Source: Thiohalomonadales bacterium (GTDB lineage: Bacteria; Pseudomonadota; Gammaproteobacteria; RBG-16-57-12). Taken from it: a DNA stretch of 64,000 nucleotides. Shown here piece by piece: positions 1 to 64,000 of the stretch. A program made the translations under genes and the position numbers. The stretch covers positions 88,529 through 152,528 of the forward strand of contig JBNKQQ010000024.1 of the NCBI GenBank assembly GCA_050295955.1. The letters run 5' to 3'. Under the pieces are notes generated by a model that was given only the letters and a program-made list of their open reading frames with translations, had not been told where the DNA came from and ran no database searches. The stretch's first letter is position 1. Each line of letters starts with the position of its first letter.

Positions 1-432
1 GAATGGAAAACTACGATTAATCTGACGCCGCGCCACCAGTGGTGCAAACAGCGTACACTGAGCCAAGCCATCCCCCTGCATTATCGCCGGAGCAAAAATT
101 GCAGCCTCAGAGTATCGCTCTGTAGCACTCAATAAATCATCAATAGTAGATGGATCAGTAAAACAGGCATCAGGATTCATCAGTAGAGCAAATGGCGTAG
201 AGACTCTCTCCAAGGCCACATTATTTGCCGGACCAAAACCAATATTTTTCTCATTCGAAATAACTTCGACGAAAGGAAAATTTTCACGAATATAGTCTGG
301 CGTACCATCACTACTCGCATTATCCACCACAAAGGTAGGAATACCCGCAGGAATACTACTCAAAGCAGTACCGATAACACTTTTACTGTTATAGCTCACC
401 AGAATAATCGTTACTTGCTCGGCTCCCATCAT
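1..432 (-). CDS. Glycosyltransferase family 2 (partial, N-terminal part; continues beyond left edge)
   Basis: Reverse-strand translation from ATG at 432..430 gives MGAEQVTIILVSYNSKSVIGTALSSIPAGIPTFVVDNASSDGT..., a typical GT2 N-terminus (ILVSYN...DN.S.D). The start overlaps the stop of the downstream GT4 gene as ATGA. It is absent from the ORF track because no stop falls inside the window. Confidence 0.6.
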   Translation of the reverse strand, partial: MMGAEQVTIILVSYNSKSVIGTALSSIPAGIPTFVVDNASSDGTPDYIRENFPFVEVISNEKNIGFGPANNVALERVSTPFALLMNPDACFTDPSTIDDLLSATERYSEAAIFAPAIMQGDGLAQCTLFAPLVARRQINRSFPF

Positions 433-1574
433 ACGGAAAACTCTTCAGCATAAGGTGGCAGACCAAAAGAGGCTAGATATGCAGTGGTACTCGCCTCAAT
501 CTCATAAGGGAGTGCCGCCTCCTGTAACACCTGTTTTGGCAATGGATTATCCAAGGTCTTGATGATCTCTCTTGCCATCGCTCGATCATCACCCAAATCA
601 ACCAGTGAACCATACTTACCGTCTTGCAGAATCTCTCTGGGACCACTTGGGCAATCAGTAGAGACGACAGGCGTACCAACCGCCAGGGACTCTATTACCA
701 CAAAGCCCAGGCCTTCCCATAGTGAGGCAAAGGCAAATAGCGCCGCATGCTGCATAAAAGCATAAGGATTGGGTTGAAAGCCCACTAGGTCAACGTTATC
801 CGCAACATCTAATTCAGCCGCAATAGCGAGAAGTTCATCATGCTTATTACCTTTACCTAAGATCACTAAGCGACACTCTCGCTGCTTACGCACCTCAGCA
901 AAAGCACGAATCACTGTTGCAAAATCTTTGCGGTAACAGAGCTCCCCCACACCAAGAATGACTGGAGGCTCCCCCGGCTGAAACCAGGGATGATCGGGTC
1001 GCGACTGCTCATCCTCAAAGAGTGATGCAGAAACCACCGGGCTGGGTACGACATTGATGCGGTCTCTAGACAAACCGGTATACTCCGCCATATCATCCGC
1101 CACCCCCTTTGAGGTCACAATGACATTATCTGCATAAGGGTAGAGCTTCCCCATAGAATTACGTTGCAACCAACGGTCAAACCAGCCTCGACTCGCCAAA
1201 TCGATTGAGATAGTCGTACCAGAGCTCAATACCAGTCGGGTATCCACACCCGCTAACCATTTGGCAATAATGGCAGTACGATTAACCCGATCCTTATCAG
1301 AGAGCATGACAACAGGCCGCTCTCGTTTTAAATAACGCACTACCGCAGGCAGGCTTGGATAAACATGCTTGCTACCCAAATCAATGATATTTAGTCCTGG
1401 CAGATCCTCATCAATGTAGGGCCCATGCTTGCGCACATGGAGCAAATCAATCTGATAGCCTCTATTAAGGATGGCAGGAATCAGGTGTTTCATTGCCCGA
1501 TCCACACCACTGTGGCCAGAGGTGGCAAAAAAACAGGCTATCTTTGGGGGTGCGGGCATCGGAGACATTCTCAA
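429..1574 (-). CDS. Glycosyltransferase family 4 (GT-B fold, retaining)
   Basis: 381-aa ORF with a C-terminal GT4 signature region (EGLGFVVIESLAVGTPVVSTDCPSGPREIL). Paralogous to the + strand GT4 at 2637..3740. Confidence 0.8.
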   Translation of the reverse strand: MRMSPMPAPPKIACFFATSGHSGVDRAMKHLIPAILNRGYQIDLLHVRKHGPYIDEDLPGLNIIDLGSKHVYPSLPAVVRYLKRERPVVMLSDKDRVNRTAIIAKWLAGVDTRLVLSSGTTISIDLASRGWFDRWLQRNSMGKLYPYADNVIVTSKGVADDMAEYTGLSRDRINVVPSPVVSASLFEDEQSRPDHPWFQPGEPPVILGVGELCYRKDFATVIRAFAEVRKQRECRLVILGKGNKHDELLAIAAELDVADNVDLVGFQPNPYAFMQHAALFAFASLWEGLGFVVIESLAVGTPVVSTDCPSGPREILQDGKYGSLVDLGDDRAMAREIIKTLDNPLPKQVLQEAALPYEIEASTTAYLASFGLPPYAEEFSV

Positions 1575-1590
1575 TATACAGTGGTTCGGT

Positions 1591-2544
1591 TTACGCCAAT
1601 TTGCGCATTTTAATCTTATCTGTCAGCCATTTTACCACCCCTTTAGGAAACATCAGCATCCACGCCAATTTATTCGGCGCTTCGCGCCACTGCTGAGCTA
1701 AACCGATACCGGCATGCAGGGAAAAACGGACATAGCGGTGGTAACTGTCCAGTCGATGTCGACGTGTAAAGTAGTGGGCGGAGCGGGCAATCTCCCGCAG
1801 ATAATAGTGACGAAATCCCTGGGGATTACGCATACGAATTTTGAAGATATTGGCGGTCAACCCATCCGCATGCTGCTCAATATGTTGGAACACCTCATTC
1901 ACATAAAGGCATTGGTAGTGCTCTGCCAGATCCTCCCAAAGGATAGAATCCCGAATATGTTTCTCGCCAGGAAATAGCGGATAGGGGTATTGTCGTAGCA
2001 GATCCGTACGCAACGCGCCCTTTTTATCCCCCCACACACCCAGTTTGTAGTGTACTTCAAGAAAGTTTGAGACCAGACGATCCTGCGGGTAGGGAGCGCC
2101 ACAAATTTGACCATCCGCCGTTGCGGTATGCCCTTCAACACCAGAGAAGTGTGGCCGTTCTTCTTCGGGAATAGAAAGCCAGTGCCGCCATAAACGCTCC
2201 AACGCATCGGGAAGCAGCTCATCATCAGAGTCCAGAGAGACGAACAGTTTCCCTCTAGCCAGCTTTATCGCCACATTGTGAGCGGCCACCTTTCCCTGAT
2301 TAGCTTGTGGATGGTAGATCACCGGAAACTCCACCTGCTGCTGCCAGCCTTCCACCAACTGCGCAGTATTGTCCGTCGATCCATCATCGATAATGACCAC
2401 CTCAAAATCTCGTAGGCTCTGTTTCTCGACGCTGTTCAGAGCGCTTTGCAACAGATGGGCACGATTATAGGTAGGTATAAAGATGGTAAACGCAAACTCA
2501 GCCACAGCGCTTTTGGTTAATTCGCCTTCACCAGAATGACCCAA
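1591..2544 (-). CDS. Glycosyltransferase family 2
   Basis: 317 aa with a GT2 N-terminal motif FTIFIPTYNRAHLLQSALNSVEKQSLRDFEVVIIDDGSTDNT. It lies 17 bp upstream of the next GT gene on the same strand, consistent with an operon. Confidence 0.8.
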   Translation of the reverse strand: MGHSGEGELTKSAVAEFAFTIFIPTYNRAHLLQSALNSVEKQSLRDFEVVIIDDGSTDNTAQLVEGWQQQVEFPVIYHPQANQGKVAAHNVAIKLARGKLFVSLDSDDELLPDALERLWRHWLSIPEEERPHFSGVEGHTATADGQICGAPYPQDRLVSNFLEVHYKLGVWGDKKGALRTDLLRQYPYPLFPGEKHIRDSILWEDLAEHYQCLYVNEVFQHIEQHADGLTANIFKIRMRNPQGFRHYYLREIARSAHYFTRRHRLDSYHRYVRFSLHAGIGLAQQWREAPNKLAWMLMFPKGVVKWLTDKIKMRKLA

Positions 2545-2636
2545 CAGAACTCTCCTCCAATATCACTTTGCGGCAAAACAGGATAAAATCACTAAAGCCA
2601 GTTATTTTACGACAATCAGAAAGACATCGATAGCTA

Positions 2637-3740
2637 ATGGATAAACAGAAAATCGCCATCTACATCTCCTTTTCCGGTGAAGGAGGAGTGGAGCGCATGG
2701 TGAGCAACCTGATTCACGAATTTGTTCGCAAAGGACACCCCGTAGATCTGCTACTCATTAAAGCCCGAGGCGAGCACCTCAAACGCCTCCCCTCTTCGGT
2801 GAACATCATCAAATTGGGCTCTGACCACTCCTATCTGACCCTTGGCCCTTTAGCAAGCTATTTGAAAAAAGAGCAGCCCAAGGCCCTGCTAGCAGTAAAG
2901 CATCGGGCGATTGTCGTTGCGGTTCTGGCACGCATGCTGGCAGGCACATCAACCCGCTTGGTAGGCCGACTGGGCACCAACCTCTCCCAGGCCCTGGAAG
3001 GCAAAAGTGCAGTGCGCAAATGGATATGGCATAAGCCCATGCAGTGGCTCTACCCTAAAATGGATTTAATTATCCCAGTATCAGAGGGTGTGCTAGAAGA
3101 TGTCAGCCAGATCACCGGCCTGGGCAGAGATAAGCTGCAAGTGATTCGTAACCCGGTGATTACCCCACAAATGACCTCGCTGGCTGAAGAGCCTATCGAT
3201 CACCCATGGTTTGGCGATGGAGAGTCACCCATTATCTTAGGGGCTGGACGCTTCACCCGACAAAAAGATTTCATCACACTGATCAAAGCCTTTGCACAAG
3301 TACACAAGCAGCGCCCCTGCCGCCTAGTGCTATTAGGTCATGGGCAACTACAGCAACAGTACCAATCTCTAGCAGAAGAGCTGGGGGTAGCTGAAGATCT
3401 CTCCATGCCAGGCTTTGCCAAAAATCCCTACCCCTACATGAAGCAAGCAGACCTGTTTGTACTCTCATCGGCCTGGGAAGGCTCTCCCAATGTACTTTCT
3501 GAAGCCCTAGCTCAAGGCACTGCCGTTGTCGCAACGGACTGTCCAAGTGGACCAAGGGAAGTGCTGGATGGAGGGAAAATAGCACCACTCGTCGCAGTAG
3601 GTGATGTAGAGGGAATGGCCCAAGCAATCCTTCAGGCACTGGATAACCCCAGCCCCCCCCAGGAACTTCGCAATGCCGTTTCTGAATATACGGCTGAAGT
3701 GAGCTCCCAGCGATACCTAGACGCCCTAGGCATCGAATAG
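2637..3740 (+). CDS. Glycosyltransferase family 4 (paralog of 429..1574)
   Basis: 367 aa. Shares DHPWF, KDF, CRLV(L/I)LG and (E)G..NV..EALA.GTAVVATDCPSGPREVL with the divergent GT4. Confidence 0.8.
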   Translation: MDKQKIAIYISFSGEGGVERMVSNLIHEFVRKGHPVDLLLIKARGEHLKRLPSSVNIIKLGSDHSYLTLGPLASYLKKEQPKALLAVKHRAIVVAVLARMLAGTSTRLVGRLGTNLSQALEGKSAVRKWIWHKPMQWLYPKMDLIIPVSEGVLEDVSQITGLGRDKLQVIRNPVITPQMTSLAEEPIDHPWFGDGESPIILGAGRFTRQKDFITLIKAFAQVHKQRPCRLVLLGHGQLQQQYQSLAEELGVAEDLSMPGFAKNPYPYMKQADLFVLSSAWEGSPNVLSEALAQGTAVVATDCPSGPREVLDGGKIAPLVAVGDVEGMAQAILQALDNPSPPQELRNAVSEYTAEVSSQRYLDALGIE

Positions 3741-3781
3741 TGATAAAATACCCCCATTGATCCAGCAAGAGCGAAACCAAT

Positions 3782-4438
3782 ATGTTGTTATCCCACCGAT
3801 ATAACTTTCTTTTTGTCCATATTGCCAAAACCGGCGGTACCAGTGCCCGTGCGGCACTAGCAAGGAAAGCCATGTGGGATCCCTATCGCATGCCAATGTG
3901 GGTATGCAGCAAGCTCAGCCATCTCACTGGTCACAAGCTGGGCAGCAAATTCCCCCGGCACTCAAAAATTATCGCCGCCAAAGAAATGCTACCCCACGAG
4001 TTTTTTGATGGGCTCTTTAAATTTGCCTTTGTCCGAAATCCCTGGGATCTACAAGTGAGCTCATTCCACCACATCCGTCGTGAGCGACCACAATATCTAT
4101 TTGGCCATGATAACTTCAAAGATTTCATGAAGTTCAAACTGGATCCAGAGCGCCCTTATCAATACCATGTTGACACATCAATTGAACTGCAAAGCGACTA
4201 TCTCATCGATCTACATGGAAAGATCGTTACTGACTTCATTGGTCGCTACGAAAATCTACACGATGACTTCGCCCAAGCATGTGAAAAAATCGGTATTCAA
4301 TGCCAGTTACCAGAAAAACGTATCTCCACAGATCGTAGCCGTGACTATCGGGGCTACTACGATGATGAAACCATGGAATTGGTTGCCAATCACTTTAAAC
4401 AGGATATTGAGCTACTTCATTATCGCTTTGAGGAATGA
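3782..4438 (+). CDS. Sulfotransferase (family 2/Stf0-like, PAPS-dependent)
   Basis: 218 aa. Has a 5-prime-PSB-like motif HIAKTGGTS and a 3-prime-PB-like motif VRNPWDLQVSSF. Sits 41 bp downstream of the GT4, so probably co-transcribed. Confidence 0.7.
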   Translation: MLLSHRYNFLFVHIAKTGGTSARAALARKAMWDPYRMPMWVCSKLSHLTGHKLGSKFPRHSKIIAAKEMLPHEFFDGLFKFAFVRNPWDLQVSSFHHIRRERPQYLFGHDNFKDFMKFKLDPERPYQYHVDTSIELQSDYLIDLHGKIVTDFIGRYENLHDDFAQACEKIGIQCQLPEKRISTDRSRDYRGYYDDETMELVANHFKQDIELLHYRFEE

Positions 4439-4455
4439 AGCTCATTCCTTTATTA
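4425..4455 (+). terminator. Rho-independent terminator after the sulfotransferase
   Basis: AGGAATGA-AGC-TCATTCCT perfect 8-bp stem followed by TTTATTA. Confidence 0.5.
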
Positions 4456-4521
4456 CAACGTTAAAGCTCCGCTCTTTCTTTTGTACCAATAGCGCTATAT
4501 TTACCCTAAGCAAAGCAAAAG

Positions 4522-4556
4522 CCCCCGCAGTAGCAACAAGCCACTGCAGGGGCAAA
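4522..4556 (-). terminator. Probable terminator of the glnE-ilvE-zf operon (minus strand)
   Basis: GCCCCCGCAGT...ACTGCAGGGGC 11-bp stem with one mismatch. On the minus strand it is followed by TTTTGCTTTGCTT. A second, smaller hairpin lies at about 4563..4590. Confidence 0.4.
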
Positions 4557-4587
4557 CGCTTAATCCGCATACTAAGTAGGGTGCGGA

Positions 4588-4830
4588 TCAACCTTCTACT
4601 AAGTACTCCGCACCACAATAAGGGCATTTACCCTTGCCATCCTTCATAGGAATGAACACCCGTGGATGAGAGTTCCAAAGACTCATGCCATCCATTGGGC
4701 AGTGCAGAGGCAAATCAGATTTGCTAACGGTGTATTTGTTCTCTTTGTTTGGCAGGATCTCGCCCACTTCAGGGCAAGCTTGTGATGTTCCGGAAGTCAT
4801 GTTCTCTCCTGTTGTATCAGAAGTTATCAT
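4588..4830 (-). CDS. Small zinc-finger protein (zf-CHCC / NDUFS6-like)
   Basis: 80 aa ending LHCPMDGMSLWNSHPRVFIPMKDGKGKCPYCGAEY, a C-H-C-C spacing typical of the zf-CHCC domain. Located immediately downstream of ilvE on the same strand. Confidence 0.5.
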   Translation of the reverse strand: MITSDTTGENMTSGTSQACPEVGEILPNKENKYTVSKSDLPLHCPMDGMSLWNSHPRVFIPMKDGKGKCPYCGAEYLVEG

Positions 4831-4866
4831 TCGCGAGCATGCTCAGTGCACGCTCGCGGCTTTCTC

Positions 4867-5793
4867 TTATACCAAGGCAATCCACTCATCATGGCCTTCG
4901 CCACGACCATGCACCAAATCAAAGTAGAGGGTTTGCAGCTTTTCAGTAATCGGGCCACGATGGCCAGCACCAATCTGGCGACCATCCAGTTCACGGATTG
5001 GCGTTACCTCAGCAGCAGTGCCTGTGAAGAAGGCTTCATCCGCGACGTAAACCTCATCACGGGTAATACGCTTTTCACGTACTTCGATACCCAGTTCTTT
5101 ACACAGGGTCATGATAGTAGAACGGGTGATACCGTCCAGCGCAGAGGTCAGCTCAGGGGTGTAGATCACACCGTCACGTACCAGGAAGAAGTTCTCCCCA
5201 CTCCCTTCTGCAACATAGCCATCCACATCCAGCAGTAACGCCTCATCGTAACCATCACGCAGAGCCTCTCCCAAGGCCAGCATGGAATTCATATAGTTAC
5301 CATTGGCTTTCGCCTTACACATGGCAATATTCACATGGTGGCGGGTATAGGAGGAGGTGCGGATGCGAATCCCCTGCTCCAATGCATCTTTACCCAGGTA
5401 AGTACCCCAAGACCACGCAGCAATCATTACATGCACTTTAAGATTGTCTGCGCGCAGGCCCATCCCCTCTGAACCATAGAAAGCCATAGGACGAATATAG
5501 GCTGACTCTAAATTGTTTTCACGTACCGCTGCACGAGTCGCTTCGTTGATCTCATCCTTACTGTAAGGCATAGGCATATTCATGATATGCGCAGAGCGGA
5601 ACAGGCGGTTGGTATGCTCCTCCAAGCGGAAGATAGCAGTACCCTTATCCGTATTGTAAGCGCGTACCCCCTCAAAGACGCCCATACCGTAATGTAGGGT
5701 GTGGGTCAGTACATGAACCTTGGCATCGCGCCAGGGTACCATTTCACCATCTAGCCAGATGACGCCGTCGCGATCATCCATACTCATGCTCAA
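4867..5793 (-). CDS. ilvE: Branched-chain amino acid aminotransferase
   Basis: 308 aa, with the class IV aminotransferase N-terminus ...WLDGEMVPWRDAKVHVLTHTLHYGMGVFEGVRAY. Confidence 0.9.
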   Translation of the reverse strand: MSMSMDDRDGVIWLDGEMVPWRDAKVHVLTHTLHYGMGVFEGVRAYNTDKGTAIFRLEEHTNRLFRSAHIMNMPMPYSKDEINEATRAAVRENNLESAYIRPMAFYGSEGMGLRADNLKVHVMIAAWSWGTYLGKDALEQGIRIRTSSYTRHHVNIAMCKAKANGNYMNSMLALGEALRDGYDEALLLDVDGYVAEGSGENFFLVRDGVIYTPELTSALDGITRSTIMTLCKELGIEVREKRITRDEVYVADEAFFTGTAAEVTPIRELDGRQIGAGHRGPITEKLQTLYFDLVHGRGEGHDEWIALV

Positions 5794-5816
5794 CTCCTCA
5801 ATCTCGAAAATTCAAA

Positions 5817-8693
5817 CTATTGATCAGCAACCATTAACTGCTGCCAGATCCGGATAACCTCTTGCCGATAGCCGGTAAACGCCTCATCATCGCTAATTGC
5901 GGGTAACTCCTGTAGCGCTAATCGATGTCCCTCCGCCCGATAGTGGCGATAGGCATCACATAGTAACTCCGCATCGGTCTGTGACATCAGACCAAACTTC
6001 GCAAACATCTCTAATATGCGAATGTTATCGGTATAGCGACACAACTCGGGATATTGGGCGGACCAAGCCAGAACCCCATATTGCACCATAAATTCGATGT
6101 CAGCGATACCTCCTTGACCCTGTTTTAGGTCAAATTTTCCATCAACTTTCTTCACCAACGAGTCACGCATCTTCTCGCGCATCTCCCGAACCTCATTTCT
6201 TAGCGTTTCCGCATCTCGAGGCTGGCTCAACACCTGCTGGCGAATCTGTTCAAATTTGGCCGTGACTTTATCATCACCCACCACCACTCTGGCACGCACC
6301 AAAGCCTGATGCTCCCAAGTCCATGCTTTCTCCTGCTGATATTCGGCAAAAGCTTTCACACTCGTCACCAGCAAACCTGACGCCCCACTGGGGCGCAGTC
6401 GCATATCCGTGTCGTAGAGCACGCCAGATGGAGTATGTACTGTCATGATATGGATAATTCGCTGTCCCAGTCGGGCAAAAAACACCGAATTATCAATAGG
6501 TTTTTCACCTGAAGTCTCGCCACTAGGCCCTGCATGGAGAAACACTAAATCCAGATCCGAACCATAGCCCAGTTCAATACCACCCATTTTTCCATAGGCA
6601 ATAATGGCAAAGGCCAAATCACACGCTTGGTCATCAATGCGACAGACTGGACTGCCATGCTTGGCAACCATGTAGTTCCAAGCGAGTTCAGCCACCTTCT
6701 CCAGCAACACCTCTGCCAACCAGGTAAGGTGGTCACTCACCTTCATCAGCGGTAGTGCATTATTCAGATCAGCCGCAGCCACCCGCAAGACATGGATCTG
6801 CTTGAAATGGCGCAGCTGCTCCATCGCCGCCTCTAAATCCGTCTCATCAATGCCACCAAGCGATTGTTGTAACTCTTTTTTCAAGCCATCTCTGTCAGGT
6901 GGACTATAGAGACTACGAGGATCCAATAGCTCATCCAACAACATGGGGTGCTGTTGGAGAAACTTACCAATCCAAGCACTGCTGGAAAAGAGATAAACCA
7001 ATTGGGAAAGCGCAACCGGGTTTTCGATCAACAGCGCAATATAAGCAGAGCGTCTAGCAATGGTCTCAATCAACCCAACGACCCTTTGTAGCGTCTGCGT
7101 ACTATTTTGGGTCTTGGCTATGGCGCTCAGCAATAATGGCATCAGTTGATCGAGCCGCCCCCGCCCAATATGGCTAAGAGTGCGTAGTGCCCGCGACTGA
7201 TGCAATCCCCTGAGCTGGTTGACCACTTCCTTCGGATCATCAAAGCCTGCCTGTTGCAGGAGCACTAATTCATCATCACCGGGCTCTTCACATAACCATA
7301 TGGGCCCCAACTTATCCTCTTCACTTTTATCCTTTTGTGGAGCGGTGATCACCTGATCAAAGTGCTCCTGTACCTTATTGCGATGACGCTGCAATACCTG
7401 TTGATAGGCCTGCCAGCTCTCAAAGCCCATTCCCACTGCCAGGCGCAACTTACCCTCATCATCTTTAGGCAAATCATGGCTCTGCTGATCTCGCCACTGC
7501 TGTATACGGTGCTCACTGTTACGCAAGAAAATATAGGCTTCGGCAAGGTCCTTTACCACGTATTCAGGCAGGCACTTCTCTACCACCAACTGCTGGAGAA
7601 TATAGAGAATCTCCCGGCGCTGCAGATTCTTCAAGCGACCGCCTCGTATCAACTGGAAGACTTGACCAATAAACTCCACCTCACGAATTCCACCAGGCCC
7701 CAGCTTTACATTATCCAGCATCCCCTTACGCTTCACCTCACGCATGATCATCCCCTTCATCTCTCGCAGGGATTCAAATACGCCATAGTCGATGTAACGC
7801 CGGTAGACAAATGGGCGTAATAGTTCCATCAGCTGTTTACCTGCCTCTTGATCACCAGCACAGACCCTCGCCTTGATCATGGCGTAACGCTCCCACTCTC
7901 GCCCATGCAACTGGTAATACTGCTCCATGGAAGAGAAGGAGATCGCCAGGGGGCCACTCTCCCCAAAGGGACGCAAACGCATATCCACCCGAAACACCTG
8001 ACCATCTTCAGTCAGGTTATCCAAAGCCTGGATCACCTTTTGTCCCAATTGACGGAAAAATTCCTCATTACTCAGGCTACGCGCCTCGCCATCGGTCTGT
8101 CCCTGTTCAGGGTAAGCAAAGATCAAATCGATATCCGATGAATAATTCAACTCCCTGGCACCCAGCTTACCCATTCCCAAAATCACCAATTGCTGGGCTT
8201 TGCCCTGGCTAGAGCGGGGAACTCCGTAGCGCTCTGTTAACACGCCATAGTGGTAGACCAAGGCCTCTTGCAGTGCCGCGTCTGCCATATCAGAAAGATC
8301 AGAGGTAGACTCCTGAAGTGTTGCTAAGCCACAGATATCCCGCCAAGCAATGCGCACCATCTCCCGGCGGCGAAAGTGGCGCAACGAGCGATTCAATGCG
8401 GCCTCATCCTCAACCCCGTCCATCTGTTGCCGCAGTCGTAGCAACATTCCCTTCGAATCATAGCAAGTTTGCAAATCGCCACTCTCAACCAGCGATTCCA
8501 ACATCAATGGATCGCGGAGTGAAGCCTGCATGACAAACTCACTACACCCCCACACCCTCATCAGTTGAAGCTTTAGCATGTCATCAGAATAGAGTGATGG
8601 CTTATCACTATATCGCTGTAACGTTTCACAATAGTGCTGCCACTGGGGCTCAAGGCGCTGCTGCCAAGTTTCAGGAAGCGGAGAAGTGGACAT
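5817..8693 (-). CDS. glnE: Bifunctional glutamine synthetase adenylyltransferase/adenylyl-removing enzyme
   Basis: 958 aa. Two nucleotidyltransferase halves are visible (GMGKLGARELNYSSDIDLIF and GKMGGIELGYGSDLDLVF). Adjacent to ilvE as in Pseudomonas. Confidence 0.9.
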   Translation of the reverse strand: MSTSPLPETWQQRLEPQWQHYCETLQRYSDKPSLYSDDMLKLQLMRVWGCSEFVMQASLRDPLMLESLVESGDLQTCYDSKGMLLRLRQQMDGVEDEAALNRSLRHFRRREMVRIAWRDICGLATLQESTSDLSDMADAALQEALVYHYGVLTERYGVPRSSQGKAQQLVILGMGKLGARELNYSSDIDLIFAYPEQGQTDGEARSLSNEEFFRQLGQKVIQALDNLTEDGQVFRVDMRLRPFGESGPLAISFSSMEQYYQLHGREWERYAMIKARVCAGDQEAGKQLMELLRPFVYRRYIDYGVFESLREMKGMIMREVKRKGMLDNVKLGPGGIREVEFIGQVFQLIRGGRLKNLQRREILYILQQLVVEKCLPEYVVKDLAEAYIFLRNSEHRIQQWRDQQSHDLPKDDEGKLRLAVGMGFESWQAYQQVLQRHRNKVQEHFDQVITAPQKDKSEEDKLGPIWLCEEPGDDELVLLQQAGFDDPKEVVNQLRGLHQSRALRTLSHIGRGRLDQLMPLLLSAIAKTQNSTQTLQRVVGLIETIARRSAYIALLIENPVALSQLVYLFSSSAWIGKFLQQHPMLLDELLDPRSLYSPPDRDGLKKELQQSLGGIDETDLEAAMEQLRHFKQIHVLRVAAADLNNALPLMKVSDHLTWLAEVLLEKVAELAWNYMVAKHGSPVCRIDDQACDLAFAIIAYGKMGGIELGYGSDLDLVFLHAGPSGETSGEKPIDNSVFFARLGQRIIHIMTVHTPSGVLYDTDMRLRPSGASGLLVTSVKAFAEYQQEKAWTWEHQALVRARVVVGDDKVTAKFEQIRQQVLSQPRDAETLRNEVREMREKMRDSLVKKVDGKFDLKQGQGGIADIEFMVQYGVLAWSAQYPELCRYTDNIRILEMFAKFGLMSQTDAELLCDAYRHYRAEGHRLALQELPAISDDEAFTGYRQEVIRIWQQLMVADQ

Positions 8694-8844
8694 GAATGTG
8701 GCCTTTTTGGTTGAAATGCAGAGAGTTAGTTTAGCAAGCTGTTACGTGCAATTCATTAATCATCGGTTTCTAAAGCTCTGCACCACCACACCGATAAATG
8801 TTGCATATCACCCTACGATAAGAACACTAGCTAAAGGCCGCATT

Positions 8845-10014
8845 ATGGAACTGAAGGATTATCTCCGCATCATGGTAAAGTATGATGCCTCAGACCTCTA
8901 TCTAACCACTGGCGCCCCACCCAGTGCCAAAATCCAAGGGCAGCTAAAAGCCCTCAGCAAGGACCCTTTGCCGCCCGGTACCGTCAAAGAGGTGGCCTAC
9001 CGAATCATGGATGATGACCAAATTAAAGAGTTCGAGCACTCTCCTGAGATGAATCTGGCGATCTCCGAACCCAATGTGGGCCGCTTCCGTGTCAACATCT
9101 TCCAGCAGCGCAATCAGTGCGCCATGGTTATCCGTAACATCAAAACCGACATTCCCAACTGGAAAGACCTAGGGCTACCCGAGGTATTGCTGGATGTCAT
9201 CATGTCCAAGCGGGGGCTAATCCTTTTTGTAGGGGGTACCGGCTCCGGTAAATCCACCTCACTGGCTTCGCTGATTGACCATCGTAATACCAATAGTGCC
9301 GGCCATATCATCACCATTGAAGACCCGGTGGAATTTGTCCACCGCCATAAGAAATCCATTGTCAATCAACGCGAAGTTGGGGTAGACACTCTCAGCTATG
9401 AAGATGCACTGAAAAATACGCTGCGTCAGGCACCCGATGTTATCCTCATCGGTGAGATCCGTGACCAGGAAACCATGGAACATGCCCTGGCCTTCGCGGA
9501 AACCGGCCACTTGGCCATCTCTACCCTTCACGCCAACAACGCTAACCAGGCATTGGACCGTATCATCAACTTTTTCCCGGAAGATCGCCGTCAGCAGCTG
9601 CTGATGGATCTCTCACTTAACCTACGCGCCTTTGTTTCCCAGCGTCTGGTTCCAACTGTAGATGGTAAGCGGGCTGCCGCCATTGAAATCCTACTGGGCA
9701 CTCCGCTAGTGCAGGACATGATCATGAAGGGACAGGTAAAAGAGATCAAAGAGGTGATGGAGAAATCCGAGAATGTGGGTATGCGTACCTTCGACTCCGC
9801 CCTCTTCTTCCTCTACAAGGATGGAAAAATCACGCTGGAAGAGGCACTCAAAAACGCCGATTCAGAGAACAACCTACGCCTGCGTATCTCACTCTCGGAA
9901 GGCGATGCCAGTCAGCTGGGCGAAAACTCCAAGCTCTCCATGCATGGTGAGGAACCTCCTGAACCTGAAAAGCCTAAGCCACAGTCACCGCCAGGTGGAC
10001 TTAAATTAGAATAA
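8845..10014 (+). CDS. pilU: Type IV pilus retraction ATPase, PilT/PilU family (PilU-like)
   Basis: MELKDYLRIMVKYDASDLYLTTGAPPSAKIQG..., Walker A GGTGSGKST, and ...TLHANNANQALDRIINFF. The ORF-track start at 8686 is a spurious N-terminal extension. The C-terminus carries an unusual Pro/Lys/Glu-rich tail EEPPEPEKPKPQSPPGG. Confidence 0.8.
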   Translation: MELKDYLRIMVKYDASDLYLTTGAPPSAKIQGQLKALSKDPLPPGTVKEVAYRIMDDDQIKEFEHSPEMNLAISEPNVGRFRVNIFQQRNQCAMVIRNIKTDIPNWKDLGLPEVLLDVIMSKRGLILFVGGTGSGKSTSLASLIDHRNTNSAGHIITIEDPVEFVHRHKKSIVNQREVGVDTLSYEDALKNTLRQAPDVILIGEIRDQETMEHALAFAETGHLAISTLHANNANQALDRIINFFPEDRRQQLLMDLSLNLRAFVSQRLVPTVDGKRAAAIEILLGTPLVQDMIMKGQVKEIKEVMEKSENVGMRTFDSALFFLYKDGKITLEEALKNADSENNLRLRISLSEGDASQLGENSKLSMHGEEPPEPEKPKPQSPPGGLKLE

Positions 10015-10017
10015 CAA

Positions 10018-10042
10018 GAAAGGCCGCAGATGCGGCCTTTCT
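10018..10042. terminator. Bidirectional rho-independent terminator between pilU (+) and giant gene 1 (-)
   Basis: GAAAGGCCGCA-GAT-GCGGCCTTTC perfect palindromic stem with T-rich flanks on both strands. Confidence 0.6.
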
Positions 10043-10068
10043 TGTATTTATGGTACCTAGCACAGCGC

Positions 10069-13000
10069 CTAATGATAGGTCACATTGATAGTGGGTCGCT
10101 CAGACACATTACCATATTCACTAGAACGGAAACGCATACCATTCGTTGTTCCCGCCGAACGGATAATCAGGCCATTGTTTGGCACACTGCCATCAATCCA
10201 GCCTTGCACCAGCTCAACACCCGCATCATTCAGCATCAACGTGTACTTGTGGGCATCCGTAGGTATTACACTACCCATTAATACTCCTTGATTAGACTCG
10301 ATATTGGCACTGTTCCAGGTCACGCTGGACTCATCCCAACTCCCCTTCATCGCATACAGATTGTATTGACCAGAACTGGTATCGTAGACATCGAGTTCAA
10401 TCTCAGTAGCGACTACCTTGGCATTGCTTGGGATAGAGGAGAGATCCCACTTCAGCAACCCAACCAACTCGCTAGAGCTACTCAAAGCATCAGCAGTGAC
10501 ATATTCATAATCACCATAGTTGGTATTAGCGCTTCCACTCTTGATACGGCTATCTTGGGTACCACTATAACCATTCACACCATCAGTCAGCTGAACCATG
10601 GTTGGCATCACTGCTGGGGTAGCATCCTGTTTATAGGTTACAGACAGAATCGGACGATTAGCCGCAATATCATCTTCGCGTGAATCGAAGATAATACCAT
10701 CCTCACTACCCATGGTACGGATCATCAAGCCGTGATTCTCACCACCATCAACCCACTGCTGTACCAGCGCAATACCACGATCATTGAAGCTAACGGTATA
10801 TTTACCGAATGCCGCTTCCTCTATGATACCAATCAACACCCCTTGACTAGCATCGACATCAGCATTGTTCCAAGTCGCTGTCATCTCTGACCATGCACCA
10901 TGCATTGCGAACAGACCATACTGGCCACCATCGTTATAGATATTGAGGGTCAGATCTGCACCGGTAATCACTGCACCTTGTGGTACAAACGACATATCCC
11001 ACTTCAGTAGTGATACATACTCATCGTAATTGGTATCCCGTCCGTCAGCTTGCACTCGTGTGCTAGCACCATGGTTAGTATTCGCATCACCTGCTGCTAC
11101 ATAGGTATCCTGAACATCTGCCCGTTCCACAATAACACTGTTGCCACCGTTATAGCCGGTACCACATGGCAGCTCTTCACCCACCACACAGAAGCCAGAC
11201 TTTGGATCCATCATGCTATTCTGGTAGATATGTGGCGTCCAGAATGGCAGATCCACCGTCACATCATCACCATCACGGGTGTATACCTCATTCCAGAACT
11301 CTGTCATTTGAACAGATTGCGGCAACTTAAAGTTGAACATATTGGGGGCAGGGATAAAGGCTTCACTACCCGTATAGGTCATCTCAAAGTGACCACAATA
11401 ACCACCGTTCCACACGTTATGCGCAATAAACTCAATACTCAGGTTAGTGAAATCAGGTATGTACTGGGTATAGGCCTGTGGCTCAGATTTACCGCCAGTA
11501 CAGAAACCAAACTGCTCGTTACTCAGTGTTGGACTGTTGGCTTCAACATCCTGCATCCAGGATGGGAAGATCACAGTCACCTGATTGCCATTACGCTGCA
11601 CATCACCATTCCAGGTACCGTTAAATTGGGTATCCTCTGACAGAGTGAAGTGAACACCGTATGGGTATGGCTTAACACTGCTCGTAGTATTGGTCACGAC
11701 GATATCCGCACAGTAACCAGTACTCCATGAATCCCAGATATCCAGAGAATATTCCAATCCAGCCAGCTCACTCTCTACCAGCCTGATTTGATCTTCTGGA
11801 CTAAGTTGAGTATCAGGATCCGTACATACCTGGCCACCATCAGCCTTAGTGGTGATACCAAAGGAATCACTCACATTCCCTACGGTAAGTACAGCTGAAA
11901 CCATGGTGCTGAACATCGCCGATGAGTTACGTTGAACTTCGATTACATCACCTTCGATGATAGAACCAGCAGTAGTCGTCCAGCTACCACCGTTAACACG
12001 GTACTCACCATCCACAATCGATACCGATACCGCCACATTGATGCCGGTAATCATAATGGCATTTGAGAGATACGACGTATTTAGCTCTGCGTTAGTGACA
12101 TCATCGAAGCTGAATGGATCAGGGGTAATATCCTCAACCATCGCCTTGGTGGTGATATCAAAGGCATCGCTTTGGTTACCAATCGTCAGTGTTGTAGATA
12201 CTGTGGTTGTGTAGCTGGTCGAAGAATTACGACGCACCGCCACGGTATCGCCCGCATTCACATTGCCAGCCGCGGAGGTCCACGCCCCACCGTTTACACT
12301 GTACTGACCGTTCACGATGCTGATCACCACGGCCTGCTCAGGACCGCTTACGGTAATGGTGTTGGAGGTGTAGCTGGTGTTCAGCTCCGCATTCAGCTTA
12401 TCGATGAAAGTGAAGGCATTCACGTTGGTCACCGCCGCACGCGTGGTGATATCAAACGCATCGCTCACACCACCGATGGTTAAAGTAGTCGATACCATTG
12501 TCTCGTAGCTGGTCGAAGAGTTACGACGTACGGCCACCGTATCGCCAGCATTCACATTACCGGCCGCGGAAGTCCACGCCCCACCGTTTACACTGTACTC
12601 ACCGTTAGCAATGCTGATAGAGACCGCCTGCTCAGGACCGCTTACGGTAATGGTGTTGGAGGTGTAGCTGGTGTTCAGCTCCGCATCCACCTTATCAATG
12701 AAGGTAAATGGATTCACACTGTTCACCGCCGCACGCGTGGTAATATCAAACGCATCACTTACCCCACCAATGGTCAGGTTGGTAGATACCGCTGTCTCGT
12801 AGCTAGTCGATGAGTTACGACGTACGGCCACCGTATCGCCAGCATTCACATTACCGGCCGCGGAAGTCCACGCCCCACCGTTTACACTGTACTCACCGTT
12901 AGCAATGCTGATAGAGACCGCCTGCTCGGGACCGCTTACGGTAATGGTGTTGGAGGTGTAGCTGGTATTCAGCTCCGCATCCACCTTATCAATGAAGGTA

Positions 13001-16000
13001 AATGGATTAACAGTAGTGACTGCTGCACGGGTAGTGATATCGAAAGAATCACTTTGATTACCAATGGTAAGCACTACAGAAGCGGTTGTCTGATACTGAT
13101 TGGCGGATAATCCACGTACGGTAACGGTATCACCTGCTTTTACCGTGCCTGCCGCTACCATATAGGTACCACCATTAATGCTGTATGAACCATTCACAAT
13201 AGAAATAGCAACGGCTTGCTCAGGTCCACTGACAACAATGCTATTAGAGTTGTAGCGCGCATCCAGCTCCGCGTCTGTTTTATCCACAAAGCTAAATGGG
13301 TCAACATTGAGGTTAGCCGCACGGGTGGTAATATCAAAGCTGTCACTTTGTGTACCAATGGTAAGTGTTACCGACTGCATACTTTCATAGGTACTTGCAG
13401 AGTAACGGCGCACAGTCACAACATCACCGGCGCTGATAGTGCCAACCTCATTGCTCCATACCCCACCATTAATGCTGTACTGTCCGCCAACAACCGAGAT
13501 CGCTACAGGCTGCTCAGGACCACTTACCGTGATGCCATTAGAAACATAAATGGTATTCAGTTCTGCATCCGTTACATCGATAAAATTGAATGGTGTAACA
13601 CTTAGCATCGCACTACGGGTAGTGATATCAAAGGAGTCGCTTTGATCACCGATAGTCAACGTTGCAGATACGGTGGTTTCATAGCTGCTCGAAGAGGTAT
13701 TACGAACCGCTATCGTATCACCAGTCACCACTCGGCTTGGCATTGAAGTCCATGCACCACCATTAACACTAAATTCACCACTGCTAATGGTCACGAACAC
13801 AGGCAACTCAGGCCCAGTCACCGTAATAACATTGGAAGAGTAACTTGTATTCAGCTCTGCATTGGTCACATCGATAAAACTGAATGGATCAACAGTCATA
13901 ACACCAGCACGGGTTGTAATATCAAAGGCATCGCTTTGATTTCCAATGGTCAGCGTAGCGGAAACACTGATTTCATAATCATCTCCGGAACGACGACGTA
14001 CACTCACTGAATCGCCCGCGCTAATGCTGCCTATAGCCGATGTCCATGCACCACCATTGATACTGTACTCGCCACCCACGATAGAGATGGAGACTGGCTG
14101 CTCGGGGCCTGTTACAGCAATGGAATTGGAAGTGTAGAAAGTGCTCAGTTCTGCATTAGTCACATCCATGAAGCTGAATGGATTAACACTCAAATTTGCA
14201 ACACGAGTAGTGATATCGAAGCTATCGCTTTGATTACCAATCGTCAGCATTGCGGAAACTGCAGTTTCATAGTTACTCGCAGAGTTACGACGAACAACAA
14301 CCGTATCACCAGCATTCACGCTACCTACTGCAGACGTCCATGCACCACCGTTTACGCTGTATTGACCATTTACAATGCTAATAGCGACCGCCTGCTCTGG
14401 ACCACTGACGGTAATACCATTCGAGCTGTACAAGGTATTCAGATCGGCATCGACCTTATCCACAAAGGTAAATGGTGCAACACTCAAATTGGCTGCACGG
14501 GTCGTAATGTTATAGACCCCCATTTTATTGCCTACCATCAGTGAAACAGCAGTCGTTGTCTCATAATTGCTGGAGGCTATACCACGCACCCGCACACTAT
14601 CACCGGCATTTACCATACCCGAAGGTAGCCATGCACCACCATTGATACTCATTTCACCGCTGATTGCACTAGCGCTAACCGCGATCTCAGGGCCATTAAT
14701 AATGACACTATTTGAGGTATTGAGAGAGTTCAATTCAACACCGGTCACATCATTGAAGGTAAATGGATTGACATTTAAATTAGGCGAACGGGTGGTGATA
14801 TCAAAGCTGTCGCCTTGGTTACCAATACTCAAAACAACCGAAGTCGTTGCTTCATACTGATCCACTGAAGCACGACCACGCACCGAAACTCGATCACCGG
14901 CACTAATGGTACCTGGAGCCGTCGTCAAAGCACTACCATTAATGGTGTAAGAACCATTAACGATAGAGATACTCACTGGCTGCTCTGGGCCACTCACGGT
15001 AATAAAATTGGAATCATGTTGACTATCCAACTCTGCACCAATCACGTCCTTAAAGGCAAAAGGATCAACATTCAGATTCGCTGCACGGGTAGTGATATCA
15101 AAGCTGTCGCTTTGATTGCCAATGGACAATATGACTGACACCGTTGTTTCATAGGTTGCTGCAGCGCTACGCTGAACTTGAATGGTATCTCCAGCATTAA
15201 CAGTACTCGCTCTATTCATTGGCATATTACCGTTAACACTATAGTAACCACCGACAATGCTGATGCTCACAGGCGCTTCTGGACCACTGACCGTTATGAT
15301 ATTAGAGCTTTCGCCACTATTTGGCTCTACATCAAATTTATCCACAAAGATGAATGGATCGACTGTCAGATCTGCAACGCGGGTGGTGATATCAAAGGCA
15401 TCACTCATCGTACCGATAGTCAGAGTGGTAGAAACCGTTGTCTCGTAAGCCGTTGCAGAGTTACGACGCACTGCCACGGTATCCCCTGCATTCACATTAC
15501 CTGCCGCAGAGGTCCATGCACCACCGTTCTTGCTGTATTCACCGTTAATAACAGAGATCGCAACCGCCTGCTCTGGACCACTTACGGTAATAGTATTCGA
15601 GGTGTAACGGGTATTCAGTTCCGCATCCACCTTATCAATGAAGGTAAATGGATTCACACTGTTCACCGCGGCACGAGTGGTAATATCAAACGCATCACTC
15701 ACCCCACCGATGGTCAAGGTAGTAGAAACCGCTGTTTCATAGCTGGTCGATGAGTTACGACGCACTGCCACAGTATCCCCAGCAATCACATTGCCTGCCG
15801 CGGAGGTCCATACCCCACCGTTCACACTGTACTGACCGTTAACGATGCTGATGGACACGGCCTCCTCAGGGCCACTCACGGTAATGGTGTTCGAGGTATA
15901 GCTGGTGTCCAGCTCCGCATCCACCTTATCGATGAAGGTAAATGGGTTAACGGTAGTGACTGCTGCACGGGTAGTAATGTCAAAAGAATCACTTTGATTA

Positions 16001-17724
16001 CCGATGGTAAGCACTACAGACGCAGCTGTCTGATAGTCATTAGCGGATAATCCACGTACTGTAACGATATCACCTGCTTTTACCGTACTTGCTGCAGCCA
16101 TGTAAGTCCCACCATTAACGCTGTATGAGCCATTAACGATAGAGATAGCAACGGGCAACTCGGGACCACTCACGACAATACTATTAGAGTTGTACCGAGT
16201 ATTTAGCTCTGCATTGGTTTTATCTACGAAAGTGAATGGGTTTACATTAAGGTTGGCAGCACGAGTGGTGATGTCAAAGTTATCGCTCTGATTACCTACA
16301 GTAAGGGTAACCGACAAGGTGCTCTCATAAGCATTAGGAGAGTAACGACGTACACTAATGCTATCTCCCGCACTCGCGGTGCCCGATCCATTTTTCCAAA
16401 TACCACCGTTGAGGCTATATTGGCCATTCACAACCGAAAAGCTAACAGGCGCTTCAGGTCCTTTCACTGTAATAGTATTTGAAACAGTAAGCTGATTTGG
16501 CTCGGCATCGATCACATCAATAAAGCTAAATGGCTCAACATTAAGATTTGGCTCACGAGTGGTGATATCAAACGACTCTGAGAACGTTCCCACGGTCAAG
16601 ACAGCAGAAACCGTATCGCTGTATTGAGAAGAAGAGGTGCGACGCACTGTGATTTGATCACCCGCAACCACAGTGCTATTAGCAGATGACCAGCCACGAC
16701 CACTAATGAAGTACTCACCGCCAACGATCGAAATCGGTATTGCGGTATTAACATCGGTGATCGTTATGACATTCGAAAGATAATTGGTATTAACTTCGGC
16801 ATTTAAGACATCAGTCAACACAAATGGCTGAGGCGTTTGATCTATAGCTTGAGTCGTGATGTCAAAGCTATCCCACACGCCGGCGATATTTAACACCGCA
16901 GAGGTAGTTTCCCCAAAGCCTGTCGCAGAATAGTTGCGCACCTCAACGAGATACCCGGATGCAACATTGTAAGGCGCACCAGCAGGTAGCCACATGGTCC
17001 AGCCACTACCGTTATATACACGGTATTGGCCTGCACTTAGCGTCAGAGGAAATGATGTCACATCCCCCTGCTGGGCGATATTGACTTGAATTTGGTTGGA
17101 AGCATAACGGGTATTCTGCGCAGCATTGGTAACATCCGTAAACTGGATTGGCTGCAGTGTAGTACATTTCAGATCAGGATTAGGGTTACAGGCCTGGGCA
17201 CCACCATCAACGGCTAATGTTGCCTTGGCAAGAGTCAGACGAAATGCACCTGGGTGATAAGGGTCGACCTCATCCCAGTCAATATCCACCATCACTTCGA
17301 GGCCATTGTTGACCTGCTCCTTGATACCTGGAATATGGGTTAGATCAAAAGTACTAAAACTCCACTCATCGGGAGCCGCTGCCAACATGCCCACTTCGAC
17401 CCACTGGCCAGCCACTTTGACCAGAATCTTGTCATCTTCACTTTTGTAACCGACGGCATCAGTGTAATCCACATCAAAAGCGGCGATTTGTAGTGTAATA
17501 CTCTGATGGTCACCAATAATCGGATTATGTTGCCAACTCCAATCTTCATAAGGGCGACGCCAATAGGGATCATTGTATTTTTGTGCATCACTAGGAACAA
17601 AATATTCCGTAGCGGTGTTATTGGCGTATTCCTGAACATCGGTAACGGGTTGCGCTTGAGCCACAGCGATCGATGCAAGCAAAAGGAGAATCATTGCAAA
17701 TGGGCTAAATGCAGACTTCATCAT
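10069..17724 (-). CDS. Giant secreted modular protein 1 (2551 aa): signal peptide, unique N-domain, about 18 Ig-like tandem repeats, two CBM2 modules, two DNRLRE-like domains
   Basis: Signal peptide MMKSAFSPFAMILLLLASIAVAQA, preceded by AGGA 5 nt upstream of ATG. About 18 copies of a ~96-aa repeat (PF.F.D...AELNT.Y.SN.ITVSGPE..V.ISIVNG.YSVNGG.W...G.V.AGD.V.VRR.S...Y.T.VS..LTIG..SD.FDITTRAA). Two CBM2-like modules follow (W.TGYCADIVVTNTTSS...FGFC and WNGGYCGHFEMTYTG...SGFCVVGEELPC), then two ~180-aa beta-sandwich domains ending RPILSVTYK and RPTINVTYH. Confidence 0.85.
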   Translation of the reverse strand: MMKSAFSPFAMILLLLASIAVAQAQPVTDVQEYANNTATEYFVPSDAQKYNDPYWRRPYEDWSWQHNPIIGDHQSITLQIAAFDVDYTDAVGYKSEDDKILVKVAGQWVEVGMLAAAPDEWSFSTFDLTHIPGIKEQVNNGLEVMVDIDWDEVDPYHPGAFRLTLAKATLAVDGGAQACNPNPDLKCTTLQPIQFTDVTNAAQNTRYASNQIQVNIAQQGDVTSFPLTLSAGQYRVYNGSGWTMWLPAGAPYNVASGYLVEVRNYSATGFGETTSAVLNIAGVWDSFDITTQAIDQTPQPFVLTDVLNAEVNTNYLSNVITITDVNTAIPISIVGGEYFISGRGWSSANSTVVAGDQITVRRTSSSQYSDTVSAVLTVGTFSESFDITTREPNLNVEPFSFIDVIDAEPNQLTVSNTITVKGPEAPVSFSVVNGQYSLNGGIWKNGSGTASAGDSISVRRYSPNAYESTLSVTLTVGNQSDNFDITTRAANLNVNPFTFVDKTNAELNTRYNSNSIVVSGPELPVAISIVNGSYSVNGGTYMAAASTVKAGDIVTVRGLSANDYQTAASVVLTIGNQSDSFDITTRAAVTTVNPFTFIDKVDAELDTSYTSNTITVSGPEEAVSISIVNGQYSVNGGVWTSAAGNVIAGDTVAVRRNSSTSYETAVSTTLTIGGVSDAFDITTRAAVNSVNPFTFIDKVDAELNTRYTSNTITVSGPEQAVAISVINGEYSKNGGAWTSAAGNVNAGDTVAVRRNSATAYETTVSTTLTIGTMSDAFDITTRVADLTVDPFIFVDKFDVEPNSGESSNIITVSGPEAPVSISIVGGYYSVNGNMPMNRASTVNAGDTIQVQRSAAATYETTVSVILSIGNQSDSFDITTRAANLNVDPFAFKDVIGAELDSQHDSNFITVSGPEQPVSISIVNGSYTINGSALTTAPGTISAGDRVSVRGRASVDQYEATTSVVLSIGNQGDSFDITTRSPNLNVNPFTFNDVTGVELNSLNTSNSVIINGPEIAVSASAISGEMSINGGAWLPSGMVNAGDSVRVRGIASSNYETTTAVSLMVGNKMGVYNITTRAANLSVAPFTFVDKVDADLNTLYSSNGITVSGPEQAVAISIVNGQYSVNGGAWTSAVGSVNAGDTVVVRRNSASNYETAVSAMLTIGNQSDSFDITTRVANLSVNPFSFMDVTNAELSTFYTSNSIAVTGPEQPVSISIVGGEYSINGGAWTSAIGSISAGDSVSVRRRSGDDYEISVSATLTIGNQSDAFDITTRAGVMTVDPFSFIDVTNAELNTSYSSNVITVTGPELPVFVTISSGEFSVNGGAWTSMPSRVVTGDTIAVRNTSSSSYETTVSATLTIGDQSDSFDITTRSAMLSVTPFNFIDVTDAELNTIYVSNGITVSGPEQPVAISVVGGQYSINGGVWSNEVGTISAGDVVTVRRYSASTYESMQSVTLTIGTQSDSFDITTRAANLNVDPFSFVDKTDAELDARYNSNSIVVSGPEQAVAISIVNGSYSINGGTYMVAAGTVKAGDTVTVRGLSANQYQTTASVVLTIGNQSDSFDITTRAAVTTVNPFTFIDKVDAELNTSYTSNTITVSGPEQAVSISIANGEYSVNGGAWTSAAGNVNAGDTVAVRRNSSTSYETAVSTNLTIGGVSDAFDITTRAAVNSVNPFTFIDKVDAELNTSYTSNTITVSGPEQAVSISIANGEYSVNGGAWTSAAGNVNAGDTVAVRRNSSTSYETMVSTTLTIGGVSDAFDITTRAAVTNVNAFTFIDKLNAELNTSYTSNTITVSGPEQAVVISIVNGQYSVNGGAWTSAAGNVNAGDTVAVRRNSSTSYTTTVSTTLTIGNQSDAFDITTKAMVEDITPDPFSFDDVTNAELNTSYLSNAIMITGINVAVSVSIVDGEYRVNGGSWTTTAGSIIEGDVIEVQRNSSAMFSTMVSAVLTVGNVSDSFGITTKADGGQVCTDPDTQLSPEDQIRLVESELAGLEYSLDIWDSWSTGYCADIVVTNTTSSVKPYPYGVHFTLSEDTQFNGTWNGDVQRNGNQVTVIFPSWMQDVEANSPTLSNEQFGFCTGGKSEPQAYTQYIPDFTNLSIEFIAHNVWNGGYCGHFEMTYTGSEAFIPAPNMFNFKLPQSVQMTEFWNEVYTRDGDDVTVDLPFWTPHIYQNSMMDPKSGFCVVGEELPCGTGYNGGNSVIVERADVQDTYVAAGDANTNHGASTRVQADGRDTNYDEYVSLLKWDMSFVPQGAVITGADLTLNIYNDGGQYGLFAMHGAWSEMTATWNNADVDASQGVLIGIIEEAAFGKYTVSFNDRGIALVQQWVDGGENHGLMIRTMGSEDGIIFDSREDDIAANRPILSVTYKQDATPAVMPTMVQLTDGVNGYSGTQDSRIKSGSANTNYGDYEYVTADALSSSSELVGLLKWDLSSIPSNAKVVATEIELDVYDTSSGQYNLYAMKGSWDESSVTWNSANIESNQGVLMGSVIPTDAHKYTLMLNDAGVELVQGWIDGSVPNNGLIIRSAGTTNGMRFRSSEYGNVSERPTINVTYH
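11830..16850 (-). repeat. Coding tandem repeat array (about 288-bp units, about 18 copies) with a nested segmental duplication
   Basis: Adjacent units reach over 95% nt identity (e.g. about 12500..12790 vs about 12800..13010). A roughly 0.9 kb block around 12480..13400 recurs at about 15420..16340 with roughly 85-90% identity. Coordinates are approximate. Confidence 0.8.
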
Positions 17725-17924
17725 CTTATCCTGTCTAAAAAGAGCAACTAGCGGGTAGCTTTATTTTTGATATTTTATGCAGCCACGCTACACAAAAAAT
17801 ACCTTAATCTAAGGGGGTTAATGTAAATCAGAATAGGAAAAAAGTTCTGTGACTATGTTACATAAAAGTTAAATTTTCGGAAAAAGGATGATAAGACACG
17901 CCTCCAAAGGAAAATGCCGTGCAA

Positions 17925-17965
17925 TAAAAAAGCCCCCCTCAGCTATGGCTGAAGGAGGCTTATTT
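17925..17965 (-). terminator. Rho-independent terminator of giant gene 2
   Basis: On the minus strand: AGCCTCCTTCAGC-CATAG-GCTGAGGGGGGCT followed by TTTTTTT. Confidence 0.5.
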
Positions 17966-18005
17966 CAACAATTACTTGAATGTAAATGTTGTCCTTTTAA
18001 CCTGC

Positions 18006-21000
18006 CTAGTGGTAGGTCACGTTGATAGTCGGACGTTTAGACACCTTACCATATTCACTGGAACGGAATCGCATATCCTTTGTGGTTCCCGCTGAACGGA
18101 TAATCAGGCCGTTATTTGGCACACTGCCATCAATCCAGCCTTGTACCAGCTCAACACCTGCGTCATTGAGTACCAGTGTATGCTTCAGGGCATAGTGAGG
18201 TACCACTGTGCCGATCAGTACACCTTGATTCGCTTCAATATTAGCGCTGTTCCAAGTGACACTATCCTCGTTCCAACTACCGTTCATGGCATACAGGTTG
18301 TATTGATCTGTGCTGGTGTCACTGATGGTGAGCACAATCTCAGTCGCCACAACGTTGGCATTAGTTGGCATAGCGGAGAGATCCCACTTCAGCAAGCCAA
18401 CAAACTCACTGCCACTGCTCAAACCGTCAATCGTAACGTATTCCTGATAGCCATAATTGGTATTGGCACTGCCACTCTTGATACGGCTATCTTCGGTGCC
18501 GGTATAACCATCTACACCATCGGTAAACTTAGCCTGTGCAGGCATGGTTAATGGCGTACCATCCTTTTTATAGGTAACGGTAAGCTTCGGACGACTGGCT
18601 TCTACGGCGTCTTCACTTGAATCGAAGATAATACCGTTGATGCTACCCATGGAGCGGATCATCAGGCCGTGGTTTTCACCACCATCAATCCACTGCTGAA
18701 CCAAGGCAATACCGCGCTGGTTGAACTTAACCGTAGCGTTACCATTAACGCCTTCCTCGATCAGACCAATCAACACGCCTTGGTTAGCATCAACATTGCT
18801 GTTGCTCCAAGTGGCAGTCTCTTCTGACCAATTACCATTCATGGCAAACAGACCGTACTCACCACCATTTTCATAGATGTTAAGGCTTAGTTCAGCACCG
18901 GTAATGGCAACACCTTGTGGAATCGATGACACATCCCACTGCAACAGTGACACATACTCACCATAGTTTGAGTCATAGCCATCGGCTTGCACACGAGCAT
19001 CCTGACCATAGTTGGTGCTATAGCTACCAGAAGCCACATAAGTATCTTCGATATCAATCAGCTCCACGATGGTGCTATTGCCGTTATAGCCAAAGCCACA
19101 AGGCAATTGGTCACCCACGGTACAGAATCCAGAATTGGTTTGCTCGGTGGTGTTTTGATAGATATGCGATGACCAGTATGGCAGATCAACCGTTACCACA
19201 TCACCATCACGGGTGTAGATCTCATTCCAGTACTCGGTCATTTCAACAGACTGAGACAGATTGAACTTGAACATATTGGGTGAAGGAATATACGGCTCGT
19301 TACCCGTGTAGGTCATTTCAAAGTGACCACAGTAACCGCCATTCCATACGTTATGCGCAATGAAATCAATGCTCAGTTTAGAGAAGTCAGGAATGAACTG
19401 GGTATAACCCTGTGGCTCAGATTTACCTTTCGCACAGAAACCAAATTGCTCGTTATCCAGCGTCTTGCTATTGGCTTCAACATCTTGCATCCAGGATGGG
19501 AAGATAACAGTCACGTCTTCACCATTACGGGTTACCTCACCATTCCAGGTACCGGTAAATTCAGTATCCACAGGCAGTTTGAAGTGAACGCCATAGGGAT
19601 ATGGTCTGGCTTTATCGTTGTTGTTGGTGACAACGATATCCGCACAATAACCGGTGCTCCACGGATCCCAGATATCCAGCGAGTACTCAAAGCCTGCCAG
19701 CTCACTTTCAATCAGCTTCGCTAGCTCTGCAGGATCAAGGGGCGGATTAGAAGGCTCTTCACACACAGGAGGCTCAGCATCTTTAGTGGTGATATCAAAA
19801 GAATCACTCTCTGTACCCGCCGTCAAGATCGCTGAAACCATTGTGCTGTTTTCAGTAGAAGAGTGTCGACGCACTTCAACCACGTCACCCTCAACCGCGT
19901 ACTGAAGCTGATTCGTCCACGCACCACCGTTAATACGGCACTCGCCACCAATTACCGTCACTTCAATCGCTGTATCAATGCCAGTAATGGTTACTGCATT
20001 AGAGACATGCTCAAGATCTAGCTCAGCGTCTACCACATCCACAAAGGTGAATGGATCTGGTGTGATATCCGGTGCTTTCATGGTGGTGATATCAAAGCTA
20101 TCGCTGTAAGTACCCACGCTCAGCAGTGCACCCACCAGCGTGCTGTATTGATCCGATGACAGACGAGAAACCTCAATCACATCACCTTCAACCACGCTAC
20201 CTGCCGCACTAGTCCAAGCTCCACCATTAACACGGTATTGACCCGCTGTAATAGAGACTGGCGTATCGGTATTTACACCCATTACCATGATGCTATTTGA
20301 GGTGTAAGACAGGCTGATCTCCGCATCAAACACATCCACAAAGGTGAATGGCTCAGGCGTGGTATCAGGTACAAAAGCCTTCGTGGTAATGTCATAGCTA
20401 TCAACGTAGTTGCCGACAGTCAGTGTTGCCGCTACTTGTGTTGAGTGGGCATTGGCTGACATGCGCTGTACACGTACGGTATCACCCTCGACAACGGTAC
20501 CCGCAGCTGCAGTCCAGCCGCCACCATTCACACTGTATTCACCACCGACGATAGAAATTGGAGCCGGTGCGTTAATACCCGTTACCGAGATAGTGTTAGA
20601 GGTATAAAGGGAATCCAGATCGGCATCCATTACATCAATAAAGGTAAATGGATTAGGCGAGGTATCTTCATCTTTGGTGGTGATGTCATAGCTATCAACA
20701 TAGTTGCCAACAGTCAGGGTCGCAGCCACTTTAGTTGCAAAGGTATTCGCGGACATACGACGTACCTCAACGGTATCGCCATTTTCAACAGTGCCCGCAA
20801 CTGAACTCCATGCTCCACCATTCACGCGGTATTCACCACGCACAATAGAGATTGGTGTGGGTGCATCAATACCGGTAATGGAAATGCTGTTAGAGGTGTA
20901 CAGATAATCCAGATTCGCATCGGTAACATCGATAAATTTAAACGGATTTGGCGAGGTATCGGCTTTTCGAGTCGTGATATCAAATGAATCAGAATAGGTG

Positions 21001-22481
21001 CCGACAGTCAGAACGGCAGAGACCATGGTGTCATACTGATCAGAAGAGAGGCGACGTACGATGAAGGTATCTCCTTCAACCACGGTGCCTGCAGCAGAAG
21101 TCCAACCGCCACCATTAATTGCATATTCACCGCCCACGATTGAAATAGCCGTCGGAACATTAATGCCCCGAACCGTGATCACGTTAGAATTGTAATTTCT
21201 AAGCAGATCAGCATTCAAAACATCGTTAAGATAAAACGGTTCTGGGGTGATATCTGCCGCTTTGGTGGTGATATTAAATGGCGCACTATAAGTTCCCACT
21301 GTCAGCGTCACCGTGGTGGTAGTCGATGGCTGATCAGAAGAAAGGCCACGCAGCTGAACACGATCACCTGGGTTGATCAAGGCATTGCCCTTGAACCAAT
21401 AGCCACTGCCATTGACCTGAGCTTCCCCACCCACAACCGACATGGGAGCAAAACGGTCAATCTCCTGAATAGTGACTTCGTTGGAGTCATAGGATTGACC
21501 AAATTCGGCATTAGTCACCGGATCAAACGCAAACGCCAGTGGTATCGCATCAAACGCACGGGTCGTCACATTCACCGTATCGCTGGCTAAGCCAATGGTT
21601 ACGGTCATGCTAACGGTAGTTTCTGGCGTATCGGAAGATAGGCGCTTCAGAGTAACGGTGTCACCCTCTCCGACGAGGCCCTCCCCAGAATACCAAATGC
21701 CACTATTATTAATTTGATATTGCCCATCAACAATAGAGATGGGAACCCGACGATAAACACCGCTGACGGTTATGGTATTGGTTTCCATATACTGTTGAAG
21801 TGGCGCATTGGTGATGTCAGTAAAATCAAACACTGGTGAGGCAATGCTGGAGTCACCATCGCGTACCGCCCAAACATGTTTTTTTCCGCTAGTCGCATAG
21901 TCGTCCGCTTGCTGACCGTAGGTCACACCAAACCAAATCGCCTTATCGATAGAGGGCAGGTATGTATCGGTCCAAAAGGACATCGTAGAATTAAGCAGGT
22001 CAAGCGTTACATCACCAGAGGTTTTGTTGATAAGGCAGTAGGTTCCACTGGTGGGGCATTGCCCATAGGTACCATTTTGATCCCGCATGGAATGATTGCC
22101 AAGCGTGGTGTGGAACATGTACGCCAACTCCGAATACGCAGGGTTGGTATTGTCACCGCAATCGCTATTGTAATGCGTTAAACCAGAATAGCTGTCGCAA
22201 CCCGGTTTGAGGGTAAGCTCATCTTTGAATTTCGGTAGACGCCAATCTGTGTAACCGGCATATTCGAGGTTATCAACAAATGTTTTGGCCTCATGCCAAT
22301 TTAAACGCCCCCCGGTATCATAGCCACTATTTTCCACTATACCGGGATCAGCGATCCAAGTAATATCCTGGTCTGAGTCATAGATCAAACCACCACCGCG
22401 GTCAAAGAGTTGAGCGTGAGCTGCAGGTGAAAGCAACAAGGCAAAAGAGAGCGTCGAGAAGACCCCTAATTTACGGTTCAT
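18006..22481 (-). CDS. Giant secreted modular protein 2 (about 1491 aa): signal peptide, DUF1566/Lcl-like domain, about 8 Ig-like repeats, two CBM2 modules, two DNRLRE-like domains
   Basis: Preferred start is MNRKLGVFSTLSFALLLSPAAHA at 22481, with AGGGGG 6 nt upstream; the ORF track starts at 22502. The DUF1566 signature is ...ITWIADPG...LNWHEAKTFVDNLEYAGYTDWRLPKFKDEL. The C-terminal ~590 aa are co-linear with, and about 85-90% nt-identical to, the 3-prime end of gene 1. Confidence 0.85.
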   Translation of the reverse strand: MNRKLGVFSTLSFALLLSPAAHAQLFDRGGGLIYDSDQDITWIADPGIVENSGYDTGGRLNWHEAKTFVDNLEYAGYTDWRLPKFKDELTLKPGCDSYSGLTHYNSDCGDNTNPAYSELAYMFHTTLGNHSMRDQNGTYGQCPTSGTYCLINKTSGDVTLDLLNSTMSFWTDTYLPSIDKAIWFGVTYGQQADDYATSGKKHVWAVRDGDSSIASPVFDFTDITNAPLQQYMETNTITVSGVYRRVPISIVDGQYQINNSGIWYSGEGLVGEGDTVTLKRLSSDTPETTVSMTVTIGLASDTVNVTTRAFDAIPLAFAFDPVTNAEFGQSYDSNEVTIQEIDRFAPMSVVGGEAQVNGSGYWFKGNALINPGDRVQLRGLSSDQPSTTTTVTLTVGTYSAPFNITTKAADITPEPFYLNDVLNADLLRNYNSNVITVRGINVPTAISIVGGEYAINGGGWTSAAGTVVEGDTFIVRRLSSDQYDTMVSAVLTVGTYSDSFDITTRKADTSPNPFKFIDVTDANLDYLYTSNSISITGIDAPTPISIVRGEYRVNGGAWSSVAGTVENGDTVEVRRMSANTFATKVAATLTVGNYVDSYDITTKDEDTSPNPFTFIDVMDADLDSLYTSNTISVTGINAPAPISIVGGEYSVNGGGWTAAAGTVVEGDTVRVQRMSANAHSTQVAATLTVGNYVDSYDITTKAFVPDTTPEPFTFVDVFDAEISLSYTSNSIMVMGVNTDTPVSITAGQYRVNGGAWTSAAGSVVEGDVIEVSRLSSDQYSTLVGALLSVGTYSDSFDITTMKAPDITPDPFTFVDVVDAELDLEHVSNAVTITGIDTAIEVTVIGGECRINGGAWTNQLQYAVEGDVVEVRRHSSTENSTMVSAILTAGTESDSFDITTKDAEPPVCEEPSNPPLDPAELAKLIESELAGFEYSLDIWDPWSTGYCADIVVTNNNDKARPYPYGVHFKLPVDTEFTGTWNGEVTRNGEDVTVIFPSWMQDVEANSKTLDNEQFGFCAKGKSEPQGYTQFIPDFSKLSIDFIAHNVWNGGYCGHFEMTYTGNEPYIPSPNMFKFNLSQSVEMTEYWNEIYTRDGDVVTVDLPYWSSHIYQNTTEQTNSGFCTVGDQLPCGFGYNGNSTIVELIDIEDTYVASGSYSTNYGQDARVQADGYDSNYGEYVSLLQWDVSSIPQGVAITGAELSLNIYENGGEYGLFAMNGNWSEETATWSNSNVDANQGVLIGLIEEGVNGNATVKFNQRGIALVQQWIDGGENHGLMIRSMGSINGIIFDSSEDAVEASRPKLTVTYKKDGTPLTMPAQAKFTDGVDGYTGTEDSRIKSGSANTNYGYQEYVTIDGLSSGSEFVGLLKWDLSAMPTNANVVATEIVLTISDTSTDQYNLYAMNGSWNEDSVTWNSANIEANQGVLIGTVVPHYALKHTLVLNDAGVELVQGWIDGSVPNNGLIIRSAGTTKDMRFRSSEYGKVSKRPTINVTYH

Positions 22482-22914
22482 ATTGGACCCCCTAGTATCC
22501 AAATAACGCCGTTAGGTCATCCTTAACTATATGCGCTGTAAATGCGTGTATATCCTCCGCACCTCTATCCTTAATGAGACGAAAGCCATACAAATTTTAA
22601 TGTAATAACTTTAACACTTAGGTCATATCAAAATGAATAATATTTCTATAGTTTTGATATTTTTTTCTAAAGATTTTTCTTGAATGACCGATAGGACCTA
22701 TCAAATTGTATCTAAGAAAATAATATTTTTAATATTTTCAATGGCCTATTACTTAATCAGCAAGTCCTGATAGAGTTGTTGTTTGGATAATCTATTTTCT
22801 AAAAACACCGAGAAAACGGCAACATTTGCCCTCGCAACCACGATTTAAATGGGCCACTTTATCGTTCTATATCATGGACAATCAGCTCATATTCAAGCAT
22901 CGCCTCTATACAAA

Positions 22915-22950
22915 AAAGCCTCCCTTGATAAATCACCAAGAGAGGCCTGA
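22915..22950 (-). terminator. Rho-independent terminator of giant gene 3
   Basis: On the minus strand: GCCTCTCTTGGTGATTTATCAAGGGAGGC followed by TTTTTTG. Confidence 0.5.
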
Positions 22951-22953
22951 AGC

Positions 22954-25900
22954 CTACTTTGATTCAATATGACAAGGCAGTAGTTCACCTACTACACAGA
23001 TACCTGTTTCAATATCAATACTTCCGCCTTGGTTGATATGAGACAACCAGCTTGGCAGCGTGAAGGTCACATTGCTGCCATCACGGGTGTAGCTACCCGT
23101 CCAAGCATCGGTAATCGCCACGGATTGATCCAGTGTGAAACCGATGGCGTTCGGTGCTGGAATATAAGCATCGTTGCCATTATAGCTAGCCTGGAAGCTG
23201 CCGCAGTACCCCCCACTCCACTGATCCAGCAGGCTGAAGGTGAGATCAACCTGGGTGAAGTCTGGAACATAGTGGTTCAGAGTATTGGGTTCCGAGCCAC
23301 CCATGACACAGAAGCTAAAGCTACCATTCGCAGGGGCTTGGCTGTTAGCTGGAATATCGGCAGCGCCCGCAGGGAAAATCGCCGTCACGGTATTGCCATT
23401 GAGCTGCACATCCGCATCCCATGTTCCGGTGATTTTTGCCTTATTCGGCAGATCAAACTGCACACCGTATGGGTAAGCTTTTGCTTCATTGGAGGTATTG
23501 GTCACCACCAGCTGCGCACAATATTCTCGTCTGCTAGAGCTGGTAATATTCAAGGAATACTCAATCCCAGCCAATGAAGCTTGGATCGCTGCGGCTTGTT
23601 CAGCAGAGGTAGGCGCCTGATACGACACACTACACGCTTGCCCTACTGGAGCCGCCTTGGTGGTGATATCAAACGAATCACTCACCCCATCTACCGTGAG
23701 GATCGCAGATACACTAGCACCATATTCAGCAGCAGAGATAGCACGCACCTCTACACTATCCCCTGCGCTGACGGTTTGCACTTGGTCAGTCCACACACCA
23801 CCATTCACACGGTATTCGCCACCAGTGACAGAGGCTTCAACACCAATACCGGTACCACTTAAGGTAACGCTGTTGGAGGTGTATAGCTGACCCAGCTCAG
23901 CATCTACCACATCGCTAAAGCTGAATGCAGCGATCGCCGCCGCTTGTTCCTCTACGCGATAGGTTACTTTGAAGCTTGGGCGATGAGCTCTCTTGCGCTG
24001 CTCACTGGTATTGATAACAACACCATCAGTGGTGCCCATGCTACGGATCATCAAACCACCGTTGCCACCCTGTAGCCAGCTTTGAACCAAATCAACACCG
24101 GTAAAGTTAAGCTTGATGGTATGATAACCGGCACCTGAAGGCTCCCACGCGGCCAGCAGCTTGCCCTGGTTCGCATCAATACTGGCACTATTCCAAGTCA
24201 CAGTATCTTCAGTCCACCCACCGTTCATGGCGTACAGACCATAGAGATCCCAAGCTGCATCGGTCACTTCTACCGTGATTTCAGCACTGGTGATAATGGC
24301 ATCCGCAGGAATAGAGGAAACATCCCACTGCATCAGTGCTACCCCTTCACCATAACCGGAACTGTTTAGCGCAGCATCGCCATCAGCCTCCATGGTTCTA
24401 TCACCACCGAAGTTACTGGTCGGTACACCACTGGCTACCCAGCTATCTTGAGCGCCATTGTAGCCGTCCAAACCATTCTGGAAGGTCACAGTATATTGGT
24501 TCTCAATCTCAGTACCGTAGTTACAAGGCAGCTTCTTACCGGTCGCACAGAAGCCATAGATGGTCGCCTCTTGCTCTGGTGTCAGATGAGAAATCCAATC
24601 AGCACTATCAACGCTAACCAATTCACCTTCCTGCACAAAGTCACCATTCCAGCTTTCAGTGATCACACTGCCTTCAGGTAGGCGGAAGTTGAAGCGATCT
24701 GGGGTCACGCTATATGACTTGTTACCACTATAACGAGCCTTGAATTGGCCACAGAAGCCACTCATCCACTGGTTAGTTACTTCAAACAGTACCGCAACTT
24801 CTTCAAAGCTAGGTACGTAATGCTCAAAGTTAGTTGGCTCAGAGTGGCCCTCCACACAGTAGCCGAACGGGCTGGTATCGGTGGCACCGGCACCAATTCG
24901 TGACTGCCAATCTGGATAGATCACGGTCACCTTATCGCCTTCGCGAATCGCATCACCATTCCAGGTCTCAGGGCCATCTACACCATAGCGGAACTGAGTA
25001 TCTTCAGGCAGAGTGAAGATCACACCGTAAGGATAGTGATGACTGCTATTACCGTTGTTAACAACATTTACGGTTGCACAGTAACCGGTAGTCCACTGAT
25101 CTGTGATGACAAAGTTGAAACTCAGATCATCGATCTTCGGATCTTTCACACGACGTACGATCTGGCCTGGTGGTAGTTTCTTATAGCTACCTGGATCAAC
25201 ACAGGATTGCGGATCAACCGGATCATCAATGCCACGGGTGGTCACATCAAATGAATCACTCTGCGTACCCACGGTCAGGATGGTGGATACCGTTGTTTCA
25301 TAAGCTGTAGATGACGTCTTACGGACTTCAATCATGTCACCCGCGACAACCGTACCCACATCAGAAGTCCACGCACCACGGTTAATACTGTATTCACCAT
25401 CAACAATGGAGACTTCAACCGAAGCTTCAATACCGCTCACTGTAATAGTGTTAGAGATGTAAGAGATATCCAATTCTGCATTGAGAATATCAATGAAGGT
25501 GAACGGATCTACACCTGGAATATAGGCCACGGTCGTAATATCAAAGGCATCACTCACCGTACCGACAGTCAGTACCGCACTCACGGCAGTGACATACTCG
25601 GTTGAGGAATTGCGACGTACTTCGATTACATCACCGTTGAGGGCAACACCCACACTACTGGTCCATGCACCACCATTGATGCGGTACTCACCGCCCACGA
25701 TAGAGACATCTGCCTCGGTGTTGATACCAGTAATGGTAACGACATTGGAGACGTAGGAGGTATTAAGCTCTGCATCAAACACATCGATCAAGCTAAACGC
25801 ATTCGGCGTAATATCGGCGGCAATCGTAGTGATATCAAACGCATCGCTATAGGTGCCCACGATCAGTGTAGCAGCGACTGATGTGCTAAATTGAGTTGAT

Positions 25901-28900
25901 GAATTGCGGCGCACTTCCACCACATCGCCATCCAACACCGTACCTGCTGCCGAAGTCCACGAGCCACCATTCACACGATACTCACCGCCCACAATCGAGA
26001 TTGCGGTTGTGGTGTTGATACCGGTAATGGTGACCGTATTAGAGGTATACGAGGTATCCACTTGTGCATCAGTTACATCGATGAAGCTAAATGGCTCTGG
26101 TGTGATATCCGCGGCAATCGTGGTGATATCAAACGCATCGCTATAGGTACCTACCGTTAAGGTTGCTGCCACAGCAGTGCTGAATTGCGTTGAGGAGTTA
26201 CGACGTACCTCAACCACATCGCCCTCGACTACCGTGCCGTCAAACGACGTCCACGCGCCGCTGTTCACACGATACTCGCCACCAACAATCGATACCGCCG
26301 TTGCGGTATTGATACCGGTAATAGTGACGGTGTTAGAGGTGTATGAGGTATCCACTTCCGCATTGGTCACATCGATGAAGCTAAAGGCATTCGGTGTGAT
26401 ATCCGCGGCAATCGTGGTGATATCAAACGCATCAGAGAAAGTGCCCACGGTCAGTGTTGCAGAAACCTGGGTGCTATGTGTAGTTGATGAATTACGACGT
26501 ACTTCCACTACATCACCATCCACTACGGTTCCCGCAGTAGAAGCCCAAGCGCCACCGTTCACACGATACTCACCACCTACAATCGACACGGCGGTAGCGG
26601 TATTGATACCGGTAATGGTTACCGCATTTGAGGAGTAGGAAGTCTCTAATTCAGCATCGGTCACGTCGATAAAGCTAAACGCATTCGGTGTAATGTCTTC
26701 GGCCTTGGTCGTAATGTCAAAGGCATCGGAGAACGTACCCACGGTCAGCGTTACAGCAACGGCAGTACTAAATTGAGTTGATGAGTTACGGCGAACCTCA
26801 ACCACATCACCCTCTGCTACCGTTCCAACCACTGACGTCCATGCGCCCCCATTCACCCGGTATTCACCAAACACCGCTGATACGGATGTCCCAGCATCGA
26901 TGCCGGTGATAGTAACGGCGTTAGAGGTGTAACTTGTATCCAATTCAGCATCAGTCACATCTACAAAACTAAATGGATTAGGCGTGATATCCGGTGCTTT
27001 AGTGATAACGTGAAAGATACCTATTGCAGCATCATCACCGCCAACACGGAGCGTACAACTCACGTCAGTCTCATATTGAGATGATGAGGTGCGGCGTACA
27101 GCCACCACATCATCGTTCTCTACTGTTCCTGTCACGTTTGTCCACGTACCGCCATTGATGCTGTATTCACACACGGAACTGGCAATAATAATCGGTACAG
27201 AGGTATTAATACCCGTGATGGTCACGCTGTTAGAGGTGTACAGGGTGTATATTTCTGCATCGAATACTGTGTTAAAGATAAGTGGATCAGGCGTATCGTC
27301 TATTGCTTTAGTCGTAATATCAAAGCTATCGGTTTGAGTGCCGATGGTCACCTCAACCGAAACTGTTGTCCCAAAATTTGCCGACGAATTGCGACGCACC
27401 GTGATGGTATCACCCTCAGTAACGGTATCGTGTACTTGGCTGTATGCCACTTGCCAGGCTCCACCATTGATACTGAATTCACCGCCAACAACAGTTAATC
27501 CTGCACCCACTTCAGGGCCAGTCACAGTAATGGTGTTTGAGGTATAAAGCGTACTTAATTCCGCATCGGTCACATCTACGAAGCTGAATGGATCAACGTT
27601 GTTAATCGCTGCACGAGTCGTTATCAGGAACGCATCACTTGCACTGCCAATCATCAACAAAGTTGAGTTACTGGTTAAGAAATTTTCAGATGATAGATTG
27701 CGTACCGTGACGATATCTCCTGCCTCAACGGTACCCGCGGCAGTAGTCCAAGCCCCACTATTAATGCGATATTCGCCACCATTGTTGATGGTTATATTGA
27801 CCGGCACCTCTGGTCCACTCACCGTAATGGCATTGGTCTCATAATAAGTGCTCAGCTCAGCATCAGTAACGTCGACTAAATTAAATGCATCTACTGTGGT
27901 AACAGGCTGACGATTGAAGATGTAGAAAGTCGATGATTCACCACCAATGCTCAAGGTAGCAAACACCGTATCACCCCAATCAGGGCCAGAGATACCACGC
28001 AACTGAATCATGTCACCCTCAACCACATCTTGGTACCCCGTTACCCAGGGGCCACCGTTAATGCTGTACTCAGCCTGAGCATTGTTGGTCGGTACCACTA
28101 AGGCAGATGCAGTGGTATTGATTCCGGTCACCGTAATGGTATTAGATAGGTAGCTAGTGCTGCGCTCCGCATTGGTAATTGAATTTAAAGTGAATGGATC
28201 TGGAGTCGTATCCGGCACAAACTCTTTGGTTGTGATATCAAACGAATCTGAATAGGTGCCTACCGTCAGCACAGCAGAAACCAACGTGCTGTATTGATCC
28301 GAAGAGGTTCGGCGTACGATGAAAGTATCACCTGCCACGACAGTACTTGGGGCTGAAGTCCACGCGCCACCATTCACCGCATACTCGCCACCCACCACAG
28401 AGATCTCTGCGGGTGCATCAATACCCTTAACAGTGATGACGTTGGAGTTGTAATTGGTGCTCACTTCCGCATTCAGTACATCATTCAGGAAGAACGGATC
28501 AGGGGTAAGATCTGGGCCAACAGTCGTAACATTCACCACTTCTGAAACATTACCAATGGTGACGGTAGTACTCGTGGTAGTCGACATAACGGGAGCAGAA
28601 AGTATGCTTAGCGTTACCGTATCATTCTCACCCACAAAACCCGGCATAGCCGTCCACTGACCATCATTAATTTTATAGTAGCCACTGGTGACAGAGATCG
28701 GAAGTTGACGATGAATACCGGTTAACGTCACCGTATTGGAGGGCATATAGGTGTTCAGCGGTGCATCTATAACATCAATGAAGTCGAATACCGGATCCGC
28801 GATGCTGGAGTCGCCGTCGCGCACCACCCATACGTTAGCAATACCGTCCGCGTAGCCCGCATCCGCTTGCATGCCGTAGGTATAGCCAAACCAAATGACT

Positions 28901-29445
28901 TTATTGATAGAGGGAACGTAGGTATCCGTCCAAAACGAATTAACGGAATCCAGGTTATCGAAAGTAACGCCATCTGCAGTTTGATTTTGTAAACAATAGT
29001 TTCCGCCGCTTGGGCACTGACCATAAACACCATTGCGATCACGCATGGAGATGTTGCCAAGTATATTATGGAACATGTAGGCCAGTTCCGAGTAGGCCGT
29101 ATTGGTATTGGAACCGCAGTCACTATTGTCATAGGTAAGGCCTGAATACGAGTCACAACCCGGCTTTAGGGTTAACTCATCCCTAAACTTAGGCAGGCGC
29201 CAGTCATCGTAGCTACGATATACCAAATTATCAGCCCAATCCTTGGCTTCTTGCCAGGTCATACGTCCATCTTCATCATCACCTAGGGTCTTGGACAAAT
29301 CGACGTCTTTAATCCAGGTAATGTTTTGATCAGAGTCATAGACCATGCCACCGCCACGATCATAAAGCTGGGCTTGGGCACTACTGGCTAAAAGAATCAA
29401 GGCGCTAAACAAAAACACAGCGCGTATAGGCTTGGTAAACATCAC
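22954..29445 (-). CDS. Giant secreted modular protein 3 (2163 aa): signal peptide, DUF1566/Lcl-like domain, about 13 Ig-like repeats, CBM2 pair, DNRLRE-like domain, one Ig-like repeat, CBM2 pair
   Basis: Signal peptide MMFTKPIRAVFLFSALILLASSAQA with AGGAGA RBS. DUF1566 motif ...MTWQEAKDWADNLVYRSYDDWRLPKFRDEL. Repeats are linked by TPDPF/TPNAF. A CBM2 pair sits at about 24530..25220, a DNRLRE-like domain at about 23960..24530, one more repeat at about 23660..23930, and a second CBM2 pair at the C-terminus (22957..23620). The protein ends ...LPCHIESK without a terminal DNRLRE-like domain. Confidence 0.85.
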   Translation of the reverse strand: MMFTKPIRAVFLFSALILLASSAQAQLYDRGGGMVYDSDQNITWIKDVDLSKTLGDDEDGRMTWQEAKDWADNLVYRSYDDWRLPKFRDELTLKPGCDSYSGLTYDNSDCGSNTNTAYSELAYMFHNILGNISMRDRNGVYGQCPSGGNYCLQNQTADGVTFDNLDSVNSFWTDTYVPSINKVIWFGYTYGMQADAGYADGIANVWVVRDGDSSIADPVFDFIDVIDAPLNTYMPSNTVTLTGIHRQLPISVTSGYYKINDGQWTAMPGFVGENDTVTLSILSAPVMSTTTSTTVTIGNVSEVVNVTTVGPDLTPDPFFLNDVLNAEVSTNYNSNVITVKGIDAPAEISVVGGEYAVNGGAWTSAPSTVVAGDTFIVRRTSSDQYSTLVSAVLTVGTYSDSFDITTKEFVPDTTPDPFTLNSITNAERSTSYLSNTITVTGINTTASALVVPTNNAQAEYSINGGPWVTGYQDVVEGDMIQLRGISGPDWGDTVFATLSIGGESSTFYIFNRQPVTTVDAFNLVDVTDAELSTYYETNAITVSGPEVPVNITINNGGEYRINSGAWTTAAGTVEAGDIVTVRNLSSENFLTSNSTLLMIGSASDAFLITTRAAINNVDPFSFVDVTDAELSTLYTSNTITVTGPEVGAGLTVVGGEFSINGGAWQVAYSQVHDTVTEGDTITVRRNSSANFGTTVSVEVTIGTQTDSFDITTKAIDDTPDPLIFNTVFDAEIYTLYTSNSVTITGINTSVPIIIASSVCEYSINGGTWTNVTGTVENDDVVAVRRTSSSQYETDVSCTLRVGGDDAAIGIFHVITKAPDITPNPFSFVDVTDAELDTSYTSNAVTITGIDAGTSVSAVFGEYRVNGGAWTSVVGTVAEGDVVEVRRNSSTQFSTAVAVTLTVGTFSDAFDITTKAEDITPNAFSFIDVTDAELETSYSSNAVTITGINTATAVSIVGGEYRVNGGAWASTAGTVVDGDVVEVRRNSSTTHSTQVSATLTVGTFSDAFDITTIAADITPNAFSFIDVTNAEVDTSYTSNTVTITGINTATAVSIVGGEYRVNSGAWTSFDGTVVEGDVVEVRRNSSTQFSTAVAATLTVGTYSDAFDITTIAADITPEPFSFIDVTDAQVDTSYTSNTVTITGINTTTAISIVGGEYRVNGGSWTSAAGTVLDGDVVEVRRNSSTQFSTSVAATLIVGTYSDAFDITTIAADITPNAFSLIDVFDAELNTSYVSNVVTITGINTEADVSIVGGEYRINGGAWTSSVGVALNGDVIEVRRNSSTEYVTAVSAVLTVGTVSDAFDITTVAYIPGVDPFTFIDILNAELDISYISNTITVSGIEASVEVSIVDGEYSINRGAWTSDVGTVVAGDMIEVRKTSSTAYETTVSTILTVGTQSDSFDVTTRGIDDPVDPQSCVDPGSYKKLPPGQIVRRVKDPKIDDLSFNFVITDQWTTGYCATVNVVNNGNSSHHYPYGVIFTLPEDTQFRYGVDGPETWNGDAIREGDKVTVIYPDWQSRIGAGATDTSPFGYCVEGHSEPTNFEHYVPSFEEVAVLFEVTNQWMSGFCGQFKARYSGNKSYSVTPDRFNFRLPEGSVITESWNGDFVQEGELVSVDSADWISHLTPEQEATIYGFCATGKKLPCNYGTEIENQYTVTFQNGLDGYNGAQDSWVASGVPTSNFGGDRTMEADGDAALNSSGYGEGVALMQWDVSSIPADAIITSAEITVEVTDAAWDLYGLYAMNGGWTEDTVTWNSASIDANQGKLLAAWEPSGAGYHTIKLNFTGVDLVQSWLQGGNGGLMIRSMGTTDGVVINTSEQRKRAHRPSFKVTYRVEEQAAAIAAFSFSDVVDAELGQLYTSNSVTLSGTGIGVEASVTGGEYRVNGGVWTDQVQTVSAGDSVEVRAISAAEYGASVSAILTVDGVSDSFDITTKAAPVGQACSVSYQAPTSAEQAAAIQASLAGIEYSLNITSSSRREYCAQLVVTNTSNEAKAYPYGVQFDLPNKAKITGTWDADVQLNGNTVTAIFPAGAADIPANSQAPANGSFSFCVMGGSEPNTLNHYVPDFTQVDLTFSLLDQWSGGYCGSFQASYNGNDAYIPAPNAIGFTLDQSVAITDAWTGSYTRDGSNVTFTLPSWLSHINQGGSIDIETGICVVGELLPCHIESK

Positions 29446-30053
29446 ACTCTCCTAACAACCTGGAGTCCTACCGCGGATGTTATTAGTTCGTTCAAACGCC
29501 CGCTAAGCACTTTGCGATCCTACGCAAAGAAAATACAGTTAGCTAACAGACAGTTGTTTTATAATATTTGATCAAAGGCCAAGTCCCAGCGTCTGTGATA
29601 AAGTCACACAACTCTCAATTAACCCAATTTTTTTTTAAAGTTTTCACCTCTCCTGCCGACCGGCGATCAGTCGGTCACCCTAAAACATAAAAATTTCAAT
29701 AAAAATCAATTAATTGAGGAAAAATTATCATTATTTGCTAATATATCTTATCTCCTTGGTTAAATCATATACATAGCGATTAAATCGGCAAACATTGCGA
29801 GGAATCTTGTGGTGGCCTGAAGAATAAGAAGATGACTGCAGCAATGCGAAGAAACAAATTGAGGAGTCTCTGAAGAAGCCCAATTGCCATTCTACGCTAT
29901 GATTTTTTACTAAACTCAAACATATCTTACCCACATAGATACGAATACTTAGCGATAGCGGAGCAGTAACTGTGATCGAGAGCCCTGATGAAAACCAAGG
30001 TAGTGACCGGGCCTCTTCAGGGACACCCTAAATCGACACGGCAAGAAAGTAAC

Positions 30054-30085
30054 ATAAAAAAAGGCCGCAAACGCGGCCTCTCTTT
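30054..30085 (-). terminator. Rho-independent terminator of hemE
   Basis: On the minus strand: GAGGCCGCGTTTGCGGCC followed by TTTTTTT. Confidence 0.6.
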
Positions 30086-30115
30086 ATCGAAGTGCCTAGA
30101 AGCACATTCGCTTAT

Positions 30116-31180
30116 TTATTGGTGATATTTAGCGCTCAGCTCATGAACCGCCTCTACAAAAGCACCCGCATGTTCTGGATCCACATGCTGATGGATGCCA
30201 TGACCCAGATTAAAGACATGGCCAGAACCTTTACCATACCCTTCCAAAATCGTCTCCACCTCTTGGCGAATACGCTCAGGAGAAGCGTACAAGGTTGATG
30301 GGTCCATGTTGCCTTGCAAGGCAACCTTGTCCCCAACGCGTGCACGCGCATCACCAATATCAGTAGTCCAATCCAGACCCAGCGCATCACAGCCAGTCTC
30401 AGCCATCGCCTCCAACCACTGGCCACCACCTTTGGTGAACAGAATCACTGGCACCTTGCGACCATCCTTCTCACGGATCAGACCATCAACAATCTGCTGC
30501 ATGTAGCGCAGAGAAAACTCTTTGTAATCACGAGGAGTCAACACGCCACCCCAGGTATCAAAGATCTGTACCGCCTGTGCACCCGCCTCAATCTGCGCAT
30601 TCAGATAAGAAGTGACTGACTTCGCAGTGGTATCCAGTAATTTGTGCATCAGGTCTGGGCGATCGAACATCATGCCTTTAACCTTGCTGTATTCTTTAGT
30701 GCCACTGCCTTCTACCATATAAACCGCCAGGGTCCATGGGCTGCCAGAGAAACCAATCAATGGTACACGGCCATTCAACTCGCGACGGATAGTACGCACA
30801 GCATTCATTACATACTGCAACTCACCCTCTGGATCTGGTACGAACAGATTATTCACATCCGCTTCTGTACGCACAGGCTTATCAAAAACCGGACCTTCAC
30901 CGGCTTCGAAACGCAGGCCCAGGCCCATGGCATCGGGAATGGTCAAAATGTCTGAGAAGAGAATCGCTGCATCCAGAGGATAACGGTCCAGCGGCTGAAT
31001 AGTTACTTCGCAAGCCAGATCCGCATTTTTACACAGATCCATAAAGCTACCCGCCTGGGCACGAGTCGCCTTGTATTCAGGTAGGTAGCGACCCGCCTGG
31101 CGCATCATCCACACCGGCGTGTAATCCACTGGCTCTTTCAGCAACGCACGCAGAAAACGATCATTTTTCAATTCAGACAT
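30116..31180 (-). CDS. hemE: Uroporphyrinogen decarboxylase
   Basis: 354 aa, [36 protein letters not shown]..., the canonical HemE N-terminus. Confidence 0.9.
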
Positions 31181-31281
31181 CTACTATCCTTCCCCAAAAA
31201 TTGTTCAATGCAAAGGCGCAAAGACACTAAGTCAAAACACCATCAGTATAATTGCAGACTTATGTCTGCTTATAAAACAAC

Positions 31282-31337
31282 AAAGGCGCCAATTCGCAAA
31301 GTACTTTTTATTTTTACTTTGCGACTTAGCGCCTTTG
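31282..31337 (-). terminator. Terminator hairpin downstream of gltD
   Basis: Nested inverted repeat CAAAGGCGC...TCGCAAAGTA-loop-TACTTTGCGA...GCGCCTTTG. On the minus strand it is followed by a T-rich run. Confidence 0.5.
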
Positions 31338-31355
31338 CGTTAGGTGTTGATGCTC

Positions 31356-32885
<1,530 letters not shown>

Positions 32886-35800
32886 TTAGGCCGCCGCCTG
32901 TTGCAGGTCTGCCAGCAGTGACGCCAACTCAGCGGCTTTTGGCTTAACCAGCCAGAACCGGCCAATGTAGCTGGCAAAGTTATCCAGAATCTCCTGCCCC
33001 CGCTCACTACCGGTCTCAGCCACATACTCCTCAATCACGCTACGCAGGTGATTGCGGTGAGCCTCTGTTGCTTCGGTACCAATACGGTGGATATCAATTA
33101 GCTCATGGTTGTAACGATCAACAAAGGTATTGTCCTCATCAAGGATATAGGCAAATCCCCCTGTCATTCCGGCACCAAAGTTAACACCAGTCTGGCCCAG
33201 CACAGTCAACATACCGCCTGTCATGTACTCAGCACCGTGATCACCGATCCCCTCTACCACCGCATGGGCACCGGAGTTACGCACACCGAAACGCTCACCT
33301 GCCAGACCTGCTGCCAGCAATTTACCGCCGGTCGCACCGTATAGACAGGTGTTACCAATGATGGTGGACTCATGGCTCTTGAAAGCGCTGCCCTTAGGCA
33401 CACGCACCACCAACTTACCACCAGCCATGCCTTTGCCAACGTAATCGTTAGCATCACCATCCAGGTACATATTCAAACCGCCCGCATTCCACACACCAAA
33501 GGATTGGCCCGCAGAACCCGTCAGCTTCAGAGTGATCGGTGCATCAGCCATACCCAGATTACTGTGGCGAATCGCAATCTCACCAGAAAGGCGAGCACCG
33601 ATAGAGCGATCGGTATTCTTCACACTGTAGCTGAACTCTCCACCACTCTTGTTCTCAATGGCAGAGATCGCATCAGCCACCATCTTCTCGGCCAGCTCCC
33701 CCTTATCAAAGGGCTCATTCCTGGGCGACTGGCAGTATTGTGGCTTGTCACTGTTTACGCCCGCCAGGATAGGTGACAGATCCAGGCGCGCCTGCTTGGC
33801 AGTCCCGCCTTGGATAGGCTCCAGCAGGTCAACACGACCAACCAGCTCCTGAATAGTACAAATCCCTAGCTGAGCCATAATCTGGCGTGCCTCTTCCGCG
33901 ATAAAGCGGAAGTAGTTCATCACCTTCTCAACAGTACCGGTGTAGTACTCTTTACGCAGAATGTTATCCTGGGTGGCAACACCAGTCGCACAGTTATTTA
34001 GGTGACAGATGCGCAGGTACTTACAACCCATGGCAATCATCGGTCCGGTACCGAAACCGAAGCTCTCCGCACCCAAAATCGCTGCTTTAATCACATCCAG
34101 GCCCGTCTTCAAACCACCGTCAGTCTGAACGCGGACCTTATCACGCAGATTGTTGGCCATCAGCGTCTGATGAGTTTCAGTCAGACCCAGCTCCCATGGA
34201 CCGCCACAGTATTTCACCGAAGTCAGTGGTGACGCACCGGTACCACCGTCGAAACCCGCGATGGTAATCAGGTCAGCATAAGCCTTCGCCACGCCGGCCG
34301 CGATAGTACCTACACCCGCTTCAGCCACCAATTTCACAGAAACCAATGCCTCAGGATTTACCTGCTTCAGATCAAAGATCAGCTGGGCTAAATCCTCGAT
34401 GGAGTAGATATCGTGATGAGGAGGAGGCGAAATCAGACCAACCCCAGGCTTGCAGTAACGCAGCTCAGCGATCAGATCATTCACCTTGTGACCAGGCAGC
34501 TGCCCACCCTCACCAGGCTTGGCGCCTTGAGCCACCTTGATCTGCAATACCTCTGCAGAACGTAGATAGGCAGGCGTCACACCAAAGCGGCCAGAAGCGA
34601 TCTGTTTAATTTTAGAACGCTTAACAGTACCGTAGCGCGCAGGATCCTCACCACCCTCACCGGAGTTAGAACGGGCACCTAGACGATTCATCGCCTCTGC
34701 AAGTGTTTCATGAGCCTCAGGAGAAAGCGCTCCCAATGACATTGCAGCCGAATCGAAACGCTTAAAGATATCTTCCGCCGACTCCACTTCATCAATAGAA
34801 ATCGGTGCAGTAGAACCTTTCAGACTCAACATGTCACGTAGAGCGATTGGCTTACGGTTGTTTACCAGAGCCGCATGCTTCTGCCAGTCAGCGAAGTCTC
34901 CACTCTCAACGGCCGCCTGCAGGGTTTTCACCACATCGGGATTGTAGGCGTGATCTTCACCACCATGCACATACTTCAGCAAACCGCCCTGCCCCATCGC
35001 TTTGCGAGGGTTCCAGGCTCGCTTGTGCAGTTGAGCATTATCAGCTTGCAGATCTTCGAAGCCTGTTCCCTGAATACGGGCAACCGTGCCTTTAAAGCAC
35101 AGATCAACCACTTCACGACTCAGGCCAACCGCTTCAAACAGTTGTGCGCCGCGATAGGAGCCAATGGTAGAGATACCCATCTTCGACATAATCTTATACA
35201 GGCCTTTGCCAATCCCTTTGCGATAGTGCTGTTCAACCACAGCAGGATCAACATCGCTAATCGCCCCCTGCCTCACCATCACACACAGAGTCTCATAGGC
35301 AAGGTATGGATATACCGCGGTTGCGCCGTACCCAATCAATACTGCAAAGCTGTGTGGATCACGAGCCGTTGCTGTCTCAACAATGATATTGGCATCACAA
35401 CGCAGGCCTTCTTCAATCAAACGATGGTGAACTGCACCGGTTGCCAATGCCGCATGAACCGGCATTTTATCTTTGCTAATGCCTCGATCTGACAACACGA
35501 TAACCACTTTGCCCGATTTCACAGCGGCAACAGCCTCATCACAGATCGCAATAACGGCCTCTTTCAAGCCACCTTCGCGATTCAAGTCGATGCGGACATT
35601 GGCGTAATCGGCATCATCCATCGCCAGCAGCTGCTGATATTTACTGTGGGAAAGAACAGGGGACTCCACCATCAAGCGTGATGCATGCTCTGGCGTCTCC
35701 TCGAACATGTTCATTTCACGGCCCAGGCAGGTCTCCAGCGACATAACAATCGCTTCTCGAATGGGATCAATCGGTGGATTAGTGACCTGAGCAAACTGTT

Positions 35801-37361
35801 GGCGGAAGTAATCATAAGGCGAACGAATTTGGCGAGACAACACTGCCAGTGGCGTATCATCCCCCATTGAGCCAACTGCTTCCTGGCCACTTTCAGCCAG
35901 AATGCGTAGCACCTGCTCGCGCTCCTCAAAGGTCACCTGGAACTGTTTCTCATAAGCCGCTAACTCATCATCAGCCATGGAAACACCGCAGCCATGCTCC
36001 CCTTCCAAATTGGATTTGAGACGACGGGCGTTATTGCTCATCCACTCTCTGTAGGGCTGACGGGACTTGAGCATGCTGTCCACGTCTTCAGGCAGCAGCA
36101 ACTTACCGGTTTCGGTATCAGCAGCCAGCATCTGGCCTGGCTTCAAACGACCTTTAGCCACGACATCCTCAGGCGCATAGTCGTAAACACCGATCTCTGA
36201 CGCCAGTGTGATATGGCGATCCTTGGTGATTACATAGCGAGCAGGACGCAAGCCGTTACGATCCAGCGTACATGCGGCATAACGGCCATCAGTCATTACA
36301 ATACCTGCGGGACCATCCCAAGGCTCCATGTGCATAGAGCTATACTCATAGAATGCACGCAGATCGGGATCCATATTTTCGATATTCTGCCATGCTGGTG
36401 GCACAATCAAGCGCATCGCACGGAAGATATCCATGCCTCCTGCCAGCAGGGCCTCCAGCATGTTATCCATGCTGTTGGAATCTGAGCCACTCAAGCTAAC
36501 CAGCGGGCGAATATCCTCCATCGGCAGCAGCGGGCTATCAAACTTGTGTCCACGAGCCAACGACCAGAAGCGGTTACCTTGAACAGTATTGATTTCACCA
36601 TTATGCGCCAAATAGCGGAATGGCTGAGCCAGACGCCATTGCGGCCAAGTGTTGGTTGAAAAACGCTGGTGGAACACTGCCGTAGAGGATTCCAGGCTCT
36701 CGTCATTCAGGTCTTTATAGAAAACCGGTAGGTTCTCCGGCATTACCAAGCCTTTGAATGAAATGACTCGAGAAGAGAGCGTTGGAATATAAAACGCGGG
36801 ATCATGTACCTCAATCGCCTTCTCAGTACGACGACGAGCAATATAGAGATGGCGCTCAAAGTCCTGCTCGGCCATACCTGCAGGTGCATTGACAAAAATC
36901 TGCTCGATCTGAGGCATAGAAGCCAATGACTCCTCACCGCAAGCGCTTGGATCGGTCGGCACAACGCGCCAACCCAGCACATCCAATCCCTCTTTGGTGA
37001 TTTCATTCTCAAGCTGTTTGCGGGCTTTTTCAGCTAGGTCATCATCCTGGCTCAGAAATACCATGCCAACGGCATAGAGGTCAGCCAGTTGATACCCCAG
37101 ACCCGCTGCTGCCGCACGAAGGAAGCCGTCTGGCTTACGTAACAACAGGCCACAGCCGTCACCGGATTTACCATCAGCGGCGACTGCACCGCGGTGGGTC
37201 AAGCGGGCAAGCGCCTCAATCGAGGTCTGCACCACCCAGTGGCTTGGTTTATTGTCCATATGGGCAATCAAACCAAAACCACAGTTATCTTTTTCGAACT
37301 GACTGCGGTAGAGGCCGTTTTCTTCTGGCTGCCTATTCATATCTGGAATTCTCTGCACCAT
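32886..37361 (-). CDS. gltB: Glutamate synthase (NADPH) large subunit
   Basis: 1491 aa. Has the Ntn amidotransferase start (C at position 2 after processing: ...[10 protein letters not shown]), an FMN/4Fe-4S central domain and a GXGXG-repeat C-terminal domain. Confidence 0.95.
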
Positions 37362-37497
37362 GCTTTGATTACTTGGATTACGCCGTGAGGCACATAAAGG
37401 AAGGACATCTCACGGCAAAATGGCCCGAGATTATACATTCGCAGGCAAATACATTCAATTACTGCGATTTTTTACAGAGAAAATGATCCCATTTATC

Positions 37498-38826
37498 TTA
37501 TTGGGAAGATGCAATATCCTTTTGGAATTCTTGATATTTTCTCACCAATGCACCTTTTGCATGCAATCGTTTTTCTACCTCAGCTTTTTCATTCAACGCC
37601 TGCTCAGAGGTCTCATAATTGCCATAAATCATGACATACCAGTTCCCACTACTGCGTCGAGCCCGATAGTAAGCTGCCTGGTCCTCCAAGCCCTTTTCCC
37701 TAATCAGGCTTTGTAATCGATCCTCACTGCGCAACGACATGATGCGTAAAGCATAATGACTGGAAGGCTGCTCTAAAATCCACGCATCTGCACGCAAGCC
37801 ATCCACTAAAAGAGGTAACTTCTCTTCCACGACAACCGAGGGCTCTTTATCTACCAACTCATCAACAGGAGATTGCGCCGTGGCAACAACCTCTTCAGCG
37901 CTATCAATGCTTTCAACTTCAGCCTGCCGTTCAGGCTCTACCGTTGGCTTTTCCACAGCATCCAACTGAACCTCAACCACCTCAGCCCCCTGATTTGACA
38001 TCAGCTCCTTCAATTCGGGCTCAATCTCTTTAGCAGGCATTGTGTCAGCATGGTTAGTCGGCATAGTGGATTGCCGCGACATGGTCGGATTCATCCACTC
38101 CCAAATACCATGCTGAAAATAAATCGCCCCAGCCAGCAAAGCAATCCCCCCCGCCAATCCTAGGTAACGTCCGGTTTTCCTGCCGGAGCTCATGTCTTTT
38201 TTAGCCGCAGCAATAGGATTAGTACTTAAAGATGAAGAGGGAGATGCCACCGGGAATTGCACAGCACTTAATGTAATATATTCGCAAGCAATGCCAAAGG
38301 GGGATAAAAATTTATCACACTGCCGCCGCAAACGTTCACCGCCTGCCAAAACGACACCGACAGCACCTTTTGCCCCCTGATAGAGCGAACGCAGTAATCG
38401 CCAGTGCTCATCTTCAAGCACATGAGCATCCACTATCATAAGCAGATATCGCCCTCCCGTCCGGCGCTGCCGCTCCAGGCGGGAGCACAGTGAAGCCGTA
38501 TCTTCCCTCCCCTTACCTAGATTGATATCCCAAGATTTGGCCAGAGATTGTATCCACACAGATTCCCCACCTTGCAGTGGCAGGTCTACTTTAGCAACAT
38601 GACCTGGTTCCTTCTCTGCCATTATTAGCGAATGGCTCATGGATTCCGACTCTGCACTATTTCCTATTAGCACATTAACATGCCGGGAATATTTCCAGGC
38701 AAATGTGATCAACTCGCGCTCAAACCGATCCACCTCAGAATAGTTTTTACTTTTCTGTGGCACAGAACTAGACACCGAAGACAAGGAAACACCATCATCT
38801 TGCTGCATACTTTCGAGCTCAGCCAT
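37498..38826 (-). CDS. SPOR-domain protein (DamX-like; N-terminal ExeA/AAA-like region without a clear Walker A)
   Basis: The C-terminal ~80 aa match the SPOR fold pattern (HYALRIMSLRSEDRLQSLIREKGL...NWYVMIYGNYETSEQALNEKAEVEK). A single TM segment is present (LAGGIALLAGAIYF). Its position downstream of aroB matches damX/PA5037 synteny. Confidence 0.6.
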   Translation of the reverse strand: MAELESMQQDDGVSLSSVSSSVPQKSKNYSEVDRFERELITFAWKYSRHVNVLIGNSAESESMSHSLIMAEKEPGHVAKVDLPLQGGESVWIQSLAKSWDINLGKGREDTASLCSRLERQRRTGGRYLLMIVDAHVLEDEHWRLLRSLYQGAKGAVGVVLAGGERLRRQCDKFLSPFGIACEYITLSAVQFPVASPSSSLSTNPIAAAKKDMSSGRKTGRYLGLAGGIALLAGAIYFQHGIWEWMNPTMSRQSTMPTNHADTMPAKEIEPELKELMSNQGAEVVEVQLDAVEKPTVEPERQAEVESIDSAEEVVATAQSPVDELVDKEPSVVVEEKLPLLVDGLRADAWILEQPSSHYALRIMSLRSEDRLQSLIREKGLEDQAAYYRARRSSGNWYVMIYGNYETSEQALNEKAEVEKRLHAKGALVRKYQEFQKDIASSQ

Positions 38827-38844
38827 GAAAATACTCTTTCATTG

Positions 38845-39093
38845 TTACAAGGAATCCCCTTGCATAAACATGACCCGATAACCTCGCCTAACCTGTGTAT
38901 CCCGCAGACTTAACAATTTATCCATGGCACTCTCCCTGTCCACAAAATGCTCTTTCCGCACCCTGCCAGCACGCCCTTGCTCTCCACTCTCCACCAGTAA
39001 ACTCCAACCCTCGATCAGATCCTCCTGCAATATCAATTGATAATAACGCGTAACGCGCTCCTGATCCGGCTGGCTTTGCATATAGATTCGCAT
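38845..39093 (-). CDS. WGR-domain protein
   Basis: 82 aa: RYYQLILQEDLIEGWSLLVESGEQGRAGRVRKEHF...RRGYRVM, a WGR pattern. It lies 15 bp downstream of dgt-like and 18 bp upstream of the SPOR gene. Confidence 0.6.
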   Translation of the reverse strand: MRIYMQSQPDQERVTRYYQLILQEDLIEGWSLLVESGEQGRAGRVRKEHFVDRESAMDKLLSLRDTQVRRGYRVMFMQGDSL

Positions 39094-39108
39094 AATGATT
39101 CGGTACTT

Positions 39109-40260
39109 CTAAGTCAGATACCCAGGATTGAACAATTTTTCATATTCTGCAATTGCATATCGGTCCGTCATGCCCGCAATGTAATCCGCCACGATACGCG
39201 CCTGTCCTAGCTCACCATCGACGCTTGCACTCTGGCAGAGACGCAACTGAAAGTCAGGGGGAAGCAGACAACTTTCTGACATAAATACATCGAATAGTGA
39301 CCTCACCACCTGTTGCGCCTTGTGCGACATGCGCTTCACACGATAATTGCGGTATAAGTTGGCTCTCAGAAAGCGCTTTAATTGCTGATTTTCTTCTGCC
39401 ATCGCATCACTAAAACCAATTAAAGGTTCTGCATGTTTACGTACCTCATCAGCACAAGCAGGCATCAGCTCGTCCAAGCGCTGGCGACTGGTGGTAATAA
39501 GATCAGTCACTTGCTGATTGATCATGCGACGAATTACTTCATGTATGCAGCGACGCTGAGGAATATTTGGATATCGCTCCATGACTTTTGCATATTGCTC
39601 TGCAAAAATAGGCAATTCCTTTAACCCTTCAAGGGTCAGCATTCCGGCCCTCAAACCATCATCAACATCATGATTATTATAGGCAATTTCATCTGCCACA
39701 TTGGCCAGCTGCGCCTCCAAGCTTGGCTGCCTCCCTTCGAGAAAGCGCAAACCCACCTCACCCAGCGCCTTTGCATTCCCATGTGAACAGTGCTTTAAAA
39801 TCCCTTCGCGTGTCTCAAAAGTCAGGTTCAAACCAGGAAATTCGGCATACTTATCCTCCAACTCATCGACCACCCGCAGGGATTGCTGATTATGCTCAAA
39901 CCCACCATAGGGTTTCATGCAGGCATTTAATGCATCCTGACCAGAGTGACCAAAAGGGGTATGCCCCAAGTCATGAGCCAACGCTATTGCTTCAGTCAGC
40001 TCCTCATTGAGACTTAGCGCCCTTGCAACTGATCGTCCAAGCTGCGCCACCTCAATAGAGTGTGTGAGGCGTGTGCGAAACATGTCCCCCTCATGATTCA
40101 CAAACACCTGAGTCTTGTATTCGAGACGGCGGAAGGCACCTGAATGGATAATCCGGTCCCGATCACGTTGAAACTCACTGCGATACAGTGGCACTGACTC
40201 CTTATGTCGACGCCCTCGACTCGACTGCTCATCAACTGCATAACACGCCAGATTGGCCAT
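39109..40260 (-). CDS. dgt: dGTPase-like HD-domain protein (deoxyguanosinetriphosphate triphosphohydrolase-like, type 2)
   Basis: 383 aa with the HD motif ...[18 protein letters not shown]...[15 protein letters not shown]. Its start ATG is 2 nt after the aroB stop (TAGTAATG). Confidence 0.85.
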
Positions 40261-40262
40261 TA

Positions 40263-41366
40263 CTATGCGATTCCACCTCTCGATGAGAGGGCATGATGTG
40301 CCTCTAGAGTCTCCAACAACATCTCTTGCGGAAAGTCACTACTGATGACGGATTCACCAAATGATTTCATCAACACTAGCCGAAGTTGGCCTTCCATAAC
40401 CTTCTTATCAACCGCCATCAACGACATAAATTTATCACTCGTCATTGCCGCTGGGCTTCTCGTTGGCAGTCCCGCATGATCAATCAGCTTGTCAATACGC
40501 TTTATATCATCCTCAGACAACCAGCCAAGCCGCATAGAAAGATCTGCTGCCATCAACATGCCTACCGCCACTGCCTCGCCATGCAGCCACTCACCGTAGC
40601 CCATCCCCGTTTCAATGGCATGCCCAAAAGTGTGCCCAAGGTTTAATAAGGCCCGAACACCACCCTCAAGCTCATCTGCTGCGACAATATCGGCCTTATC
40701 CTGACAAGATCGCGCTATTGCATAAGCCAAAGCTTCTGGCTCCCTTGCTAATAATTTATCAATATTCTGCTCTATCCAAGCAAAAAACGGCTCATCATTA
40801 ATCAGACCATATTTTATAACTTCGGCAATTCCAGCACTTAGCTGCCGATCTTCCAGTGTATTCAGCGTATCGGTATCCGCAATAACACACTGTGGCTGAT
40901 GAAATGCGCCAATCATATTTTTGCCGAGAGGATGATTAACACCGGTCTTACCTCCCACCGAAGAATCAACCTGAGAGAGTAGTGTCGTAGGGATTTGAAT
41001 AAAAGGCACACCTCGCTGATAGCATGCGGCAGCAAAACCGGTCATATCACCGACAACGCCACCACCCAACGCAATAAGGGTAACCTTACGGCTAAAGCGT
41101 TTTTCCAGTAAGACATCAAAAACTTGGTTTACAACATCAAGATTTTTATAAGATTCCCCATCTGGCAGCACAACACTTTCTACCCGTTTACCTTTCAGAG
41201 CATCTAGCACTTTCTGCAAGTAAAGCGGAGCCACCGTCTCATTAGTAACAATTAAAACTTCACTACCAACAATATGCGAAGCAATCAACTCTGCATTACC
41301 CAACAGATCCTGACCTATATAGATCGGATAGCTACGCTCACCTAAATCAACAGTTAAGGTTTTCAT
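40263..41366 (-). CDS. aroB: 3-dehydroquinate synthase
   Basis: 367 aa, with ...[50 protein letters not shown]. Confidence 0.9.
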
Positions 41367-41407
41367 TTAACACACTGCCCAACATTCAATCATCACTGAC
41401 GCATCGC

Positions 41408-41959
41408 TTATCTAGGCGACTCCAGCCACTCAACTATCTCTTTGATAACAGCTTTTACGCTACGCCCACCGGTATTCACCACAATATTAGCCACCTCTCT
41501 ATATAGCGGATCTCTTTGCATCAAAAGCTCTCTAATTCGCTGCTCTGGATTTTCTGTTTGCAAAAGAGGCCTTTTGGCGTCTTTGGAGGTTCGCTCTAAT
41601 AGCTGCTCAATATCTGCACTCAAATAAATAACGGCAGCATTTTGACTCAAAACGTCTCTATTTAAAGGGTTAATGACAGCCCCTCCACCCGTCGCAATGA
41701 CTAAGCCCCGCTGCACACTTAACTCCTCGATCATGCCAGCCTCACGACGACGAAATCCCTCTTCACCTTCCAGCTCGAATATCAAAGGGATATCCACTCC
41801 TGTGCGCTTTTCTATTTCCCGGTCACTATCCTTAAACTTCAACCTAAGGCTCTTTGCCAATTGACGTCCTATTGTAGTCTTACCAACGCCCATCGGGCCT
41901 ACCAGTACAATATTAGGCTTGCCATGAAATGAGCGTGACACAACTTTTCCTTTCCCCAT
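41408..41959 (-). CDS. aroK: Shikimate kinase
   Basis: Walker A IVLVGPMGVGKTTIGRQLA. The ORF track extends to 42019 and overlaps pilQ, so an internal start near MGKGK is preferred. Confidence 0.8.
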   Translation of the reverse strand: MGKGKVVSRSFHGKPNIVLVGPMGVGKTTIGRQLAKSLRLKFKDSDREIEKRTGVDIPLIFELEGEEGFRRREAGMIEELSVQRGLVIATGGGAVINPLNRDVLSQNAAVIYLSADIEQLLERTSKDAKRPLLQTENPEQRIRELLMQRDPLYREVANIVVNTGGRSVKAVIKEIVEWLESPR

Positions 41960-41999
41960 AATGACTGGGCGGCCCTCAGGCCGCCCGTTTACCATATAC

Positions 42000-44534
42000 T
42001 TATTGGATACTGACCCCATCTTTAAGTATCTTCGGCGTTACAAAGATTAAGAGCTCTATCTTATCATCTTCTTTTGCCGTGTTTCTGAATAACATACCCA
42101 ATATGGGTAGATCACCTAACAGAGGCACTTTATTCACCTCCTCCCTGGTCGTCTGCTCGTAAACGCCGCCAAGCACAACGGTATCCCCATTATTCACAAG
42201 TACCTGAGTCGTCACTTCTTTTGTATCAATGCTTGGAACATTGGAAAAGATTTCACCGACGGAGTCCTTACTAACCCTCAAATCCATCAACACCCTATCA
42301 TCAGGAGTGATCTGTGGCGTTACTGTCAAACTTAAAACTGCCTTCTTAAATGATACAGTCGCAGCCCCACTGGAAGAGGCCTCTAAATAAGGAATTTCTG
42401 TACCTTGCTCAATCAGTGCTTCCTTGCCATTGGAAGTCACAACTCGAGGACTTGAAACAATCTCACCCCGACCTTCAACCTGCAATGCAGAAAGCTCTAA
42501 ATCGAGCAGCGTTCCCCCACTTAAGATCGACAACGCAAATTTACCTGCACTTCCCGTAGTCACAGGCATATTCACGTTGAGCCGATCCTGGTAACTTGGG
42601 GTACCGCTAGCGCCCGTTGGAATCTCTATTCCATTGATATCGGGATCAAGTGCAGAGTTCACCATCGTCGAACCTGTTGCCACAGCCGTGCCAGAGGTCA
42701 TAAACAGATTATCACCCTGCTGATCATAGCCTGTCACACCAAATCTAGCCCCCAGGTCTCTAGAGAAGTCACTGGTCGCGATCACAATTCGGGAATCAAT
42801 CATCACTTGACGAATTGGGATATCAAGCTTGCTCAGCAATTGGCGAATATTCTCCCTTTTTTCAGCGACATCAGTCACCAATATGGTATTAGTGCGCTCA
42901 TCGACCGAGACTTTACCTCGCTCAGACAACAACCCCTCCCCACCATCTTCACTTGTCAACAAACTAACCAACTCACTCGCCTTAGCATAATTAACCTGCA
43001 TGAGCTCTGTGCGCACAGGCTCAAGACTCTCTAGCTGCCGCTGAGCCTCAAGCTCCATCTTTTCACGTGTGGCAACTTCTTCACTTGGTGCCACCAAGAT
43101 AACATTACCCTCTTGGCGCATTGCCAAACCCTTGGTCTTCAAAATAATCTCCAAAGCCTGATCCCAAGGTACATTCTTAAGTCTTAATGTTAAATTCCCA
43201 TCAACCGTATCACTCGCCACCATATTGAGGCCTGTAAAATCGGCAATTAGCTGCAATACCGCCCTAACCTCAATATCCTGAAAATTAAGCGATAATTTAT
43301 CACCGATGTACTCACCCTTTTTCTCGCCAAGCGCAGCCCGCTGCTCAGGTTTTTTAACCTCAAGTGTAAATCGCTTATCTGTTTGGAAGGCTAAATGCTC
43401 GAAATCTTCTTTCATGTGGACTACCAAGCGGGTTCTTGTTTTGTCCATTTGGGCATCAATAAACTCTACTGGTGTCGCAAAATCTAACACATCATAGCGC
43501 TGCGCTAGCTCATCCGGAAGGTTGGTATTAATGAAATCGACAATTAGCTTAGTACCTACCATACGAGTGTCAGTGATTACGTTCTGGTCAGAAAGCTCGA
43601 CAACAACCTGTCCCTGCCCATCTTCGCCTCGACGGAAATCGATTCCACTAACAGCATGAACCCTATCAGCCGCCAACTGCCCCAGATCAGCATAGGGGCT
43701 TTCAAGTACAACCTGCAACTCGCTACCAACAGCATCCGCTTCATAGCTTACATTATCCACCAACTCTATTATGACGCGGGTGCGATCACCTGCCTGGACA
43801 GCAGTGACATTCCTAACAGCGCCTGCACCAACAGGCAATGATGAACGAACAACCTCACTATCCACCTTGGGTAAATCAAAAATAAGTCTCGATGGGTTAT
43901 CAATCATAAATGCATTGGGCTTTGGAGCCTCTCCATCAAACTGCATCCTGATTTGCACTCTGTTCCCAGCAAGAGACTGGAACTTAATATCTTTCAAAAT
44001 ATTGACTGACATACTTACTTCAGTGCTTTCCTGAGCATCGCGCTGATCAGCCATCTCAACCACGTCATCCTCCACCACTTCCACTGGCTCAACGGACACG
44101 ACTTCTTCAACCGCTACAGATGATTCGGCCTGAGCAATTTCATTACCAAGCTTGATAAACAGACTGCCATTTTCAACGCGACTCTCATAACCAACCAATT
44201 TGTCCAAATTGATTACAACCCGGGTACGTCCACTCGCTTCAACAGCCGTCACACTTTGTGCGTTAACCCCCCCCTTTATCTTCAGGGGCAACGTCCATGG
44301 GAGCTGGTTTTTCACCCCAACAAAATCAAAGGTAATGCGCGCAGGCTCCTCGCTAGTAAAATAACTTGGGGTAGGTATATCACCTTGAAAATTCAGCTGA
44401 AGCTCAACTGGCTCACCTTGGTCAGCTTTATAACCAATGTAAACTAGAGACGAGCCTTCCTCATCAGCAGCAAACACCTCTCCGACCATTATTAATGTCA
44501 TACTTATCGCGATAGAAAGAAGTAACTGCCTCAT
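42000..44534 (-). CDS. pilQ: Type IV pilus secretin
   Basis: Two N-terminal AMIN-like beta domains, N0/N1 domains and a secretin C-domain (…VPLLGDLPILGMLFR…). The preferred start is MRQLLLSIAISMTLIMVGEVFA, a signal peptide. The ORF track shows an in-frame upstream extension to 44636. Confidence 0.9.
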   Translation of the reverse strand: MRQLLLSIAISMTLIMVGEVFAADEEGSSLVYIGYKADQGEPVELQLNFQGDIPTPSYFTSEEPARITFDFVGVKNQLPWTLPLKIKGGVNAQSVTAVEASGRTRVVINLDKLVGYESRVENGSLFIKLGNEIAQAESSVAVEEVVSVEPVEVVEDDVVEMADQRDAQESTEVSMSVNILKDIKFQSLAGNRVQIRMQFDGEAPKPNAFMIDNPSRLIFDLPKVDSEVVRSSLPVGAGAVRNVTAVQAGDRTRVIIELVDNVSYEADAVGSELQVVLESPYADLGQLAADRVHAVSGIDFRRGEDGQGQVVVELSDQNVITDTRMVGTKLIVDFINTNLPDELAQRYDVLDFATPVEFIDAQMDKTRTRLVVHMKEDFEHLAFQTDKRFTLEVKKPEQRAALGEKKGEYIGDKLSLNFQDIEVRAVLQLIADFTGLNMVASDTVDGNLTLRLKNVPWDQALEIILKTKGLAMRQEGNVILVAPSEEVATREKMELEAQRQLESLEPVRTELMQVNYAKASELVSLLTSEDGGEGLLSERGKVSVDERTNTILVTDVAEKRENIRQLLSKLDIPIRQVMIDSRIVIATSDFSRDLGARFGVTGYDQQGDNLFMTSGTAVATGSTMVNSALDPDINGIEIPTGASGTPSYQDRLNVNMPVTTGSAGKFALSILSGGTLLDLELSALQVEGRGEIVSSPRVVTSNGKEALIEQGTEIPYLEASSSGAATVSFKKAVLSLTVTPQITPDDRVLMDLRVSKDSVGEIFSNVPSIDTKEVTTQVLVNNGDTVVLGGVYEQTTREEVNKVPLLGDLPILGMLFRNTAKEDDKIELLIFVTPKILKDGVSIQ

Positions 44535-44596
44535 GCTGACATATCTCCGGTTCGTACTCTTTTTCATTCTAAAAATATTCATATCCCACCCCCGGC

Positions 44597-45151
44597 CTAG
44601 CCTTCTAGCGCCATAGTGATAAAACGCTCTTCCCACCCACCCAATCCATCTGGGACAAGCTCGCGAAGATCAATCTCACTCTCGCCAATTGAGATCACCC
44701 GCCCAAAATCCTTCCCGATATAGTCGCCGACTTTTACCGGCACCACATCACCATCCGGCGTCTTCACCAGGCCTGTAGATTCATCACCCAGCTTCATACT
44801 ACCAATAAAGCGAAGGCCATCGAGAGGGAAATTTTCCAAATAAGTTCTTTCCCGCTCCAGGTCAGGCCCACCGATTCCACTGCCACTCATGCTTGGCGCC
44901 ACTTTCTCACCCGAAAAAGAGGGACGAAGTGGATCTCGTTTAGTATCCGACTGATATAAATAAGCATCATAGATAATGGGATCGGGCAGCGGCTCAATTC
45001 TACCGGCCGGGCGGCTTTTAACATTCTCCACATAGGCCTGAAGATCATCATTCTCAGCATTCTCACATGCCGAGAGCATAAATCCTACCAAGAGAATGAG
45101 AGATGCTTTATATCCATAATAAAGCCATTTATGTTTTCTGACACTATTCAT
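44597..45151 (-). CDS. pilP: Type IV pilus assembly lipoprotein PilP
   Basis: 184 aa with lipobox LSAC. Its position between pilO and pilQ fits the operon. Confidence 0.75.
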   Translation of the reverse strand: MNSVRKHKWLYYGYKASLILLVGFMLSACENAENDDLQAYVENVKSRPAGRIEPLPDPIIYDAYLYQSDTKRDPLRPSFSGEKVAPSMSGSGIGGPDLERERTYLENFPLDGLRFIGSMKLGDESTGLVKTPDGDVVPVKVGDYIGKDFGRVISIGESEIDLRELVPDGLGGWEERFITMALEG

Positions 45152-45164
45152 TCATAGCCCCTTA

Positions 45165-45812
45165 TCACTTCTTCCGCCCTGGCTTTTTTGCCTTTGGCTT
45201 ACCACTTTTAGCCACCTCGTCCTCATCAAGATAACGGTAAGTCTTTGCCTGGGCCTCCATTATGAAACCCATCTCACTCCCAGGAAGCTCTCCTATGCTA
45301 AAATCGTGTAACGTAACAATCCGTGGCAGCTGTGCGACATCGCTGACAAAACGACCAAACTGGTGATATTCGCCTAGAACTTCAAGCTGGATAGGTAACT
45401 CTGCATAAAACTCTAGCGGCTTTTCACTCTCTGGTTGGAAGCGTTGAAAATTCAGACCATTTATAGCCCCAGCAGCAGATACTTCTGACAACAGGTCTGC
45501 CACCTCCGTTTTACTTGGCAGCTGCCGCAGCAAAGCACCAAACGTACGCTCAATCTCTGCCATCTGCTCCTTGTATGCATTCAATTTAGCCGCCTTTGCG
45601 TACTTTGCCTCGAAATCCGCTTTCAATCTCACTTCCTTCGATTTTTCCGCGTCCAGCTGATCAAGCTGAGGCTTAATTACCACAAAATAACCTGCGACAA
45701 GGACAGCAACACAAACAATCGCAATCAAAATAATCCGGATAACTAACGGCCATGAACCAATATTATTCGGGTCAAGCGCATTAAGGCCTTTAAGATCTGC
45801 GGCTAAACTCAT
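45165..45812 (-). CDS. pilO: Type IV pilus assembly protein PilO
   Basis: 215 aa with one N-terminal TM and a coiled coil. Its order fits the pilMNOPQ operon. Confidence 0.75.
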   Translation of the reverse strand: MSLAADLKGLNALDPNNIGSWPLVIRIILIAIVCVAVLVAGYFVVIKPQLDQLDAEKSKEVRLKADFEAKYAKAAKLNAYKEQMAEIERTFGALLRQLPSKTEVADLLSEVSAAGAINGLNFQRFQPESEKPLEFYAELPIQLEVLGEYHQFGRFVSDVAQLPRIVTLHDFSIGELPGSEMGFIMEAQAKTYRYLDEDEVAKSGKPKAKKPGRKK

Positions 45813-46386
45813 TTTTTGCCCTCCTCCGCTGCACCGATGACATCAACCTGATCAACAGTAAGAGTAAATCGGCTGCCTTGATCACCTTCTTCAGGCGCTC
45901 CCTGCACCGCGTCAATGACAATCAGACGAGGATTATCAAACCATTTGGAAGCATCAAGATTTCGCATAAAGCTTGAGACACGGGCATTGGATTGGGCACG
46001 TCCAATAATCGTTACAACATTTCCCCTACGCTCAACAGTAGTAAAATAGACCCCTTCCGGTATCGCAAACACCAACTCATCAAACATGTGCACAATACCA
46101 GGGCGACTACGCTGTAGTTCCTGGATAACTCCCATGCGCTGAATCAAGGACTCCTTCTCAGATTCTAACTGTTTGATCTCATCAATCATCCCCTGTAGCA
46201 CCTTGATCTCTCTGTCAAGATAGCCATTCCTTGACTCTTGGCTACTGATCATATTTCCAACTTGAATCCATCCAGCCCCAACAATTACTGCCATCAGGAT
46301 CGCAGCCAAAGCTGTAAGCTGAATAAAATCTTTCTGTTTTTCTTTGCGCTCATTCTCGCGCCATGGCAATAAATTTATGCGCGCCA

Positions 46387-46387
<1 letters not shown>
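45809..46387 (-). CDS. pilN: Type IV pilus assembly protein PilN
   Basis: 192 aa with an N-terminal INLLPWRE motif and a TM segment. It overlaps pilO by 4 bp. Confidence 0.75.
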
Positions 46388-47550
<1,163 letters not shown>

Positions 47551-47653
47551 CTAATCAAGAGATTTGCAAAATAATTAAATGCTTTCTGTTAACTAGGTCT
47601 AGAATAGGGAATTCTGCCGTAATGGCAAGCCAAATCCATTTGCGAACTGCACT

Positions 47654-50089
47654 ATGTTAAAGAGAATTATTCTTAAAACCCTCAAATATTCCACTGCCCT
47701 TGGGCTCTTACTCATAGCGGCAGCAAGTGCCTACGTCTATACAGCCGTCATCCCTAAACTTCCCAGCATCGACTCTGTAAGAGATGTCCGCCTACAAGTT
47801 CCCATGCGCATCTTCTCTAACGATGGCCTGCTTATCGCCGAATACGGAGAAAAAAAGCGCACACCATTAAGCTTTGAGCAAACCCCAGAGCAGATGATAC
47901 AGGCAATCCTTGCAGCCGAAGATGACCGTTTCTTTGAGCATCCTGGCGTTGACTACCAAGGCATCTTACGGGCAGTTGGCACCCTGCTGTTAACAGGGGA
48001 AAAAAGCCAAGGCGGCAGCACCATAACCATGCAGGTAATCCGCAACTATTTCCTCACCCGCGAAAAAACCTATTTACGCAAGCTGAATGAAATTCTCCTA
48101 TCACTAAAGATTGAGAAAGCTCTCAGCAAAGAGGAAATTCTGGAGCTTTATCTCAATAAAATCTTTCTTGGCAACCGCGCCTACGGTTTTGGCGCTGCCG
48201 CACAAGTCTATTACGGCAAACCAATCCATCAGCTAACCCTACCCCAAATGGCCATGCTGGCAGGTCTACCCAAAGCGCCTTCCCGCTATAATCCCATTGC
48301 GAACCTCGATCGTGCGACTTTACGTCGCGATTATGTACTTCGCCGCATGCTGGAACTCGGTTATATCGACCAAGCTTCTTTTCAGAATGCCATCAATACT
48401 CCTGATGACTCTCAGCTATATACTCAGCCTATACAGGTTGACGCACCTTATGTCGCCGAAATGGTTCGCGCCGAACTATACAACCAATACGGCAATAGAG
48501 CCTACACTGACGGCATTCAAGTCTACACCACCCTGAAAAGTGATCGACAACTAGCAGCAAATGCTGCATTACAAAACGCTCTTCTAAACTATGAGCGCCG
48601 CCATGGCTACCGTGGTCCTCTAGGACATATCGAACTCAATATGAAGGATAGCAATGAACAGGAACTGTTGCAGAAAATTGCTGAATTAAATTCAACAAAA
48701 CCACTAGATATTGCCGTTGTAACCGAAGTAGCCGACCAATATGTCACCGCGCTAACCAAAACCAATGGGGCAATCCAAATTAATTGGGAAGAATTAAAGT
48801 GGGCAAGGCAAGCGGCGACAGAAACTCGCGGGCTTGGCCCAGCACCGAAAAAACCTCAGGAAGTTCTCAGTATTGGTGACATTATCGAAGTACAACAGCT
48901 CACCAACGAAAAATGGGGACTTGCTCAAACACCACAGATTGAAGGAACCTTTGTTGCTCTCAGCCCAGTTACTGGTGCCATCCAAGCACTTGTAGGTGGA
49001 TATGATTTCTACCGCAGCAAATTCAATCGAGCGGTTCAAGGCACTCGTCAACCGGGCTCGAACTTCAAGCCTTTCATTTACACTGCAGCGCTAGATAAAG
49101 GCTATACACCTGCCACCCTCATCAACGACGCCCCTGTGGTTTTTGAAGACGATGCTCTGGAGACCATGTGGCGCCCTGAAAACTACAGCGGAAAATTCTT
49201 TGGACCAACCCGTATGCGTGAAGCGCTAATCCACTCACGCAATCTGGTTTCGATCCGCATCCTGCAAGATATCGGTATACAGTACGCAATCAATTATGCT
49301 GAAAGATTTGGCCTGGACCGTGGGCAGCTTCCCAAAGATTTATCCTTGGCATTGGGAAGCGCCTCACTTTCACCATTGCAAATCGCCACTGGCTACGCAA
49401 CCTTAGCTAATGGCGGTTTCAAAATTGAGCCCTACTACATCGATCGAATCATTGGTGGTGATGGAAACATTTTGCAACAAGCCACCCCTCGCTTTGCCTG
49501 CACCGACTGCTTGCCAGAGGAGAGTGAACACCTGAGCAACGAAAACAGTCACTTTGCTCCCCGAGTCATTTCGTCACAGACTATTTATCAAATAAACTCC
49601 ATCCTTAAAGATGTGGTGAAGCGAGGAACGGGAAGACGCGCATTACGCCTCGGCAGAGACGATCTCCACGGAAAAACCGGCACCACCAATGACCAATTTG
49701 ATGCTTGGTTCTCTGGATTCAGTCCCGCACAGATTGCCACCGCCTGGGTAGGTTTTGATCAACCACAAGCCTTAGGAAGCCGAGAGACAGGGGGGCGTGC
49801 AGCGCTACCTATGTGGATTGATTATATGGAACAAGCATTAAAGGGCATTCCTGACTTTGACCTCCCCCAACCACCTGGCATGATCACAGTTCGCATCGAT
49901 CCTGTTACGGGCAAACTTGCCCACAGTAATGATAGTGATGCCATCTTCGAAACCTTCCGTGCAGAGCATGTACCACACGAAATGGCACCAAAGCCACAAT
50001 TAGAACAAGTTGAGCACCACCCAGAAAATAGCAGCGCAGCCCCCGGAGAAGCAACGCCACCACCTCCTGCTGATGAGGAGTTATTCTGA
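47654..50089 (+). CDS. mrcA: Penicillin-binding protein 1A (bifunctional transglycosylase/transpeptidase)
   Basis: 811 aa. GT51 motifs (EDDRFFEHPGVD, ...GGSTITMQV) plus a transpeptidase region (SxxK ...GSNFKPF, KTGTT). Divergent from pilM, as in Pseudomonas ponA. Confidence 0.9.
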   Translation: MLKRIILKTLKYSTALGLLLIAAASAYVYTAVIPKLPSIDSVRDVRLQVPMRIFSNDGLLIAEYGEKKRTPLSFEQTPEQMIQAILAAEDDRFFEHPGVDYQGILRAVGTLLLTGEKSQGGSTITMQVIRNYFLTREKTYLRKLNEILLSLKIEKALSKEEILELYLNKIFLGNRAYGFGAAAQVYYGKPIHQLTLPQMAMLAGLPKAPSRYNPIANLDRATLRRDYVLRRMLELGYIDQASFQNAINTPDDSQLYTQPIQVDAPYVAEMVRAELYNQYGNRAYTDGIQVYTTLKSDRQLAANAALQNALLNYERRHGYRGPLGHIELNMKDSNEQELLQKIAELNSTKPLDIAVVTEVADQYVTALTKTNGAIQINWEELKWARQAATETRGLGPAPKKPQEVLSIGDIIEVQQLTNEKWGLAQTPQIEGTFVALSPVTGAIQALVGGYDFYRSKFNRAVQGTRQPGSNFKPFIYTAALDKGYTPATLINDAPVVFEDDALETMWRPENYSGKFFGPTRMREALIHSRNLVSIRILQDIGIQYAINYAERFGLDRGQLPKDLSLALGSASLSPLQIATGYATLANGGFKIEPYYIDRIIGGDGNILQQATPRFACTDCLPEESEHLSNENSHFAPRVISSQTIYQINSILKDVVKRGTGRRALRLGRDDLHGKTGTTNDQFDAWFSGFSPAQIATAWVGFDQPQALGSRETGGRAALPMWIDYMEQALKGIPDFDLPQPPGMITVRIDPVTGKLAHSNDSDAIFETFRAEHVPHEMAPKPQLEQVEHHPENSSAAPGEATPPPPADEELF

Positions 50090-50097
50090 CAACAAAT

Positions 50098-50127
50098 AAA
50101 AAAGCGGCTTAATTCCGCTTTTTTATT
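50098..50127. terminator. Bidirectional terminator between mrcA (+) and the malic enzyme gene (-)
   Basis: AAGCGG-CTTAATT-CCGCTT followed by TTTTATTT, with an A-run on the other side. Confidence 0.55.
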
Positions 50128-50138
50128 TAATGAGCAAG

Positions 50139-51389
50139 TCAGGCTCGCTCAGGATAATGCACTGGATAGGGTAGCCCCGCCACCCCGGTATCCACTGCTG
50201 CCCGGGCTACCGCCGCAGAAACGTACTCCATTAAACGAGGATCCAACGGTTTTGGAATAATGTAGTCGGGACCAAAGTCCATACTATCAGCCTTATACGC
50301 CTCTAAAACCACTTGCGGTACAGGCTCATGGGCTAGCTCACAAAGCGCCCTCACCGCAGCGACTTTCATCTCTTCATTTATCGCCTTAGCACGCACATCC
50401 AATGCACCGCGGAAGATAAAGGGGAAGCCAAGTACGTTATTTACCTGATTAGGGTAATCACTGCGCCCTGTGGCCATAATTAGATCATCGCGCACCGCAT
50501 TCGCCACTTCTGGGCGAATCTCAGGATCTGGATTAGAGAGGGCAAATACAATCGGCTTGGCCGCCATGCTGAGCAACATCTCTTTGCTCACCAAATCAGG
50601 GCCAGAAACACCAATGAAAACATCCGCCCCCGTCATGGCATCCTCCAGCGTGACATCATCGGTCTCAATCGCAAACGCCTGCTTGTACTCGTTCAGGTCA
50701 TCACGACCACTTCGAATCACACCTTTGCGGTCAATTAAACGCAAGTTCTCACGCTTAGCCCCAAGGGAAATCAATAAATCCATCGAGGCAATTCCCGCAG
50801 CACCCGCCCCCAAACAGACAATCTTGGCATCGCCTACAGATTTACCCTGCAGCTCCAGAGCATTCAGTAGTCCCGAAGCAATAATAATCGCCGTACCATG
50901 CTGATCATCATGAAATACTGGGATATCCAGCTTTTCAATCAATGCCTTCTCAATCTCAAAACAGTGAGGTGCGGCAATATCCTCCAGATTGATACCACCA
51001 AAGGTAGTCGCGATACGCTCGACCGTTTCGATGAATTGCTCAGGAGTTTCGCTATCCACTTCGATATCAAACACATCGATGTCCGCAAAACGCTTAAACA
51101 GTACCGCCTTTCCCTCCATCACGGGCTTGCCAGCTAATGCCCCTACATTGCCCAACCCCAGCACTGCAGTACCGTCTGTAATGACTGCCACGAGATTACC
51201 TTTCGCGGTATATTTGAAAGCATCCTCTTTGTCTGCCGCAATGGCTCGTACCGGCTCTGCCACCCCTGGCGTATAAGCAAGGGAGAGATCGTGCTGACTG
51301 GCACAGGGCTTGGTCACATTGATACCCAATTTTCCGGGCTTAGGCTTCGCATGATATTCGAGAGCGGCTTGTTTCAAATCATTACTCAT
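50139..51389 (-). CDS. NAD(P)-dependent malic enzyme (short, ~420-aa type)
   Basis: 416 aa. ...[12 protein letters not shown]... and a Rossmann motif [11 protein letters not shown]. Confidence 0.85.
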
Positions 51390-51451
51390 GGTACTGGGTT
51401 CCTATAGGGCAGATATGAGCTTAACGTCACATTTGGGAAATAGATAAACGC

Positions 51452-51478
51452 AAAAAGGCGCCGCAAGGGCGCCTTCTT
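51452..51478 (-). terminator. Rho-independent terminator of rpmE
   Basis: GGCGCC-GCAAG-GGCGCC hairpin. On the minus strand it is followed by TTTTTGCG. Confidence 0.55.
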
Positions 51479-51503
51479 CGCGAACTGCAAGACAGCAAGT
51501 TAA

Positions 51504-51704
51504 TTACATTCCGTATTTCTGACGGAACTTATCAACACGACCAGCAGTATCAACCAGTTTCTGCTTACCAGTGTAGAATGGGTGACAAGCAGAGCAAACC
51601 TCCAGAGACAGGTCCTTACCCATAGTTGAACGGGTCTTGAACTCGTTACCGCAGCTGCAGGTTACGTTAATTTCTTCGTATGCTGGATGAGTATCAGCCT
51701 TCAT
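51504..51704 (-). CDS. rpmE: 50S ribosomal protein L31 (Zn-ribbon type)
   Basis: 66 aa, [27 protein letters not shown]...[13 protein letters not shown]. Confidence 0.9.
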
Positions 51705-51815
51705 TTCAATATCCTCGTAGTATTCTTTAGGTTACGCCGCTTCCTGAACACCCTCCAGGCACCGCATAACAAGAACCGCGTATCTTACAGAAACCGGGTG
51801 CATTGTCAACATTTC

Positions 51816-52160
51816 TCAGCGCGGATAGCGCATCCGTGTTCCATGGGTAAGAGAGAGATGAATCTCATCACTGCTCAGGGCATCAGGAAAGTAAACGCCA
51901 GAGATCATCGCCCCATGGATACTCGCCCCTTCCAAACGACATTTGCGCATATCGACAGCGCGTATGTCTGCCTGGCGAAAATAACAATCGCTCATATCCA
52001 GGCCATCGGCATCCAGCCCTCGCAGATCAAGGCCTCGGAAGTCACAACCCACCAGATCACAGGACTCACCAGCAGCGCGGCGCTGATTAAACTCTTCAAT
52101 TTTGCCATCTCTCAACAGTTGGTACATCGGATCAGATTTAATTTGTGGTTTATTATTCAT
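51816..52160 (-). CDS. Pentapeptide-repeat protein
   Basis: 114 aa with consecutive A(D/N)LxG-type pentapeptides (CDLVGCDFRGLDLRGLDADGLDMSDCYFRQADIRAVDMRKCRLEGA). Confidence 0.7.
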   Translation of the reverse strand: MNNKPQIKSDPMYQLLRDGKIEEFNQRRAAGESCDLVGCDFRGLDLRGLDADGLDMSDCYFRQADIRAVDMRKCRLEGASIHGAMISGVYFPDALSSDEIHLSLTHGTRMRYPR

Positions 52161-52169
52161 CGTTCCACC

Positions 52170-54113
52170 TTACTCCGCCATCGCTTCATGGCTTAACTGT
52201 AAATTACCAAATCGGTCTTTGTAGCCTACCCAGCCTTCAGCGAGATAGGTAGTAGAGACCTCATCGACGATCAAGCAGGGGCCTTGAATCTGCTGATAAA
52301 CCACCAAGGCATCACGCCACCAGAATCCATCACCATGCCCCAGCACTCCACCAGCCTGTTCCGGGAGTTGCATAGACTGTTGGGGTGAACTCACCCTAAC
52401 CCGCAAGTTAACCACCTCTACCGGCAACGATAAGGCATGACCAAAGCGCAACTGATGCTGCCGATGGAAAGCAGACGCCATGGCCTCCAAACTGTCCCAA
52501 GGTAGATTTAGGTAGAAATTCTGACCATGATAGCGCAGATCGACACTATATAGATGGGTAATCTGCCCCGCCTCTACCCCCTCGGCCAACAATTCATCAC
52601 GCCCCTGCATGGCCATCTCAGACAATAGATGCGCCACATCGCCCAACGCGATCTCATCCAACAGACTATTCAGGGTGCGAGAGAGTTCCCGCTGTCTAGG
52701 TGCCACTAGCATACCCAGAGCGGATAGCACACCAGAGTGGATTGGCACCAGCGCCCGCTTCATGCCTAACACCTGTGCCAGAGCACAAACGTGCAGGCCT
52801 CCTGCTCCCCCAAAAGAGGTCAAGGTTAATCCTCTGGGATCGACGCCTCGCTGCACCGACATCACCCGAAGCGCCCGAGCCATATGCTCATTGGCGACTC
52901 GTATCACACCTTCTGCCGCTTGGCGACGTGTCACACCTAACTGTGTCGCCAGCGTATCCATCGCTTTCTCTACCGCAGCCACATTCAAGGCCATATTACC
53001 GCCGAGAAACACCTCGGGAAGCAATCGCCCCAATATCAGATTAGCATCGGTCACCGTAACCTGCTCTCCTCCCTGACCATAACAGACAGGACCGGGTGTA
53101 GCGCCGGCAGACTCAGGCCCAACTTGCAGCATCCCTCCCTCATCCACATACGCGATAGAACCACCACCGGCACCGATGGTATGCATATCCACCATCGGCA
53201 CCGCTACGGGGTAAGGACCGATTCGCCCTTCACTGGTCAGCTCGATTCCGCCATCGATCAATGCCACATCGGTGGAAGTTCCCCCCATATCAAAGGTGAG
53301 CAATCGTTGATGCCCTGCCCGCCCCCCGATAAAATTAGCAGCCGCCAAACCACCGGCAGGCCCGGAAAGCAGCAGTCGCACTGAGTGCCGCGCTGCCTGT
53401 TCCAAGGCAATGGTACCCCCGGTACTCTGCATCACCGATACCCTCGCCCCACCTAAGCCCTGCTTAAGACGATTCAGATAGCGATCCATTAACGGTCCTA
53501 CCCAGGCGTTCAACCAAGTTGCGACACCCCGCTCATACTCCCGGTATTCGGGTAGCACTTCCGATGAACGGGAGACAAAAATACCCTCTGGCACAATCGC
53601 CTCGATCTGCTTTTCAAAACTATCATCTAAAAATGAGAACAGCAGATTGATAGCCACCGCCTCCGGCTGCAACGCTTCAAGCTGCTCCAATAACTGAGCT
53701 AATTGCTCTTCAGTCAGCGGAGTCACCACCTCGCCCGTCACTGAGAGACGGCCTCCACACTCTAGGCATAACGCCCGAGGAACAGGGGGCGTTATCGGTT
53801 CAGGCTGAAGGTTATACAGCTCTGGACGATTCTGACGGCCGATCGTCAGCACATCGGCCAAACCGAAATTAGTGATATAGGCGGTGCGCACACCTTTGCC
53901 TTCCAATGCAGCGTTGGTTGCTACTGTTGAGCCGTGTACAACGATTAAGTTCGCCAGCATCTCAGGGGTATTTAATCCCAGTTCATCAACCCCCTGAAGG
54001 ATGGCTCTCTCCGGCGAATCTGGTGTGGAGAGCACCTTGTGTACCTTAAGAGATTCTCCATCAAACAGGAGAAAATCGGTGAAGGTCCCTCCGGTATCAA
54101 CACCTAACCACAT
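52170..54113 (-). CDS. Hydantoinase/oxoprolinase family protein (HyuA-like, solitary; no HyuB partner in window)
   Basis: Preferred start is MWLGVDTGGTFTDF..., the hydantoinase/oxoprolinase N-terminal motif. The ORF track extends to 54170, overlapping the divergent ABC ATPase gene. The protein has an ASKHA-type fold. Confidence 0.8.
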   Translation of the reverse strand: MWLGVDTGGTFTDFLLFDGESLKVHKVLSTPDSPERAILQGVDELGLNTPEMLANLIVVHGSTVATNAALEGKGVRTAYITNFGLADVLTIGRQNRPELYNLQPEPITPPVPRALCLECGGRLSVTGEVVTPLTEEQLAQLLEQLEALQPEAVAINLLFSFLDDSFEKQIEAIVPEGIFVSRSSEVLPEYREYERGVATWLNAWVGPLMDRYLNRLKQGLGGARVSVMQSTGGTIALEQAARHSVRLLLSGPAGGLAAANFIGGRAGHQRLLTFDMGGTSTDVALIDGGIELTSEGRIGPYPVAVPMVDMHTIGAGGGSIAYVDEGGMLQVGPESAGATPGPVCYGQGGEQVTVTDANLILGRLLPEVFLGGNMALNVAAVEKAMDTLATQLGVTRRQAAEGVIRVANEHMARALRVMSVQRGVDPRGLTLTSFGGAGGLHVCALAQVLGMKRALVPIHSGVLSALGMLVAPRQRELSRTLNSLLDEIALGDVAHLLSEMAMQGRDELLAEGVEAGQITHLYSVDLRYHGQNFYLNLPWDSLEAMASAFHRQHQLRFGHALSLPVEVVNLRVRVSSPQQSMQLPEQAGGVLGHGDGFWWRDALVVYQQIQGPCLIVDEVSTTYLAEGWVGYKDRFGNLQLSHEAMAE

Positions 54114-54206
54114 CTTGTTGTAACACCTTATAAAATAGTTGCTTGATCTTTTATGCGCCCAATCTATCATAGAAAGCCGTTTTTCGCTGATAAGTCGAAG
54201 ATTAAG

Positions 54207-55157
54207 ATGGATACCCCACTGCTACAAGTTGATGAACTCAGCCGTCACTACGGCCCCATTTACGCTGTTAACCGCATCTCTTTTACCCTTAAGCGGGGTG
54301 AGGTACTTGGTTTTCTCGGACCTAATGGGGCGGGCAAATCCACCACCATGAAAATGATTACCGGCAACCTGGCCCCCACCTCTGGCAGTGCGATTATTAA
54401 CGGCTTCGATATTCTGGATAATCCCAAAGAGGCGAAAGCCGCCTTGGGTTTTCTTCCTGAGCAGCCTCCCGTCTATAAAGAGCTGACCGTTGATGAGTAC
54501 TTAGATTATGCGGCACGGATCAATCGCTTAAATAAATCCCAAATCACCTCGGCGATCGATAATGCTAAGCAACGATGTGGTCTGGAACAGATGAGCCGTC
54601 GGTTGATTGGCAACCTCTCCAAGGGATATCAGCAACGGGTAGGCATTGCTCAAGCGATTATCCATAGCCCTGAACTGGTGATTCTGGATGAACCCACGGT
54701 GGGATTAGATCCTATTCAGATTCGTGAAATCCGCCAGCTAATTCGAGACCTGGGCCAGGAGCATAGCGTTATTCTCTCCACCCATATCCTGCCCGAGGTA
54801 CAAGCTACCTGTGATCGGGTTCAGATTATCAACAATGGTGAACTGGTGTTTAACGACACCATTGAAGGGCTCAGCCAGCACATGCAAACCACTGCACTGT
54901 TGGTGCGCTGCCATCGCCTGCCAGTTCTCTCCTCACTACTGGAGCTGAGTGGTGTACAGGATGTACAACAGCTGGATGATGACAGTGTACGCATCCATTT
55001 TTTACCCGAGCAGGACCCCACCGAAGCGATCGTCACCCACTCTGTCAACAATGGCTGGGGCCTCTACGAACTGACACCTGAACGGCTTAGCCTGGAGGAG
55101 GTATTTGTTGACCTCACCTGCAATGAACCACTGCATCATGAGGAGGTTCAGTCATGA
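54207..55157 (+). CDS. ABC transporter ATP-binding protein (GldA-like exporter ATPase)
   Basis: Walker A GPNGAGKST, signature LSKGYQQR, Walker B VILDEPTVGLD. The preferred start is MDTPLLQV at 54207. Confidence 0.85.
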   Translation: MDTPLLQVDELSRHYGPIYAVNRISFTLKRGEVLGFLGPNGAGKSTTMKMITGNLAPTSGSAIINGFDILDNPKEAKAALGFLPEQPPVYKELTVDEYLDYAARINRLNKSQITSAIDNAKQRCGLEQMSRRLIGNLSKGYQQRVGIAQAIIHSPELVILDEPTVGLDPIQIREIRQLIRDLGQEHSVILSTHILPEVQATCDRVQIINNGELVFNDTIEGLSQHMQTTALLVRCHRLPVLSSLLELSGVQDVQQLDDDSVRIHFLPEQDPTEAIVTHSVNNGWGLYELTPERLSLEEVFVDLTCNEPLHHEEVQS

Positions 55158-55900
55158 TATTTACCCTGGCTTCCCGCGAGCTCCGCAGCCTGTTTCTCTC
55201 ACCACTGGCCTGGGCAATCCTCGCTGTGGTACAGCTGATTCTGGGCTTTATGTTTCTCTCTCAGGTGGATACATTCCTACTGTGGCAAGCACAGATTGCC
55301 ATGTTGGAAGGCGCGCCAGGTATCACTGAAGTGGTTGCTGCCCCGGTGCTGGCTAATGCCGCCGTAGTATTGCTGCTTGTTGTGCCACTACTCACTATGC
55401 GACTGATCAGTGAAGAGCGCCGCAATCAAACCCTACCATTGCTCTTCTCCGCCCCCATCTCGATGACAGAGATTGTGCTGGGTAAGTATTTGGGGATCCT
55501 AGGCTTCCTATTGATTATGGTGCTGATGATTGCACTAATGCCCCTCTCTCTTCTATTAGGTGGCAATCTGGATTTAGGCATGTTGGCCTCAGCACTGTTA
55601 GGGCTCACACTACTGCTAGCCAGCTTTGCCGCTATCGGCCTCTACATCTCCAGCCTTACCAACCACCCCGCCGTGGCCGCCATTACCACCTTTGGCGCCT
55701 TACTGCTGCTATGGATTATCAACTGGGCCAGCAGCAATGACCCCAATAGTGTGCTGGGCTATCTCTCTATGTTGCAGCATCTTCAACCAATGCTAAAAGG
55801 GATTTTTGATAGTAGCGATCTGGCCTACTTTATTCTGTTTATTCTCTGCTTCCTGGTGCTGGCAATCCGCCGCCTGGATGCTGATCGACTGCAACATTAA
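55154..55900 (+). CDS. ABC-2 family transporter permease (GldF-like)
   Basis: 248 aa with 6 predicted TM segments. Its start overlaps the ATPase stop (ATGA). Confidence 0.75.
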   Translation: MIFTLASRELRSLFLSPLAWAILAVVQLILGFMFLSQVDTFLLWQAQIAMLEGAPGITEVVAAPVLANAAVVLLLVVPLLTMRLISEERRNQTLPLLFSAPISMTEIVLGKYLGILGFLLIMVLMIALMPLSLLLGGNLDLGMLASALLGLTLLLASFAAIGLYISSLTNHPAVAAITTFGALLLLWIINWASSNDPNSVLGYLSMLQHLQPMLKGIFDSSDLAYFILFILCFLVLAIRRLDADRLQH

Positions 55901-55913
55901 GGGCCTGATCTAA

Positions 55914-57251
55914 ATGAAATACCATCACCCAAGCAAGAATCAACTGCGCCTACAGAACCTGATATTTCTGGTGCTATTTCTAACCATCATTGGTCTGCTA
56001 GGTTGGCTAAGTAGCCAATACCATTTTGAATCAGACTGGACGGCCAATAGCCGCAATACGCTATCTGAACAGAGCACCAAGCTGCTAGCCACACTGGAAA
56101 AACCGATTCTGGTAGAGGCCTTTTTACGAGAGGGAAATCCACAGCAGGCAGCTATCAGCGAGGTATTCCAACGCTACCAACGATACTACCCTACACTGGA
56201 AATCACCTTTATCAATCCAGACACCGATCCTGATCGAGTTCGTGAGCAGGGCATCACCATGGAAGGTGAGATGGTAATCCACTACGGTGAACGCCGGGAG
56301 AATCTCAAACAACTCTCCGAAGAGGCCATCACCAACACTCTGATGCGCTTAGCTCGCAGTGATGAACGCTGGATTGTCTTCCTCAATGGTCATGGTGAGC
56401 GGGATCCGCTGGGCGAAGCCAACTTCCACTACAGTGAATGGGGCAAACAGCTGCAACAGAAAGGCTTCAGCCTTCACAAAATCAACCTCAGTACAACGCC
56501 CGAGATTCCCACCAACACCTCGGTGCTGGTCATCGCTGATCCACGCACCCAGTTGTTGCCAGGGGAGATCGCCATGATTCAGCTCTACCTGCAAAAGGGC
56601 GGCAACCTACTATGGCTGCGGGAACCGGATAATCAGGGCTTGGATGCACTGATTGAACAATTAGGCTTGAGTACACAGGAAGGCATTCTGGTGGACCCCA
56701 CAGGCCAACTACTGGGTATCTCCGATCCCCGTTTTGCCATTGTGGCGGAATACCCCAACCATCCCATCACCTCACAGCTGGAGAGCCTCACCCTGTTCCC
56801 TCAAGCGGGTGGTATTAAAATGCTTGAGCAGAGCAACTGGCATAGCGAGGCACTTCTCACCACCCTAGCACGCAGCTGGCTGGAGAGGGATGAGATTGTC
56901 AGCCAGGTAGATTTCGGTGAAGGGGATCAACCTGGCCCTATCATGCTGGGCGTAGCGCTGGAAAAAACGGTGGAGGATCACAAGCAACGGGTGGTCATGA
57001 TTCACGATGCGGACTTCCTTTCCAACAGCTATCTGGGCAATGGCGGCAATTTGGACCTGGCACTAAATATCGCCAACTGGCTCAGCTTTGATGACCGTTT
57101 TATCGCCATTCCCGCTAAAAGTAGCCACGACACTGGTCTGGAGTTGGATGGTGCCGCCCAGTTCATTATCGGCTTTGGCTTTCTGGTGATCATTCCAGGC
57201 GGTCTGTTGCTGGCCGGTATTGGCATCTGGCTACGTCGCAGGAAACGCTGA
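55914..57251 (+). CDS. GldG-like ABC-transporter-associated protein
   Basis: 445 aa with an N-terminal TM, a large periplasmic domain and a C-terminal TM (…IIGFGFLVIIPGGLLLAGIGIWLRRRKR). Its position after the ABC-2 permease is typical. Confidence 0.7.
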   Translation: MKYHHPSKNQLRLQNLIFLVLFLTIIGLLGWLSSQYHFESDWTANSRNTLSEQSTKLLATLEKPILVEAFLREGNPQQAAISEVFQRYQRYYPTLEITFINPDTDPDRVREQGITMEGEMVIHYGERRENLKQLSEEAITNTLMRLARSDERWIVFLNGHGERDPLGEANFHYSEWGKQLQQKGFSLHKINLSTTPEIPTNTSVLVIADPRTQLLPGEIAMIQLYLQKGGNLLWLREPDNQGLDALIEQLGLSTQEGILVDPTGQLLGISDPRFAIVAEYPNHPITSQLESLTLFPQAGGIKMLEQSNWHSEALLTTLARSWLERDEIVSQVDFGEGDQPGPIMLGVALEKTVEDHKQRVVMIHDADFLSNSYLGNGGNLDLALNIANWLSFDDRFIAIPAKSSHDTGLELDGAAQFIIGFGFLVIIPGGLLLAGIGIWLRRRKR

Positions 57252-58081
57252 TGGATATTCGTAATCGCCTGAACTTGGGGTTGTTAGGCTTCGTCGTGGT
57301 GCTGCTCGCCGTTGTTCTATGGCCCAAGGCCCCGCCCCAGCCGCCGACGCCTACCCTGATAGACAGCTCTGCAATCAAACTCATTAGCATTTTACGCCAG
57401 GGATATGAACCCACTCTCTTAGAGCGTGATAGTTCAGGCTGGCAGCTGCCGCAATTCAAATTACCTGCCCGTCAGTCACTGATAGAACAGATTCTTAAGC
57501 TCCCTAATAGTGAAAGTCACGCCAGCTATCCCATCAGTGAAATGAAACTGGGTGCAATTGGCCTGGAGAACCCCGCCCTTTGTCTGCAGCTGGATCAGCA
57601 CAAGCTCTGCTTCGGCAATCGCAATCCACTGGATCAGCTACGCTATCTGCAAATCGATGATCAGGTTCACATGATCTACGACACCCTCTCCCATCAACTC
57701 AGTGGTGAGGCTAAGGATTATCTGTCACTACGGCTACTCCCGGAACAGGCTAAAATTGACCAGCTGCAGCTCAGTGGTTTACAACTCCAACGTAGTGAGA
57801 ATGGCTGGCAAGTGACACCGGAAAGCCATCATACCTCTGCCGATGCACCGCAGATCCTGATTGATGCCTGGAAAACTGCCAGCGCCTTGAACATTTCCCA
57901 CTACCAAAGTGATGAGCCAGAAGAGTGGTTTACCCTAACACTGCAAGATGGCGAAACCCTTCGCTTCGCATTAATTAGCAGTGAGCCGGAACTCATCCTT
58001 GCTCGGCCAGATCTGGGTATTCAATATCATCTTAGTGAGGGCAGTCTGCAGCAGCTGACCCGTCTCAACGAAAGCGAGTAG
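57251..58081 (+). CDS. DUF4340-like protein, partner of the GldG-like system
   Basis: 276 aa with an N-terminal TM anchor ([16 protein letters not shown]). The start overlaps the upstream stop (TGATG). The fourth gene of the conserved ABC/ABC-2/GldG/DUF4340 cluster. Confidence 0.5.
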
Positions 58082-58083
58082 TT

Positions 58084-58899
58084 ATGCCGGAATTACCCGA
58101 GGTAGAAACCGTCCGCCGTGGTATCACCCCACACCTGGAAGGACAAACTATCAAGCAGATCATTATTCGCCAGCCCACCCTGCGCTGGCCGATCCCTCAA
58201 GAGATTTGCCAACAGCTACCTGGACACACCATCGATAAAATTGAACGGCGCGCCAAGTACCTGCTACTCCGTATTGCCAACGGCACACTGATCCTGCATC
58301 TGGGCATGTCTGGCTCGCTGCGTGTTCTGGATGAGTCCACCCCTGCAGGCAAACATGACCACTTTGATCTGGTGCTGAAAAGCGGCCAGTGCCTGCGCCT
58401 CAATGATCCGCGCCGCTTTGGTGCCGTATTGTGGAGCACTGAACCGCCTCAGCAACACCAGCTGATTCAACATCTTGGCCCTGAACCACTGAATAATACC
58501 TTCAATGGAGAGTACCTCTATCAAGCCTCCCGTAAGCGTAGTGTCGCCATTAAGCAGTTTCTGATGGATAACAAGGTGGTGGTAGGAGTAGGAAACATCT
58601 ATGCCAATGAGTCACTGTTTATCTGCGGTATCGATCCGCGGCGTAAGGCTAACTCCATTAGCAAGGCGCGCTATCTGCACTTGGTTGAAGTGATTAAAGA
58701 GGTGTTGACGAAAGCGATAAAACAGGGTGGGACAACCCTAAAAGATTTCACCCAAAGTGACGGTAAACCCGGCTATTTTGCCCAGCAGCTACAGGTTTAT
58801 GGCCGCACCGGAGAGCCCTGCCCCACTTGTGGCGGAACAATCAAACAGATCACCCAAGGCCAGCGCTCCAGCTTTTTCTGCCCTCGTTGCCAGCGCTAG
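58084..58899 (+). CDS. mutM: Formamidopyrimidine-DNA glycosylase
   Basis: [13 protein letters not shown]... catalytic N-terminus, H2TH, and a C-terminal zinc finger [25 protein letters not shown]. Confidence 0.9.
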
Positions 58900-58939
58900 T
58901 CGCTGCAAAAACTTCAACAAAGCAGATGCCAATGGTGAT

Positions 58940-61900
58940 TTATATCTCAGCCAGCGGCATCGGCTCTGCGACAAAGTAACCCTGAGCGTAATCCACTTCC
59001 AACGCTACTAAGCAATCCAATATCGCCTGGCCTTCCACAAACTCAGCAATCGTCTGCAGGCCCATCACTTGGCCAATGTGATTAATCGCCTCAACCATTG
59101 CATAGTCAATGGCATCATCCACCATATCCCGGACAAACATGCCGTCAATCTTGAGATAGTCCACCGGCAGGTTTTTCAAATAGCTAAAGGATGAAACACC
59201 ACAGCCAAAATCATCCAGTGCAAACTTACATCCCAGACTACGCAACGCCTTGATAAATTTACTTGCCTGGGTCAGATTTGCCACAGCGGCCGTCTCGGTA
59301 ATCTCGAAGCAGAGGCAGTGATGCGGCAGTTTATATTGATGAATTTTATCGATAATATATTTCAGGAATTCCTCATCCCCCAGCGAGATGCCAGAGAGAT
59401 TAATGGCAAACATAATCTCCTGCTGAGGATGTTTTTCAATGTATTCGGCAAATGCCCTCAAACCATTGTCAATCACCCAACGGTCCATGTTGGTAATCAA
59501 ACCATAGCGCTCCGCCGCCGGTAAAAAAGCTCCTGGTGGAATCATCTCTCCCGATTCACCAATCATGCGAATTAGCACCTCATAGTGCTTAGCACTATTA
59601 TTCAGGTTCAGATCAGCAATCTCTTGAACATAGAGAACAAAGCGGTCCTCCTCTATCGCCTTGGTAATTAGTGTCACCCACTGCATTTCACCATGACGGT
59701 TCTTTAACTCTTTATCACTGGCTTCATAAATATGATAGCGATTACGTCCACCATCCTTGGCGGCATAGCAGGCAATATCAGCAGCACTCATCACCGAAGC
59801 CACGCTCTCTGATGCCTCATCCAACATCACTAAACCAATGCTAACCCCGACTTCAAAACTCTTATCCTCCCAGATAAATCGGAACTCCCGCACCGTATCC
59901 AAAAGGATCAAGGCCACTTTTTTTGCATGATCCAAAGAGCAATTATTAAGTATGACACCAAACTCATCGCCCCCCAAACGTGCCAGAATATCGCTAGCTC
60001 GCATCCTCTCCCGAAGTAACGTAGTCAACTGTTGAAGCAGGGCATCTCCTGCAACATGCCCACAGGTATCATTAACAACCTTGAATTGATCCAAATCAAG
60101 AAACAGCACCGCATTCTCTACCTTCTCCTTGCGTGCCTTCTGTAACGCCTCACCCAAGCGCTTCTCAAATACCAAGCGATTACTCAACCCAGTCAATGCG
60201 TCATGGCTCGCTTGATGGAGCAGCTGTTTACGCAATTGACGCTCTTCGCTGACATCACGAAATACCACAACGACACCCGTCACAACACCACGGTTATCCA
60301 ACATCGGGGCCATGGTGCTCTCAATCGCTACCATCTGGTTATGATGATTCAGCAGATTCATACTGTGATTCATGCTTAATAAATCACAGTACCCCTCGTG
60401 CAGGCATTGGTAGAGAGGGGTACTATCCATTGGCTCACCCAAATCATCATAAAGAGGGAGCACCTCCTCCAACAGGTGTCCCTGCATATCACTGCATGAA
60501 CAACCCAAAATACGCTCTGCGACCGGGTTAAGATATTCCACCCGCCCCCGATAATCGGCAGTCACTACCGCCTCCCCCAAAGAGCGTAACGTTACCTGAA
60601 GGCGCTCCTTCTCCTGAAATAGCTCCTCGGTGCGGTGTTTCACCCGCTGCTCAAGATCATCATAGGCGGCTTTTAATTTCTCCTGTGCCCGCTTACGCTC
60701 GGTAATATCCCGAGCCACACAGACGGCGCCAAACTCCCGCCCTTGGATATCGTGGATAACAGAAAAAGAGAGTAAGACCGGAATATACTGCCCACTACGG
60801 GTAATCAGGTATTTCTCCTGATCGTCGAAATCACTAGCTTCCAATAGAAACGAGAGCTGGCAACCGCCATGGCTATACGGTTCATCGCTACAAATCAGGC
60901 TCAGTGGAAACCCTTCAAGGTCTGAATGGTGCTGGTAACCTAATAACTTAACCGTAGCATCATTGACATGCTCGATACGCCCATCATTGGATAAAACAAT
61001 CAGCGCATCACTCATAGTACGCAGAATATTTTCGTTGTACTCCTTAGCATCAATCAAGCGGTGCTGATAATCTGAGATGGCCTCAACCATACTATTGAAA
61101 GATTTGCCCAGCTGGGCCAGCTCATCAGTGGAGTCCGGTACATCAACCATATGGAACTCCCCTTTGCCGAGCCGCTGGGCGGAATCAGAAAGAGTGCGGA
61201 TGGGTTGTATAATGACCCGCTGCATCAGCGACCAAAGCACCAGCAAAATTGCCACGGCAACAATCAATGCAATAATCCGCATCTTGTTGGAGAGGTTATC
61301 GATCTTTTCCAGAGCATGTTCCATGCTCATCACCAGGCGCACTACACCGATCACCTGTTGTGAATCATCAGCAGAGAAGATAGGGGTTAATCGTTGATAA
61401 TATTCTGCAGAAAGATTATCCATTTCAATCGGTAGGGCTGTTGCAAAAACCTGATCAATTGACTCGATCAAGCCATCCAGCTCCACCCATGCACCATAGC
61501 CATGTAGTAATTCTACATCTCGGCTATAGACATCCAACTGCATCACTTCGAGTATGCCGCGGATTTGCGATACCAGACTGTTTAAAGAGTGCTGCTTATC
61601 ATGGGCGCGACGCAATATCCATGCAGTCTCATCAGTAATATTTTGACTAGTTACCGCTAATGCCTGCTCATTGGTAGTCACAGAGTCCAAAGTGAGTAGA
61701 ATGATCGCAATGACCTCACCCTGCCCGGTCACTTCCTCAACAATGGGAAATGCCTGTCCGTATAACTGCCCCTGAGAGTTTACGAGATTCCGCGTGGTAC
61801 CATGATAAGCAACATCCTGCACCGCTAGGCTCTTCTCTCCCGGGGGCAGTAAAATATCATGCTGCGAATCGCTGTTGGCAATGATACGGAGGTCTTCATC

Positions 61901-62161
61901 GAACACGATGATGGAGGCAATATTCTCGGTGCCAGCTAGCCGCTGTACCTCTCGTTGCAAATTACTATGCTGTAATTCGATTTCGCTTAATAGTTCACCA
62001 AGTCCAGAGCTGACAACCTTAGAGATTGAATTGGCATTGGCGCGCACCTCATCCAACATACCTCTGGTCTGCTGATCCAGCACAAAATAAAAACCTACTG
62101 AGAGTATTGTGCCCAGCGTCAACAACACCCCAAGGATCAACTTACCACCGAGTCTAAACAT
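58940..62161 (-). CDS. Membrane sensor diguanylate cyclase/phosphodiesterase (periplasmic sensor-HAMP-PAS-PAS-GGDEF-EAL)
   Basis: 1073 aa. Two TM segments flank a ~290-aa periplasmic domain. The GGDEF motif is RLGGDEFGV. The EAL domain has E(I)TE and DDFGCG motifs. Confidence 0.85.
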   Translation of the reverse strand: MFRLGGKLILGVLLTLGTILSVGFYFVLDQQTRGMLDEVRANANSISKVVSSGLGELLSEIELQHSNLQREVQRLAGTENIASIIVFDEDLRIIANSDSQHDILLPPGEKSLAVQDVAYHGTTRNLVNSQGQLYGQAFPIVEEVTGQGEVIAIILLTLDSVTTNEQALAVTSQNITDETAWILRRAHDKQHSLNSLVSQIRGILEVMQLDVYSRDVELLHGYGAWVELDGLIESIDQVFATALPIEMDNLSAEYYQRLTPIFSADDSQQVIGVVRLVMSMEHALEKIDNLSNKMRIIALIVAVAILLVLWSLMQRVIIQPIRTLSDSAQRLGKGEFHMVDVPDSTDELAQLGKSFNSMVEAISDYQHRLIDAKEYNENILRTMSDALIVLSNDGRIEHVNDATVKLLGYQHHSDLEGFPLSLICSDEPYSHGGCQLSFLLEASDFDDQEKYLITRSGQYIPVLLSFSVIHDIQGREFGAVCVARDITERKRAQEKLKAAYDDLEQRVKHRTEELFQEKERLQVTLRSLGEAVVTADYRGRVEYLNPVAERILGCSCSDMQGHLLEEVLPLYDDLGEPMDSTPLYQCLHEGYCDLLSMNHSMNLLNHHNQMVAIESTMAPMLDNRGVVTGVVVVFRDVSEERQLRKQLLHQASHDALTGLSNRLVFEKRLGEALQKARKEKVENAVLFLDLDQFKVVNDTCGHVAGDALLQQLTTLLRERMRASDILARLGGDEFGVILNNCSLDHAKKVALILLDTVREFRFIWEDKSFEVGVSIGLVMLDEASESVASVMSAADIACYAAKDGGRNRYHIYEASDKELKNRHGEMQWVTLITKAIEEDRFVLYVQEIADLNLNNSAKHYEVLIRMIGESGEMIPPGAFLPAAERYGLITNMDRWVIDNGLRAFAEYIEKHPQQEIMFAINLSGISLGDEEFLKYIIDKIHQYKLPHHCLCFEITETAAVANLTQASKFIKALRSLGCKFALDDFGCGVSSFSYLKNLPVDYLKIDGMFVRDMVDDAIDYAMVEAINHIGQVMGLQTIAEFVEGQAILDCLVALEVDYAQGYFVAEPMPLAEI

Positions 62162-62238
62162 GTAAAATGCCAGTTATTGCCATTATCAGCCTCAGTCTAC
62201 CGCAGTGGATGATATAGAGAAACGCATGATCCAATCCA

Positions 62239-64000
62239 TCACTGCAGTTTTGAATTATTTTCCATTGGGTGGAGCCGTTGCCACTGGGCGAGCCAAGCAG
62301 CCACCTGCTCTCCTGGCATGGGCTTGGCAATAAAATAGCCCTGCGCCTGATCACACCCCAGGGCCTCAATTAATTGCCAATCCTCATGCTCCTCTACGCC
62401 CTCAGCAACGATACCCATACCCAATTTTTTTGCTAAGCTCACACTGTATTCTAATATTGCTCGGGCTTCATTATCCTTTGAAGCTCCATTCACAAAACTG
62501 CGATCAATCTTAAATTCGCCAAATGGCATCTTTTTCAAATGCTCCATGGTGGAGTAGCCCGTTCCAAAATCATCAATAGAGAGTGCAATACCTTTTAGAC
62601 GGATACGAGTCAACACCTCAAGTACGGCGGTAATATTATCCATTAGCTGGCTCTCGGTTACCTCCAGCGTCACCATTGATGGAGCAATGCGATAGCGTGC
62701 CGCCGTCTCAACAAAGTACTCCGGCAGCTCAAGTTTGGATAATGAATCCATCGAAAGATTAACCGCCAGCTTCAGCTCGATACCTTGCTCACGCCAACGT
62801 TCTCCCCACGCCATGGTTTTCTCAAAAACGGCGTAGGTCAGCTCATCAATAAGCCCCTCTTCCTCCGCTACCGGGATAAATGTCCAGGGCGCCAAGACAC
62901 CTCGCTCCGGATCATGCCAACGTGCCAACGCCTCCACGCCGATCACCTGCCATGTGTTCACCTCAATTTTGGGCTGGAAGTAGACTTCCGTATATCCTTT
63001 TTCTAACCCCTCCTTTAGCTCATCCCCTGTCAATGGGCGCATAGGCATTGCCGAACGGGGCATTGGTGACTTGCCTCTGGATGGGTAGCGAAGCAAGGCC
63101 TCCTGCAAACTATCGGCAGTAACCGGTTTATGTAAAGTTGCGAGAATCGTTAAATTGTGGGCTGTCGCCAGATTACCCGCGCTATTTAACACCCGTGGCG
63201 CCTCACCACTCATCAGTACAACCTCACCATTGAACTGGCGCTGTGCCAGATGCCGGAGAAACTCAATACCATCCATACCCGGGAGATTTAAATCACAGAG
63301 AATAATGTCGAATGCCGGGTTTGCCCGATCTACTTGATCAAGCCCATCCACACCATCCAAACTATAGGTAATGTGCTGAAGTTGGTACTGCTGCAACATT
63401 AACTGTAGCTGCTCAACAATCAGTGAATCATCTTCCAATACCAGCACCTTCAAATCACGCAGATCAGCGTGAACCGACTCACAGGCTTCATGTTTGATTT
63501 GCCGGGTATCATCATTGCTACCAAATGCATCACAGAGTCGCTTCCACTGCTTGCGTAACTCCCGATATAACAGACTCGCCTTGTGCCAATCTTGATCCAC
63601 AGAGACATTCTCTAGCGCCTGACAGCACTCCCCCAATGCATTCCCTCCCATGGAACGGGCGGCAGATTTCAAGCGATGGGCCACAAAACGCAAACGTTTA
63701 TCATCCCGCTGTTGAATAGCTTCACAAACCTCATCGAGAGTCGCGGGTGTCGTTTCAAAAAACTTAGCAAGCACCCGCTTTTGTAAATCGGGGTTATCCC
63801 CCACCAAGCGGGAGAGAAACGTCATATCAATCGGAAGAAGTGGTTCTACTGGTTTTTTTACAGCACTTTTAGGCTCAAGCCTACAGCTTCCGGCAATATA
63901 GCGATCCAGCAATAGCTCTAGCTTTTTAATATCCAGAGGCTTACTCATCAGCTCATCCATACCGGCCTCACGGCATTTATTCTTCTCCTGCCCTCCTGCA
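62239..64000 (-). CDS. Hybrid signalling protein fragment: (REC)-Hpt-REC-EAL; N-terminus lies beyond the right edge
   Basis: Hpt motif HRLKSAARSMGGNAL. REC motif VLVLEDD...LCDLNLPGMDG...LHKP. EAL motifs EALARW and DDFGTGYS. The reading frame stays open upstream of the annotated ATG to the window edge (...KCREAGMDELMSKPLDIKKLELLL looks like the end of a preceding REC domain). Confidence 0.8.
   Translation of the reverse strand, partial: AGGQEKNKCREAGMDELMSKPLDIKKLELLLDRYIAGSCRLEPKSAVKKPVEPLLPIDMTFLSRLVGDNPDLQKRVLAKFFETTPATLDEVCEAIQQRDDKRLRFVAHRLKSAARSMGGNALGECCQALENVSVDQDWHKASLLYRELRKQWKRLCDAFGSNDDTRQIKHEACESVHADLRDLKVLVLEDDSLIVEQLQLMLQQYQLQHITYSLDGVDGLDQVDRANPAFDIILCDLNLPGMDGIEFLRHLAQRQFNGEVVLMSGEAPRVLNSAGNLATAHNLTILATLHKPVTADSLQEALLRYPSRGKSPMPRSAMPMRPLTGDELKEGLEKGYTEVYFQPKIEVNTWQVIGVEALARWHDPERGVLAPWTFIPVAEEEGLIDELTYAVFEKTMAWGERWREQGIELKLAVNLSMDSLSKLELPEYFVETAARYRIAPSMVTLEVTESQLMDNITAVLEVLTRIRLKGIALSIDDFGTGYSTMEHLKKMPFGEFKIDRSFVNGASKDNEARAILEYSVSLAKKLGMGIVAEGVEEHEDWQLIEALGCDQAQGYFIAKPMPGEQVAAWLAQWQRLHPMENNSKLQ

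Follow-up and report, generated by a model that had tools for sequence, protein, structure and literature searches.

Three giant neighboring proteins joining CBM2 pairs, DNRLRE/CBM96 modules and Ig-like stalks, putative glycan tethers of an uncultured bacterium

Three neighboring, paralogous and intact minus-strand open reading frames of 4.5-7.7 kb in an uncultured bacterium, each uninterrupted, encode giant proteins in which an N-terminal head and a long repeat stalk are joined to paired CBM2 modules and DNRLRE/CBM96 modules. We favor, with modest confidence, the reading that these are non-enzymatic, multivalent, Sec-exported glycan-binding tethers that would bridge to crystalline β-glycan, a proposal whose basis is that the aromatic triad of CBM2a is kept, together with analogy. 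Tying a cell or biofilm to cellulose- or chitin-like surfaces seems their most likely role because carbohydrate-binding modules are combined with a lectin-like tip and no enzyme domain. The parts are mostly known and the combination is what is new: it was found in no other protein of the databases searched, and the original prediction had not recognized it as a described family either.

All coordinates refer to the 64-kb window, the whole stretch of DNA analyzed here, and all features of the block given below are on the minus strand except the two hairpins at its edges, which are listed without a strand. Gene 1 (10069-17724) is a 2551-aa ORF identical to the database singleton P0002. Gene 2 (18006-22502) is a 1498-aa ORF, deposited as 1491 aa from Met8 (22481) and identical to singleton P0001, and gene 3 (22954-29445) is a 2163-aa ORF with a GTG start, deposited as 2162 aa and identical to singleton P0003. 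These ORFs match the predicted same-strand genes for proteins of 2551, about 1491 and 2163 aa, and the predicted glnE/pilU and hemE flanks were likewise found: hemE borders the block at one end, and glnE and a pilT/U-family gene lie at the other. Each gene of the block carries a strong terminator of its own at the 3′ end. Intrinsic terminators directly follow gene 3 (22916-22948; 15-bp stem and T run) and gene 2 (17930-17961; 14-bp stem and T run), and a bidirectional terminator hairpin (10014-10045) separates gene 1 from the pilT/U-family gene at the left edge of the block. The three genes are independent transcription units.

Three sister MAGs have the same flanks without the block. Because hemE and pilT/U are only 55 bp apart in these MAGs, the block is an insertion of ~20 kb, specific to the lineage, relative to the sister genomes. 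The 55-bp spacer of a sister MAG holds a single hairpin. At the right edge of the block, just downstream of hemE, lies a GC-rich hairpin (30055-30086) whose 16-nt core is identical to that of the left-edge hairpin at 14/16 positions. GC3 of the three genes is within the range of neighboring genes. The prediction that the block interrupts Pseudomonas-type synteny was borne out for the insertion but not for the organism: with a GC of 0.49 and a hemE 90% identical to that of Tenderia electrophaga, the host is related to Tenderiales, not Pseudomonas. This lineage is noted for chemolithoautotrophic growth at the surfaces of minerals or electrodes and not for a life on polysaccharides, which counts against the tether reading (bioRxiv 10.1101/2022.05.06.490989).

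The domain map assigns every stretch of the three proteins except the heads. As predicted, each begins with a Sec-type signal peptide, ending by direct reading in AQA, AHA and AQA for genes 1, 2 and 3. In gene 1 the signal peptide is followed by a head of the kind found on PEP-CTERM proteins, 18 repeats, a CBM2 pair and two DNRLRE/CBM96 modules; gene 2 has an Lcl_C-like head, seven repeats, a CBM2 pair and two DNRLRE/CBM96 modules; and gene 3 has an Lcl_C-like head, 12 repeats, a CBM2 pair, one DNRLRE module, one further repeat and a second CBM2 pair. Pfam and NCBIfam gave no match to a catalytic family (E ≤ 0.1), consistent with the predicted lack of a catalytic domain, and neither a transmembrane segment nor a known C-terminal sorting signal was seen. 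Every domain is strongly acidic (pI 4.0-4.9), which counts against glycan tethering.

Pfam CBM_2 (PF00553) scores 37, 39 and 100 bits in genes 1, 2 and 3, all above the gathering threshold (GA) of 24 bits, so the proposed CBM2 identity stands. Genes 1 and 2 each have one fused pair (11164-11826, from Pfam and alignments; 19098-19763, from alignment to 1EXG), in keeping with the two modules predicted per protein, but gene 3 has two pairs and so four modules: pair a (24523-25203; Pfam, alignment), with intact aromatic triads, and pair b (22972-23634; alignment). In the alignment, the equivalents of Cex Trp17, Trp54 and Trp72 are tryptophan in 7/8 modules, including both modules of gene 2; module 1 of gene 3 pair b lacks two of the three aromatic positions and module 2 is intact. 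The intact planar triads predict binding to crystalline β-1,4-glycans such as cellulose or chitin. The fold was checked on a modeled homolog, P0090, which Foldseek matched to the Cex CBM2a (6qfs; target TM 0.65, 30% identity), the EngD CBM2 (3ndy_E; 0.68) and the chitin-binding domain of Chi18aC (2rtt; 0.70). P0090, from another MAG, is a 542-aa "mini" version consisting of a signal peptide, an Lcl_C head, one repeat and a CBM2 pair, indicating that the core of head, stalk and CBM2 pair recurs as a unit.

The modules thus resemble the CBM2a modules of Cex (1EXG/6QFS), EngD (3NDY) and Chi18aC (2RTT) in their above-threshold Pfam match, their fold (target TM 0.63-0.70) and their three aligned surface tryptophans. 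They differ in arrangement: classical CBM2 modules are single units on a catalytic domain, with a disulfide joining the two termini, whereas here fused pairs with a ~20-residue linker stand on proteins without an enzyme. Each module has cysteines in its GYC and FGFC motifs, and one more cysteine flanks the pair on each side, as seen in gene 1. Metagenomic proteins with this "GYC...FGFC" subtype have, by eye, GH5-cellulase-like N-terminal regions and in one case a GH18 DGIDVDWE motif, company that fits a cellulose or chitin ligand.

DNRLRE-like domains were predicted in each protein, and DNRLRE_dom (NF033679; cut-off 34 bits) does score 179, 173 and 76 bits in genes 1, 2 and 3, although gene 3 has a single module. 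The two modules of gene 1 (aa 2196-2365 and 2386-2551; 10072-11139) match in two stretches, the two of gene 2 (18009-19073) also match Pfam CBM96 (PF24517; 83 bits), and that of gene 3 is internal (aa 1666-1828; 23956-24480; 75.7 bits). A profile of these modules (A5) matches 7VBO and 8WAB (E 3.9e-6 and 1.5e-5), so that NCBIfam, Pfam and profile matches place them in one family with TM6-N4 of alginate lyase Dp0100 (7VBO; PMC9971899) and the chondroitin-sulfate-binding module 8WAB (PMC12611786). Those characterized members sit on lyases and bind polyanions through a basic groove, whereas the present modules are acidic, stand mostly as a C-terminal tandem on a non-enzyme and are nearest to modules appended to secreted metallophosphoesterases. 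Alginate binding by TM6-N4 requires K10, K22, K25, K27, K31 and R36 (PMC9971899); these are mostly not kept in our alignment, where the K27 column is an invariant Asp. Because the polyanion-binding basic residues are mostly absent, the ligands of characterized members cannot be transferred to the CBM96 modules or to the heads.

The gene 2 head (aa 31-217; 21852-22412), which has a four-cysteine insertion, matches PF07603 (Lcl_C/DUF1566) over model positions 2-117 of 117 (31.3 bits, E 2.8e-7), and its DWRLP motif lines up with a genuine Lcl_C domain. The gene 3 head (aa 26-211; 28813-29370; 28.3 bits) is 67% identical to it. The predicted DUF1566 heads thus have full-length matches, but these fall below the GA of 34.9 bits. 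This sub-threshold assignment, together with an unreliable head model (pLDDT 27-49), counts against the tether reading. Gene 1 was predicted to have a different N-terminal domain, and its head (aa 25-190; 17155-17652) indeed has no match in Pfam or PDB; only five homologs were found (45-50% identity), each a protein of ~208 aa made of this domain and a PEP-CTERM motif, which suggests a domain that PEP-CTERM proteins otherwise expose at the cell surface. The closest analog of the other two heads, Legionella pneumophila Lcl, is a T2SS-exported adhesin with a stalk and a DUF1566, C-type-lectin-like, glycan-recognizing head (PMC11162425). Its stalk is a collagen triple helix, not Ig-like repeats, and its C-terminal, trimeric, disulfide-free head uses a Lys/Arg surface to bind sulfated glycosaminoglycans (PMC11162425), whereas the present heads are N-terminal and acidic (net charge -13 and -14 in genes 2 and 3).

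The stalks comprise 38 repeats: 18 in gene 1 (11845-17145), seven in gene 2 (19782-21851) and 13 (12+1) in gene 3. Repeats were correctly predicted, but not as 8-18 near-identical units of ~96 aa: the unit is 98 aa (TRF period 294 nt), and pairwise identity in the unit alignment runs from 27% to 96% with a mean of 49%. Units r4-r6 of gene 1 resemble r14-r16, indicating a block duplication. The suggested structure prediction of one unit gave an AF2 model with pLDDT 98 and an Ig-like β-sandwich fold. The repeat has no convincing match among Pfam or NCBIfam models, and yet its family occurs widely, with 9,245 cluster representatives and as many as 34 copies in one protein. Elsewhere the repeat connects esterases, an S8 protease, a GH19 domain, FecR or Lcl_C, as expected of a common stalk element. 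From typical domain sizes, stalks of 7, 13 or 18 domains would span ~25-75 nm; the three different lengths are the sole basis for the predicted "ruler".

Giant Gram-negative RTX adhesins such as LapA and MpIBP also have Ig-like extender chains. They lack an N-terminal Sec signal, leave by type I secretion via a C-terminal RTX signal and have an N-terminal plug that holds them in the outer membrane. The present proteins differ in having Sec signal peptides, and neither Pfam nor NCBIfam reported an RTX repeat family for them. What they share with these proteins and with FrhA, another giant repeat adhesin of the RTX type (bioRxiv 10.1101/2025.09.08.674952), is a long repeat chain that would hold ligand-binding domains off the cell.

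The multivalent, non-catalytic, long-stalk design would also suit cross-linking of cells and matrix in a biofilm, with the CBMs binding a self-made exopolysaccharide such as bacterial cellulose and the heads the envelope, rather than a foreign surface. Biofilms on solid electron donors are essential to Tenderiales, in which genes for polysaccharide export are conserved (bioRxiv 10.1101/2022.05.06.490989), and the window encodes glycosyltransferases (429-3740) as well as a GGDEF-EAL protein (58940-62161). However, the glycosyltransferases lie at least 6 kb away past housekeeping genes, the window has no cellulose-synthase (bcs) or other matrix-polysaccharide operon, the leaders have no c-di-GMP riboswitch, and sister MAGs, presumably biofilm formers as well, lack the block. 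We consider such a scaffold unlikely, though the strongest of the alternatives.

CBM2 and CBM96 are usually appended to glycoside hydrolases and lyases (PMC9971899), and the enzymatic company of this CBM2 subtype and of the nearest DNRLRE relatives could indicate CBM-only proteins that coat, disrupt or capture cellulose or chitin and a second polymer, aiding enzymes encoded elsewhere or heterotrophic growth. The window contains no GH, PL or AA gene, the phylogenetic neighborhood is chemolithoautotrophic, and lectin-like heads on stalks of 7-18 Ig-like domains are traits of adhesins, not of enzyme helpers, making this role doubtful. Somewhat less probable still is attachment by a host-associated lineage, with the tethers binding chitin or cellulose in the tube, cuticle, tunic or cell wall of a metazoan or alga. 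This is a narrower form of the tether reading and not strictly exclusive of it, and the three stalk lengths together with the two kinds of head would serve different distances and co-ligands. An insertion of ~20 kb confined to one lineage is expected of a niche-adaptation locus, the CBM2a-type triads are intact, and 16S sequences near Tenderiales are reported as probable metazoan symbionts (bioRxiv 10.1101/2022.05.06.490989); but no host signal was seen, and the functional evidence equals that for a general tether and is no stronger. Long repetitive genes are prone to mis-assembly, and DUF1566 is a known target domain of diversity-generating retroelements, but a non-functional locus, whether an assembly artifact, decaying repeats or a variable, retroelement-diversified receptor-binding protein, is very improbable given three uninterrupted ORFs of this length, each with a proper signal peptide and terminator, GC3 like that of the neighbors, repeats diverged enough on average to make assembly collapse unlikely, and no reverse-transcriptase family match among the window ORFs scanned.

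For the glycan tether we favor, the closest functional analog is Vibrio cholerae GbpA, an elongated, modular secreted protein that bridges chitin and the Vibrio surface, its terminal domains binding chitin and others the bacterial surface (PMC3257281). It has only four domains, with a CBM33-type chitin-binding domain 1 and a different C-terminal chitin-binding module (PMC3257281). It lacks a long repeat stalk, CBM2, CBM96 and DUF1566 and has no sequence relationship to the three proteins. CBM33 has since been reclassified as AA10 LPMOs. We hypothesize that the three proteins most plausibly work like GbpA, bridging cell and substratum. They would be exported, most plausibly by a type II secretion system, although no T2SS genes lie within the 64-kb window; one end would then attach to a surface of insoluble polysaccharide and the other to a second glycan or to the envelope of the producing cell, so that cells or biofilm matrix may be tied to cellulose- or chitin-containing substrata.

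The three giant genes lie on the minus strand at 10069-17724 (gene 1; an ORF of 2551 aa, 2550 aa in the protein collection), 18006-22502 (gene 2; 1498 aa, 1491 aa in the collection) and 22954-29445 (gene 3; 2163 aa, 2162 aa in the collection), and each protein forms a singleton cluster in the 5.8-billion-protein collection, where the three are assigned to an NCBI contig of 168 kb. A Sec signal peptide, read from the sequence, stands at the start of proteins 1, 2 and 3, ending in AQA, AHA and AQA, respectively, which predicts that all three are exported. No lipobox Cys follows the cleavage site in any of them, and we saw neither a second hydrophobic segment nor a familiar C-terminal sorting motif. 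The Sec signals in all three proteins speak against RTX/type I adhesins, and neither Pfam nor NCBIfam reports an RTX repeat family at E ≤ 0.1. The same two libraries returned no catalytic family at this threshold, consistent with the original prediction, which had described the proteins as lacking a catalytic domain. Only the heads remain unassigned in the domain map, and the predicted layout is that of very long Ig-like chains that carry several carbohydrate-binding modules on one end and a lectin-like domain on the opposite one. The finding itself is genuine and, for the most part, had been well described at the outset. Judged from their sequences, the proteins are of a known kind, namely modular, non-catalytic, CBM-bearing and adhesin-like, and we favor with moderate confidence the reading that they are general tethers or adhesins. 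Alternatively, they could serve as a scaffold for a self-made matrix, which we consider rather unlikely.

A strong hairpin and T-run terminator is found within about 50 nt after each giant gene. Gene 2 is preceded by an AT-rich leader of 451 nt (22503-22953, GC 0.34), gene 3 by one of 670 nt (29446-30115, GC 0.40) and gene 1 by an AT-rich intergenic region of 281 nt. Because each gene has its own terminator and its own AT-rich upstream region, we conclude that the triad comprises three separate transcription units. Only weak sigma-70-like sites are present in the gene 2 and gene 3 leaders, at 22732-22705 and 29791-29764. No regulatory RNA, including a c-di-GMP riboswitch, was matched in the leaders at the Rfam gathering score, and the hits at E ≤ 1 were noise. 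The two leaders may contain regulatory elements.

The stalk-coding regions repeat with a period of 294 nt at the DNA level, corresponding to 38 units, each ~98 aa long; genes 1, 2 and 3 contain 18, 7 and 12+1 of them, respectively. These Ig-like units had been described as near-identical, a view that does not hold across the set: pairwise identity among the 38 averages 49%, ranging from 27% to 96%, and near-identity is restricted to a few adjacent repeats and, in gene 1, to a single block of three. In this block, repeat units r4-r6 (14790-15671) duplicate units r14-r16 (11850-12731), with unit-to-unit protein identity of 87-93%. Since this identity far exceeds the 49% mean, the duplication indicates recent internal growth of the gene 1 stalk.

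We searched exhaustively for the stalk repeat with an HMM over 1.84 billion cluster representatives and obtained 9,245 proteins at a cut-off of E ≤ 1e-3, of which 2,139 also pass E ≤ 1e-30; 5-34 copies are present in many of them. Elsewhere the repeat joins unrelated cargo, such as esterases, FecR, GH19, an S8 protease and beta-propellers. Carried by 9,245 representatives and linking such varied cargo, the stalk element is therefore common; it has no convincing match to any Pfam or NCBIfam model. In the database protein P0168 (2163 aa), an S8 protease is followed by 14 stalk repeats and then by a C-terminal Lcl_C domain scoring 92 bits, and in P0064 (875 aa) stalk repeats are followed by Lcl_C. 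The occurrence of both arrangements shows that the pairing of stalk and DUF1566 recurs with varied cargo.

The original identification of CBM2 and DNRLRE modules is borne out, as all three proteins exceed the cut-offs for both families. Pfam CBM_2 (PF00553) scores 37, 39 and 100 bits in genes 1, 2 and 3, compared to a gathering threshold of 24, with two, two and four CBM_2 stretches, respectively; the gene 2 pair corresponds to aa 914-1135. The two modules of each pair are fused by a linker of roughly 20 residues. Every module has a Cys in its GYC motif and another in its FGFC motif, and each of the four pairs is bracketed by two extra Cys, one upstream and the other downstream, a pattern that suggests putative internal disulfides plus a clamp. 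In a phmmer alignment to Cex CBM2a (1EXG), Trp residues stand opposite Cex Trp17, Trp54 and Trp72, the surface aromatics that form the planar cellulose- or chitin-binding face. Seven of the eight modules keep all three positions. Four of six Trp columns are invariant across the alignment of CBM2 pairs, and the other two are missing from one module alone, the first of gene 3 pair b. The CBM2a binding face is, on this alignment, conserved in the three proteins. In gene 3 pair b (22972-23634), replacement of two Trp by Arg and Gly leaves the first module with one of the three aromatics; this module may have degenerated or become re-specialized. The second module of the pair is intact.

The CBM2 fold, a beta-sandwich in the solved modules, was checked on P0090, a small homolog that shares 40-44% identity with the window segments aligned to it and was modeled with those segments as alignment rows. 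Its CBM2 region is predicted with pLDDT values of 76-87. Foldseek matched this region to 6qfs, 3ndy_E, 2rtt and 1exg at target TM scores of 0.60-0.70; these matches represent the CBM2a of Cex, the CBM2 of EngD and, from Chi18aC, a CBM2 that binds chitin.

Run against 185,579 species genomes, the CBM2-pair profile gave a single distant, enzyme-linked locus (L002), in which one MAG carries the Cys-bearing CBM2 subtype on an enzyme-like protein. The corresponding metagenome scan gave 35 loci, all at 22-38% identity, and those inspected resemble, by eye, GH5-type or GH18 enzymes. The metagenomic form of this "GYC...FGFC" subtype occurs as two copies with a linker between them (L003, L005 and L007). 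The N-terminal regions of the carriers resemble GH5 cellulases, and one carrier has the GH18 motif DGIDVDWE, again as judged by eye. In loci L003-L005, a Cys- and Asp-rich "CSDGIDNDGDGLTDFPADPGC" element lies ahead of each CBM2 copy. As the original prediction had noted, then, CBM2 modules normally decorate enzymes: the subtype sits on GH5-like and GH18-type proteins and on the L002 protein. Because the same subtype is found on GH5-like and GH18-motif proteins (by eye), cellulose or chitin is supported as the ligand of the triad's CBM2 pairs. This company of enzymes also brings up the possibility that the giant proteins are accessory to polysaccharide degradation, which we regard as improbable. 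The closest copy of the fused pair outside the triad (54% identity) is in P0075, a non-catalytic protein of 535 aa, where it lies behind a beta-propeller-like region and a thrombospondin-type-3-like, Asp-rich stretch (by eye).

The DNRLRE modules, of which genes 1 and 2 have two each and gene 3 a single internal one, score 179, 173 and 76 bits in genes 1, 2 and 3 with NF033679 (DNRLRE_dom; cut-off 34). Pfam files the DNRLRE domain as CBM96, a link also made by the paper that founded CBM96 (PMC9971899), and PF24517 (CBM96) scores 83 bits in gene 2 against a threshold of 26. A profile of the five modules (A5) matches 7VBO (E 3.9e-6), which is the alginate-binding TM6-N4 (PMC9971899), and 8WAB (E 1.5e-5), which is described as a chondroitinase module that binds chondroitin sulfate (PMC12611786). 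Six basic groove residues of TM6-N4 (K10, K22, K25, K27, K31 and R36) are essential for alginate binding (PMC9971899). With the TM6-N4 numbering fixed by that paper's landmarks Ser63-66 and Glu67, alignment to 7VBO shows that each triad module retains at most one of the six: the K27 position is an invariant Asp, and the R36 position is Tyr, Phe, Leu or Gly. All five modules are acidic (net charge -6 to -16), and their nearest sequence relatives are found on secreted metallophosphoesterases, not on lyases. Because the basic residues of TM6-N4 are mostly replaced and the modules are acidic, transfer of ligands from the solved CBM96 members is unjustified. Membership in CBM96 stands on these profile matches; alginate specificity should not be assumed.

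Genes 2 and 3 have a common head of 187 aa, 67% identical between them, whose net charge is -13 in one protein and -14 in the other. The original prediction had called these heads DUF1566 domains. In favor of this, they match the whole Lcl_C/DUF1566 model (PF07603; E 2.8e-7 and 2.4e-6) around an insertion of ~60 aa that contains four Cys, and they show the family hallmarks W..A...NL..G..DWRLP and a C-terminal VW.VRDGD; against it, their scores of 31.3 and 28.3 bits fall below the gathering threshold of 34.9. An hhalign comparison with the bona fide Lcl_C domain of P0168 (92 bits) aligned only the 27-column W..A...NL..G..DWRLP core. An AF2 model of the head from P0090 was of low confidence (pLDDT 27-49), and a profile of this head type had no match among PDB sequences. 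By sequence, the heads are probably Lcl_C/DUF1566 domains. The DUF1566-containing domain of Lcl is C-type-lectin-like and trimeric and binds sulfated glycosaminoglycans via a basic surface (PMC11162425), whereas the heads of the triad are acidic. Overall, the labels "alginate-binding" and "GAG-binding" are unsafe here, as the CBM96 and DUF1566 modules mostly lack the ligand residues of characterized members. Targeting of brown-alga cell walls (cellulose by CBM2, alginate by CBM96 and fucoidan by Lcl_C) was dropped as the leading idea because the modules are acidic and polyanion-binding residues are mostly lost. We consider a specifically host-directed version of the tether a little less probable again than an accessory role in degradation.

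The head of gene 1 (aa 25-190) is of a different type, with no relative in Pfam or the PDB. Only five homologs were found in the database, all of ~208 aa, and in all five the head domain is followed by a PEP-CTERM sorting signal. In gene 1 the repeat stalk occupies the position of this segment, and the protein has no hydrophobic C-terminus. A divergent DNRLRE module was considered for this head and rejected (hhalign probability 0.1%).

As general tethers or adhesins, the proteins would be secreted by the T2SS, by analogy with Lcl, which uses this system (PMC11162425). The CBM2 pairs would bind crystalline cellulose or chitin, and the CBM96 modules and heads would bind other, non-polyanionic ligands. 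The resulting bridging role would be comparable to that of GbpA, to which we liken it (PMC3257281).

The C-terminal 590 aa of proteins 1 and 2 are 72% identical, proteins 2 and 3 have the head in common, and the two CBM2 pairs in gene 3 show 35-46% identity to one another and to those of gene 2. These relationships point to duplication and module shuffling, not recent, as the origin of the triad. A search of 5.8 billion proteins found no full-length relative beyond the three themselves; the remaining matches covered at most 50% of the query, through repeats only. Orthologous triads, a possibility raised in the original prediction, were likewise missing from this search. No other protein combined the CBM2 pair with DNRLRE when we searched with the C-terminal 579 aa, so the combination that had been put forward as unrecognized is indeed without a second example in the collections searched. 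The closest design is P0090 (542 aa, from another MAG), in which a signal peptide is followed by an Lcl_C head, a single repeat and a CBM2 pair, and which represents a minimal version of the triad design. The module combination is unique in these collections and the lineage unexpected, with parts that are largely known. An artefact or a DGR target is hardly credible as an explanation of the triad.

The block is flanked on the left by glycosyltransferase genes, an ORF without assignment, ilvE, glnE and a pilT/U-family ATPase and on the right by hemE, gltD, gltB, an unassigned 442-aa ORF, a dGTPase gene, aroB, aroK and pilQPONM. The window's hemE shares 90% identity with its Tenderia electrophaga counterpart and 94.9% with the hemE of three "Gammaproteobacteria bacterium" MAGs (GCA_021647245.1, GCA_024278815.1 and GCA_021648105.1; GC 0.495), whose flank proteins are 73-95% identical to the window's. 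These sister MAGs have the order gltB, gltD, hemE, pilT/U, glnE and ilvE, with a 55-bp spacer containing one hairpin between hemE and pilT/U, and the giant genes are absent between the exact flanks. Because the sister MAGs keep the same flanks without the giant genes, we interpret the ~20 kb block as a lineage-specific insertion or expansion. The proposed interruption of synteny is thereby upheld, although the organism is a relative of Tenderiales and the synteny is not of the Pseudomonas type. In Tenderia electrophaga-type contigs, other genes follow hemE. GC3 of the three genes (0.46-0.48) falls within the range of neighboring genes and so gives no compositional sign of recent horizontal transfer.

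Several smaller observations concern the surroundings of the block. GC-rich hairpins at 10014-10045 and 30055-30086 bracket it, and their cores (GGCCGCAGATGCGGCC and GGCCGCAAACGCGGCC) match at 14/16 positions; the sister MAG locus L041 has a single, different hairpin in the 55-bp spacer between hemE and pilT/U. The two bracketing hairpins may go back to duplication of an ancestral terminator, or their resemblance may be coincidental. As listed, the ORF of the pilT/U family (8686-10014, plus strand; 442 aa, GTG start) overlaps the glnE start and, since it is ~50 residues longer than the 392-aa orthologs in the sister MAGs, its true start is probably downstream. The 442-aa ORF between gltB and the dGTPase gene (37498-38826, minus strand) has no NCBIfam match; in relatives, a protein of 518-535 aa with AAA_22 and SPOR domains occupies the syntenic position. 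At 54153-58081 (plus strand), two ORFs of 445 and 276 aa without NCBIfam matches come after genes for a GldA-like ABC ATPase and a GldF-like permease, and together these look like a putative gliding-type ABC module in a gammaproteobacterium.

We tentatively propose a more specific picture, itself rather doubtful, in which the triad is an attachment organ that an uncultured, Tenderiales-related chemolithoautotroph has acquired recently. The tethers would come in three graded lengths, with 7, 13 and 18 Ig-like domains, and would fasten the cell to chitin or cellulose, either of a living host or of a surface of biogenic origin, through a disulfide-bracketed double-CBM2 unit not described before; they would also include two families without a curated Pfam or NCBIfam model (the 98-aa repeat and the PEP-CTERM-type head). 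CBM96 and the DUF1566-like head would be for neutral or cationic glycans, unlike the polyanions of their relatives.

Three elements deserve curation and structural study: the 98-aa stalk repeat, found in 9,245 cluster representatives without a convincing Pfam or NCBIfam model; the small head domain common to gene 1 and PEP-CTERM surface proteins; and the fused, cysteine-bracketed double-CBM2 unit. If the tether reading is true, CBM2 and CBM96 modules, usually viewed as enzyme appendages, would have been recruited to a purely adhesive role. The lineage is otherwise known from minerals and electrodes, and the triad would then hint at an unrecognized link between it and chitinous or cellulosic surfaces.
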